A stretch of DNA of 64,000 nucleotides from Octopus vulgaris (taxonomy: Eukaryota). Below, piece after piece: positions 1 to 64,000 of this stretch (positions are counted from its first letter, which is position 1; every line of letters starts with the position of its first letter). A program made the translations under genes and the position numbers. The notes beneath the pieces were generated by a model. The model had not been told where the DNA came from. It saw only the letters and a program-made list of their open reading frames with translations, and ran no database searches. Location of the stretch: the NCBI GenBank assembly GCA_951406725.2, contig OX597816.1:52390001-52454000 (forward strand). Reading direction: 5' to 3'.

Positions 1-69
1 TCTAACATTTTGAAGAACACACTGGAGATTGTCCAATGGAAGACTGTGGATATTTCTAAATATTCTAGA

Positions 70-487
70 TATAGGCGTAGGAGTGGCTGCACGGTAAGTA
101 GCTTGCTTACCAACCACATGGTTCTGGGTTCAGTCCTACTGCGTGGCACCTTGGGCAAGTGTCTTCTACTATAGCTTCAGACCGACCAAAGCCTTGTGAG
201 TGGATTTAGTAGACGGAAACTGAAAGAAGCCCGTCGTATATATATATATATGTATGTGTGTGTGTATGTTTGTGTGTTTGTGTTTGTCCTCCCAACATCA
301 CTTGACAACCGACGCTGGTGTGTTTACGTCCCCATAACATAGCCATTCGGCAAAAGAGAGCTGATAGAATAAATACTAGGCTTACAAAGAATAAGTCCTG
401 GGGTCAATTTCCTCGACTAAAGGCGGTGCTCCAGCATGGCCACAGTCAAATGACTGAAACAAGTAAAAGAGAGAGAGTAAAAGAGTA
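70..487 (+). mobile_element. tRNA-derived SINE family A (full length)
   Basis: A box tggctgcacgg, B box ggttcagtcct, internal (TA)/(TG) microsatellite, agtaaaag-repeat tail; about 20 copies in the window. Confidence 0.9.
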
Positions 488-751
488 TAGAAAATTACAG
501 GATGATCATGGAGGGAACAACTTTGATTACAGATCTGTTGGTTCAATCATTGCAAGTCGACTTGAATAAGTGCTGAATTTCCATGGCTTGTCTACAATTT
601 AAATGCTTTGAATGTCAAGCAAAGTAAACGCAGAAATGAGAAATGATCTGTCTTGGTGATATCTATTTTTGATGCCTAACCTCTTACCATTGCAACTCAT
701 AATCTTCTATGACCCAGTTTTTTCAAATATATTACAATGGGCAACACATAT

Positions 752-1140
752 ACTCTTTTATTTGTTTTAGTCATTTGACTGCGGCCATGCTGAAGCACTG
801 CTTTTTAGTCGAGCAAATTGACCCCAGGACTTATTCTTTGTAAGCCAAGTACTTACTCTCTCGGTCTCTTTTTGCTGAACTGCTAAGTGACGGGGACATA
901 AACACATCAGCATCGGTTGTCAAGCGATGTTGGGGGGACACACACACATATATATATATATACACACATATATACAATGGGCTTCTTTCAGTTTCTGTCT
1001 ACCAAATCCACTCACAAGGCTTCGGTCAGCCTGAGGCTATAGCAGAAGACACTTGCTCAAGTTGTCACGCAGTGGGAATGAACCTGGAACCATGTGGTTT
1101 GTAAGCAAGCTACTTACCACACAGCCACTCCTGTGCCTAT
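752..1140 (-). mobile_element. SINE family A
   Basis: Reverse complement of the 70-487 type. Confidence 0.9.
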
Positions 1141-1894
1141 ATTAATACATTCTACAATTGGATGCTTTCTCTGCTGCTCACACTCCCTTTCCAAGCAAAT
1201 TATTATCTTCACATGACTAGACATGTTTTCATGGAAGATTGGAAACAAGTGATAATGCTTGTATGACAATAACTATTATGCAATGCCAAGACAGGGAGAT
1301 ACACACACACACATACATACCACACTGTAAAATAGTCAGTGACAGAAAGGGCATCCAGGGGTAGAATCCTATTTAAGTGACGTTCATGAACTCCAATTTT
1401 ATGAGGGCAGAGACTGCCAATAAAAAATTAACTCAGACTGGCAATTCCTCCAACCATGACAGCAAGGAAAACAGATATTAAAAGATGATGATCATCATGA
1501 TGATAATGGTAGGCAGTATAATTCTGTGGAAATATGGAAACAAAAGTGAAGGCAGATGGAATAAGCAGTGAATCATTTGTCACTAATTCACTTTTGGTCA
1601 GTATGATGAAGCAATTATTTTAACAATGCAAGTTCTATTTTGAACTAAAGCCAAACAGATCTGGCAACATTTTACATAGAATTGCATAGCCTTTATTTTC
1701 CTTCTATGGCGACTCTATCTAAATTATAAGTTGAATTCACTTCCTCTTTTACTATTGGTTGCAAGTGTGAGGTTGCATAGCCTAGTGGCTAGGGTGTTGC
1801 CCTCACAATCGTGAGTTCATGGTTTCAATTACTGGTCTGGGTAGTGTGTTGTATTCTCAAGCAAAACACTTCATCTCATGTTACTCTGCAATCC

Positions 1895-2470
1895 ATATCA
1901 GGACAATTACCCCAGTAGGACAATTACCCCCTTATAGGACAATTCCCCCTGACAACAACTACCCCCTAGGACAATTATCTTCTTTGGTTAATTAGTCTCT
2001 CTCTAATATATTAAGAAGTTTTAAATCATCATCTGTTGTCCTTGGGGATGGTACTCGAGCCCCGTGCTAGTAGGGTATTAAGAGCACCATGCGAGCGTGA
2101 TCGTTGCCAGAGCGACTATCTGGCCTCCATACCGGTGGCACATAGAAGACACCATTTGAGCATGATCGTTACCAGCATCGCCTTACTGGCACCTGTGCTG
2201 GTGGCATGTGTAAAGTATTCGAGCAAGGTTGGTGCCAGTACTGCCTGACTGGCCCCATGCTGTTGGTACGTAAAAGCACCCACTACACTCTTGGAGTGGT
2301 TGGCATTAGGAAGAGCATCCAGCTGTGGAAACTCTGCCAGATCAAGATTGGAGTCTGGTGCAGCCATCTGGTTCACCAGCCTTCAGTCAAATCGTCCAAC
2401 CCATGCTAGCATGGAAAGCGGACATTAAACGATGATGATGATGATGATGATGGATAAATGTCCTAGACTC
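1895..2470. mobile_element. MULE-like non-autonomous element with ggacaattacccc subterminal repeats, interrupted by an RTE tail
   Basis: 9-bp TSD ctgcaatcc at 1886-1894 and 2471-2479; imperfect TIRs aggacaattaccc / ggataaatgtcct. Confidence 0.55.
2035..2452 (+). mobile_element. RTE-type 3' UTR fragment with (GAT)n tail; other copies at ~49515-49867 (+), 52980-53288 (+), 9250-9560 (-), 26190-26340 (-)
   Basis: Shared cccactacactc...ggagtggttggcattaggaag...ccaacccatgctagcatggaaagcggac...gatgatgat. Confidence 0.75.
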
Positions 2471-2756
2471 CTGCAATCCCTTCTATATTTGATGCATGCA
2501 ACATTGATTTGATGGAGGGAGTGAGGTAATGTGCAATGCATACACTTGATCATTATAAACATATATTTTATGCAGCTTGTTCAGCAAGAACTGGCAGCTA
2601 CCTTTTTCTCTGAGAGGCTACCAGCATCATCATTGGCTGTAACTTACTTGTTAGTGGCAGTGTTGTGGTTTAGAACAAATCAGCTCTAATTGAGCAAGCC
2701 AGTGATCAAGCACATTTAAGCTATTGATCATCCTGACTTTTTTTTATATATATTTA

Positions 2757-3177
2757 CTAGCAGTATAGCCCAGCGTTGCTCGGGTTTGTTTTCTTTTTGA
2801 CCCTTTAGAATTGGAATTTTTCAAAAGTAAAAATTTTGCATTATGTAGCTTGTTATTCTCTTTAAGTGAACATTTTTCTGGTTGAAATACACTGAAAAAT
2901 GGTGACACAACAGTCAAAAAATCATAAACAATAGGGATTTTCATAGAAAAAAAGCACCCTTTTGATGTAAATAATTTTCTGTCTTAACATGGTCCAATTT
3001 GAATTTTTTCCTCTATGGAATGAAGAGCAAGCCTTCTTCTATTATAATCTTAATTTTGGTCAACTTGCGCCGCAGGGTCTCGGAGGAGATAGTGTTGGTT
3101 GAAGGCTACCAAACCTGCCCCCCCACACACACACACATACACACACACAACTTCAGCTTTATATATATATATATAGA
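2757..3177 (-). mobile_element. Non-autonomous Helitron
   Basis: Minus strand begins TC and ends cccgagcaacgctggg hairpin + CTAG; inserted at A|T. Confidence 0.7.
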
Positions 3178-3867
3178 TGAATACCTTGTTCAATGTGTGA
3201 TTCTATATTTAAGATGACAGCATAAGAGATGAGGATATTTTGGCGCTATATTTAGCAGGTTTAGAGGAAATGCATAGATCCGCTCTCAATTTTCTCATTG
3301 GTCAAAACTGTAATGTTTCCTGTTTGGTGAATGACACTTTTTTTGTATTTTTCTGAATGAGCTTAATTCTGCTTTCATTGATAGTATTTCAATATCATTA
3401 TAATGCTGTTGCTATGGACTTTTTACAAAGACTTATTATAATGATGTTACTCATCACAGTTATATTGACAGTGGTACTATAATGTTTCTATGTAACAGAG
3501 TTATTTCTAACTTGATGATAATTTATACTATCACAATGTTTAAGTTATAGAAACTATATATATTTGTGTGTGTGTGTGTGTGTGTTTTGTGTGTGTGTGT
3601 GTGTGTTTTGCAAGATTATGGTTTAGATTCACAAACTGAGCAGCGTGTTGTGTTTTTGAGTAAAACAATTCCTTTCACGTTGCTCCACAGTCATTTCCAC
3701 AGCTAACATGTGGTACCCTATGCACCTGTACAGGTAATGCCAATTTGGTGGAGAGAGAGAACTAATGTACAGTACAAACATCTGAGCACTATAAACAATT
3801 TATTTCTGTAGTTGTTCAGCAACAAATTGCAGTTCCCTGACTAGTCATTTATCACAGAAACTCAACC

Positions 3868-3904
<37 letters not shown>

Positions 3905-4730
3905 TTGCAAGATTCTTGATGTGAAATCATGTGTTGAAACAGATGTTGTTGTATTTAGGAATGGTCATTTTTCACTAATGAGGTCACAGAAGTGTGACGA
4001 AAGAACACTGGCTGAAATAAGATTAAGAATAATGTAAAAAACAAATAAAGCTGAAGCAAATTAACACCGAATATATAGTGTGTGTGTTTTTATTGGCTAA
4101 ACTGGCAAAATGACCATTCCTAAATACAGCAATATATATATATATATATATATATATTTTCCTCCGTCTTCCCTTCTCTGGATCTTTCCTTCTCCTATAT
4201 TTCCGACGAAGAGCTCTGCTTGAAACGTTAAACCCTCTTTCTTTTCTTCTTTCCTGAGCGTCCAATAATACTATATTTGTTCCACGTTCTCGCGTTGTTG
4301 TGTTTTTTTGTGCTTTCATGTTTGGATCAACTATATATATATATATATGTATATATAGCTGTAGAAACCATGCCAAAGCAGACTGTGGAATCTGGTGTGG
4401 CCTCCAGCCTCACCAGGTCTGTCAAGCCATTCAATACCATGCCAGTGTGGAAAACGGATGCTAAATTATGATATTTGCACCCTAACGTAACCAACTCATC
4501 CTCAAATTATTCTTATCATCCTGAGGCAAGAAAAGAAAAAAAAAACCTATCAGTCAATGCAAACGTAGCTCAAAATGCCTTAGATAAAAGAGATGGCCAT
4601 GACTGGAACACCTTTGATCATGTGTTTATCTGATTAGGTTTAAGGGTTATACATCAAATTTTAAAATGTACAAGGAGGGAAGAAAATCAGTGTGTCAAAG
4701 CTAGACATTTGAGTTACAGCTAAAAATTTA

Positions 4731-5126
4731 TACTCTTTACTCTTTTACTTGTTTCAGTCATTTGACTACAGCCATGCTGGAGCACCGCCTTTAGTCGAGC
4801 AAATCGACCCAAGGACTTATTCTTTGTAAGCCTTATTCTATCTTCTCTTTTGCCGAACTGCCAAGTTATGGGGACATAAACACACCAGCATCGGTTGTCA
4901 AGCAATGTTGGGGGGACAAACACACACATACACAGACACACATATATACAAAACATATATACGACGGGCTTCTTTCATTTTCCGTCTACCAAATCCACCC
5001 ACAAGGCTTTGGTCGGCCCGAAGCTATAGCAGAAGACATTTGCGCAAGGTGCTACACAGTGGGACTGAACCCGGAACCATGTGGTTGGTAAGCAAGCTAC
5101 TTACCACACAGCCACTCCTGCGCCTA
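4731..5126 (-). mobile_element. SINE family A
   Basis: Same head, body and tail. Confidence 0.9.
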
Positions 5127-6817
5127 TCAAAACATTTTCATGCAGTTTCCTACCCAAAGTTTCCATATGATTTCTTGGATAAGGCTTGAGTTACTCAGAT
5201 TATGATAAAAGACATTTTCTCAAGATTTTGCACAGCTGAAGAAAACCCGAGACATTGTGATTGCAAAGTGAAATTCTGAACCATCCAGCCACAAATACAG
5301 TATTATAATTTAGCTGTTAGAAAAATGCTTCTTAGAAAACAGAGCAGTTATATAACTTATGGTTGCACTGGTAATTTAACTGCCTCACAATTTAAGTTGC
5401 CAATGTCATCGCTGTTGCTTCATTCCTGATCATCTCTGGTTGAATAGATCTAGAATCAAAAGCATTTCTGCTATGACTATTCAATTTTTTGTTTGTTTTA
5501 TCTAGCAGATCAAATAACTATGTAGAAGCTCTCTGGTTGGCTTGTTATTTCATCATTATAGTCAGTGATGGTGCATTCATCTTCCATTTTCATTCCATTT
5601 ACAAATTTGACGTTTATATATGTTTCATAGGGCCCGTATTTTTTTACTAAAGCAGTCCATTCATGACCATCTCATCTTTTATTTAAGATACACTATATCT
5701 AAGATTATGGAAGTGCAATGGCCCAGTGGTTAGGGCAGTGGACTTGCAGTTGTAGGAACACGGTTTTGATTTCCAGACTGGTGTTGTGAGTGTTTATTGA
5801 GCAAAAACACTTAAAGATCCACAAGGCTCCAGCAGGGGGTAGTGGTTATCCCTGCCGTACTCTTTCGCCACAACTTTCTCTCACTCTTTCTTCTGTTGGC
5901 ATGCTCACTTAGCAGCAGGGTGGCATCATTTGAAGGCTAAAACAATGTGAAGCGCATTGTGACTAATGATGTGTAGCAACATCTGATAGCCTGGTCGCTC
6001 ACGGTGATTACGGTGATATCTAAGATTACATTATCTCATGTGTCCTATGATTATTTTATTTTAAATGGTAAGGTGCAATATGAGGGAGATTTGGTTGCTA
6101 TTTCTAGCAGCTTGTGTAATCCTATTGAAGCTTCCTTGATTGGTGAGAGGGTGAGCTCCTGCTACTTCACCATGTCCATTTTTAGATTTGATGTTGTTGA
6201 TGTTGTTGTTTAGCCCTGAATCAAACTTAATTAAACAAGTATATAACCAAAAGCATTCTCGCAATGACCATCTCTTCTTTTGGAAGCATTGTGTATCTGG
6301 TGAATTAGCAGAGACATTAGAGTGTCAGACAAAAAGTTTTGCAGTATTTGTTCTCACTCTCTGAACCCCAAGTTCAAGTTCCACTAAAGTCAATTTCCCC
6401 TTTCATCCTTTCAGGGTTCATACAACATTACGAACCCAATCCAAGATGAGAGATTAGTAGAACTGTAAGTAGGTCAGACCAGATACCACAAGGTATTTGG
6501 AATAAGTGCCGTTATGACCTACTTGGGTGGCAGTCTTTAACAAGTCACTGGGTTTAACATCACTACTTAGAATCTTAGGTGCCTTTAGCAGAATCTTTTC
6601 CATTGGAAACATTCAGGCCAGATTTCCAGTTCATGACCTTCCTTTCACCTTTCCACCAGTCTGAGAGGTCCTGTAATTTATCACAAATACTGCTTTCCCT
6701 CCTAAGAGATAACAAGAAACACAAGTCCTTTTCTTAAGATGATAGAGTATAATTTGAGGGAGATTTAGTTATTATTTTTAACAGGATGAACAACCATATA
6801 AAAGTTGTAGTGGTCAG

Positions 6818-7201
6818 TTACTCTTTTACTTGTTTCAGTCATTTGACTGCAGCCATGCTGGAGCACCGCCTTTAGTCGATCAAATCGACCCCCGGACTTA
6901 TTCTTTGTAAGCCCAGTACTTATTCTATCGGTCTCTTTTGCCGAACCGCTAAGTGACGGGGACGTAAACACACCAGCATCGGTTGTCAAGCAATGCTAGG
7001 GGGACAAACACAGACACACAAATATATATATATATACATATATACGACAGGCTTCTTTCAGTTTCCGTCTACCAAATCCACTCACAAGGCATTGGTCGGC
7101 CCGGGGCTATAGCAGAAGACACTTGCCCAAGATGCCACGCAGTGGGACTGAACCTGCAACCATGTTGTTGGTTAGCAAGATACTTACCACACAGCCACTC
7201 C
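6818..7201 (-). mobile_element. SINE family A
   Basis: Same consensus; subfamily variants shared with 26540-26963. Confidence 0.9.
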
Positions 7202-10200
7202 TTGTTGATTTGCTCCAGATCTTTGTTGATTAAGTCGGTCAATGAGTGATGACATCTTAATTGTGAGAAGCCTGTCTTAATTGTATATCAGAGGCTGCAT
7301 GGTCCACAATATCTTTCATTTTTTCAAGATAATAGAGTATATCTAAAAGAATTTAGCTGCTCTTTCTACCAGGCCGACCCTCTATATAGAGATTTCCTGC
7401 TCTACTCCAATCACTTATTGTTGCTCTGATTGCTGTTATTACTGTTATTATGAAAGATTGACTATAATTAATAAAACAATAACATAAAAGCTGTTGTTTC
7501 TAGCAGGATGAGTAAGAGGCAGTACAGATGTTTCTTTTAATCTTTCCTTGTCCTTGTTACTACTTTTATTGTTGATATTATAATATCCTGTGGATATAAT
7601 TTTGCAAGATGATAGCATCAAGGCTGTTATTTCTAGCATGGTAAGGGAGCAACTTTATGAAAGCTTCACCCTTATCCCTCCTTCTTCTTACTCTTGTTGT
7701 TATTGACATTATGAAAGCCTGTGGGCATAATTTTTCAAGAAGATACTATCAAAACCTAAATAAGTGATTCAGTAGCTATTTCACATACTGATTACATTAG
7801 TGGTTTTTGAAGATTTCTACTTGTGAGATGCCTACTTTAGTGTTATTACATGACAGCAGTAATATGTTGTACTCTCACTTTCCCAAGTATTGATTTTTAC
7901 ATTGTCACAAGATCAAGATGAAAAAAAAACTTGTGGTGTAGAACTAAGTCAATTGATTGACCCATGTCTCACTGCCACCACCACCACCACCTTCACCACT
8001 TGAACATGCCTGGTGCTTATTATAATGATGCTCCAGGAGTCAGTGAAGGAAGCCCCTATGTAGTTGCTTTCTTGACTAGAAATAGCTATGAAATTACCCA
8101 CAAATTGTATTCTACAGTTGTAAATGAAGAAGTATGTATCAAATAATTTAGCCCTTGATATAAAAGAAATCATGGCATGGTTGAAATACTTTTGCTTGTA
8201 GATGTACTTGATCACGGTTGATCTGGGATTAAGCAATATTAACAACAATAACATCATTGCAAAGGAATGGTAAGTGAAGTAAAGCTTAGCTGGATTTGTT
8301 TAGAAGAAATCAGAAGAACTTATTACTGGGTAATTTTTTGTTTAAATATAGAAATAAGTACACTACTCTATATGCCTACTATTACAGCATGATTGAGACT
8401 CTTCAAGGTCACTCAACTCACACGATAAAGCCATAGTTAGAATGCTTTTGATCATAAATTTGCTCAAGAATAAATAATCTGGAGCTAAACAACACCGACA
8501 ATACATTGTAATAGCTACAGAGTGCAAAAGGGGAAAAAATGAGTCAAAATGGCACACACACGCAACACACACACACACACATTAAATGTACACATGTAAT
8601 CGATTTAACTACTCCTGGATAAGTGTATGGAAGCTGCAGCCCTCTACCAAGCCATGTTATACCAGTGTGGCAAAGTAGACTCATCAAACCAGTGTGATGT
8701 CGGGCTCAAATTCACAGCCTCCACACCAGAGAATGGTTGGTAGAGAGGACATGCCGAGACATTCATCCTTCAGCAGAGTGAATATAGGAAATCCAATCCA
8801 ATCCAATCCACACACACACACACAAAACCAGTATATTCACACTGGTGTTTAAACTTGAAATCAAAAGAAATTGCTGCTACTAAGGAAAGCAAAGCTACAA
8901 TTACCCCATCAACCATTCACTGCACCCATCAGAACAGGGTAAACCTGCAGTATAACCCTGAGTCTTAGATATCTTTACAAAGATATACGCGTACATGTAT
9001 GTATGTGTGTATCATCATTTTATGCTTTTATCTTCACGAACATGGATTCATATTAAAACTTCATATAATGTTTCAAATTTTTTTTGCACAAGGGCAGCAA
9101 TTTTTAAGAGAGGGCATAAGTTGATTTCATCAGCCCCAATGCACAACTAGTACTTAGTTCTATCGAGCCTAAAAGGGTTAAAGGCAAACTTGGCTTCGTA
9201 AAGTGTCAGAAGAAATGCTGCTAAGTATTTTCCCAATCAATATTATCCTCATCATCGTTTAACGTCTGCTTTCTATACAGACATGGGTTGGACGGTTTGA
9301 CAGGAGCTGGCCAGACATCTATATCTGTTTTGGCATGGTTTTTACAGCTGGATACCCTTCCTAACACCAACCACCCAGCTGAGTGGGCTGAATACTTTAA
9401 ATGTGGAACCAGCACAGGTAAGATCAGCTTTGGCATAGTTTTAACAGCTGGATGCCCTTCCAAATGTCAACCACTTTACAGTGTGGACTGGATGCTTTTT
9501 ACATGACACCAGCACTGGCAGGGTCACCAAGTAATTTGCCAGACAAGATCCTTTGAAAGGGGGTGGGGCATTGCTACAAATAACAGGTATTGCCTGTATT
9601 TGCTCAAGTAATATGTCCTTTACATCTGGTGAAAAATAACTGCCAACTGTTTTACATATCAAACACTACTGCTCCCTAATTGTGTATATGCATATATTTA
9701 TCAAGTGAGACAATATGATTACAGGTGGAACATTTTTTAACATAGATTCCCGAATCAAACCTAACCTGAGGCTAAATAGCAACTAAGTGAGCCCTTATGT
9801 GGTAACCAATGACAAAACTTCTGAATTGTTGCTTGAACTGTTAGAAATAGTAAGCAAACTCACTCAAATTATACTACCTACAGCTTTAAAATAAAGATGA
9901 CATTGGATGCTGTAGTCCCAGGCACATAAAAAAATGGTATAGTTATGTTTGAAATATATATTTCATAAGTTTTCATTATCAGAGTTACTTTTGCAACAAA
10001 ACCAACTTCAATATGGTAGGCTGACCTGCTAGAAACAGTAGTCAAATATTTCTCAAATCCCACACAGAAACATCTATATGTGTATGTGTGTGTATGTGTA
10101 TGCGTGTGTGTGTGTGTGTATACATAAACACCGAGTGAGATAAAAATACACAAATCAATACACACACAGCAGTTTGCTTGAACTCATTCTGGCAGGCATA

Positions 10201-10869
10201 AATGCAAGTCCCTCAGTGATTCTTTCAATTGTTAGAAAAAGAAGCCAAAATTCTTGTACATGAACCTACCACATACAGGCTCTTTTTACAGTTGCTGTTT
10301 CAATCCAGGTTATCTCTAATAAAAGTATGCCATACATAACTACTCTACCTTGTTTAACTGGTAGGTACATTAATCCCTAATATATAGAAAGACTGGGTGG
10401 TTAGAGCAGGAACATCTTTTATCATATGACTGTGCAACCAGGACTAACTTGTGATAAACGACTAAAATATATTGTACACAATTTAAAATAGTTTGCTGTC
10501 TATCTGGACTTCCTTCTGACTTTACAGTACAAGTTTGGGGAAGTGGAAGTAAACAGTACAAAAGTGTAAGATACTGGAGCTATAAATTGACTTAAAACTG
10601 AGAGAGAGAGAGATAATTAGGAGAGGGGAAACATATAAGAAGTATGAGAGTTTGTGGGAGAAAAGCACACTGCTTGAGAAACACTATGTATTTATTAAGA
10701 AATGCTATTGAAGAAAATTGTCTATTTCATAGAAGGAGGGACATAAGATTTGAAGTAAAGAGAGAACACCAGGTTTAGTAAATGAAAATTAAGGGATATA
10801 CTGTGATGAGAAATGGAAAGAAAGAGGAGATAATAAATACTCTTTCAAAAACATGCAGTAATCACTTAC

Positions 10870-10902
10870 CATAATCAAGACCAATGTCAATGCTAAACAC
10901 AT
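10870..10902 (-). CDS. Candidate 33-nt micro-exon (NVFSIDIGLDY)
   Basis: Acceptor ctgttttaaag, donor gtaagt, phase 1-1, compatible with exon 11231. No homology support. Confidence 0.3.
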
Positions 10903-11230
10903 CTTTAAAACAGCATGCTTTCCCATGTGTGTGTGTGAGAGAGAAGGAAGTATATTAGATAATAAAGGGAAAACTCATAGACAAGAAAATGAAGTAGAAA
11001 AAGATAGAAGAGAAAAAGAAAGGAAGTAAAGATAATGACATTTGATTGTTGAATGCTATGTGTAGGTGATAGGTGGAAATTATTTCTCCCTTAATATAGG
11101 CAAACTGGAAGATGGGAATAAGTTTTGATAAATCTACCAAACGTATCAAGAGTTCAAGCTTGCTTTACGTGAGAGCAGAAAGTGTTGAAATGCAATAAAG
11201 TAAAAAGAGAAGTAATATAAATTAACTTAC

Positions 11231-11279
11231 TGCCATTCACTGGTCGATCTGTTTCCTGGATATGGTGAGAGCTTACATA
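11231..11279 (-). CDS. Candidate 49-nt exon of the same gene (YVSSHHIQETDRPVNG)
   Basis: Strong acceptor tcttcctattttccattgcag and donor gtaagt. Open in phase 0, as required after exon 17503. Confidence 0.55.
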
Positions 11280-12244
11280 CTGCAATGGAAAATAGGAAGA
11301 TTCATTTAAAAACATCAAAGTCAGCAAGATATATATCTTTTTATAGGATTAGTTGAAATAGTCAGAGGGAAGTGTTAGAAGTGATGTGGGCGGGAGACAG
11401 ATGTTTGAAGTGATATTAAAAGTGGTTAGCCATACGAATTAGTGGAGATGCTGGTGAAGATAAGTGTGGTGGGGGTGTTAGTGGTTAGAAATATGTGCTT
11501 GAATTGGTATTTTAGAATTGGAATTATACGTGATGCAATACGTGGTCAGAAGTTGTGAACAGTTGTGAAAGCTACTGGCAGTGAGAATCATATGCTAGAG
11601 GCAAACAGATATATGTTTGCAAGGGGGGGGGTACATTATGTCACAATTAGAGATTAGAGACAGATACGGGATTTTAATGGTGTTTGGCCTCCCCAACCAG
11701 ATCAACTTGATAGAACAAATGTATCATCAGAGACATTTTCAGTCATGACTATTGTGTCTTTTCTGCTGAAATTGCACATCCTGACATTAATATCCAATGT
11801 GTCCGTTTATGAAAAAAGTAGCATGTGATTTGGCTGCTATTTCTAGCAGATCAAAAAAATATATAGATATGATGTAGCAGCGAGAGATAGGAGTAAGGAG
11901 TGGTAGATAAAACTTTCAAATGTTATTGCCTTTTTTCTTTTTTCGGTGATTGCTATAATTGGTGACATTGGTACACAAGAAGGTATTAACTAAAGATTAT
12001 ATTGCTAGAAGTAAAAGTAGAAGCAGTGAAAGCTTTGAATTAGTTGTGGCATTTTAAGCGGACATATATAGCAATGTGCTTCATAATATAGTTAGCAGTA
12101 GGAAGTTGAAGCAGCATATATACGTAAGAAGGCATGTTAGAAGGGAAATAAAGAGGTGGATATTGACAAACATTTAAGAATATTTTCATTTGGAAATTAC
12201 TATTTTTAAATCTCACAATGAGAGATATTCAGCAACAGTACTTT

Positions 12245-12600
12245 GGAGTAAAGATTGTTTGCCAACATAACATGGTAGTCCTGGTTTAGGACGAATGTTG
12301 CTGTAATTTAGCCCCAGGAGACATTGTCTCCAGCTGGCTATACAACACAATCTGTGTCCTTATATTTTCAAACAAGAGTATCCAGCACCCCAACTCAGTT
12401 CAAAACAATATCTGTGTAACCTGGAAATCGCAATACACAGATATTGTTTTGAGCTGAGTTGGGGTGCTAGATTCCCTTGTCTGAAAATATAAGGACACAG
12501 ATTGTGTTGTATAGCCAGCTACAGACGATGGGGCTAAATTGCAGCAATATTCATCCTAAACCAGGACTGCCATGTTATGTTGGCAAACAATCTTTACTCC
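12245..12600. mobile_element. Foldback/MITE with ~170-bp inverted arms
   Basis: ggagtaaagattgtttgccaacataacatgg at the left end and ccatgttatgttggcaaacaatctttactcc at the right end; 15-nt spacer. No clear TSD. Confidence 0.75.
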
Positions 12601-12984
12601 AACATTTTCATTTGTTGTAAAAACTGAGTTACACTAAAACCTCTTGTACCATTAATAGCATTTCAGTAAAGTTCTATGACATGATGCCAGAGCAAAGGTT
12701 CAAAATCCCAGGTTATATTCCTTCCCATGCAATCCCAAGTTTCCTCAATTCTTCTCTATTCTGAATTTCCCATCAAATCAGTTTTTAAGCATTATACTTT
12801 TACTGTAATAACTGTCAAAAAAACTATTTATAGAACTAAATTATTTTACTAATTGCAGTCAAACAAGAAAAGAACTTATTTCAACGGGTCATAAATTCCT
12901 TGTTATAATAACCAAATATGTTGTTAGGAAGATCAACACTTTGAGTGTCATAAAAAAAGTGAGGAGAGAGTAATACTGAAATCT

Positions 12985-13136
12985 TTGCAATACAAAACTT
13001 TTATTTGATGTAATGTCCACTTTGACCCCTGAGCAGAGAAACTGAACAATAAAATCAAGGAACAAACTCAGTTTCATTCTAAAGCTGCCCTGCTCACAAA
13101 TGGTGATCTGTCTTTCTTTCTGTATATTCAGGACAC
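12985..13136 (-). other. Candidate alternative terminal exon (codes V-S-stop, then a short 3' UTR)
   Basis: Acceptor ttttagttttattacag followed by GTG TCC TGA in phase 0. AATAAA at 13005-13000 with U-rich downstream sequence. Confidence 0.3.
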
Positions 13137-14220
13137 CTGTAATAAAACTAAAAGTACATCAGTCATCCAAATATGTTGCTGGGAAAAGCAAAATAATTTG
13201 AGCCTTTATTAGCTATCTTGTCATGTTTGACAATGTTTCGATCCAGCTTCATAAAGAGTTTCCTTTGAAGCATGAACCATTTCACATTGTTAGCATTTTC
13301 CATGTCCATTGGCCTATCTGTCTAATCAGACTCCATTTTAGATAAATAATCTCTATAAATTTCGTTTTTGGATTTGGTTTGCCAGATTCTTTATATGAGT
13401 TTGTGTGTTGAAGCATATTCTGTTGTGTCTGGGGAGAGTCATTTTCTTTGGTGCCTTATGATTTAACACACTCACCAGTAAAATTTCCACTCTTTTTCTT
13501 ATTTTTATTTTTCCTAAAAATTTTCGTTGCGTCTTGCTACCTTTTCAATAGTCTTTTCTATGCTTGTATGGGTCAGATGAAACTCATTGGAGCAGATTTC
13601 TTATAGCCTTACATCAAACCAGGCCTGTTTTAATGTATGTTAATATTACCCCAAGTCCCTTAAACATTGGACAGCTCAATGACCGGACATGTTTAAGTGA
13701 CAGATTGTAAATAATCACATGATTTGTAAGTAGAGTGGCTTTCTTTTTACTCACTGTTTGAATTTGTATTTCGTATGTAGAGTGAATACAGATTACATTA
13801 TTTTCTAGTTTGGAGTTCTTTTCTTAGCAGAAATTCATACCCAATTCCTCTACTAGCTAAAACCCTTCTCATCTCAACCCTTTAGTATTCAGATTATTTG
13901 GTTAAATGTAATACTTATTTATTCACAATATTTTGAATTAATCATGCATTACCTTGATTTTGATGATGTGATTATGTTTAGAATGGCATTGTAGGGGAGT
14001 TGTGAGAGGCCAGATCTGATTGATCTGAACCTAATGCAGGTAAAATATTTGGGCTGGATATGGCTGGTTCCCATACTAAAGAATCAAATCTAAAATTTCT
14101 TCCCTAGGAGCCTAGTATATTCTGTTTGAGAATCATTAAGCTGGAAGGTAATAAGTACAGCAAGCATGTGCCATATGATAACATGTACTATGTTGCTTCT
14201 ACTAATTGTTTTACACCTCA

Positions 14221-14670
14221 TAGGCATAGGAGTGGCTGTGTGGTACGTAGCTCACCTACCAACCACATGGCTCCGGATTCAGTCCCACTGCGTGGCACCT
14301 TGGGCAAGTGTCTTCTACTATAGCCTCGGGTGAACCAAAGCCTTGTGAGAGGATTTGCTAGACGGAAACTGAAAGAAGCCTGTCGTATATATATTATTGA
14401 TATACTGAATTGATAAAAGGTGGGTTTTTTTCTAATTTATATATATATATATATATAAATATTATATTTTGTGAAATTTGATTTAGTATTTCTAAAATGA
14501 ATTTTTCCCTGTAAGTTTGGAATAATAGTCCCTCATATTATTATTATATGTGTATGTGTGTGTGTGTTTGTCTCCCCAACATCGCTTGACAACTAATGCT
14601 GGTGTGTTTACATCCCCGTAACTTAGTGGTTCGGCAAAAGGGACGATAGAATAAGTACTATGCTTCCAGG
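14221..14670 (+). mobile_element. SINE family A with an AT-rich insertion in its internal microsatellite
   Basis: Head at 14221-14390, foreign AT-rich sequence to ~14545, then the body resumes. Confidence 0.8.
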
Positions 14671-14924
14671 CTAGTGCTCATTTACAGCTAAGCAGTCTGG
14701 AGTACCAAAAGAAAAAGAAAATGGAGAACTTCGTTCAAGAACAAGGACATCTGGTTCGAGAATTGAACATGCAGCCTTACAATCATGAGCTGAACATTCT
14801 AGCCATTACATCATGTGTTGTCACAAGAGAACTGCAAACCAATACTTGCATATAAAAACTGACGTATAGGAGTAAAGTTCTTAATTTAGTTAATTGATTT
14901 ATAATTTGTAAGTAACAAACAATG

Positions 14925-15230
14925 TGGAGGCACAATGGCCCAGAGGTTAGGGCAGCAGACTCACGGTCGGAGGATCGCGGTTTCGATTCCCAGACCAGAC
15001 GTTGTATGGGCTTATTGGGCGAAAACACCTAAAAAGCTCCATGAGGCTCTGGCAGGGAGTGGTGGCGACCCCTGTTATATTCTTCCACTCCAACTTTCTC
15101 TCACTCTCTTTTCCTGTTTCTTGAGTAACGTTGCAATGGACTGGCGTCCCGTCCAGCTAGTGGGGAACACATATGCCACAGAAACTGGGAAACCGGGCCC
15201 ATGAGCCTGGCTAGGCTTGAAAAGGGCAAC
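14925..15230 (+). mobile_element. tRNA-derived SINE family B; other copies at ~5709-6010 (+), 23690-24063 (-), 51500-51805 (-), 55685-55990 (-), 36210-36395 (-, partial), 1770-1894 (+, old)
   Basis: Head ggaggcacaatggcccagaggttagggcagcagactcacggtcggaggatcgcggtttcgattccc, with A and B boxes. Confidence 0.85.
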
Positions 15231-15511
15231 GTTTTAACAAACAATGCCTAATAGTGATGTAACAGATATCCATACAAAAAACAGTGTACACAGAGGTCTA
15301 CAGATCAGTGATTCTCTCATATATGAATGAAACAGTATTTAAATTGCTTTTTATTGACAATATTCTTTTAACATTTTGTGCATGAGGCAATAGATAGGTA
15401 AGCAAGGGAGACCTAACAATGGATACTCACCAACCTAAAAAACCTAAAAATAGCAGTTAAATCTGCAAATCATACTCTCTTGTTTTTACAGAGACAAGAT
15501 GTATTACTTAA

Positions 15512-15732
15512 CTCTTTCGTTACCAACCCAGCTGAAACCAGCTCTAGCTCTGTAGTACAAATGTCTTGTTTACCTAAGTTATGAATTAAAATTTTCCACC
15601 AAACCTTAGTCACAATTAATGTTCCTAACATCAGCTTAATGATAACTAAGTTATTTTACTAAGTTCTTTGTTATATCTAAAATAATTGAGAGAAACACAG
15701 AGCATCTCAACAGAAATACAGTAACGAAAGAG
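15512..15732. mobile_element. piggyBac-type MITE, same family as 22342-22559
   Basis: TTAA TSD; TIRs ctctttcgttac / gtaacgaaagag; similar internal sequence. Confidence 0.75.
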
Positions 15733-17502
15733 TTAATGTGTTCCTATATACCATTGGAAATAAAGGTTAATCATAGATATTTTGCTTGATCAAGATTGAG
15801 AAGGGGGCTAAAGAACAAAAATAATAATAATAATCCTTTCTACTAAAGGCAAATAATAATAATAATAATAATAATGACGACGACGACGACATTCAACCAA
15901 TGATGCAGTTTCTTCATTGTATCTTGATCTGCAGAAATACCAGCAAAATCTCACTCAAATCACACCTTTTATCTCAGGGCAAGTTACATTAGATAATGTA
16001 GTCCTATATTTCTCTAAAGCAATGAGATGGTCATGGCTGGAATGACTTTGAATAGAGGTCTGCTTGAATAGACTCAAGCCAATGGACGACACTCTACACA
16101 TTCATCATACCTGCTATAATTAATAGCCAATTTCCTTTCAAATTTTACTGTCTTGTTTCTAAGATATATGAACATTATAGATGTAATCCAAAATATTATA
16201 CAAAGGAAAGATATTACTGCGACTATTTGAATGTTAGTTGAACAATTTAACTTCAGCTCGCAGAAACATCTAGAATAATGGATTTGTGAGTTGCATTTAA
16301 TTGCTCAGCAGGCTAGCTGCATGCTATAGGTCTGCGTGATCAGAAATGACCTGGAGCTATACTTCAACAATGAATAAGTAAAATGCTAGAAAAACGTCCT
16401 GCTGTCCACTTAAGGGGGGGTTATCTTTTTATATGCACGTACTCTGACTGTTTTGAGAACCACTACTTTGGGCCTTAAATGATTAAAGTTAGTGTTTAAT
16501 GCAAGTATGTGCTTCTGAATGCCAATCAATTAAATGTAAAGTGAAAGTGATAATTTTTTTGTTTGTCCTGCAAGGTTGTGGGGAGTTTAAAAAAGGGCTT
16601 CATACGTGTGAAAGAATTTTAATTTGATAACATGTGAGTTGAATAATAATAAGGTAGGAGTGTGAAAGCAAAGGAATAGAAGAGAACTGAAGTTAAATAA
16701 GACAAGAAATATAAGTAGGCAAACATACAAACTAATGGCATATAAAATAGAACAGTCAGGAAATAGATAAAGAGTGAGAAAGGAGAAACTTGTGAAAATG
16801 GCATAGAGTAATATAAAAACAGGAAAAGAGAATGGGGAGTGAAAAATCAGTCTTGCTAATGGTAATCTTAATCACAACTAATTGATGATGGACCAAAATT
16901 TGAATTTTTTACGGTTTAGAATTTTGCAGTTAGTTACTTAACTGCTATTATTCAAATAGGAACATCAAAAATGACTGTAAGAGCTTGCTGAATTCAGACT
17001 ATTTATAATTGTCTGAAATATAAAGACACATAGTATTAAAAGAAATAATACACATGTAATTCTTTGTGTTTAAAATACTGCTTCCATATCACATATATTA
17101 GTAAATTAGTACTACTTATCAGGGAAAAGGCTGTGGGAGAAAGGGGCTATCCCAGAATAAAATTAACAACAAAACTAAGTATAACTTTTATACTAGCTCT
17201 CCTATGTTAGCATTGATTAGATATAAAAAAATATTCATGCTAATTGAGGTCATATAAAAACATCAGAGAGACTATATAGAAAGAGATAAATTAAAACTGT
17301 GCACCAGAATATCAGAACAAATATAACATAGTGCATGTGTGATAGATAATCCATTTAGATTTGTGCTGAGAATAGTGAATCTGTAGCTTTGCAGGTATAG
17401 AAGACAAGGATCATTATATTTTGGTAAATGTGATGAGCACAACAGAGCCACAAGTGGAATAAAGGCAATAGCATCCACATGAGGAATCCGTAAGTATCTC
17501 AC

Positions 17503-17702
17503 CCTTGTCTCATCAGAAAAGTTACTCATCAACTCTTCGTCATCGTATGCAGGCGTACACTGAGAAAGGTCTACGATACAATCAGTATCCTGTACCTTTC
17601 CCATCGTTTGTCCAGTATCCATTTCTACTGGCTGGGACAGCATGTTGTCAGGATAACTCCAATGATTTGGTATTACTCGATGTTTACCATCATAGGCTGG
17701 GG
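17503..17702 (-). CDS. FRMPD4: FRMPD-like exon after the FERM domain (APAYDGKHRVIPNHWSYPDNMLSQPVEMDTG...MSNFSDETR)
   Basis: Acceptor tttttattacag, donor gtgaga, 200 nt, phase 1-0. Joins exon 34070 as G+CC (Ala). The PxY..H.V.P..WSYP motif is recalled from invertebrate FRMPD proteins. Confidence 0.8.
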
Positions 17703-18034
17703 CTGTAATAAAAACAAAAAAAAAAAAGCAGAAAGTTACACAGAAAACTTTACTGAATTTAAATAATCTAAATATCTAAGGAAAGTTCTAACAAGATTAT
17801 CTTTCTTTTGCTTTTTTTCAGACTAGTAAACTTATCTTTGGAGATGAAAAAGGTTGTTAATATTTAATCCGTTTTCTGACTATTTACCTCATCTTTGAAA
17901 ACAGAAATATAGTTTTTAACATTTACATCTTCACTGCATTTTAACTGGTTTGATTTGAAATCATCATCAAGTGTCTTATTCCTAGATGTAAATATAGAAC
18001 CTGACTGTATTTGAACTGAGAACACATACTTTAA

Positions 18035-18254
18035 CCTTTTAGCATTCAGGTTACTCTGTCAAATATAATGCTTATTTATTCATATTGCTTGAAATTAATC
18101 ATGCATTATCATATAGCTTTGATATTTCAATGATGTGATTGTTTAGTTTTAGAATGAAATTGTTGGGTAGATGTGAAAGGCTGGATCTGGCCAGTTTGAA
18201 CATAAAGCAGGTAGAATATTTTGGCTGGATATGGCAGGTTTAAATGCTAAAGGA
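18035..18254. mobile_element. Second piggyBac-type MITE family; older copy at ~13877-14085
   Basis: TTAA flanks; TIRs ccttttagcatt / aatgctaaagga. Confidence 0.65.
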
Positions 18255-18831
18255 TTAAAGTAAGGATGATAATATGTTTATCCTGTATGCCAAGGACTCT
18301 ACTAAAAATAAAAGGTTCCTAGATTGAATCGTTTGTTAAACTATGTGAATCTCTAGGTATAGGAGACTTGATGATGAACATTGGAGATCAAATGAGCCAA
18401 GGAGTAATCTACATGTAAATACTGGTGACCAGCAATTTTTTTTGTGAGTGTGGAGGGGGTGGATGTTGATTACATCAACCCCAGTGCCCAACTGGTATTT
18501 ATTTTTTGACCCTGAAAGGATGAAAGGTAAAGTCGATTTTGGTGGAATTTGAATATAGACTGTAAAGACAGACAAAATGCTGCTAAGCTTTTTGCCCAGT
18601 GTGCTTACAATTCTGATAGCTTGCTGCCTTTGTCTATGTGTAAATTTTAAACGTTTACATCAGTCCCAAATGTACAGCATCTTAAGCAAGTGTCTTCTAC
18701 TATAGCCCTGGGCTGACCAATGTGAATTTAGTTGGAAACTGTGCAGAAGTCCGTTGCAAATGTTAAGCATGTGAACGCACATGTATGTACATTTTTATGC
18801 TTGTCTCTCATCCTTATAACTTGTTGGTTTA

Positions 18832-19033
18832 CTCTTACTCTCTTTTACTTGTTTCAGTCATTTGACTGTGGCCATGTTGGAGCACCGCCTTTAGTTGAGC
18901 AAATCGACCGCAGGACTTATTCCTTCGTAAGCCTAGTACTTATTCTATCAGTCTCTTTTGCCGAACTGCTAAGTTACAGGGATGTAAACACACTAGCATC
19001 TGTTGTCAAGCGATGTTGGGAGGGCAAACATAT

Positions 19034-19064
<31 letters not shown>

Positions 19065-19213
19065 CGACAGGCTTCTTTCAGTTTCCGTCTACTCAAAAGG
19101 CTTTGGTCGGGCCAAGGCTATAGTAGAAGACACTTACCCAAGGTGCCACTCAGTGGGACTGAACCCAAAACCATGAGGTTGCTAAATAAGCTACTTACCA
19201 CACAGCCACTCCT
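18832..19213 (-). mobile_element. SINE family A nested in an older, oppositely oriented copy (~18660-19355)
   Basis: Flanks are the two halves of a diverged plus-strand copy. Confidence 0.8.
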
Positions 19214-20054
19214 AAAACTTAGTGGTTTAGAATAAAGAGAATGATAAATACGTATCAAGGTTGAAAATAGGTACTAAAATCAATCTGGTTGACTAAATAT
19301 TTCAAGGCAGTGCCCAAATCTGGCTGCAGTCCAATGACTGAAACAAATGAAAGACTCTCTAAAGATAAGGTTTTCAGTGAATGTTTTTGAGTATCTTTAT
19401 GGTTTTATGTTATTTTATAATCTTATTTCCCACTAATGTGGGATTTGGCTGTAAAGCAAAAACAGGATGTTAGGCTTAGCTCTTGTTTAAATAGAGATCA
19501 TGGAGTTATTCATATGGGCAATAGTATGTTTATTTAGTAGTAGTAGTGGTGGGGGTATTTTCAGTGATAGTAGTGTGTTTTTTTTTAGTTTGTGTTGTTA
19601 TTAATTTGCCACCTATTGTTATTACAAATCTTATATAATAGCTACATTACTGATATTCCTTTGTTCAACTTATTACTTTGTGAGTTATCTTCCATATATC
19701 ATTAATATATGTGCGTGAGTATCAGAATGGGAAAAGGAACAATATTCTCCCTATATATATATATATATATATGTTCTCTATTAATTATATACATATAAAT
19801 TGCTTCTATTTGTCCCTTATTTTCCACTTAAATTTTTTCCTTGTTGATGAAGTCTTCCTAAAGAATGTAAAATAACTATTGCGATTATGGATACTATTGT
19901 TAGCTGTATGTGATGAATAAACAAAGCCTTAACTTAGTTTTAATTCTTGTTTGCAACTTCTGCTAAGAAAACAGGGTGACTGGAATACAAAATGAAGTGC
20001 TTATTTTGTCTTCTCTACAAATTTCATCTGACATGTTTGTATAATAGTAATAGT

Positions 20055-21081
20055 CCTTTTTATTATAGGGACAAGGCCTGGAATTTTGTGGGAAGGGAAT
20101 AGTTATTTGCATCATCCCCTGTGCTTCACTGGTACTTAATTTATCAACCCCAAAAGGATGAAAGGCAAAGTCAACCTCAGCAAAATTTGAACTCAGAGTG
20201 TAGCAGCAGATGTAATACCATCAAGCAGTTCACCCAGCATACTAACAATTCTGCCAGCTCACTGCCTTAATAATAATAATAATAATATTTGCCCTGATGC
20301 AGTACCAGGCAGTGGCTCACGTGGCTTCTGATCTTAACTGATTGGAAGTGTTATCATGTACATTGTTTTGTCTTGGTATAAAAGACGGGCTACAGCAAAT
20401 ATTCTGCTCAATACCACAGATTTGCTTGTCACTTGTTTGACCTTAACCAGTTGAGCATGTCCCTTAGTGGCCAACGATATGGGCATCTCTGATCATGAAC
20501 AGAAGTAGTAGGGGAGCATCATAGCCATGTGTTGAGAGGGATTCTTTGGGGTTTAAATAATTCACCTCTGGAAACATGGGTGTTTCATTGAACATCCTTA
20601 AACAATCCTTATTCAGGGACCTTTTGAGCAGGATGGGCTACTCGACCAGAAGAAAATTCTAACTGGGCCCCACCTGCAAGGTCATGCAATGTTTATCTTG
20701 ATATGAGGTCACCATGTCGCGCACATATAGTTGTGATGCATGTGCCAGGTGTACCCTTATCAGATAGGTAGCACTGATGGGTATATTGGGCTTCGTATAT
20801 TTGTACCCCAGTGTCACTTTGATGGCATGCACTGCTCTCTCACTCAATAATAATAATGATTTCAAATTTTGGTACAAATCCAGCAAGATCAGAGGAGGGG
20901 GAGAATCAATTACATGGACCCTAGTGCTCAACTGGTACTTATTTCATTGATCCTGAAAGGATAAAAAGCAAAGTTGACCTTGGCAGAATTTGAACTCAGA
21001 ACGTAAAGACAGACGAAATGACACTAAGCATTTTGCCCAGCATGCTAACAATCTTATCAGCTAGTCGCCTTTAAAATAATG

Positions 21082-21115
<34 letters not shown>

Positions 21116-21555
21116 TAATTCTTTTTTCAATTTTGGTACAATGCCAACAGTCTCAAGGAGAGGTGATTAATACCACCAATCTTGATACTTGACTGGTGAT
21201 TTATTTTATTGATCCTGGAAAGATAAAAGGCAAAGTTGACCTTGGCTACATTTGAACACAGAATGAAAGAACCAAAAGAAATACTGCAAAGCACTTTTTC
21301 TGATGCTCTAACCATTCCACCAGCTTACTGCCAAAAAGGTTTCAAATTTTGGCACCAAGTTAGCAAGTTCAGGGGAATGGGTAAGTGGATTACATTGACC
21401 CCCAGAATTCAACTGGTACTTATTTAATGGATCCCAAAAGGATGAATGGCAAAGTCAACCTAGGCAGAATTTTAACTCAGAACATAAAGCTGAATGAAAT
21501 GCTGCTAAGCATTTTGCTTGGCATGTAAACAACTCTGCCAACTCACTCCCCTAAT
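20055..21555 (-). mobile_element. Cluster of four SINE family C copies separated by (TAA)n
   Basis: Cores aaaggatgaaaggcaaagtcaacc at ~20155, 20960, 21220 and 21440. Confidence 0.75.
20290..20856 (+). mobile_element. Unclassified interspersed element embedded in (TAA)n
   Basis: GC-richer 570-bp block flanked on both sides by (TAA)n; likely the 3' UTR of a TAA-targeting retroelement (inference). Confidence 0.45.
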
Positions 21556-21635
21556 AATAATCATTATGTGGAATCTGTACCAAACATGTTTGTATTCCAT
21601 GTTCTGTGGTTTGGTGTTCCCTAAGAAATCTAGAT

Positions 21636-22035
21636 ATAGGTGCAGGAGTGGCTGTGTGGTAAGTACCTTGCTTACGAACCACATGGTTCCAGGTTCAGTC
21701 CCACTGCATGGCACCTTGGGCAAGTGTCTTCTACTATAGCCTCGGACTGACCAAAGCCTTGTGAGTGGATTTGGCAGACGGAAACTGAAAGAAGCCCGTT
21801 GCATATATGTATACATATATGTGTGTGTTTGTGTGTCTGTGTTTGTCCTCGCAACATCGATTGACAACTGATGCTGGTGTGCTTACATCCTTGTAGCTAA
21901 GCAGTTCGGCAAAAGAGAACCGATAGAATAAGTACTAGGCTTACAAAGAATAAGTCCTGGGGTTGATTTGCTCGACTAAAGGCAGTGCTCCAGCATGGCC
22001 ACAGTCAAATGACTGAAACAAGTAAAAGAGTAAAA
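21636..22035 (+). mobile_element. SINE family A inserted in the RTE relic
   Basis: Full length; TSD-like gatatag/gtatag. Confidence 0.9.
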
Positions 22036-22341
22036 GGAGTATAGAGGAATGGTTTGTGAGTGATGTGCGAGCCTTGTACAGAGATGCTGTTAGTAAGGTG
22101 AGAGTTGGCAATGAGATCAGTGAAAAAATTTTAGCAAACAGCTAAGTGTCCATCAAGCCCCCTTTTAGGCCATAACACAGGGATTCAATATAAGCTGTTC
22201 ATATAAGCTTTTGTATGCCAATGATCTAGTTCTCATTGTTAAATGCATTAAAAAATTAGAGAAAAAATTATAATCATAAAAGCAAATCTTTAACAGAAAG
22301 GTTTTACACTAAAACTAGCAAATACAACAGTATCCATTTAA

Positions 22342-22559
22342 CCCTTTCGTTACCAACCAGGCTGAAACCGGCTCTGGCTCTGAGTACAAATGTCTTGTTT
22401 TCAAGTTCTTAATTAAAATCTTCCACCAAACCTTAGTCACAATTTATGTTCCTAACACTAACTGAATGATAACTAAGTTCTTTTACTAAATTCTTTGTTA
22501 TATTTAAAATAATTGAAAGTAACACAGAGCATCTCAAAATAAATACAGTAACGAAAGGG
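22342..22559. mobile_element. piggyBac-type MITE inserted in the RTE relic
   Basis: TTAA TSD; TIRs ccctttcgttac / gtaacgaaaggg. Confidence 0.8.
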
Positions 22560-23176
22560 TTAAAAAGTAGTTCTGCTCAGTATGCAGAAAAGGAATCCGT
22601 AGGAATTCCCTACAGTATATTCAGTGTAAATTATAAGTACACATAAGTACTGTAGGATAACAAGCAATTTACAAGGATTTCATACAGTAGATATGCAAGA
22701 GCTATTGGCAATAAAATCAGTCATAAAATTTATTCACAAGGGTTCCCAAGAAGTAGTTGATAGCTTTTGTTACCTAGGTGACCTATTTAGCTGTGGAATG
22801 GTTTGTTCTAAAAGAACAGTAGCTAGAATAAGAACAGAGTAAAGAGAGTTCAAGGATTTGTTACATTTGCTGGCAACAAAATGATTATTTCTACAAGTAA
22901 AGGGCAGATCATATTATGCTCTTTTATGAAGTGCGGGGTCATGAAATATGGGCATTGAAAATGTGTCTGCAGTATGGAGATTGGAAGGAAAAGAAGAAAG
23001 TATGTTCTGCTGGATTTGTAATCTGCGTGTGTATGAATGACAAAGTACAAATATGCTGAAAAAAAAAATACTGGGAATAAGGGGAATCAGAAAGGAAGAC
23101 TCTGTTAGTTCAGGCATGTGATGTCAATAGAAGAGGATGGTAGTAGGTAAATAAATGTTAAACAATGTGTGTGGAA

Positions 23177-23520
23177 TTCTATTGTGGCTCGGGAGAGTCA
23201 TTTTCTTTTTGTGTCTTATAATACAACACACTCACCGGTAAAATTTCCACTTATTCCTTATTTTAATTTTCCTAAAATTTTCATTGCATCTTGCAACCTT
23301 TTCAATAGTCTTGACTCTTGAAGACTATTGAAAAATGTTGCAAGATGCAATGAAAATTTTAAGAAAATTAAAATAAGGAATAAGTGGAAATTTTACCGGT
23401 GAGTGTGTTACATTATAAGGCACAAAAAGAAAATGACTCTCCCCAGACACCAAAGAATGTTTCAACAAACAAACTCATATGAAGAATCTTGCAAACCAAA
23501 TCCAAAAACGAAATGTATGT
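23177..23520. repeat. Foldback inverted repeat (~135-bp arms); a single-arm copy of the family lies at 13355-13553
   Basis: gggagagtcattttctttttgtg...ttcaatagtctt is mirrored by aagactattgaa...cacaaaaagaaaatgactctccc. Confidence 0.75.
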
Positions 23521-25387
23521 GGAAGAAAACCTACAAAAGATGAAGACTGAGGAAGATGAGGCAAAGGCTGATTTCATGAAGTAAATGACAAGGGACTGCA
23601 ATGTGTGGTAAGACAGCATGTAGAAGATTCTTTAACCTATGCAAGCACGGGTTAAAGGGGATTTTCTGCAGCACATGCTGCTGCTGTTGCATGTTTGTTT
23701 GTTGAGCAAAGCGGTGTTCATCCCAGTAGTGGGAGAAGTCCGAAATGTGGTCCATTGCTATTCGTAAGACCCGCAGAAGAGAAAGCAGGTCGACCCCCGA
23801 CACTGAGAGCATCGACGGATGGATGAATGCGCATCCAGGCTCAGCGGTTGCGTAAGAAGTCGGGGACAAGAAACAGGAAGAAAGAGTGAGAGAAAGTTGT
23901 GGCGAAAGAGTACAACAGGGGTCACCACCACCCCTTGCTGGAGCCTCATGGAGCTTTAGGTGTTTTCGCTCAATAAACACACACAATGCCCGGTCTGGGA
24001 ATCGAAACCGCGATCCACCGACCACCAGTCTGCTGCCCTAACCACTGGGCCATTGCGCCTCCACGCTGCTGCTGCTTATCATGATGATGATCATTTATTG
24101 ATCACTGTTAAGTGTTTCATCCTAATCTTGTTCCATAGCAATACAGATAGAGACTGAGAGAAAGGGATTAAGGATAGTTCTTAGACGCCATACAAAATAA
24201 AAACAGCAACTGAATAATTGTACTCACTGGCTACCATACATATACAATACAAATTGACAACATTATATATATATAGATATATCTATATATATATATGAAT
24301 ATGTCTTCATAATGCTAATGGGATAGAAAGAAAATGATAATTGCCCAAATCTTTGTGTCATGAATGATTTGTGATTAAAATGGCATAATATAATATTCAT
24401 ATAACGGAATTAGCGAAAGGAAAAATGGAAACAGATGAGTTCGAATGTCAAACAATAAAAATGACACCAGTTATTTGGATTTGAAAGAGAAGTCAGCAGT
24501 TGTTTTGGTCATTAGATTCGATGTTGTCTAGCTGTCATTGTTTCTGACAGCCTACTGAGGTTTATATCATTTAACAATGTCAAAAGCGAAGATATTAAAC
24601 ATTTTAAAAACATAGTTATAATTTTCTCTTATGTTTTAGTCAGGATGGGAGGGCAGTACCCATGTCACTTTACTCAAGGACTCTAAGACTGGTGGAATGG
24701 GGGGAAGAAAATACACTCAACTGGAGTCATGGCCCAAGAGTCATATGGAAGTTGGGCTGGGTGATGGATTAAGTCTATCACCCAAATAGGCCACAACAAG
24801 ATCTGAACTAAGAACATGATGAGTTGGAACAAGTATCTCATTTAATGCTTTAACGTTTCTACCAGTTCACCATTCTTGGCTGGTAATTTTTTATCTGTTC
24901 CCAAAAAGAAGAAAAATGGCATTGATCATGATGGGTTTTGAAAACTGAGATTACGAAGACTCAGAACAAAACTGTGAAACATTGAGTCTGACTCACTAAT
25001 GACTCTTCCAATTTGTTGTTATGACCACTACTTTAAAATCGCCACAAGTACTAAAATTTATTGCTTTTGATGGCCTTCCACAGCTGCTTACTTTGTGAGA
25101 AATAGCTTCCAAATCTCCACCAAATAATATTCTATCAATAAAAAATCTAACCGTGGCTCCCAGTACATGGAGAAAAGACAGGATGGACGCCACTATAATG
25201 CCTTTGGTCTGTGGTCTTCTAAATCGGGGTTAAGCTGGGCTAAACCAAAACAACTAGGACAAGAGAAGTGAAGATGTAATGTGGATTCCCCTTTCTTTAA
25301 CAGGAATAGCCCCAACTAGGAATCACTCGCTGGTACTTTCCCATTGTTAAATTCCCCTTGTTCAGATATTCTCTACAAATGCTAGGT

Positions 25388-25587
25388 CAGTGGTTCCTAC
25401 CCTTTTCACAGTGGTTCTCAACAGTAGTTCCCAATCCTTTTATTTAAATAAGTTTTACAATGGACCCCTTTTGATATGCTTGACTTGTGTATATATTTAT
25501 ATATGAAATTTTGAATCTAGTTCACAGATTCCCAGTACTACCTTTGTGAACCACCAGGGGTTTTTGATCCCAGGTTGGGAAGCATTG
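25388..25587. mobile_element. hAT-type MITE
   Basis: TIRs cagtggttcctacc / ggttgggaagcattg; TSD tgctaggt/tgctgggt. Confidence 0.6.
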
Positions 25588-25774
25588 TGCTGGGTCTTAC
25601 TGCTTCTGACAACCTCTTATGGTGAGCATGAATATACTAAATAGTTAAAATTTCAAAGGTTTTATTTTTCCAAAGCAAAAATATACTTCAGCCCAAAACA
25701 CAACTAGAACAGTGTTTCCACTTATAAGTTTACCTCTATTGAGTTTTGATAGAATTTAGAGACAGCACTGCAAG

Positions 25775-26174
25775 TTACTCTTTTACTTGTTTCAGTTATT
25801 TGACTGTGGCCATGCTGGAGCACTGCCTTTAGTCGAGCAAATCGCCCCAGGACTTATTCTTTGTAAGCCTAGTACTTATTCTATTGGTCTCTTTTGCCAA
25901 ACCGCTAAGTTACAGTGACGTAAACACACCAGCATCGGTTGTCAAGCGATGTTGGGGGGGACAAACACAGACACACAAACATATACACACACATATATAC
26001 ATATATATACGACGGGCTTCTTTCAGTTTCCGTCTACTAAATCCACTCACAAGGCTTTGGTTGACCTGAGGCTATAGTAGAAGACACTTGCCCAAGATGC
26101 TACGCAGTGGGACTGAACCTGGAACCATGTAGTTGGTAAACAAGCTACTTACCACACAGCCACTCCTACGCCTA
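25775..26174 (-). mobile_element. SINE family A
   Basis: Full-length match to the family. Confidence 0.9.
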
Positions 26175-26539
26175 GTTTTTAAATGAATACATCATCATCA
26201 TATAACATCCGTTTTCCATGCTGGCATAGGTTGTTCGGTTTAAATGAAAACTGGTAAACCAGGGAGCTGCACCAGGGTCTGATCTGATTTGGCAAGGTAT
26301 CTACAGCCAGATTCTCTTTCTAATGCCAACCATCACTCTCTAATACTCAACAATAGGTTGTCCATTACTGAGATGTACCCTATCTCTCTCTGTCTAGATA
26401 GTCATTTCAACTATACCGTATACATTAAGCTACCTACAGTGTCAGACATCATTAGAAAAAGAAGAATTTGTTTTGTAGGACAATGCTAGAGAAGTAAGGA
26501 GCAGCTGGTTTGTTACCTCCAACTCTTGATAGTTCAACA

Positions 26540-26963
26540 TTACTCTTACTCTTTACTCTTTTACTTGTTTCAGTCATTTTGACTGTGGCCATGCTGGAGT
26601 ACCGCCTTTAGTCGAGCAAATCGACCCCGGGACTTATTCTTTGTAAGCCCAGTGCTTATTCTATCGGTGTCTTTTGCCGAACCGCTAAGTGACGGGGACG
26701 TAAACACACCAGCATCGGTTGTCAAGTAATGCTAGGGGGACAAACACAGACACACAAACACACACACACACACACATATACATATATATATATATATATA
26801 TACGACAGGCTTCTTTCAGTTTCCGTCTACCAAATCCACTCACAAGGCATTGGTCGGCCCGGGGCTATAGCAGAAGACACTTGCCCAAGATGCCACGCAG
26901 TGGGACTGAACCCGGAACCATGTGGTTGGTTAGCAAGCTACTTACCACACAGCCACTCCTGCC
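26540..26963 (-). mobile_element. SINE family A
   Basis: Full-length match to the family. Confidence 0.9.
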
Positions 26964-27484
26964 CCATGGTCAAAATTTTATTGGCTTCCCTGCAAAAACA
27001 CACATTGACACAAGATGATATCGAAATAATCTGGCAAATGTCGTGTAAGACAGAAATGAGAGAAGAGTTATGTGAATTTTAGTAAACTTGACCCAATGAC
27101 AATATTGATTTAGTATCTGCTCTTCTCAACCTCTTTATGGCAATTGATCTCAGTGTAAATCAGCTCACTTCCTTTCCATCATTCCCAATGTGTCTCATCA
27201 CCTGACTTTGGTAACAGGCATAATGCCCAAACCTTCCTCTCCAGAACTGTTGTATCCCTATATATTCTCTCTTCCATGTACATGTTTCCTAACCATCCAC
27301 TGTACACACACATACATACACACACACACACACACACTATTTAATGTCAACTTTTCCATGCTTTTCATGGGTCAGATAGAATTTGTTAAAGCAGAATTTC
27401 TACAGTTGGATATCCTGCTTGTTTCCAAGCATGGTAATATTTCCTCATAACCAGACACATTTTCTTTTCTTTTTTTGGAGAAAC

Positions 27485-27648
27485 AGGCGTAGAAGTTGCT
27501 GTGTGGTAAGTAGCTTGCTTCCCAACCACATGGTTTCGGGTTCAGCCCCACAGCATGGCACCTTGGACAACTGTCTTCTACTATAGCTTCAGGCCAACCA
27601 AAGCCTTGTGAGTGGATTTGGTAGACGGAAACTGAAAGAAGCTCATCG

Positions 27649-27689
<41 letters not shown>

Positions 27690-28011
27690 TTGTGTGTGTG
27701 TATATATTTGTGTGTCTGTGTTTGTCCCCTCAACATAGCTTGACCACCGATGCTGGTGTGTTTACGTCTCAGTAACTTAGTGGTTCGGCAAAAGAGAACC
27801 GATAGAATAAGTACTAGGCTTACAAAGAATAAGCCCTGGGATTGATTTACTTGACTAAAGGTGGTGCTCCAGCATGGCCACAGTCAAATGACTGAAACAA
27901 GTAAAAGAGTAAAAGGAGTATAGAGGAATGGCTTGTGAGAGATGTACGAGCCTTGTACGGAGATGCTGTTAGTAAGGTGAGAGTTGGCAATGAGATCAGT
28001 AAAAGAGTAAA
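27485..28011 (+). mobile_element. SINE family A with an 86-bp 3' extension copied from the 22036-22121 flank
   Basis: Tail, then RTE-derived flank, then a second aaaagagtaaa tail. Confidence 0.85.
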
Positions 28012-28841
28012 TGGAAACATTATTGGTTCTATGAAGATGATGCTCATTTATAACCATCATATAATGTCTCAATGAGCATTCACACTAAGACATACACAAC
28101 TAAATTTACATATACACAGCTTTCAGTTTCTATCTACCAAATCCACTCATATGGCTTTGACTGCTATACAAGATGACATTTACCCAGGGTACTGCAAAGT
28201 GGGACCAAATGCAAGGCACATGGTTGGAAAGAAAGCTTTTTAACTAAACAGCCACACTCACTGACACATTAATAATTCACATGAAAGCATTGCATTTCTG
28301 TTTGATGGTAAATTCTATTTATGTTTAGAGAAAACCACACACACACACTAGATATACACTGTTTTTTTTTTCTTTTCCTTTCTTTCTTTCTTAGTAAATT
28401 CTAGTGCAAAAGAAAATTACATAGGGTGTTCTAAGTGATATAGCTTACAGATAAACTACCAGTCAACTGAGTGTAAATCATATTCAATTTCCCATTAGAA
28501 GCCAATTCATTTCATGTGTCATCAGTATCCTTGAGAAAGTTCCAGACGTCACACAAGCTTATTTCTTCTTTCTTGAATATCTGAATCCTTATGTTAAAGT
28601 AAAAAGTAAATTTTGTTATGTGATTTTGTAACATCTATTAGTAGGAATTACAACTGTGTTTCGTGGTCGGCTACCACAACAGCTTTTTTATAGGGTCCAG
28701 TTAGCTCAAGACATCATCAGGAGGAACCACGTCTGGTTTTGGCCCCTACTCCTCTACTGTTTTGACGTGCTGGGGCCCCTCCTTTCAGAAGTGTCTTCAG
28801 CTCTGGTGTTGGGTGCAGGTCTTATTTCTTCTTCTTTCTTC

Positions 28842-28983
28842 TGTTCTCTGGCCTCTTCAGTGTAGGGTCAACTAGTGTCAGCTGGCGACTGACTGACTTG
28901 TCAAATTTATCCCTTTAAATATGACAAGTCAGTCAGTCGCCGGCTGACACTTGTTGACGCTACACCGAAGAGACCAGGGAACA
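28842..28983. repeat. GC-richer hairpin (~68-bp arms)
   Basis: tcttcagtgtagggtcaactagtgtcagctggcgactgactgacttgtca mirrored by tgacaagtcagtcagtcgccggctgacacttgttgacgctacaccgaaga. Confidence 0.75.
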
Positions 28984-29249
28984 CAAGCTTATTTCTTCTT
29001 TCTTGAATATCTGAATTATCATGTTAATGTAAAAAATAAAATTTTGTTATAAAATCACATATCTACTAGTAGTTATTAACTGGACAAAATTTACAATTTA
29101 GGATTCATCAGACATAATCTTTACTGACAATAACTTCTCTTTAATAATTTTTATTTTGAGAAAATTCCTATGCAGATTATTTTTCTCTGTTTGAACTAAT
29201 TATATATGTCTAATGTCCAAAGTTTCAACAACTTGAAATGTAAATATGA

Positions 29250-29890
29250 ATTTTATTTGTTACTTATTTCAGTCATTGGACTGTGGCCATGCTGGGGCAC
29301 TGCTTTTAGTAGTTTAGTGGAACAAACTGACCGGAGGGCTTTTCTATTTGTTTCTTTTTAAAGCCTATTACTTATTCTATTGGTCTCTTTTGCTAAACCA
29401 CTAAGTTACAGGGACATAAACACACCAACACAGATTGGCAAGCAGTGGTGAATGACAAATACAAGCACATATAGATATTATGTCTGTCTATATATATATA
29501 TTCTTTTACTTGTTTCAGTCATTTGACTGCGGCCATGCTGGAGCACTGCTTTTAGTCAAACAAATCAACCCCAGGATTATTCTTTGTAAGCCTAGTACTT
29601 ATTCTATAGGTCTCTTTTGCTGAACCGCTAAGTTATGGGAATGTAGATACATCATCACTTGTCAAGCGACAAATACAGACACACACACACACACGCACAT
29701 ATATATATAAATATATATATATATGACAGGCTTCTTTCAGGTTCCATCTACCAAATCACTCACAAGGCTTTGGTCAGCCTGAGGCTACAGCAGAAGACAC
29801 TTGCCCAAGGTGCCACACAGTGGGACTGAACTCAGGACTATGTTGTTGGGATGCAAGCTTCTTATCATACAGTCACTCCTGTGCCTTATA
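29250..29890 (-). mobile_element. SINE family A, full copy plus an adjacent older 3' half
   Basis: Two tails, at ~29260 and ~29500. Confidence 0.8.
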
Positions 29891-30236
29891 TATTGGAAAA
29901 TGTGTAAAATCCTTAGTACAGTTAGGTATATTGGAATAAGGAAAACAATGACATCACTGGTAATTCTAATTAATTTAATTTTCTAATCTGTATATATAAA
30001 AAACAGGATGTGTGTGTGTGTGTACGTGAATGTAATTTATGCACATGCACAAATTAGCATGCATGGTGCTCAAATTTTAGGAGGACATTCGTCACGACCC
30101 TAGGTGTATTTTCGTCAAATTATTTTCCCCTGGGGCACCAGCGAATAGCGGTAAAAATAATTTTGAACCATAACTTCTAACAATTTTCAAGTCGTATGTA
30201 TGTATGTAAGTGTATATATGTATGTAGCTATGTATG

Positions 30237-30269
<33 letters not shown>

Positions 30270-30427
30270 GTATGTATACTTTTTGCTTGTTTATATGTAG
30301 GGAAGTAAATATGTGAGCTAGCATGATCTCTTCACCACCTCCCCTCCCAAACCAAGATATGAATATAAAAAATACATTTCTATCAACAAGCATTCCAAGT
30401 CTACCCTTAGGTTTTTGTTTTTTCGTC

Positions 30428-30464
<37 letters not shown>

Positions 30465-31013
30465 TCCCATTTTTATCAAAAGACATGTATCTTATACCTC
30501 CTTAACATTCACTACCCCCAGACACGCACCTAAACTCATCTTTATTATAGAAAATTACTGAAGTTACTCTTTATAAAATTAATGTAGTTGATTCAGCCAT
30601 AAGAGAATCTGAAAAACACTTGACCATTATATTTTCCACCAAATGGAACCAACAGAAGGAAACTTTCACAAACCCTTCATAAAACACTCCTTAAACATCC
30701 CACCACCTCCTAATTCCACCCTCAATCAATTATCTTCTTTTTACCATTCAATAATTTCTTTCAGCTCTGATTCATCACACACTTATTCACTCACACACTT
30801 ATTACAACACAACCTGAAGATCAGTTTGGGAACTGCCACCTATGAATGTGAGAAAGTTCTCCAGAAAAGTTAACAAGGAATCTTTAAAAAAATCTCCCCT
30901 CCAAAGTTAACAAAGAACTTACCAGATCTACAAATTAAGCTGTAAAATGAGATTATATATTATTAGAAAGAAAATTAATTAGAACTACCAGTGAAGTCAC
31001 TCTTTTCCTTTTT

Positions 31014-31057
<44 letters not shown>

Positions 31058-31058
<1 letters not shown>

Positions 31059-31330
31059 TAGCTGTTGTACCCGGCATTGCTTACTCATCAATTTTCATCA
31101 AAATTGGACAAACAGTGCAAAAGCTGCAGGAAAAATAACATCGTTATGGGAATTTCCATTTAAACGCCCGATTGAACTCATAAAAATCGATGCCAACTGA
31201 GCATTATCGAGTTTTCAAGAAATTCCTGCCTTATTTGAACTTCAGGGCATGTGATCAACCTATATGCCAAAAATCATTGAAATCAGTTGGACGGTTTGGG
31301 AGGAGTTAGAGTAACCCCAAGCACACACAC
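31058..31330 (-). mobile_element. Probable Helitron fragment
   Basis: ctagctgttgtacccggcattgc terminus (CTAG plus subterminal hairpin remnant on the minus strand) beside (TA)n. Confidence 0.4.
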
Positions 31331-31745
31331 ATAATGGACTGTTGAAATCTATGAGTTTTATTTATTTTTTCCCTGCTTACTTTCTCTTATTCCTTTCTGT
31401 TGGAGAGCATAGGCTTGAAACATAAAATACTTTTTCATTTTTCCCGAGAGTCAAACTAATACACTTGCTTGTTGTTCACACACCTGTCATCATCTTTTGT
31501 TTTCCTATAAATTTCAACTATACATTCTTTTATTCTTCTTTTACTTGTTTGTCATTTGACTGCAGCCATATGCATAGATAATAAGCTTTATACATTTGTT
31601 TGTGCATTACAGACTTACAGCCATTTCTGATATCCATTATTGGTGCGTTCATGTTTCAGTTTACTCAATCGATCAACTGAACAATTGAAAATATGGAGAA
31701 TGCCCGTTAAAATGCTATCATCATTAAAGTCCAAGTAATCAACAT

Positions 31746-31818
<73 letters not shown>

Positions 31819-31936
31819 AAGAAAGGGAGAGTATGTATGTGTATGCATCTGTGTGGAAGTGTATACATGCATATATGATGATGAACTTCTGGAGTTTCAA
31901 TGCACATGACTGACTGAGTAAAACTAATGTTTAAAT

Positions 31937-32252
31937 CAATGGTCCATACAAAATTTTGGGGGTCCACACGACTAAACAGTAAATTGAGGATCCACGATAA
32001 TAGTTTAAGGATTACTCAACAAACTTTGCTTTTGATGCATGTATTGGTATTTATTGCAAGAAACAGCTAAGTTTCTTTCTCTAGCATTTTACATAGTTCA
32101 ACCTACACAAGCTAATGTGTAAAATACAGACTAGCAATTTTGAAAGAAGATTCTGTAAAACTAGTTTTTAAATATCAAATGGCTATGGGGGTCCTCTAGA
32201 ATAAAGTAATAATCAATAAGGTCCATAGATAGAAAATGGTTGGGGACCCCTG
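31937..32252. mobile_element. hAT-type MITE
   Basis: CA...TG termini; perfect 8-bp TSD GTTTAAAT. Confidence 0.65.
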
Positions 32253-32479
32253 GTTTAAATTAACAATATGCTGCCTTTGCTGATGAATGAACTCCTGAAT
32301 TTTGCATTACAAAGTTCAGAATTTGAACAACTCAGACACTGTATCATAAAGAGAATCTCTGAAATGCTTTTTTCTTTTGAGAGAATTTAAAAGAACATCT
32401 CCGTGTAAGATTTTTTTACTATCACTGTTGCATTTAACATCACTATATCTCTATTGATACCATGAGTTAACAAGTGAAC

Positions 32480-32660
32480 GTTTATATGGTTGCTAACCTG
32501 ATAGAAAAAGCAGCCAAATTTCTCTCAAATCACACTATATATCATTAAATAATGTGATCCTGGGTTCTCTGCACAAAGGGAAAAAACAACGGTGATGACT
32601 GGAATGCCTTTAGGTATAGGTCTGTTCAGAGATGAAGTGGGGCTGAACAATAACAACCAG
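32480..32660 (+). repeat. Old interspersed repeat tail; many decayed copies (e.g. ~4500, 6020, 9840, 11680, 15920, 35310, 51900)
   Basis: Recurring tagaaatagcagccaaatctccctcaaatcacac...ggctggaatgcctttgatcataggtctg motif. Confidence 0.6.
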
Positions 32661-33015
32661 AGATAACAAATTGAAATTAAGATCCCTGTTTGGAAAAAAT
32701 AAACCAGTCCAAACCATTAGTCACTTGAGTTTTTTCTTTCCCCGTTAATGGATTCCCCTTGAGAAATAATACTAAGAATATACAGTAAGTGTTAAAAAAG
32801 TGGCAAGATTTGATAGAAAATATGAATCAGTGAGATTCATAGGAAAACAATGTAAAATACTTAAGTTTTTAAAGAAATAAAAGTAGTTGATTATGAAGCA
32901 AATTGACTAGTTAAGAAAATCTCTATAAGAGATAAAAGCAATAACTATACTGAGAATTAACATTTATTGCCACTTAAACATAGCTGTTCCACAGGAACCG
33001 ATGTTACCACTATAT

Positions 33016-33315
33016 ATATCGAAGGTAGTGTAGTACAATTTTTTCATGCTACTTCATTTTATTGTAAGTATTACATCAGTTTTAAAATGTCGAGCAATCT
33101 TCAGCCACATATAGAATTTTTTAATTAAATGGACAATGTACATTTTTATACTTATTTCATTATTTCAATGAAATAAGTATAAAAATGTACATTGTCCATT
33201 TAAAAAATTCTATATGTGGCAGAAGATTGCTCGACATTTTAAAACTGATGTAATACTTACAATGTTTAATAAAATGAAGTAGCATGAAACGATTGTACTA
33301 CACTACCTTAGATAT
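33016..33315. mobile_element. Foldback (about 145-bp arms) carrying two degenerate long-stem-II hammerhead motifs; Penelope-like LTR fragment
   Basis: Near-perfect inverted repeat centred at ~33164. Minus arm: tgtgg-CTGAAGA-tTGCT...AGCAt-GAAA-aaattg-TA-ctaca. Plus arm: tgtgg-CAGAAGA...GAAA-CGATTG-TA-ctaca. Confidence 0.65.
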
Positions 33316-34069
33316 GCTTGTTGCTTATTATGATTATAATCACTCCATTTGATTTATATGGATAATACCATACCAAATTCTGGTGCCTTTAACTTAAGTA
33401 CCATATTCATCTGAATATATATATATATATGTATATATCTTTAAAAAAGGAGATGTAGAACACGAGTTGTGATATATAAAAAAGGAAATGAAGAAAATGC
33501 TGACAAAATAATTTAAGTAAGGGAGAGTGTATTTAATTAGGTGAAAGTTCTTTTTACCGGTTGCGCATTTGTTATGCTTATCAAAAGATATTTTTTAAGA
33601 GAGATAGAGTTCCTTTCTAATAGATTTTTTTCTCTTATCTATATATATATATATATATATATATCAGGTACATATTGCATCAAGTAACCAACTGGTGAAA
33701 GTGTTCTCTTGAGGTTAAAAATAGCAGTAACATCAGTTATTATGCAACAGCCATGTTTAAGTGGCAGTAAATGTTGCTTATTTGATTATCATTTTTAAGG
33801 CTGACATTGGTTGTAAATCTCAAGATAAATTTCAAGAATTGGTATATTTGTTAACTTAATCTTAAAATTTATGTATGGTTCAGGGCTAGACATAATTTGT
33901 GGCAGATACAATTAGCTTATAGCAACATTGTAAAATAGACATTAAAATAATAATGTTGATGATGACAGGGATAATAAAAATCAGTTATAATTAGAACAGG
34001 AGAAGGATTTACACCAATATACACTCATAATGCATAAAATAAACTGTATAAATTGTTTATGAGACTAAC

Positions 34070-34208
34070 CAGCAATATCCTCTTCATCTTTTTGGATCTG
34101 AGACTGGTCTAAAAGAATCTTGGTGCTGTCAACAAATGCTCGGTAGTAACCTTCTAAAAGAGCAATGAAATCTGGGACATCATCATTGAGAAGTCCTACA
34201 CAAAGTGC
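34070..34208 (-). CDS. FRMPD4: FRMPD-like exon, end of FERM C-lobe (ALCVGLLNDDVPDFIALLEGYYRAFVDSTKILLDQSQIQKDEEDIA)
   Basis: Acceptor ttttctttccag, donor gttagt, 139 nt, phase 0-1. GYYRxxVDS is the FERM-C terminal helix motif of FRMPD proteins. Confidence 0.9.
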
Positions 34209-34411
34209 CTGGAAAGAAAATGTAAAAATAATATAAGCAACTGCTCATTACGAATTGAAAACAAATTGTTAAAATGATCTTTTACTTTATTTTTACTGAA
34301 CATCTTTAACAAGGTAAAGTCTAAAACCAATTTCAAAAATTATTTTTGAAATTGCTTTTAGACTTTTGTTACTTTTAGTTACTTTTGTTAACATTTTCTT
34401 CAACTGCTTTA

Positions 34412-34642
34412 AGGCGGCGTGCTGGCAGAAACATTAGCGCACCGGGTGAAATGCTTAGTGGTATTTCGTCTGCCATTACGTTCTGAGTTCATATTCCGCC
34501 AAGGTTGACTTTGTCTTTCATCCTTTCGGGGTCGATAAATAAAGTACCAGTTACACACTGGGGTCGATGTAATTGATTTAATCCCTTTGTCTGTCCTTGT
34601 TTGTTCCCTCTTTGTTTAGCCCCTTGTGGGCAATAAAGAAAT
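34412..34642 (+). mobile_element. tRNA-derived SINE family C; other copies at ~35915-36143 (-), 45408-45618 (+), 18470-18630 (-), 58385-58590 (-), 9070-9245 (-)
   Basis: ggcggcg.gctggcagaaac head, gagttca.attcc B box, conserved gtcgactttgcctttcatcctttcggggtcgataaa core. Confidence 0.85.
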
Positions 34643-36671
34643 AATATTCCTCAACCGCTGTTTTAGTTAGTTGATTTTTCAGACTGCATTAATTTGTCTA
34701 ATTCTTGGCAATTTCTCTATTGAGGATAATCTGTCTAGAATCCATATTATATTGTGAGAAAAAAAAAATTCTTGTTGACTCCCAAACTGTATCAAAAACA
34801 TAACACTCCATAATAATGCTGCATTCTCTTTAATCTCTGGTTCACTTTCAAATTGTGGCTAAAGGGAATTATATTTTGTTTGGAACAATTTGCTAATAGA
34901 CAGACTATATTGCAAGATCTACAGTGCAGAAATAATCAATAAGCTATCATGTTTAGGTACGATTAATTTTACAAATGAGATGGCTAAATAACTTTGGTTA
35001 AAGTACTGGTGATTGGAACTGGTGAAGTAGGTTCGATTTTGTTTTTATAATCAAGGTTTTATTTTCAGCCTGTTTCCATTTACTGGTAATAAAACATTGC
35101 AAAATTAGTATAATAAATTAATGGCTGATGGCTTAGACTTTCAATTAGAAGTTGGCTGAAAATCTTGTAATGAATTTAATTCACACTGTCTCTTAATAGA
35201 TGGAATCAATGAAACAGAAACACTAATCAGTTTTACATCAGCAATTTGGCTGGCATTCTAAAAATAATTGCTAATGTTATTATAACTAACAAGCATGGGC
35301 CAGCAGGGGAGCTTCTCTGTGGTTATTCAGTTTGCTAGAATAAGCTAGTTGAGTAACCAAAACTAAGTATCCCTCAAAGAAAACAGTTTGATGGTAACAG
35401 CTGGAATCACTTTGGTCACAGGACAGCTCACTGGACCAACTACAAGACATAAAGCTGCAAAGCAACTGATTGTGACAATAACGACAATGAAAAAAAACAT
35501 CCTCGTTTCTGTGTGTCGTTCCGAAGTTTTAGCACTGTATAGAAAATGTTATAAAAGAAGAATAATTTACGTAAGACATTGGGATTTTAATCAAGGTCGT
35601 TACTCTTCTGTTCTGTAACTCATTAAATCTATTGCAGATATCGCTAATACATGCTGTTTGTACATAGAATATTCATTAAGTATTTAATCATGTTGTTAAC
35701 TAATGCAAGAAATGCAGATTAGTTTAGTCATTTCAAATAGCTTCATGTTTGTTGTTGATTCAAACAAAAATTTCTGTCTAGATCTCTTCATAAGGCAAAA
35801 GGGTGTGGAGAACTTATCAGCTGCAGAGTGGCTAACCTACCATGAAACATCAGGACACACACTCTCTCTCTCTCTTTATCTTCTTTTTTCTGCATGCAAA
35901 GAGAATAGTATATATTTCTTTACTACCCACAAGGGGCTAAACACAGAGGGTACAAACAAGGACAGACAAAGGGATTAAGTCGATTACATCGACCCCAGTG
36001 CGTAACTGGTACTTAATTTATCGACCCCGAAAGGATGAAAGGCAAAGTCGACCTTGGCGGAATTTGAACCCAGAACGTAACGGCAGACGAAATACCGCTA
36101 AGCATTTCGCCCGGTGTGCTAACGTTTCTGCCAGCTCGCCGCCAAAGAGAATAATATATACAATATATGTGCTTACTTTCCGCAGTAAAATATAGGTTAA
36201 ATAAAAATAAATGCACCCTTTTAAAGCCTAGCCAGGCTCATGGGCCCAGTTTCCTGGTTTCTATGGCGTATGTGTTCCCCAGCTGGATGGAACACCAGTC
36301 CATCACAGTGTTACTCATTTCTGCCAGCTGAGTGGACAGGAGCAATGTGAAATGAAGTGTTTGGTGCTGACACCCTAACCACTAAGCCACGAAACTATAG
36401 GTTAATTACATTTATATCTATCTTAGATTTTCTAATATATAGCATTTGCACATAACATGTATGTGCAGGTGTCAAAGAATGACAGACTACTCAAGTTTCA
36501 CCAGTGGATGATCATGGCAGCTGTATTCAACCAAGGATAAAATCCAAGTAAACTGTCATATTTTTTATAAACATATCTGTCCACTCTATCCACTGTAGTG
36601 AGCTCTATATCAGATAATGTTTGATCTATACATAATATATACATTCTACAGACCTTACATTCTGATAAAAG

Positions 36672-36890
36672 CAAAATCAAACACACATACACGAGGTGTG
36701 TGTGTTGTTAGTTCATGGGTCGACTGCACTTTAGGCATAACAGTATACTTTCTCAATGTACCTGCTTCCCTATAATTTACTTTCAGGTGTTTTTAACACC
36801 AGGCACATTGAGAAAGTAGTCTCTTATGCCTAAAATGCACCTGACCCACAAACTAACAACACACACATCTTGTGTATGTGTTTGATTTTG
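36672..36890. repeat. Imperfect inverted repeat (~90-bp arms)
   Basis: caaaatcaaacacacatacacgaggtgtgtgtgttgttagtt mirrored by aactaacaacacacacatcttgtgtatgtgtttgattttg. Confidence 0.7.
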
Positions 36891-37735
36891 TCTATATACC
36901 TCAGGCTGCTACTAATTCTGAGCTGAGATGCTGAGACCCCCTTCGGTCATGACTTACCATGGGATTGCACCTAGAAAGTTACCCTCCCAGGCACAAGTCC
37001 AGGAAAGGTTGTTTATGGAAGACCAGCAATCTCCCATGCATACCAGCCTCCCCTCTCCATGCCACCGATGTTATACATGAATACATATACATACATACAT
37101 ACACATACATATATATATACATGCATAAAAATATATATACATATATATATACATGCATAAAAATATATATACATATATGCATACATACATAGAAACATAC
37201 ATACATACATATATACATACATATAAATACATACATACAAACATATATATACATATATGTATATGTACCACCCACACACCAGCACTGACCAATTCCCATC
37301 CCCACATTTTCACACCTACACGTACACACACGTACATGCCAAGATCACCAGCTCTCTTTCACACGCACATACATACTCTCTTACACACATGCGCACCTTT
37401 GTTTTAGGATCACTACAACGTTATCTCCCCTACTTCTTTGCTTTCCTGTGTGACCCTTCTGTCCAGCATTCACCATGATAGATCAGTAGCCAGTACACAC
37501 ATTTTTTTTCTCTTTGTTTCTTTCTATGTTCCTTTCTGTGGATGAGCGTAGGCTTGAAACGTTAAAGATTTTTTCAATTCCCGAGTGTTATACTAATACA
37601 TCTGTTTGTTTTCTACACCACCTGTCTTCGTCTTATGCATATATGTATATATATATGCATATATGTATATATATATGCATATATGTATGCATATATGTAT
37701 ATATATATGCATATATATATGTATGCATGTATATA

Positions 37736-38180
37736 TCTCTCTTTATATAAACGGCAGTTTGTCTGTGTGTGTTTCTGTGTGTCTGTTTGGTTGTATCTCT
37801 CTTTATATAAACGGCAGTTTGTCTGTGTGTGTTTCTGTGTGTCTGTTTGGTTGTACCCTCACTCTGACCACGGCTTTCAACCGATTCTGATGAAACTTGA
37901 CACACACATAGCCCAATGTCATAATTCAAAACTAACGCAGCGAAAATTTTGAAAAGTTCCCCCAGTTCTGAAAAAGATCGATAAATTCGACATGGGGTCG
38001 ACAATCAGAAACATAAACCACAGATGGTCATGGGGACGCAACTCGACCTTTTTAACTATCAAAAAAAATTTACCATCATTTTTTTCCCCATTTTTTTGCT
38101 ATTTTTTTGCTATAACTCTCTAAAAATGCTTTATAGTTATTTCCCTTACAAACCCGAGCAACGCCGGGCGATACTGCTAG
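37736..38180 (+). mobile_element. Non-autonomous Helitron with a tandemly duplicated 5' ~60 bp
   Basis: 5' TC, 3' cccgagcaacgccggg hairpin + CTAG|T. Nearly identical to 40389-40769. Confidence 0.75.
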
Positions 38181-38949
38181 TGTATATATAAAACTTACTT
38201 GGAAGAGGATGCGTGGCATTCAATCATATAATAATATCAATAACATATATATAAATATATATGCATACGTATATGTACATACATGTATATGTATATATAT
38301 ATATATATATGCATATATATATGCATATGTGGGCACACATATCCTCTTCCAAGTAAGTTTTATCTCACAATCCTTTTACTCTTTCGTTTTTCTCTCTTTC
38401 TCTCTCTTATTCTTTTACCTCCTCTTCTCCCACTGTTCTACCCTACTACTCTGTCACTCTCTCTCCCTCACTCCTCCCCCTTTGCTCACGTGGCTTCCAC
38501 GTGACCATCGGCCATGTTTCTTTCTTTCTCTCCATTGTAGCTGGGACAAGAAAGACGTGTTCTTTTTCGTCTCCAGTCCTAGCTTGATTTATGCATTCAC
38601 CACCACAACATCGTTTGGGCTTAGCAGCCCTTTTCACTGTCCCGTTTGTATTACCTATTTTGACCCTACACAAAATCCCAAATTTACTTTGCAGGTGCAA
38701 CTGTTTTATCGAAAGCGCATGTTGTTGTTAAATGCTCGAAATATGAGACTAGAGCAACAACCAACAACTGATGAAGTGTCATTCTTTATATTTGTTTTGT
38801 TTTCCATTTGTGTCTTTCATTGTTTGAAAGAATAGTTCGTGTTCCATGTACTCGTGCTTCGTACCTTTTTGCTGTACACTTTCATGACGTCCTGTGCACT
38901 CGTATGCATATATATATATATATACGTTATTTATATTATATATATATGT

Positions 38950-38993
<44 letters not shown>

Positions 38994-40140
38994 TTGTTAT
39001 TTATATTATATATATAAATCATATTATTATTATTATATATATTATTTATATTATTATATATATGCGTGTGTATATATATATGTGTGTGTGTGAGTGTGTG
39101 TGTGTGTGTATGAACTAGATAGACAGATGAGTGCAGTTTCTCGTTTGCTACTACAGTGACAGTTTGAATTTGAAACTTAAACGAAGCCATTATTATGATA
39201 GGGTGGATGATTTCATAGATAGAAACATTTACATTTAATTGATTTCCAGGATATTTCTTAATTTCACTAATAAATCACCAGTCTGTTCAAAAGAATCTTG
39301 TCCTGACCTCTTTCACTTTTGTCCTCAGCATTAGACAGTCAAGTACCTAGTTTCTTTTTGATGCACGACATTAGTGTGTCTATTTTTGAATGTTTCAATC
39401 TATTTGTAGACAGTCTGAAACAGTAAAATGCTATTTCTATAGTGTACTGAAAAACTTCACAGAATTTCATGCTCTGATCTAACTTCAGCTTACACTGCTC
39501 TTCTTCAGAACAAAAGTAAAGTAAGAAAACGTGATGTAGAAATGTTTAATGTAATTACAATGACAACTTTATTGATATTTCAAGTTCAAGCCTGTAATGT
39601 AGGGTCTAGAAGAACATGTCTAGTGGTGTGTGCACAACTAATTTTCCAACCAGTAGGAAAAAAAAATTATAAGTTTATTGTGAATAATTAATGATTCAAG
39701 AGTGTGAGAATGTGTGTACACATATATATAATACATATGTATAGATATTAAAATAGTGAGTTTTAATTATATATTCATGTAAACAAACATAAGCACAATG
39801 TATATACCACAAGGTAAATACACACATTTGTATATTCTTTATACATTCATAATATTCACATATACTTGCATGCACATATGACATGTACATACACATTCTT
39901 TATTAATATTTTATATATTTATGTGGAATTCTAAAATTTAACTCAATCACCAGTGGCAAAAATATAACACACGTGCGTCTTCCTCTACAATGATTGTTAT
40001 GGTGCTTAGTGAAAGACAGAGAGATTTCTACATTTATGAATATATATTTTATTGTATTTTAGAGGTGGAACCCGTTGTATGTCATTCAACCTCAACACAC
40101 AGTAGTGTGTGTGTATATATAATATTCAAAGGTGAATAGG

Positions 40141-40226
40141 CATTGAAAGCTAGCAAGCCAAGCTACTCCAGACTGATGAAGAGCAATGACTCTGAAACTA
40201 GTCTCTGAATGCTGGCTTTGCTGAAT
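40141..40226 (+). ncRNA. Type I hammerhead ribozyme motif
   Basis: caga-CTGATGA-AGAG caatga CTCT-GAAA-CTAG-TC-tctg, with predicted GUC cleavage after 40203. Stem I is extended by a 10-bp helix aaagctagca/tgctggcttt. Confidence 0.8.
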
Positions 40227-40388
40227 GGAGGTGCTTATCTCCTTTGTTTGAAAACAGAAGGACGCAGTACACTTCTGTCACATAGCCAACTGGAAACGGT
40301 GTTTACTGGGGCTAATTAGCAGTATCATTCTTCCCTTTCCTGGGACAGCCATATTAAGTTGACGACAAACCATGACTATATATATATA

Positions 40389-40768
40389 TCTCTCTCTATA
40401 TAAACGGCAGTTTGTCTGTGCGTGTTTCTGTGTGTCTGTTTGCTTGTACCCTCACCCTGACCACGGCTTTCAACCGATTCTGATGAAACTTGACACACAC
40501 ATAGCCCAATGTCATAATTCAAAACTAACGCAGCGAAAATTTTGAAAAGTTCCCCCAGTTCTGAAAAAAATCGATCAATTCGACATGGGGTCGGGAATCA
40601 GAAACACGAACCACAGACTGTCTAGGGGACGCAACTCCACCTTTTTTAAATCTCAAAAAAATTTACCATAATTTTTTTTCCATTTTTTGCTATTTTTTGG
40701 CTATAACTCTCTAAAAATGCTTTATAGTTATTTCCTTACAAACCTGAGCAACGCGGGCGATACTGCTA

Positions 40769-40769
<1 letters not shown>
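40389..40769 (+). mobile_element. Non-autonomous Helitron
   Basis: 5' TC, 3' hairpin + CTAG|T, inserted in (TA)n. Confidence 0.75.
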
Positions 40770-40817
<48 letters not shown>

Positions 40818-40819
<2 letters not shown>

Positions 40820-41057
40820 CTCTTTTACTTGTTTCAGTCATTTGACTCTGGCCATGCTGGAGCACTGCCTTTAGTTGAGCAAATCGAACCCAGGACTTAT
40901 TCTTTGTAAGCCTAGTATTTATTCTAGTATGAACCGCTAAGTTATGGGGACATAAACACACCAGCATCGGTTGTCAAGCAATGTTGGGGGGACAAACACA
41001 GACTCACAAACATATACACACACACACACATATATATATACATATATATATGCATAC

Positions 41058-41090
<33 letters not shown>

Positions 41091-41257
41091 TACATATATA
41101 CGATGGGCTTCTTTCAGTTTCCATCTACCAAATCCAGTCACATGGCTTTGGTCAGCCCAAGGCTATAGTAGAAGATACTTTCCCAAAGTGCCACACAGTG
41201 TGATTCAACCCGGAACCATATGGTTGGTAAGCAAGCTACTTACCACACAGCCACTCC

Positions 41258-41260
<3 letters not shown>
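40818..41260 (-). mobile_element. SINE family A
   Basis: Match to the family, flanked by (TA)n. Confidence 0.85.
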
Positions 41261-41295
<35 letters not shown>

Positions 41296-41874
41296 GAGAA
41301 AGAGAGAGAGACTGAGGTCCAAAATCAAAATAGCTATTTTCTGAATTATATATTGAATTTCATGCACTAAAATAGAATTTTTTAATGAGTTGGAAATAAA
41401 TTATTTTGCATATTTAATAATTATTTAAAGATATTTAATGATAATTTTATATTGGAAGTTTAAATCTGGATAGATACTGATACCATTTAATTAAAATTTA
41501 ATCATGTATCCCAGGATTAAAGAGCTAATACTTATATGTATTTAAATGAAATATATAAAGAGTATAAGTAAAAAGTATAAAGAGTACAGCACTCCAGTTT
41601 AATATGAACCCATTCTCCTGCTTCACATGACTTAGTCAGAGGTAGAAAGGCATTGTTCAGAACCATTTATGAGGTCTCTGAGAAAGTGGTAATGAAAGAA
41701 GGGAGTCCTCCACAAGCCATACCAAGGCATGAATATTTGCAGCTCATGCCACAGCTATTCAAACAGTCCCACTAACTTGTCCTTCTGGTTCCTCTCACAC
41801 ATATTGTAGGTCATGCACTAGCTACTATGCAAAGCCCTTTCTTCCTAGAATGTGGGCCTTCTGGAATTCTCTCT

Positions 41875-42104
41875 ATTTTACTCTTTTACTTGTTTCAGTC
41901 ATTTGACTGTGGCCATGCTGGAGCACCGCCTTTAGTCGAGCATATCAACCCCCAGGACTTATTCTTTGTAAGCCTAACACTTATTCTATCAGTCTCTTTT
42001 GCTGAACTGCTAAGTTACGGGGACGTAAACACACCAACATCGGTTGTCAATCAATGTTGGGGGACAAACACAGGCACACAAACATACACACACACACATA
42101 TATA

Positions 42105-42167
<63 letters not shown>

Positions 42168-42346
42168 TTATACATATATACGACGGACTTCTTTCAGTTT
42201 CTGTCTACCAAATCCAGCCACAAGTCTTTAGTCGGCCCGAGGCTATAGTAGAAGACACTTGCACAAGGTGTCATGCAGTGGGACTGAACCCGAAACCATG
42301 TGGTTTGTAAGCAAGCAACTTACCACACAGCCACTCCTACACCTAT
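41875..42346 (-). mobile_element. SINE family A
   Basis: Full-length match to the family. Confidence 0.9.
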
Positions 42347-42582
42347 AAAGTGTTTTTTCAACAACTGTTTATTTGCATTAATCTGAATGCAACGTTAACA
42401 GTATCAGTTTCACTAGTTTATAGGAGTTGTGCAGGTCACATGCACAGTTTCTTCCTTGAGACAAAATTAATGAAAGAATCAAAAATAGTTTTTTTTAGTG
42501 TACACACACAGACACACACATGTGCTCACACACACGTATGTGTGTGTTTGCATTTCCTTGTCTTAACATCATGATAATTGTA

Positions 42583-43148
42583 TGGGGTCGTCTGGAAAGT
42601 TCGTGCCAATTTATAGTAGTTTACCTTTCGACTTATTTTAGAACATGGTTGAGTCCATAAAATAGGATTTGACTACACCTCCATTTAGAGCACAGTTTAA
42701 GCTATCTTTTCATGGAGGAAGGTTTATGTTCCTATAACCTGTGTTAATTCTGTAACCCTTTAAAATGTAAGATAAGAAAGTTCATTTTCGGCTCTTGATG
42801 CTTTGGGAACCAGACAAAAATTGCTGCAGCTTGGCTGGGATGTGTTACCCCACCCTCCATATTCACCAGATATTGCTCCTTCGGATTTCCACTTATTCAG
42901 GTCTCTGCAGAATAGTCTTAATGGTAAAAATTTCAATTCCTTGGATGACATAAAAAGATACCTTGATGAATTTTTTGCCATGAAACCACCTCAATTCTGG
43001 GAAGAGGGTATTTTCAAGTTAAAGGAAAGATGGAGACGCATTGTGCAACAAAATCGTTCATATTTGGTTGATTAAAAATGTAATGGCAAGTATTTATTGA
43101 CCTTTTTCATTCCTTTCAAAATTGGCACGGACTTTCTGGACAACCCAA
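42583..43148 (+). mobile_element. Internally deleted mariner (Tc1/mariner) element
   Basis: ~30-bp TIRs (tggggtcgtctggaaagttcgtgccaattt / aaattggcacggactttctggacaacccaa), TA at the left end, and a transposase C-terminus inside. Confidence 0.9.
42809..43075 (+). pseudogene. Mariner transposase C-terminal fragment
   Basis: WDVLPHPPYSPDIAPSDFHLFRSLQN motif. The N-terminal remnant at 42766 begins ATG TAA and is fused out of context. Confidence 0.9.
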
Positions 43149-43588
43149 TGAGTGCCACCATCATATCAGCAGCTTTATTCATTTCCAGTATTTTGAAAAT
43201 ACATGGCTGGCCATGGGAAAGTATTAACTTGATTGGATGGAAGCAGGTGAGGGTTGATGACAGGAAGAGGACCCAGCCATAGAAAATCTGCTCCAACAAA
43301 CTCCATCCTACCTATGTAAGCATGGCAAAGTGAATGCTAAAATGAGTATGAGGATGAACGTTGTCCTTCTGGACTACTCACCCCACCTACTTGCACCTGT
43401 TTTTGCAGACATCAACTTACAGGTGTTCAAACCTAACACAAATCATAATCACACAAGTTTTGTAGGGGCTACCAAGAGAGCACAAGCAAAATCTCTATCT
43501 CCTGATGAAGTTACATCCTTAAGTCATACGCACACACACATTAGCATAGACACAATACAATATAAATTTTAAATGGTTATCTACTTAC

Positions 43589-43693
43589 TTGTGGCATTTC
43601 TCCTTTTATACAGACTGTAACCCATTGGATGTTGTCCCCATCCCGACTTGTCCTCAGCTCTTCAATCTGTTCAAATTCAGCAATCAGTTGCAA
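43589..43693 (-). CDS. FRMPD4: FRMPD-like exon, FERM C-lobe (LQLIAEFEQIEELRTSRDGDNIQWVTVCIKGEMPQ)
   Basis: Acceptor tctttctacttcag-type, donor gtaagt, 105 nt, phase 0-0. In frame with flanking exons; resembles the LLADFSHV region of FRMPD4. Confidence 0.85.
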
Positions 43694-43799
43694 CTGAAGT
43701 AGAAAGATAAACTTATATGAGTATGTGCATGCACATGTGTGTGTGTGTGTGTACATACATACATACATTCATATATATATATATAAATTTGAACTCTAT

Positions 43800-44035
43800 A
43801 TTATATGCTCACGTGGTTACCCCAGTTTGATCCTGACTGAACTTCCTACACTTTGGACAAGTTTTTTTAATTCTGTCTCTGTTTATTTTTTATTTTCTCT
43901 TATTCCTTTCTGTTGAAGAGCATAAGCTCAAAACGTGAAAGACTTCTTCATTTTTCCCAAGTGTCAAACTAATACATTTGCTTGTTGTTCATACACCTGT
44001 TTTCATCTTTTGCTTTTCTATAAATTTCAACTGTA
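43800..44035 (+). mobile_element. (TA)n-flanked repeat with a variant hammerhead-like motif; related copies at ~31360-31520 (+), 37490-37635 (+), 62705-62900 (-), 4160-4330 (+)
   Basis: Shared cttt-CTGTNGA-aGAGC gtag GCTY-GAAAC-GT-aaaga followed by ctaatacatctgcttgttgttc-type sequence. Confidence 0.55.
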
Positions 44036-45721
44036 TATATATATATATATATGTGTGTGTGTATACACTTAGTGGTTGAGACTCATGCGGATCTCTCTTT
44101 AGCGTAAGAGCATCCACATAGTGGATTCTCTCTCATATTTGTATATTAATAATATTTACTGACTCTCAGTCTTTTATGCACTAGACCACTGGTGTTAAAT
44201 TGATGTTATTAAATTAATATCAATTTTTTCACCCTCATTTTGATTTTAATTATATATATATAGGCTAATACCTAGCATGAGAATGTTTAACATGACATAG
44301 GTAGATAAGTATTCTTTATTTGTGGAGAAACCAGACTGACATTGGTTTCATGTTCAGAAAGATATCTCTCAAAAATTATTCAAGTTGCCACATAAGGCGT
44401 TGGTATTCATCTCCTTATATACACACACACACACATATATATGCACACACACAAGCACAACAGGTTGCTTATTTTTATATATATATATATATATATAATA
44501 TGCACGCTCACACTAGCCAGTGAGGAGACAAAATCATGTCTGATGATGACATCCTGGGTGAACTCTGTATTTTTAAACACACAATTCTTATTGAAAAGTT
44601 TTCAAGTTTTCTCTGACTTATAATTTCACAACTAGTATCATTTTATGTTTTTATATACATTATAAAGGCATTATCATTTTAATCCAATACTGTTTCATGT
44701 GCTATATATATATATATATCATGTTTAAAAGAAAGGTTGGTAGTCACGGCTGAAATAACTTTGATCATAGGTAATGTCAATCAAAATTGACTTAAGAGCT
44801 ACACAACAATAATAGCAACAATAACACTGCAAAACTGAATTAGTAGTGACTTTCTTTTATTCTTTGTCAATGTCCATGATAATTATAGAGATGTGAACAT
44901 TTCTACATAGAACACAGAATAAAAGATTATTATGAAAAATAAAAACAATAGGTATTAAAGTTAAAACATAAAAAATCAAACAAAATCTGATTTGAAAAAC
45001 AATCAATAGTGTTTCTTTACTTTTTTTCTCACAAATATTCTGTTAGCAATACATAAAAACATCTACATGTTTCATTCCTAATTAAAGTACATATTCAAAT
45101 AAGTTAACAACTTTCATGACAAAGTTTCATTTTATTATTTTTTTTATTGTTCTGTTATTCTTTTAAATCTATTCTTTGAAGCTAAAATTATACTTGAAAA
45201 GAGAAGAAAATCATTATTTCCTCACCTCCTCAATTTTTTTTTCTATTGGATTTTGGTCAATTATCTGAATTATCTAAATTTCCTTCAGCTTCAACTAACA
45301 TAATGCCAAAAGATTTTAAAATGTTAAATATCAGTAAAAGGAGGAGAAAAAAAATCTCAATTTTTGCAAGGAATGCTTATTGAGTTGGACAATATGTTTT
45401 TATTCTAAGGTGGCGAGCTCGCAGAAACATTAGCATGCTGGGCGAAATGCTTAGCGTTATTTCGTCTTTACGTTCTGAGTTCAAATTCTGCCAAGATCAG
45501 ATTTGGCTTTCCTCCTTTCGGGGACGATAAATTAAGTACCAGTTGGGTACTGGGGTTGATCTAATTGACTGCCCCCTCCCCCAAAATTTTGGGCCTTGTG
45601 TCTAGAGTAGAAAAGAATATATTTTTATTCTGAGATATAAGAGTGTGAATGAATACACAACTATATTCATATGCTTATTTTATACACACACACACAGGTA
45701 TATATATATATATTTCTTCTA

Positions 45722-45756
<35 letters not shown>

Positions 45757-45781
45757 ATCAAACATACATACACACACACAC

Positions 45782-45841
<60 letters not shown>

Positions 45842-46419
45842 AGGGGGATTATAGATACAGTTCATGTACTACCAAAGTATGTGTTGTATATTATTGCAAA
45901 GTAGTGTTTACAAAGCAAGCTATATATGCATACCATGTGCATATACAAAGATATATTTGCAATAGTTCATAAATACTATACATAAATACAAGTTTGCACA
46001 CATACACACATGTCAATTATGGAATATTCGTGTTTACTAGCCCTATAAATATATATTTTATGTTTAGTAGAACAGGAGAAATTAAACTCAATACATGAGT
46101 ATATATATATATATACATTTTTTATTTTTAATCAGAAGATAATTTTTAAAATGACTCAACAGACGAGGGTTCCCTTTATGACACATGGTTGTTCCATAAA
46201 ACTAAAGTATTTAGTGTCTAAATTTGACGGTGAATTTGTCAGTAGGCAATTTAGCTTAACAGTAAAGCACTCAACTGGAGTCTTTGAGGGATATAGGTTT
46301 GAGTCCCATGGCTGGTTGTTGAAAATTTTTCCACCTTGTAAGGGTAATTCACCCAGTACTTCTGCAGTTCTAATGGCAACACTGCATTCGAGAAAATATC
46401 ACCTTATTTGTATCATATA

Positions 46420-46637
46420 TATTTTCTTTTATTTGTTTCAGTCATCTGACTGTGGCCATGCTGGAGCACCGCCTTTAGTCGAGCACATCGATCCCAGGAC
46501 TTATTCTTTGTAAGCCTGGTACTTATTCTATCGGTCTCTTTTTGCCTAATCACTAAGTTATGAGGAAGTAAACACACCAGCATTGGTTGTCAAGCAATGT
46601 TGGTGGGGGACAAGCACAGACACACAAACACACACAA

Positions 46638-46678
<41 letters not shown>

Positions 46679-47233
46679 CGATGGGCTTCTTTCAGTTTCC
46701 ATCTACCAAATCCATTCACAAGGCTTTGGTCAGACTGAGGTTATAAGGTGCCATGTGGTGGGACTGAACCCAGAACCATGTGGTTGGTAAGCAAGCTACT
46801 TACCACACAGCCACTCCTGTGCCTATATATAAATAAATTCTTTATTCTTTACTAGTTTGCCATTAGACTGTGGCCACACTGAGGAACCACCATAAAGAGT
46901 TATACTAAAATCAATCCCAATATATTTTTCAAGCCTAATACTAACTCTGCTATGCTTTGACAAACTTCTAGGTTACAGGGACATAACCAAATCAACACCA
47001 GTTCTCAAGCAGTAGTGGTGGAGAACCACACACACACACAAACATCTATAATCATTGGTCTTTTTGCTTCTTTTGCCAAATCCACTCACTAAGGCTTTGG
47101 TTGGCCAGAAGCTATTGCAGAAGACACACCTGCCCAAGATACCTTGTACCTTGACTCAACCTGGAATCATGTGGTTGGGAGACAAGTTTCTTAGCAAACA
47201 GTCATACTTCTTCCTATTCACAGCCATGCCTGC

Positions 47234-47235
<2 letters not shown>
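46420..47235 (-). mobile_element. Two adjacent SINE family A copies (younger 46420-46826, older 46835-47235)
   Basis: Two successive tail-body-head units. Confidence 0.8.
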
Positions 47236-47286
<51 letters not shown>

Positions 47287-47363
47287 GAATCAATGAAATA
47301 CCAACTAAGTCTCATTTTCATTGTTTTATTATTTGCAATTTTTACAATTTTATGATAATGAAA

Positions 47364-47404
47364 TGAACTAGTACTTTCATGTGTTATGCAATCATCAGGT
47401 TTAT
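47364..47404 (-). ncRNA. Minimal hammerhead motif, inverted copy with a decayed stem II
   Basis: Minus strand: aaac-CTGATGA-ttgcataacacat-GAAA-GTAC-TA-gtt. Confidence 0.5.
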
Positions 47405-47450
47405 GTAGTGATAACTGAGTTGTCAATCATGGAACATGACTTTCACTACA

Positions 47451-47490
47451 TAAACCTGACGATTGCAAAATGCATGAAAGTACTAGTTTG
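47451..47490 (+). ncRNA. Minimal type I hammerhead motif
   Basis: taaac-CTGACGA-tTGCA aaa TGCAt-GAAA-GTAC-TA-gtttg. Confidence 0.65.
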
Positions 47491-47516
47491 TTTCACTATT
47501 GTAAAAATTGCATATA

Positions 47517-49090
47517 ATCATCATCATCATCATCATCATCATCATTTAACGTCCGCTTTCCATGCTAGCATGGGTTGGACGGTTCAACTGGGGTCTGGGG
47601 AGCCCGAAAGCTGCACCAGTCCAGTCTGATCTGGCAGTGTTTCTACAGCTGGATGCCCTTCCTAACGCCAACCACTCCGAGAGTGTAGTGGGTGATTTTA
47701 TGTGCCACCGACACAGGTGCCAGACGAGGCTGGCAAACGGCCAAGCTCGGATGGTGTTTTTTATGTGCCACCGACACAGGTGCCAGACGAGGCTGGCAGA
47801 CGGCCACGCTCGGATGGTGTTTTTATGTGCCACCGACACAGATGCCAGATGAGGCTGGCAATCGACCACGATCGGATGGTGTTTGTTACATGCCCACAGC
47901 ACGGAGGCCAGTCGATGCGGTACTGGCTACGGCCACGTTCGGATGGTTTTCTTGTGTGCCACGTGCCACCGGCACTGGTACCACAAAGATACAAATTCCA
48001 TTGATGTTCATCTATTTTGATTTGTTTTGATTTTCACTTGCCTCAACAGGTCTTCACAAGTGTCACAAGAAGGAAGGTAAGCACAGGTGGACTGACTACG
48101 TCCCAGGTAGGGGCCACGGGTTATGGCCTGACTAGTCTTGCCGGGTCTTCGGATGGTGTTTTTATTCGTGTTTTTATGTGCCACCGACATAGGTGCCAGA
48201 TGAGGCTGGCGAACGGCCATGATCGGATGGTGTTTGTTACGTGCCCACAGCACGGAGGCCAGTCAGTGCGGTACTGGCTACGGCCACGTTCGGATGGTTT
48301 TCTTGTGTGCCACCGGCACTGGTACCACAAAGATACAAATTCCATTAATGTTCATCTATTTTGATTTGTTTTGATTTGATTTGATTTGATTATGCAGTAC
48401 TGACTACGGCCACGTTCGGATGGGTTTCTTGTGTGCCACCGGCACTGGTACCACAAAGATACAAATTCCATTGATGTTCATCTATTTTGATTTGATTTGA
48501 TTTTCACTTGCCTCAACAGGTCTTCACAAGTGTCACAAGAAGGAAGGTATGCACAGGTGGACTGACTAGTCTTGCCGGTTCTTCGGAAGGTGTTTTTATG
48601 TGCCACCAACACAGGTGCCAGATGAGGCTGGCGAACGGCCACGATTGGATGGTGTTTGTTACGTGCCCACAGCACGGAGGCCGGTCGATGCGGAACTGGC
48701 TATGGCCACGTTCGGATGGTTTTCTTGTGTGCCACCGGCACTGGTACCACAAAGATACAGATTCCATTGATGTTCATCTATTTTGATTTGTTTTGATTTT
48801 CACTTGCCTCAACAGGTCTTCACAAGTGTCACAAGAAGGAAGGTATGCACAGGTGGACTGACTAGTCTTGCCGGTTCTTCGGAAGGTGTTTTTATGTGCC
48901 ACCGACACAGGTGCTAGATGAGGCTGGCGAACGGCCACGATCGAATGGTGTTTGTTATGTGCCCACAGCACGATGGCCAGTGATGCGGTACTGACTACGG
49001 CCACGTTCGGATGGAATCTTGTGTGCCACCGGCACTGGTACCGCAAAGATACAAATTCCATTGATGTTCATCTATTTTGATTTGTTTTGA
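47517..49090 (-). repeat. RTE 3' UTR insertion expanded into a higher-order tandem array
   Basis: (CAT)n tail at the left; ~60-bp gtgccaccg monomers; marker ccattgatgttcatctattttg recurs at ~47998, 48342, 48468, 48763 and 49058. Confidence 0.8.
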
Positions 49091-49252
49091 TAATAAAATA
49101 TGAAAATCAGACTTAGCTGGAATTTCATTAATATATTCTCCTGTACACAATCATGCAAACTAGGATTCACACACACACACACACACCTGTACTCAGTAAT
49201 TCAGTATGGAAAATAACTATCTGATTTGCTGATCACCATATCAAAATGCTTT

Positions 49253-49420
49253 CTTGGCCAGGTAACTCACCTAACCTGAACATCTTGGAAAATCCAAGTA
49301 TAGTTAAAACGAAGGCCAGTATGCATCCCAGCAATCAGGCTGAGCTGAAGGCTGCAGCCAAGATTGCTGGGGGGGGGGGAGCTGCAACACACATGAGCTG
49401 AGCCACAGGTTGAGTTCCTC
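49253..49420 (+). pseudogene. Degenerate Tc1-like transposase fragment
   Basis: Translates WPGNSPNLNILEN, resembling the Tc1 WPxxSPDLNPIEN motif. Confidence 0.45.
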
Positions 49421-52400
49421 AATACCACAATATTTTAAGTAAATCACTAAACTCATAGGATCTCCAACCAAGAAATAAGTGACACTTTTGCTCCACCTTT
49501 GAATTTCTGCCTACTGAGTCAAGTACATCAACATCAAAATCAATATCAAATGGAAATTGTAGTTGTGATACCTGTGCCGGTGGCATTAAAAAGCACCATC
49601 CGAACATGGCCGATGCCAGTGCCGCCTTGACTGGCTTCTGTGCCAGTGGCATGTAAAAATCACCAACCAATCATGGCCGCTGCCAGCCTTCCCCTGACAC
49701 CCACTACACTCACGGAGTGGTTGGCATTAGGAAGGGCATCCAGATGTAGAAATACTGCCAGTTCAGAGTGGAGCCTGGTGCAGCCTCCTGGCTTCCCAAA
49801 CCCCGGTCAAACAGTCAAACCCGTGCTAGCATGGAAAACGGACGTTAAATGACAATGATGATGATGATTTTCTTATGTAATGTGATGTTACAGATATTCA
49901 GATATAACATTCTAATATTTTGAAGTATTGGACTTTCAGTGATCTTTTTTATACATCAGGCAGGTATCCAATACCTTTCTTCAGATATTTCTTATGCAAC
50001 CATAAATGTTAGCTTATAACAACAACAAAATCCTGAGAATAGATTAGCTTAGATTTAGTGGACCTGATATTGAAATTTTGATATTCAAACTAAACTGGCA
50101 ATAAATATCCAATTTTTCATAATATTCTAATTTTCTGAGACTCACTGACACACCTGTAAATACATATATACAGACATGCACACACACCCATATACATATG
50201 TGTGTGTGTGTGTGTGTGTGTGTATAGGAGAGATAAAGAAAGAAAATTATGCTCTTGTTAGTCATAAAAAATATCATTAGTTTATTATCAGAAGAGTTAT
50301 TACTCCAGTATCATTATCCCCTCCAGTTAATCAGACACTTTCAGTTAGTCAATATCATGTCACACTGTGACAACATCACTTCCAGCTAATCAGTATTATC
50401 TTCTTGTTGATTATCTCTAAACCCAGAAGCTTTTTAATGTCTTGGAAAGCACAAGCATTTATTTTAGATATTTATGAGAGTTAGAGATTATTTAGAAGGA
50501 TGGAGATTAAAAACAACTTTAATAACTTCTTTCATCATGTTTTCCATAGTGTATACACTCTAGAATTAATTTGGTTAAAAGGTTGTTTTCTTTTTTATTG
50601 TGCTAATGTTCTTGGAAATAAATATAAATGAAGTTAATATTCCATCACAGTAAAGAATTTTCTGTGATGAAGTTGAAGAATACTAGACTCTAAATTAATA
50701 AGTTATGAGTTTCTTTCTCATCACTGGTGATATAGTGACTTTGGACAAGATACTGAAAACTTCCAGTCTCCGTTCACTGAGTTTCATATCAAAGAAGGTA
50801 AATGTTGACTGTTTGCCTATTTACATTTACTTTATGTTTGTTTATTTCTCACATAAACATCATCTTCATTTTATGCTTGCTTCCTATACTGACATGGGTT
50901 GGAGAGGTCATTATACTCAGTTATTTTTTATTGATGGCTGCTGGGCCCTTAGACTGGTGCTTGTATGTATCATTTGATTTAATTTCTATGGTTAGGTGCT
51001 CTTCCTGTCCCCTGTCGCTTTTCAGAATTTACTGGGTGCACTTTCTCATAGGACAAACATTGGAGAGGTTGAAAGATCACAAGGTCACAAATTTAGGATA
51101 AAGTAGCCTTTTTCTTCTTTTTTTTTTTAAATAAAATTGACTCCACTATTTAACAGATAAAGGATAAAAGGCAAAGTTACTTCAGTAGGATTTGAACTTA
51201 GAATGTAAAGTGTTGATTGATTGATTGATTGATTGATTCTAGTTTCAGCTTATGGATATCACAAGACATTTTGTACACTACTCTAATAATTCTCCTTCTC
51301 TGTCACAGTCTCTTAGACTGATCTTTTGAATTCATTTAATTCACACTCCTGACAATAATATCTTTCAAGTCTTTCTTTAGAAATATGTTTAATCAAATAA
51401 AAGAAATTAATTCTGCTCTGGAATTCTGGAATATAATGAAAACACTTCAAAATAAGCAGATGTAACCACCTCAATTCATCACCTAGCTTACACTACTGAG
51501 GTTGTTTGTTCCTTCTCAAGCCACGCCTGGCTCATTAGGGCCGGTTTCCTGGTTTCCTTGGCATATAGGTTTCCCACCTGGACGGGACATCGGTCCGTCG
51601 CAGGTGAGCTGCAAGATGCAGGAGGAAAGAGTGAGAGAAAGTAGTGGCGAAAGAGTCAGCAGATGTTCGCCATTACCTTCTGCCAGAGCTACCTGGAGCT
51701 TAGTTGTTTTGATCATAAACACACACATTGCCCGGTCTGAGATTCGAACCTGCGATCCCTTGACAGCGAGTCTGCTGCTCTAACCACTAGGCCATGTGCC
51801 TCCACACTACTGAGGTAAAATTCTGTTTTATCTGTAGCATACCACATACTCCTGAGAGTATCTTAAATCATAATTGGAATAACCTTAAGCAAGTGCTATG
51901 TTATTGTTGTTGCTTTAAGACCTATGATCAAAAGCATTCCATTTGTGACCATCCCACCTTTCTGTATATCAGTTTATTTTGTTTAATAGTCTTCTTTATA
52001 TAAGATGATAGGATGTAATTTGTTAAAGATTAGGTTGCAATGTTTGGCATATTAAGCAACCGTGTGGAGGCTTCTTCTATATTAAATCACAGATACGCTT
52101 TCATTTTTTTTAGAAAACATTTGATTCTGTGAATCTAACACTATTTTCTAATGAACAAGATCACTTACATTGTGGTGAGTTAAAAACATACCAAACTTAT
52201 TAAAATGACTCAATTTATTTTCTGAGGTGTGAAAATTCTTATTGTTGAGCTGGCCAGATCGGAGCAATCTCAAGATTAGTCAGCCGAAATTGTGAGGATG
52301 ATCCGGTTCTTGACTGAAGATTGACAGCTTCGAATGTCCCGTCCGTGTTTTTTGTGTCGTCTTCTAAATATTTTGTGTTCTTGTTCCAGTTTGTATTTTT

Positions 52401-53540
52401 TTTACATATATATATATATATATAGCCGTGCATGTACCCTTTGTCTTTTATATATATATATATATACACACACACATATATATATGATGGCCTTCTTTCA
52501 GATTCCATCTACCAAATCCACTCACAAAGCATTGGTCGGCCCGAGGCTATAGTAGAAGACACTAACCATGTGGTTAGTAAGCAAGCTGCTTACCACAAAG
52601 CCACTCCATATATTTAGATAAAAGAATTTTCAAAAGTTTCATAAAATCAGAATTTTGTTTGCAGTAGACATTGTGTCTTATTCCTTATGTTGATCACATA
52701 TTGTATAATATATTTCTCATTACACAGTTTATTAAATATTTCCATAGTAAAAGATTTTGTCTTTGTAACCCTTTCATAATTTGAATGTGACCCAGTGGGA
52801 ACCTGATATATTGAGTTCATAGAAGTGTTCAGAATAGGCTACAGATGACTTTGGAAATGCTATTCACCATATGTGTATATTCATTTCAACAACATATTTC
52901 AAATGGGATTTGTTACTACTTTCATAATCCCAACTTCATTAAGAGGTTGATCACAGGAAATATATTAGTAACCTCTTATCACCCACTCAGAGCCATTCTG
53001 GGTATGGCTGTTGCCAGCGCATCCCCGACTGGCCTTGTACCGGTGGCACGTAAAAAGTACCATCCGATCGTGGCCATTGCCAGCCTCGCCTGGCTTCCGT
53101 GCCGGTGGCATGTAAAAGCACCCACTACACTCACGGAGTGGCTGGCATTAGGAAGGGTATACAGCCGTAGAAACATTGCCAGATCAGACTGGGCCTGGTG
53201 CAGCCTTCTGGCTTCCCAGATCCCAGTTGAACCGTCCAACCCATGCTAGCATGGAAAGCGGACGCTAAACGATGATGATGATGATGATTTTCTACCTCAT
53301 TAAGAACCTAGATTATATATCTCACCTGATTGACTATTCCCGAAATTGTGATGATATTCTCCTAGTATCAGAACAGAATTAATCCTTTTGATAACAAACT
53401 GCTTGAAACCGCCCTTGCTTTTATGAAACAAATTCCCTAATCTTCCTTTAAGTTTCATGTCAGCTTAATAATGGCAAATTTATCTTGATAAATTCTTCAT
53501 TATTTTCAAAATTACTTAAAGCAAGACAATATATTTCAAT

Positions 53541-53930
53541 ACTCTTTTACTTGTTTCAGTCATTTGACTGTGGCCATGCTGGAGCACCGCCTTTAGTCAA
53601 GCAAATCGACCCCAGGACTTATTCTTTGTAAGCCTAGTACTTATTCTATCGGTTCTCTTTTGCCAAACCACTAAGTGACGGGGACGTAAACACACCAGCA
53701 TCGGTTGTCAAGCGATGTTGGGGGGACAAACAGACACACATACACATATGTATATACATATATACGATGGGCTTCTTTCAGTTTCCGTCTATCAAATCCT
53801 CTCACAAGGCTTTGGTCGGCCTGAGGCTATAGTAGGAGACACTTGCCCAAGGTGCCATGCAGTGGGACCGAACCCAGAACCATGTGGTTGGTAAGCAAGC
53901 TACTTACCACACAGCCATTCCTACGCCTAT
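53541..53930 (-). mobile_element. SINE family A, inserted into a decayed piggyBac-type MITE (~53380-53963)
   Basis: Full-length match; flanks resemble the 22342 MITE. Confidence 0.85.
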
Positions 53931-54812
53931 ATTTGTATAGAAATATTGTATTGAAAGTGTTGACCCTGTAAAGTGCAGAGGTATAATTTCACCCAGGACT
54001 ACTTCATCTTTAATTTAGGCAGAATGTGTTCTTTTTCTAAGTTGGTTAGGTATGATTTGAGTGAGAGAGTTAGATACTATTTCTAACATTTTCCATGGCT
54101 ATGTAGTAGATATTTCATTGCTTCCTAACTCACTGGTTACTTAGGCAGTTTAAAAAAAAATTTGTTTCTTCCTTAATTTTAATATCAATGTATTATAAAA
54201 TAAAAATTGATCACTCGAATTTATCTGATTAAAAACAAGTTTCTAATAATTTTCCCGCTATAAAAAAAATATTTTAAAAAATTGATAGAGGTTAGGAAAA
54301 AAATTTCTTTTTAATTAAACTACATTTTTAGATTTACAAATGGAAAGCTGCCAAACAATTTGTTGTTGTTTTGAGATATGTGAAAGGGTGGAAATACAGC
54401 TTAGAGATGAAACTGGGTATTAATCTCATTAGTTCTTCAAAACTTGTTAAATGTGATAAATGATTTAATTCTGCTTTTGAATCTTTTTGTGGTTCATGTA
54501 ATTAAAAGCTAATCATTTTCCTCAAACATATTCTGATTTATATAATTAAAAATATAATAATATATTTGTAAATTATTTTGCAATATATGTAAATAAATAA
54601 TACTCCCAAACATGCATATTTGTAAAATATTTGCATGTCTGAAAACACAAGCAGTTCTTGATAATACATAGAAAATATATCAGCAACCTTTAACCTCAAT
54701 AACTGCATCTTTATAGGAGTTTTTCTGTTTATATATCCTTACCTTAACAACATCAAATTGTAAAGAGTTAACCAAGTTCTTCAGTTGAAACACATTACTC
54801 TTCTCTCTAGAT

Positions 54813-55010
54813 CAGGTATTCCTAATGTGGGACATAACCAGTGGGGCATGGGATCCTTTTTTTTTTTTTTAGTGGGATGTCGAATTTTGAAAATCTTTCT
54901 TTACAGCAAACATACTACACCTGTAATATTTTTCTAGCCACCGGTGAGGGCATACATTTTTCTGGGATGTTATTGTGGGGACCAAGGGGAAAATAGGTTG
55001 GGAAACACTG
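54813..55010. mobile_element. hAT (Charlie-type) MITE
   Basis: CAG...CTG termini; perfect 8-bp TSD CTCTAGAT. Confidence 0.75.
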
Positions 55011-55229
55011 CTCTAGATTAATATATACATACACACACATATATATCATGCAGACACACATACACATATGTACACAACAGGCTTACCAAGTATATTCTCA
55101 AGGCACTGGTCGACCCAAGACTACATTAGAAGACACTTGCCCTAGATGCAGACCAATGCAATACAACTTGAGATTATGTGGTAACAAACCAACCCCACAT
55201 GCACACATCCTATCCTGCACTTATCTTTT

Positions 55230-55580
55230 GTCTTTTACTTGTTTCAGCCATTTGACTGTGGCTATTCTGGGGCACCTACTTGAAACGTTTTAGTTGAACA
55301 AATCGACCCCCAGGACTTTTTTTAAGCCCAATACTTATTCTATCGGTCTCTTTTGCCAAACCACTAAGTTACAGGGACATACAAGCAATGGTGGGGAATA
55401 AACATACATACATATATGACTGGCTTCTTTCCGTTTCTGTCTATCAAATCCAATTACAAGGCTTTGATTGACCCCTAAGGTTATACTAGGCAGTTGCTGA
55501 AGTTGCTCTAAGTGGGACTAAATCTGGAATCATGTGGTTGGGAAGCAAGCTATTTACCACACAGCTACACCTGCACCTAT
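55230..55580 (-). mobile_element. Diverged SINE family A
   Basis: Tail, body and head recognisable. Confidence 0.7.
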
Positions 55581-57399
55581 ACACACACTCCTATATAAAC
55601 ACACATATGGACCACACACACACAAAACAAAACAACATTAATAGTCTGGTTTTGTTTTATCAAGTAAATTTTTATTTTATTTATGTGCCCTTTTCAAGCC
55701 TAACCAGGCTCAGGGGCCCGGTTTCCCAGTTTCTATGGCATATGTGTTCCCCCCAGCTGGACGGGACACCAGTCCATTGCAGCGTTACTCAAGAAACAGG
55801 AAGAAAGAGTGAGAGAAAGTTGTGGCAAAAGAGTAGAATAGGAGTTACCGTCACTCCCTGCCAGAGCCTCATGGAGCTTTTATAGGTGTTTTTGCTCAAT
55901 AAACACACACAAGGCCGGTCTGGGAATCGAAACTGTGATCCTCCGACCGCGAGTCTGCTGCCCTAACCACTGGGCCATTGCGCATCCACTTATCAAGTAA
56001 AATCTTATTTTAATTATCAAGAGATTTTTCTTAGTTTCGGTAATATATTGGGGTCTGCTTTTCTTTTCTTTTCTTCTTTGTTTTGTTTTATTTTTTCTGC
56101 CACATTATCAGAATGGATTGTATTGTTAATATCATTCTCTTGTTCTCTTTTAGAATTATATGCATTAAACATGTGCCTTTGTTGATTATTGGAAATCATT
56201 GGAGCTAGCTTTAATTATATATTTTTTTGTGTTGTTATTATTTACTCTATATTTTCTTTTATGTCTTTAGATGTTTCTGATGCAAAACAAATAAATAAGA
56301 AACCAATTCCATCTCAATGGAAGGTGTCAATCTTTGTTTTGTTTAACAGATGGTATGGATGGTCTCTAGATTGCTTCTACATGAGAAAATGTTCATTAAT
56401 TTTTCTAATGATTAATGAAAAGTTGTGCACAGTAGGTGGGCTATAAGGATATAACTTCTTTTCTTAAGATTATCCAAACTAAAACATGTATTGAAAATTT
56501 ACAGGCTAACAAAGAACTTTGTACTGAAAAGTTCACTTGAACATAAATTAGATGTCCATTTGGTTTTGTGCCTACTTTCGTATGCTAGCATGAGTTAAAT
56601 GAATATACATATATTATTGAGGCATTGTTTTACAATTTGATGTTTTTCCTATAGCAAACTGTATTTGTTTGCTATAACATCTCTGATTAAGTTATTTTCT
56701 AAACAATTCTATTATACTAACTTAGCCATGCCTTCATTACTACATTGCCAAATATGCTTCACTGAGGAGGTGAGAATAAGAGTGAAATACATCCTGAGTT
56801 GTCTTACAAACTTGGCATGTAGATTGAATGAAAGCAATATGAGTCATTGAATAATATTGTTTTTCTTCACATTACAATAATTTCTTGTTTGTTTATTAAT
56901 CCCCCTTTCATAAACTTTATTAACCCTAACTTAATTCAATGACTTGTTTTACGATTACAGAATTATTTTTTTTCAATTCCTTCTTTTATTTCTGGACTGC
57001 TGATGTCATACTTGCATAGGATTTTGGAAATTTGCTTAGTAACCTCACGGCTCTGGGTTCAATCACAGAATTTTGGTCAAGGGTCTTTTATCATAGTCTT
57101 GTGTTGAGAGGAATATTGGGTCCAGACACCAATATGCATACTCGTGTGTGTGTGTATCCTTTACCAAGATATATCTATATATCAGCCAAGTATATTTTAA
57201 AAAATAAATAGGTAAAATCCATGCCAACATTTGTTCAGCACAAAGTTACAAAATCTCCTTTGTCGTTCTCACCATCATAAAAACAGCAAATAACTGGTTA
57301 GCCTAATGGATACCTATCACTACCAATGTTATTGTTCACATATAAAATCATATGTATAAATATAATAAATATGAATATTTATATATTCATATTTATTTT

Positions 57400-57808
57400 A
57401 TGGAGTGGCTGTGTGGTAAGTAGCTTGCTTACCAACCACATGGTTCCGGGTTCATTCCCACTGTGTGGCACCTTGGGCAAGTGTCTTCTGCTAAAGCCTC
57501 AGGCCGACCAAAGCCTTGTGAGTGGATTTGCTAGATGGAAACTGAAAGAAGCACGTCATATATATGTATTTATATATATATATATATACGTGTGCCTGTG
57601 TGTATATGTCTGTCTGCCTGTGTTTGTCCCCCCCAACATCACTTAACAACCGATGCTGGTGTGTTTATGTCCCCGTAACTTAACGATTCGGCAAAAGAGA
57701 CCGATAGAATAAGTAGTAGGCTTACAAAGAATAAGTCCTGGGGTCGATTCGCTCAACTAAAGGTGGTGCTCCAGCATGGCCACAGTCAAATGACTGAAAT
57801 AGTAAGAG

Positions 57809-57845
<37 letters not shown>

Positions 57846-58053
57846 ATTTATGTGTTTGTGTTTGTCCCCCCCAACATTGCTTGACAACCGATGTTGGTGT
57901 GTTTACATCCCTGTAACTTAGCGGTTTGGCAAAAGAGACCGATAGAATAAGTACTAGGCTTATAAAGAATAAGTCCTGGGGGCGATTTGCTTGACTAAAG
58001 GCGGTGCTCCAGCATGGCTACAGTCAAAATGACTGAAACAAATAAAAGAGTAA
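57400..58053 (+). mobile_element. SINE family A followed by a tandem 3' half
   Basis: The tail runs into (TA)n, then the body repeats. Confidence 0.85.
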
Positions 58054-58110
58054 TTCATAACAAATATCAATTATTCATTAAATAAGTTTGATGAGATTGA
58101 TACAACTTAC

Positions 58111-58194
58111 ATGGTAAGTTTTGACATTAGTAATTCGACTGATACCAGTTCTTGGTCCAACAACAATCATATGCTCAGACTTGTGGCCTCCGTC
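58111..58194 (-). CDS. FRMPD4: FRMPD1/3/4-like exon, start of FERM C-lobe (DGGHKSEHMIVVGPRTGISRITNVKTYH)
   Basis: Acceptor ttttattgtag, donor gtaagt, 84 nt, phase 0-0. VVGPRTGIS resembles the LVGPRYGIS motif recalled from FRMPD4. Upstream exons not found in the window. Confidence 0.85.
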
Positions 58195-58617
58195 CTACAA
58201 TAAAATAGAAAATTTTAAATTGTTAATGTCACTTCCAATAAAAGAAAATGATATTTTGAAGCAAAGTAAAAAAAAAAAATTTACATTTTTGTTAAACAAG
58301 ATCAATAGATTTAGTTGACTATATAGAGATAGAAAAGGACTGTTATGTGACTGGAAAAAGTGAAGAAGTATGAATAAAAATAATAATCCTTCCTACTATA
58401 GGCACAAAGCCTGAAATGTTGGGGAGGAGACAAGTTGATTACATTAACCCCAGTGCTTGACTGGTACTTATATTATTGACCCCGAAAAGAAGAAAAGGCA
58501 AAGTCAACCTTGGTGGAACATGAACTCAGAACACAAACCACTAAACATTCTGCCCCAGCTTGCTAATGATTCTGCCAACTTGCCACTTCACAATAACAAT
58601 GATAATAATATTTATAA

Positions 58618-58940
58618 TGTTGACAAATATGGAGAATTGAGATTGCCACAATATGGCAGCTGCAAGTGTCAAACATAAAGGCTGTTCCTGTCGTCATTGG
58701 AGCATTGGGTTCAATACCACCCAACCTGAAGAAATATCTGGATATCTTAAGAAATGCCCTATAATCTTGATGTATTGCAAAAATTAAGCTTTACTTGGAA
58801 TTGCATGCATACTGTGTAAAGTACTGTCTGTCTAATGCCTTTGTTGTGACTTGACAGACAGGACAAACCCCCGATACACACAATATCTTCAATCTACAAC
58901 ATCCCAATATTGGATACTGTGTGATGTCACCATAATTGGT
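58618..58940 (+). mobile_element. R4/Dong-type non-LTR retrotransposon 3' fragment (restriction-like endonuclease end)
   Basis: Frameshifted translation DKYGELR...IATIWQL...IKAVPVVIGALGSIPPNLKKYLD...LQK...ALLGIACILCKVL; follows a (TAA)n-like tract. Confidence 0.7.
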
Positions 58941-58994
58941 TTTGAAATAATTACATTAAATTTGTTTATGAAGTTTATATATTGTGTAACGGAG

Positions 58995-59748
58995 AGCATC
59001 ATAACAAACAGAGAATATTAAAGAGATATTTGTGCTGCCAAATTATATCTGGATAGTTTAGGTATACAACCAAAGCTTTACGACTAAAGACGGTGCTCCA
59101 GCATGGACACAGTCAAATGACTGAAACAGTAAAAGAGTATATATATGTGTGTGTGTGTTTATGTGTTTGTCCCCCCAACATTGCTTGACAACCGATGTTG
59201 GTGTGTTTACATCCCTGTAACTTAGAGGTTTGGCAGTAAAAGCAGCATCATAACAAACAGAGAATATTAAAGAGATATTTGTGCTGCCAAATTATATCTG
59301 GATAGTTTAGGTATACAACCAAAGCTTTACGACTAAAGACGGTGCTCCAGCATGGACACAGTCAAATGACTGAAGCAGTAAAAGAGTATATATATGTGTG
59401 TGTGTGTGTGTTTATGTGTTTGTGTTTGTCCCCCCAACATTGCTTGACAACCGATGTTGGTGTGTTTAGATCCCCGTAACTTAGCGGTTTGGCAAACGAG
59501 ACAGATAGAATAAGTACTAGGCTTATAAAGAATAAGTCCCGGGGTCAATTTGCTCGACTAAAGACGGTGCTCCAGCATGGCCACAATCAAATGACTGAAA
59601 CAGTAAAAGAGTATATATATGTGTGTGTGTGTTTATGTGTTTGTGTTTGTCCCCCCAACATTGCTTGACAACCGATGTTGGTGTGTTTACATCCCTGTAA
59701 CTTAGAGGTTTGGCAAAAGAGACCGATAGAATAAGCACTAGGCTTGTA
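58995..59748 (+). repeat. Tandem duplication of headless SINE A halves plus ~85 bp of unique flank
   Basis: agcatcataacaaacagagaatatt...caaagctttacgactaaagacgg is duplicated at ~58995 and ~59245; three tail-microsatellite-body units. Confidence 0.85.
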
Positions 59749-60034
59749 GGTCCAAAGGGAACACAACATGATGCCTCCATAGTTAATCATTTTATTAGGC
59801 TGTCTTGTTAATTACCATTTTTATGTTTCTGGATGCAGTTTAGTACATATACACAAAATTACAGATGCATACATATCACCAACTTTCACATGTCTGCCTG
59901 CCTGCCTCTCTGCTTGTCTGTCTGGTCTGAGAATATAGATTGTGTGGTTAACAAAATTGCTTTATAACATGTCTTTTTGGGTTCATTCCTATTGCTTGAC
60001 TCTGTGGGTGACTAACATGTTGTGAGTAGAATTT

Positions 60035-60075
<41 letters not shown>

Positions 60076-60199
60076 AACATAGTTTATATTTTTATAAACT
60101 ACTAATAGTTTCATGTAATGAAAACAACTCAGACAACATTTTATACCACGTGTTGTGCCTTCATACAATTCTCAGGCTATTTACGTATACAGTACACTG

Positions 60200-60205
60200 T
60201 ATATG

Positions 60206-60243
<38 letters not shown>

Positions 60244-60280
60244 AACATAAATGCATATATATATATACAAACATAAATGC

Positions 60281-60311
<31 letters not shown>

Positions 60312-60502
60312 CATAAATGTGTATATATATATACATACATAAATGTGTATATATATATACATACATAAATGTGTATATATATATATATATACATACATAA
60401 ATGCGTATATATATATATATATATATATATACATACATACATAAATGCGTATATATATATATACATACATAAATGCGTATATATATATATATATATATAT
60501 AT
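60200..60502. repeat. Compound (TA)n minisatellite with a catacataaatgygt spacer unit
   Basis: About 8 repeats of acataaatg(c/t)(g/a)t separated by (TA)n. Confidence 0.9.
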
Positions 60503-60684
60503 TACAAAATTAGAGAATGGAGAAACCTACTTAAATCAATAAAACATCAACTATCAGATGATACCCAATCAATACTTTAATACACCATTACATATCAGTA
60601 AAGGCATTATAAAAAATATACAGTAAGAGTAAATAGACAAAGAGATATAAGTATAAAATTTCAAATATAATATGTAATTAAATC

Positions 60685-60800
60685 AATTCTGACAGCTGTT
60701 TCGGCAGTGAGGGCAGTCATACCTCATTTAACCTATAAGCCATAAAGGCAGGTATAAATGAGGCATTAACAAGGATGCCCCACGGCCTCTTCAGAGAATT
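60685..60800 (-). ncRNA. Type I hammerhead ribozyme motif with a ~90-nt stem II
   Basis: Minus strand: aattct-CTGAAGA-GGC...GCC-GAAA-CAGCTG-TC-agaatt. Stem II contains the gtggggca/tgccctcac and atgcctcattta/taaatgaggtat helices. Confidence 0.8.
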
Positions 60801-61334
60801 AAATTTGTTATAATTGTGAAAAAGATTATTTAACCATATACATATAAATATAAAAATAAAAAAATATAAAAATATAAAAATGTAAAATATAAAAACTTAT
60901 ACATAAACTTCATAATGCTACACTTATATAATATAATACTCATTGGTACAATAATGGAAGGTAAACAGAACAAAATAAAACAAAATATATATCAGTGTAT
61001 ATATTAATATTAATAAGCACCGATATTATACATATTTGGCTAATAGTTTAAAAAAAAAAAAAACTAACACATAGGGAGATGAAAAATAATAATTAAAACC
61101 ATGGTTCAGTTCATAAAATTATAAAGCTATAAAAGTTAATAAAAATTACTATTAATATTAATAATAATAATAATAATAATATATACAGTTATGTTTGCAC
61201 CAAATCCATCCTTTCAAGATTGAAATAACTATGAGTTAAGAAATACTGACCACTAGGTAATGATAATTTAGATTAATTCGATATTTATATATATACACAT
61301 ACATACATATATATATACACAATCACACACACCC

Positions 61335-61375
<41 letters not shown>

Positions 61376-61588
61376 AATGCGTATATATATATATATATAC
61401 ATACATATATATATATATATATACGGGTGTGTGTGATTGTGTATAGAAGAATATATTAATAAAAAGAATTCCAACCTTGTCTGATTTTCAATTTTTATTT
61501 ACAATCTTATAATGATATAATATAAGATAATATAATATAATATAATAAAATAAAATAAAATAATAGAATGTTAAATGTTCATTCTGAT

Positions 61589-61633
61589 TGAACTAGTACT
61601 TTCATGCATTAAATTCTGCAATCTTCAGGTTCA
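61589..61633 (-). ncRNA. Minimal type I hammerhead motif (intact core)
   Basis: tgaac-CTGAAGA-tTGCA gaatttaa TGCAt-GAAA-GTAC-TA-gttca. Confidence 0.7.
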
Positions 61634-61710
61634 TGTAATAGTGGTGACAGTCATGCTTCACAATTTTTGACAGTCAAAAATTGTGAAGCATGACTGTCAC
61701 CACTACTACA

Positions 61711-61755
61711 TGAACTTGAAGATTGCAGAATTTAATGCATGAAAGTACTAGTTCA
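61711..61755 (+). ncRNA. Minimal hammerhead motif, inverted copy with a C3>U core change
   Basis: tgaac-TTGAAGA-tTGCA gaatttaa TGCAt-GAAA-GTAC-TA-gttca. Confidence 0.55.
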
Positions 61756-61994
61756 ATCAGAATGAACATTTAACATTCTATTATTTTATTTTATTTTATT
61801 ATATTATATTATCTTATATCATTATAAGATTGTAAATAAAACGTGAAAATCAGACAAGGTTGGAATTCCTTTTATTAATATATATATATATATATACATG
61901 TATATATATATATATATTCGTAAGATATATATATAGGGTAGCGAATATTCTTAGCATGTATAAAAAGTAGAATATCTTGTCTACATGTGTATAT

Positions 61995-62033
<39 letters not shown>

Positions 62034-62139
62034 AATACAAAATGGGACAAGAACGCAAAACATTCAGAAGACGATACAAAAAACATGGACGGGTCATTCG
62101 AAGCCTTCAATCTTCAGTCAAGAACCGGATACACACATG

Positions 62140-62670
62140 TATCATCATTATCATCATCGTTTAACATCCGTTTTCCATGCTAGCATGGGTTGGACGGTTC
62201 GACTGGGGTCTGGGAAGCCAGGAAGCTGCACCAGGCTCCAGTCTGATCTGGCAGTGTTTCTACAGCTGGATGCCCTTCCTAACATCAACCACTCCGTGAG
62301 TGTAGTGGGTGCTTTTTACGTGCAACCGGTACAGGTATCACAACTACAATTTCCATTTGATTTTTTGATGTTGCTGTACTTGACTCAATAGTTTTCCTCA
62401 AGCACAGCAGGTCACCGTATGTTCCAAGGTAAGCACAGCAGGCCTTCCTGCAATCCATGGTACTTTGGATGGGCTGGGGCTGCTATGTGAAGCTGGTGCA
62501 GGAAACAGCCATGAACTCATGTTATTTGTTGGATCTTCGCAGTCACAGCATATCTCCAGAGGACTGGGTCTTTCGTCATTGCCTCTGTGAGACCCAACGT
62601 TCGAAGGTCATGCTTGACCACCTCATCCCATATCTTCCTGTGTCTACCTCTACCCCGGATTCTTTCCACT
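62140..62670 (-). mobile_element. RTE-type LINE 3' end: ORF C-terminus, 3' UTR and (GAT)n tail
   Basis: Minus strand translates RKIWDEVVKHDLRTLGLTEAMTKDPVLWRYAV and continues into the tail ccaacccatgctagcatggaaaacggatgttaaacgatgat. Confidence 0.75.
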
Positions 62671-62901
62671 GGGTATACCACATGTATATATATATATATA
62701 TATAACGGGAAAGTTTACAAAAATTAACAAAAGACGAAGGCAGGTGGAGTACAAACAAACAAATGTATTAGTATAGCGCTCAGGAATAGAAATAGAAAAA
62801 GTCTTTTATGTTTCAAGCCTGCGCTTTTCGACAGAAAGATACACAGAAAGAAACAAGGAGAGAAAAAAATGCATGTAAGAGCTAACGATCTATCATAGCA
62901 T

Positions 62902-62952
<51 letters not shown>

Positions 62953-64000
62953 GCTCTTTTCTTATGGAAGATATTTCTCTGCTAGTCTTCAAACATGAGT
63001 AACACATACAAATGACACCATTTGTATGACTGATTTTCTGTTCAAAATGGTGTCAAAACAAGGAAATGTAAACCCACCCACACATGTCCATGTATGTATG
63101 TGTCTCTCTTTGTTATATGTGTATGTGTGTATATTTTTTGCTTATATGAAATAATGGATGCAAACAGCAATGAAAAAGAATTTTTAAAATTTTAACTATC
63201 AGAAATTCAGTGAATAACTGTTAGGCCCATAGAACATATGTAACCATCAACACTTCTCTTCACCAATTGCAATATATAAAAAATAAATATATAAATAATT
63301 TGATAACTAAATAAACTGGCAGAATTACTAAAAGTTAAGGACATGAGCTATTGTTTAACAAAATAATAAACAGCTAGTATTTATGTATGAAGAAGAAACA
63401 AGTCAATGAAAACTGAGTAGACAGCCAGTGGTACAAAAAAATATGCACCAAAAAGAAACTAGCAAAACAGTTGATATTATGCTGGTTAAATTAGAGAGAT
63501 GGATGAAGTGATATTGGTATGTGATGAGAATTCATTTTGAGAATAGCAGAAACAGTGTTCTTAGCAAATCACAGCTGACAGTAGCCAGAATCAAAGTGGA
63601 TCAATATACATAAGTGTGTGATGAGAATTGATGAGAAAGTGGTACAGGTTAAGAAAATTAATCAGCCAAGTTAAAGTTAAATAAAAAGAAAAAAATGAAG
63701 ATGGGACTATTTCTTACTAGGCTGCAAAATGAACAATCCATATGACAACAATAATTCAGCAATAGAGATAATTTTCTTTTGAACTGAAGAAAGGAAAGCT
63801 ATTGGAATCTGTGGTCAAGAATATCACAACTGCTGTAATGGAGAATTTTATCGGAACTGGTTGTAATGTAATGCAACTGATGATTGGTAAAAACAAAACT
63901 CAGCATAGCAACTGGAAATAAGAGTAAGAAAACAATATAATTCTAAATTCAGTTTTCACAACATGGCTTGATTGAATAAAATAACCCTATGATTCTGTTA

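What the first reader, a model, noticed from the sequence alone, without database searches (positions are those of the whole stretch)
33016..61880. Recurrent ribozyme-bearing foldbacks inside the introns of one gene
Seen: three independent long inverted repeats (33016-33315, 47285-47517 plus 49091-49135, 61450-61880) each carry a hammerhead motif in both arms, and two solitary intact hammerheads also occur (40141, 60685). All have a palindromic stem III (AGTACT, ACTAGT, ACAGCTGT; near-palindromic ACGATTGT). Known: such minimal type I hammerheads occur in Penelope-like element LTRs and retrozymes and are thought to act as dimers. PLE insertions often have inverted LTR copies, and coleoid cephalopods have extensive ADAR editing. 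Inference: in the pre-mRNA each foldback pairs a ribozyme with its own antisense, so co-transcriptional folding or A-to-I editing could gate intron self-cleavage. The foldback may also be a short non-autonomous mobile unit.
Basis: partly seen in the sequence, partly recalled or inferred. Interest (0 to 1): 0.72.

Follow-up and report, generated by a model that had tools for sequence, protein, structure and literature searches.

The report
Penelope dual-primed foldbacks in octopus introns
The mirror-image repeats in the introns of this octopus-type FRMPD4-like gene are back-to-back ends of common Penelope-like jumping genes whose built-in hammerhead ribozyme motifs are predicted to be locked up by their own mirror arm, so they are likely ordinary insertion debris rather than RNA switches, though the rule that only one arm carries a 'tail' hints at how these elements likely insert.

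Summary
The three foldbacks and two solo motifs are real, but only 4 of 8 hammerheads pass a strict descriptor. In the FRMPD4-like pre-mRNA (minus strand) only one intact motif (60794-60691) is both sense and unmasked. They are 3' ends (pLTRs) of five Penelope-like families. Three families sit directly behind RT-GIY-YIG ORFs elsewhere in the genome (two Hydra-type, one Neptune-type); one is an older relative of the Neptune-type family; one is a ~355-nt non-autonomous unit. Head-to-head pairs, a one-sided tail and (TA)n targets are published PLE features. Foldbacks are common (43 in 1 Mb sampled), intact motifs occur at about 11 loci per Mb, and the gene region is not enriched. Core bases mutate at about the neutral rate (19 observed, 21.7 expected). 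Simulated editing frees the arm only after the core adenosines are lost. Regulatory gating is not supported. What the data add: 48 of 58 pairs have the tail on exactly one arm, and the tailed arm is often the shorter one, which favours priming of both DNA ends over simple snap-back. This scan reported the same architecture before on other octopus DNA (13 notes).

The parts
58108..58194 (-). Host FRMPD4/Preso-like exon (FERM region), approximate limits
   Evidence: tblastn of P0001, 93% identity; WW, PDZ and FERM domains by Pfam
43604..43696 (-). Host exon, approximate limits
   Evidence: tblastn 87%
34068..34217 (-). Host exon (end of FERM C-lobe), approximate limits
   Evidence: tblastn 82%
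17503..17709 (-). Host exon, approximate limits
   Evidence: tblastn 90%
33016..33161 (-). FB1 left arm: Hydra-type PLE 3' end without tail; sense to host; hammerhead 33104-33034 with broken stem III
33167..33422 (+). FB1 right arm plus tail (about 33339-33422); antisense to host; hammerhead 33220-33297, core U4A, 59-nt stem II region
   Evidence: family lies behind a CxCX5C GIY-YIG ORF in 5 of 20 walked loci
40125..40382 (+). S40 solo: part of a ~355-nt circularly permuted non-autonomous unit; intact hammerhead 40173-40203 (ACTAGT, GUC site); antisense to host
47282..47418 (-). FB2 left arm, no tail; sense to host; hammerhead 47398-47369 with weakened stem II
47418..47518 (+). FB2 right arm, first part; intact hammerhead 47456-47485 (AGTACT); antisense to host
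47519..49089 (.). Later insertion (ATC run, repeat with 63-, 126- and 296-bp tandem units) that splits the FB2 right arm
49090..49164 (+). FB2 right arm, 3' part with ~30-nt tail
60499..61282 (-). S60 solo: very young Hydra-type PLE 3' end, no tail; intact hammerhead 60794-60691 (ACAGCTGT, GUC site, 85-nt stem II region); sense to host and unmasked
61421..61674 (-). FB3 left arm: Neptune-type pLTR from the preferred 5' start to the end of a 30-nt tail (61421-61450); intact hammerhead 61628-61594; sense to host, masked
61670..61883 (+). FB3 right arm, no tail; hammerhead 61716-61750 with C3U; 5-nt overlap with the left arm at the apex

Best explanation
Each foldback is a head-to-head pair of 3' ends (pseudo-LTRs) of a Penelope-like retroelement in a (TA)n tract, likely made in one insertion event in which both cut DNA ends prime reverse transcription, and its hammerheads are predicted to be sequestered in the duplex and likely decay as neutral debris. 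Shown: family membership, the link to RT-GIY-YIG ORFs, two fixed 3' ends per family, head-to-head polarity, one-sided tails, variable inversion points, near-neutral core mutation. Inferred: the element's protein nicks both strands; one end starts at the distal RT start site (tailed arm) and the other at the proximal site (untailed arm); the template is mostly the short, uncleaved pLTR transcript that begins at a TATA/Inr-like site; the two 5'-truncated cDNAs are joined, often at a short microhomology. In the host pre-mRNA the antisense arm is always made first, so the sense hammerhead would be paired as it emerges; the likely consequence is a dsRNA target for ADAR, not a switch. About 0.85 for PLE insertion debris; about 0.55 for dual priming specifically.
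For: Families are abundant: 520-2549 first-look candidates each. The S60 end follows an RT-GIY-YIG ORF (L131, L132) and the FB3 end follows one (L139, L140, L142). The FB1 end lies about 0.9 kb behind a GIY-YIG ORF in 5 of 20 walked loci in the same orientation, plus 1 inverted. Each family has a short and a long 3' end: tails of about 30, 30, 97, 55-60 and 170 nt, nearly always followed by (TA)n. Of 124 distinct loci, 51 have a head-to-head partner within 1.5 kb and 0 a tail-to-tail one; 41 of 51 have one tail, plus 7 of 7 more distant pairs = 48 of 58, binomial p 5e-7 against 0.5. In 29 resolved one-tail pairs the untailed arm reaches further 5' in 12, the tailed arm in 11, equal in 6; in 5 the partner is tail only; 18 of 32 apexes overlap by 1-10 nt, 9 by 3 nt or more. 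15 of 30 FB3 copies start within 10 nt of one site, 31 nt after TATTTAA. Core singleton changes 19 vs 21.7 expected (p 0.33); arm-to-arm differences 17/341 core vs 314/4912 other (p 0.36). A fixed-position 1-Mb sample holds 19 strict motifs in 11 of 100 pieces and 43 foldbacks, 9 with a loose core; the 264-kb gene region has 4 strict loci vs 2.9 expected (p 0.33). Published: both-strand nicking and extension, two RT start sites bounding the tail, HHR not needed for insertion in vitro (PMC11167929); head-to-head inverted pLTR, optional tail on one arm, TATA/Inr in the pLTR (PMC3846280; PMC8557442).
Against: 10 of 51 near pairs are not one-tail (6 none, 4 both); one of these is the window's FB2, whose tail lies beyond the later insertion. 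Some older partners are cut short, so their class is uncertain. Counting all mismatches, the core looks more conserved than flanks (2.4% vs 3.9%, p 6e-4), and with variants seen up to twice the deficit is borderline (27 vs 36.9, p 0.056), so weak constraint is not excluded. The loci are the top-scoring hits of each search, not a random draw. The 64-kb window alone is richer than average (4 strict loci vs 0.70, p 0.006; about 260 such windows expected genome-wide). No ORF was linked to S40 (35 loci) or directly to FB2 (30 loci). Pfam found nothing for the two S60 ORF pieces and only sub-threshold RVT_1 and GIY-YIG hits for FB3. Arms share few derived changes in older families, so one versus two RNA templates is unresolved. 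The published antisense self-priming model with later end trimming is not excluded.
Confidence: 0.85

Rival explanations
1. One reading: folding or A-to-I editing gates ribozyme cleavage of the intron and so regulates the FRMPD4-like gene.
For: Four strict motifs fall within 21 kb of one gene. One masked sense copy (61628) is intact. Octopus has exceptional hyper-editing, and lizard Penelope is heavily edited (PMC5625713), so editing of these duplexes is plausible.
Against: Five unrelated or distantly related families of different ages; 2 of 4 sense motifs are damaged and 2 of 4 intact motifs are antisense. The antisense arm is transcribed first. MFE -293, -199 and -99 vs -25, -20 and -14 kcal/mol with the antisense arm blocked. 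With up to 50% of As made non-pairing the arm was freed in 1 of 180 runs; at 75% in 19 of 60, with core As intact in 0 of 60. AGUACU stem III motifs are thought to need a dimer, and PLE hammerheads are weak in vitro (PMC4209133). Near-neutral core decay.
Confidence: 0.03
2. The foldbacks form by self-priming (snap-back) on one template, as proposed for rotifer Penelope on an antisense RNA, not by priming of both DNA ends.
For: Published proposal based on palindromes at inverted junctions (PMC3846280). Short overlaps at 18 of 32 apexes and 6 equal-length pairs fit it too.
Against: Simple cDNA snap-back makes the second arm a subset of the first, but in 12 of 29 pairs neither arm contains the other, and 5 partners are tail only. 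In vitro the Anolis protein extends both strands from two sites on sense RNA. Self-priming on antisense RNA with asymmetric trimming remains possible.
Confidence: 0.25
3. The unmasked sense S60 hammerhead (60794-60691) does cut the FRMPD4-like pre-mRNA at a low rate, as a recent and mildly harmful or tolerated insertion.
For: Intact core, 8-bp stem I, stems I and II form in the MFE (-49.1 kcal/mol, z -6.6; closing pairs P 0.85 and 1.0). Stem III can form two pairs with a tetraloop, like invertebrate motifs reported to cleave efficiently (PMC7229834). The copy is 100% identical to another locus over 336 nt.
Against: Predicted monomer stem III pairing probability is below 0.01. The Anolis PLE hammerhead cut only with the element's protein. 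No RNA evidence here.
Confidence: 0.2
4. The foldback is itself a short non-autonomous (MITE-like) mobile unit.
For: Some FB3-family foldbacks share the same apex (L001, L003, L016).
Against: Apex position and arm lengths vary from tail-only to over 4 kb. The shared apex is also the 5' start of many solo copies. Most copies (73 of 124) have no partner within 1.5 kb.
Confidence: 0.05
5. The palindromes are assembly artefacts.
For: Inverted PLE structures are hard to assemble.
Against: Arms differ by substitutions and indels, and FB2 is split by a later insertion. For FB1, contigs of 3 of 4 laid runs go from the left flank 36 nt into the left arm, and 2 runs show their own small indels at the apex.
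Confidence: 0.02

Closest known systems
Inverted-pLTR insertions of endonuclease-positive Penelope-like elements (PMC3846280, passages; PMC8557442, passages and section 11)
   Same: Head-to-head inverted 5'-truncated copy, tail on one arm only, hammerhead in the pLTR, TATA/Inr-like start, microsatellite targets.
   Different: Tails here reach about 97 and 170 nt against the 30-40 described; the one-tail pattern is counted here (48 of 58) and tail-only partners occur.
Hydra clade PLEs, including Hydra-1_Obim of Octopus bimaculoides (PMC8557442 section 11; supplement rows)
   Same: S60 and FB1 ORFs have a C-terminal GIY-YIG, the CxCX5C linker, CxxC and CxH near the end, hammerheads and (TA)n targets.
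   Different: The listed Hydra-1_Obim hammerhead has another sequence and a short stem II; here the stem II regions are 59 and 85 nt. No tree was built, and the proteins were not compared with Hydra-1_Obim.
Neptune (or Nematis) clade PLEs
   Same: The FB3-family ORF has RT, a CX2-5CxxC linker, a GIY-YIG with a CCHH-like set of residues, and (TA)n targeting.
   Different: Neptune versus Nematis not resolved; the ORF copies seen are broken.
Non-LTR retrozymes / non-autonomous PLE derivatives (PMC7229834, passages; bioRxiv 10.64898/2026.07.22.740005, parts 1-2 of 5)
   Same: S40 is a ~355-nt circularly permuted, non-coding unit with a type I hammerhead, found as monomers and partial tandems.
   Different: No copy with two complete tandem hammerheads among those examined; circular RNA not tested; it also forms head-to-head one-tail pairs.
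LINE-1 twin priming (recalled, no call)
   Same: Both target strands prime reverse transcription and give a 5' inversion joined at microhomology.
   Different: In L1 the two cDNAs copy different parts of the RNA; here both start near the 3' end and usually copy the same part, giving a palindrome.
Conserved intronic hammerheads of amniotes (seen only as a reference title; details recalled)
   Same: Type I hammerhead inside a host intron.
   Different: Those are single-copy and conserved; these are multi-copy transposon parts with near-neutral decay.

Membership tests
EN+ Penelope-like element 3' end | RT followed by C-terminal GIY-YIG ORF upstream of the hammerhead-bearing end | tested here: met
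   S60, FB3 and FB1 (GIY-YIG and thumb part). Pfam hits are sub-threshold for FB3 and absent for S60. FB2 only through 77-82% similarity to FB3.
EN+ Penelope-like element 3' end | Two alternative 3' ends with an optional tail | tested here: met
   All five families
EN+ Penelope-like element 3' end | Adjacent head-to-head inverted 5'-truncated copy | tested here: met
   51 of 124 loci; 0 tail-to-tail
EN+ Penelope-like element 3' end | Full-length element with 5' pLTR in partial tandem | tested here: inconclusive
   All ORF-bearing copies fetched were 5'-truncated or broken
Hydra clade (S60, FB1) | CxCX5C linker, no CCHH, CxxC and CxH around the conserved E and N | tested here: met
   Read by eye from translations against the description
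Hydra clade (S60, FB1) | N-terminal RWK and DKT motifs; placement in an RT tree | not tested
Neptune/Nematis clade (FB3, FB2) | CX2-5CxxC linker and CCHH in the endonuclease | tested here: met
   CCHH-like residues in L139; linker motif clear in L141, altered in L139
Neptune/Nematis clade (FB3, FB2) | Placement in an RT tree | not tested
   No tree built
Type I minimal hammerhead | CUGANGA and GAAA core, stems I-III, UH site | tested here: met
   Met for 4 of 8 motifs (40173, 47456, 60794, 61628), not for the other 4; controls 0
Type I minimal hammerhead | Match to an Rfam hammerhead model | tested here: not met
   No hammerhead family at E<=1
Type I minimal hammerhead | Self-cleavage | not testable with these tools
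   Needs an in vitro assay
Non-LTR retrozyme (S40) | Short non-coding monomer with hammerhead, tandem organisation | tested here: inconclusive
   ~355-nt permuted unit and partial tandems seen; no two complete tandem hammerheads, no ORF link
Non-LTR retrozyme (S40) | Expressed as circular RNA | not testable with these tools
   No raw RNA reads available
Domesticated regulatory intronic ribozyme | Core under purifying selection after insertion | tested here: not met
   19 vs 21.7 expected; arm-to-arm 5.0% vs 6.4%; family-level test with limited power, not locus-specific
Domesticated regulatory intronic ribozyme | Sense, foldable and intact in the pre-mRNA | tested here: not met
   Not met for any foldback; only the S60 solo qualifies
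MITE-like foldback transposon | Fixed palindromic unit copied as a whole | tested here: not met
   Variable apex and arm lengths

The most novel reading that the evidence does not exclude
Octopus Penelope-like elements integrate by dual priming: each cut DNA end starts at one of the two RT start sites, so every two-armed insertion carries exactly one tail and is born as a palindrome that silences its own ribozyme. This process has laid down on the order of 100,000 hairpins and is a main source of the exceptional near-perfect dsRNA, and hence ADAR hyper-editing, of octopus.
Probability: 0.3. Interest if true: 0.55.

Novelty: new member of a known kind. Interest (0 to 1): 0.24.

Why it matters
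As found, it is an ordinary PLE footprint and removes a tempting ribozyme-switch story. The counted one-tail rule and the tail-only partners give in vivo constraints on an open question, how PLE integration is completed, and tie the two in vitro RT start sites to the inverted structure. If PLE inversions supply much of the genome's near-perfect dsRNA, they would help explain why octopus is among the most hyper-edited animals. In the 1-Mb sample, inverted pairs of 95% identity or more within 2 kb cover 11.9 kb; about 4.5 kb of it (summed by hand) lies in four loci with strict hammerheads, 2.7 kb in one locus, against 0.7 kb for the window's SINE-like repeats.

Tried and rejected
Rfam scan: no hammerhead hit, only microsatellite-driven miRNA noise. 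Run search: no RNA holder listed, which says nothing on expression. Contigs of four runs laid on the FB1 region: no contig joined an empty site, and the fourth run did not cover the junctions, so absence or polymorphism is not shown; summed depth is not a copy number. Presence of S60 and FB3 in other individuals was left untested. A>G excess in element copies as a trace of template editing: none (86/10466 vs T>C 75/10993, p 0.27). Intact cores more frequent in foldback arms than in solos: no (45/63 vs 73/90, p 0.18). The first generic foldback count (15 per Mb) missed most known window foldbacks and was replaced. The first core test mixes in subfamily variants and gaps; one search corrects for this and both are reported. 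NCBIfam and PDB searches gave only weak or irrelevant hits. ORF walks failed for S40. Rows dropped before counts: 6 mirror duplicates of the same pair, plus L046, a segmental duplicate; L057 unresolved. Literature: 'hammerhead ribozyme + intron + self-cleavage + cephalopod' gave 0 papers; 'Penelope + twin priming + inverted' gave 2 unrelated listings. These searches cover open-licence PMC and bioRxiv only, so subscription papers may already state the dual-priming idea. I saw only matching rows of the PMC8557442 supplement, and the bioRxiv supplements were not seen; they or Repbase may already list these families.


Full report
Setting. The window lies in a 2.8-Gb genome of 227 contigs. A 48-aa exon matched one protein, from Argonauta hians, at 83% identity. 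It has WW, PDZ and FERM domains, the FRMPD4/Preso architecture (name from my knowledge). An octopod host is inferred from this. tblastn places the gene on the minus strand, with 13 coding stretches over about 200 kb at E<=0.01, four of them in the window. All five hammerhead sites are intronic.

Observation. A permissive descriptor found 6 of the 8 motifs, plus 1 alternative pairing of one of them and 1 weak unrelated hit at 30118; the strict one keeps 4: 40173(+), 47456(+), 60794(-), 61628(-). The others are damaged: U4A at 33220, a non-palindromic stem III at 33104, C3U at 61716, weak stem II at 47398. In the pre-mRNA the sense motifs are 61628 (intact, masked), 60794 (intact, free), 47398 and 33104 (damaged, masked). 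The strict descriptor gave 0 hits in reversed DNA and in 5 shuffles of 600 kb, and in reversed and complemented 1 Mb. Rfam had no hammerhead match.

What they are. Each site belongs to a repeat family with hundreds to thousands of candidates: FB3 1296, FB1 2549, FB2 520, S40 2151, S60 1858. Best other copies are 95-97%, 93-95%, 84-89%, 84-92% and 97-100% identical. [quoted passage not shown] Walking upstream from FB1 reached a GIY-YIG ORF similar to that of S60 in 5 of 20 loci in the same orientation. S60 and FB1 carry the CxCX5C linker and the terminal CxxC and CxH described for the Hydra clade; this lead came from earlier notes of the scan. FB3 carries CX2-5CxxC and CCHH-like residues, as in Neptune or Nematis. 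FB2 is an older relative of FB3 (77-82% over the hammerhead region, similar tail). S40 is a ~355-nt circularly permuted unit with no ORF link in 35 loci, like non-autonomous retrozymes. Hydra-1_Obim, with a hammerhead and (TA)n preference, is already listed for Octopus bimaculoides.

Anatomy of the foldbacks. Every family has two sharp 3' ends, with or without a tail of about 30, 30, 97, 55-60 or 170 nt, mostly followed by (TA)n. Of 124 distinct loci, 51 have an inverted partner upstream within 1.5 kb, all head-to-head; none is tail-to-tail. In 41 of 51 exactly one arm has the tail; with 7 of 7 more distant pairs this is 48 of 58 (p 5e-7 against the 0.5 maximum under independence). Six pairs have no tail and 4 have two; one of the six is the window's FB2, whose tail lies beyond a later insertion. 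All three window foldbacks therefore follow the rule. Arm lengths run from tail-only to over 4 kb. In 29 resolved one-tail pairs the untailed arm reaches further 5' in 12, the tailed arm in 11, and 6 are equal; 5 partners consist of tail only; 18 of 32 apexes overlap by 1-10 nt. Half of the FB3 copies (15 of 30) start at one site 31 nt after TATTTAA, at a CAGT Inr-like motif, and the window's FB3 apex is at that site. I infer this is the pLTR transcription start and that the template was not cut at its hammerhead.

Mechanism. Published work shows that an Anolis PLE protein nicks and extends both strands at AT-rich DNA, starts at two RNA sites that bound the tail, and does not need hammerhead cleavage to insert (PMC11167929, parts 1-2 of 4 read). 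Head-to-head inverted pLTRs with the tail on one arm and a TATA/Inr in the pLTR are described, with self-priming on an antisense template proposed as the cause (PMC3846280, passages; also PMC8557442, passages). My counts fit dual priming better than simple cDNA snap-back, because in 12 pairs neither arm contains the other. They do not exclude antisense self-priming followed by asymmetric trimming, and they do not tell one RNA from two. This step is inferred.

Is it a switch? Probably not. Head-to-head polarity means the antisense arm is made first whichever strand is transcribed. The duplexes are far more stable than the folds left when the antisense arm is blocked (-293 vs -25, -199 vs -20, -99 vs -14 kcal/mol). 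Making As non-pairing at random, an extreme model of editing, freed the ribozyme arm in 1 of 180 runs at up to 50% and in 19 of 60 at 75%, where core As survived in 0 of 60. After insertion the core mutates about like its flanks: 19 singleton changes vs 21.7 expected, and 17/341 vs 314/4912 between arms. Against this, the raw mismatch rate is lower in the core (2.4% vs 3.9%) and the test with variants seen up to twice is borderline (p 0.056), which I ascribe to selection in the source elements. These are family-level tests on top-scoring copies, not tests of these loci.

Is the gene special? In 100 pieces of 10 kb at fixed round coordinates there were 19 strict motifs in 11 pieces, about 31,000 loci genome-wide (95% interval 15,000-55,000 if independent), 4 of the 11 with a head-to-head hammerhead-bearing partner, and 43 foldbacks, 9 with a loose core. 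The window has 4 strict loci (0.70 expected, p 0.006), but about 260 such windows are expected by chance and it was picked for this. The other 200 kb of the gene region have 0 strict motifs and 9 foldbacks, so the region as a whole is ordinary (4 vs 2.9, p 0.33). Three further foldbacks in the window have no strict hammerhead. FB1 is real and shared: contigs of 3 of 4 laid runs, under three organism codes, cross its left junction.

What remains open. The S60 solo is intact, sense, unmasked, folds into stems I and II and is identical to another locus over 336 nt. It is the one candidate for real cleavage of the pre-mRNA, though monomer stem III is predicted weak and PLE hammerheads are poor in vitro (PMC4209133, passages). 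Editing of the duplexes is likely as a by-product: octopus ranks highest for hyper-editing and near-perfect dsRNA, and lizard Penelope is heavily edited (PMC5625713, passages). In my sample hammerhead-bearing inversions make up about 4.5 of 11.9 kb of near-perfect inverted sequence, 2.7 kb of it in one locus (summed by hand). This is a lead, not a result; no RNA reads were available.

Verdict. Real; new families of a known kind in a published arrangement, already noted 13 times by this scan on other DNA (unchecked notes, not counted as support). The regulatory reading is not supported. The counted one-tail rule is a modest mechanistic addition. Interest 0.24.

Noticed in passing
window 12243-12602: Foldback whose arms resemble the 3' part of the S40 family (66-74%) and have no strict hammerhead; probably a related, shorter PLE inversion.
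   Followed up: partly
window 23176-23458: Near-perfect foldback (91-93%) with a degraded hammerhead-like motif just right of the apex; similar by eye to a high-depth repeat at about 33472-33606.
   Followed up: no
window 28570-29010 (-): Hairpin 28838-28987 followed by CTGAAGA, flanked by a ~35-nt direct repeat 425 nt apart; may be another partial-tandem PLE end.
   Followed up: no
window 61314-61338: A 25-nt, 100% identical inverted copy of the FB3 tail sits between the 5' end of S60 and FB3; perhaps a templated insertion made when S60 landed.
   Followed up: partly
window 47519-49089: Repeat insertion locally amplified as 63-, 126- and 296-bp tandem units, splitting FB2.
   Followed up: no
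window 42776-43072 (+): 99-aa stretch that looks like a mariner-type transposase C-terminus (recalled motif, not searched).
   Followed up: no
window 34413-34643 and 35913-36143: 231-nt inverted repeat pair (92%), 1.27 kb apart, about 200 nt upstream of the 34217 exon in the pre-mRNA; many SINE-like copies in both orientations add further dsRNA potential.
   Followed up: no
L168:2098-4763: Young array of ~359-nt hammerhead monomers (ACCGGT stem III): two on one strand joined head-to-head to five on the other, 96-100% identical; a retrozyme-like multimer with the same inversion.
   Followed up: partly
L170, L215, L236, L238, L248, L256 and window S60, FB1: Many octopus hammerheads have long stem II regions (45-85 nt), beyond the 7-17-nt core spacer of the relaxed published search; earlier scan notes say the same.
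   Followed up: partly
L131:3828-5522, L132:4618-6846, L280, L287: Asparagine-rich inserts between RT and endonuclease in both Hydra-type ORFs, like those described in rotifer Penelope.
   Followed up: no
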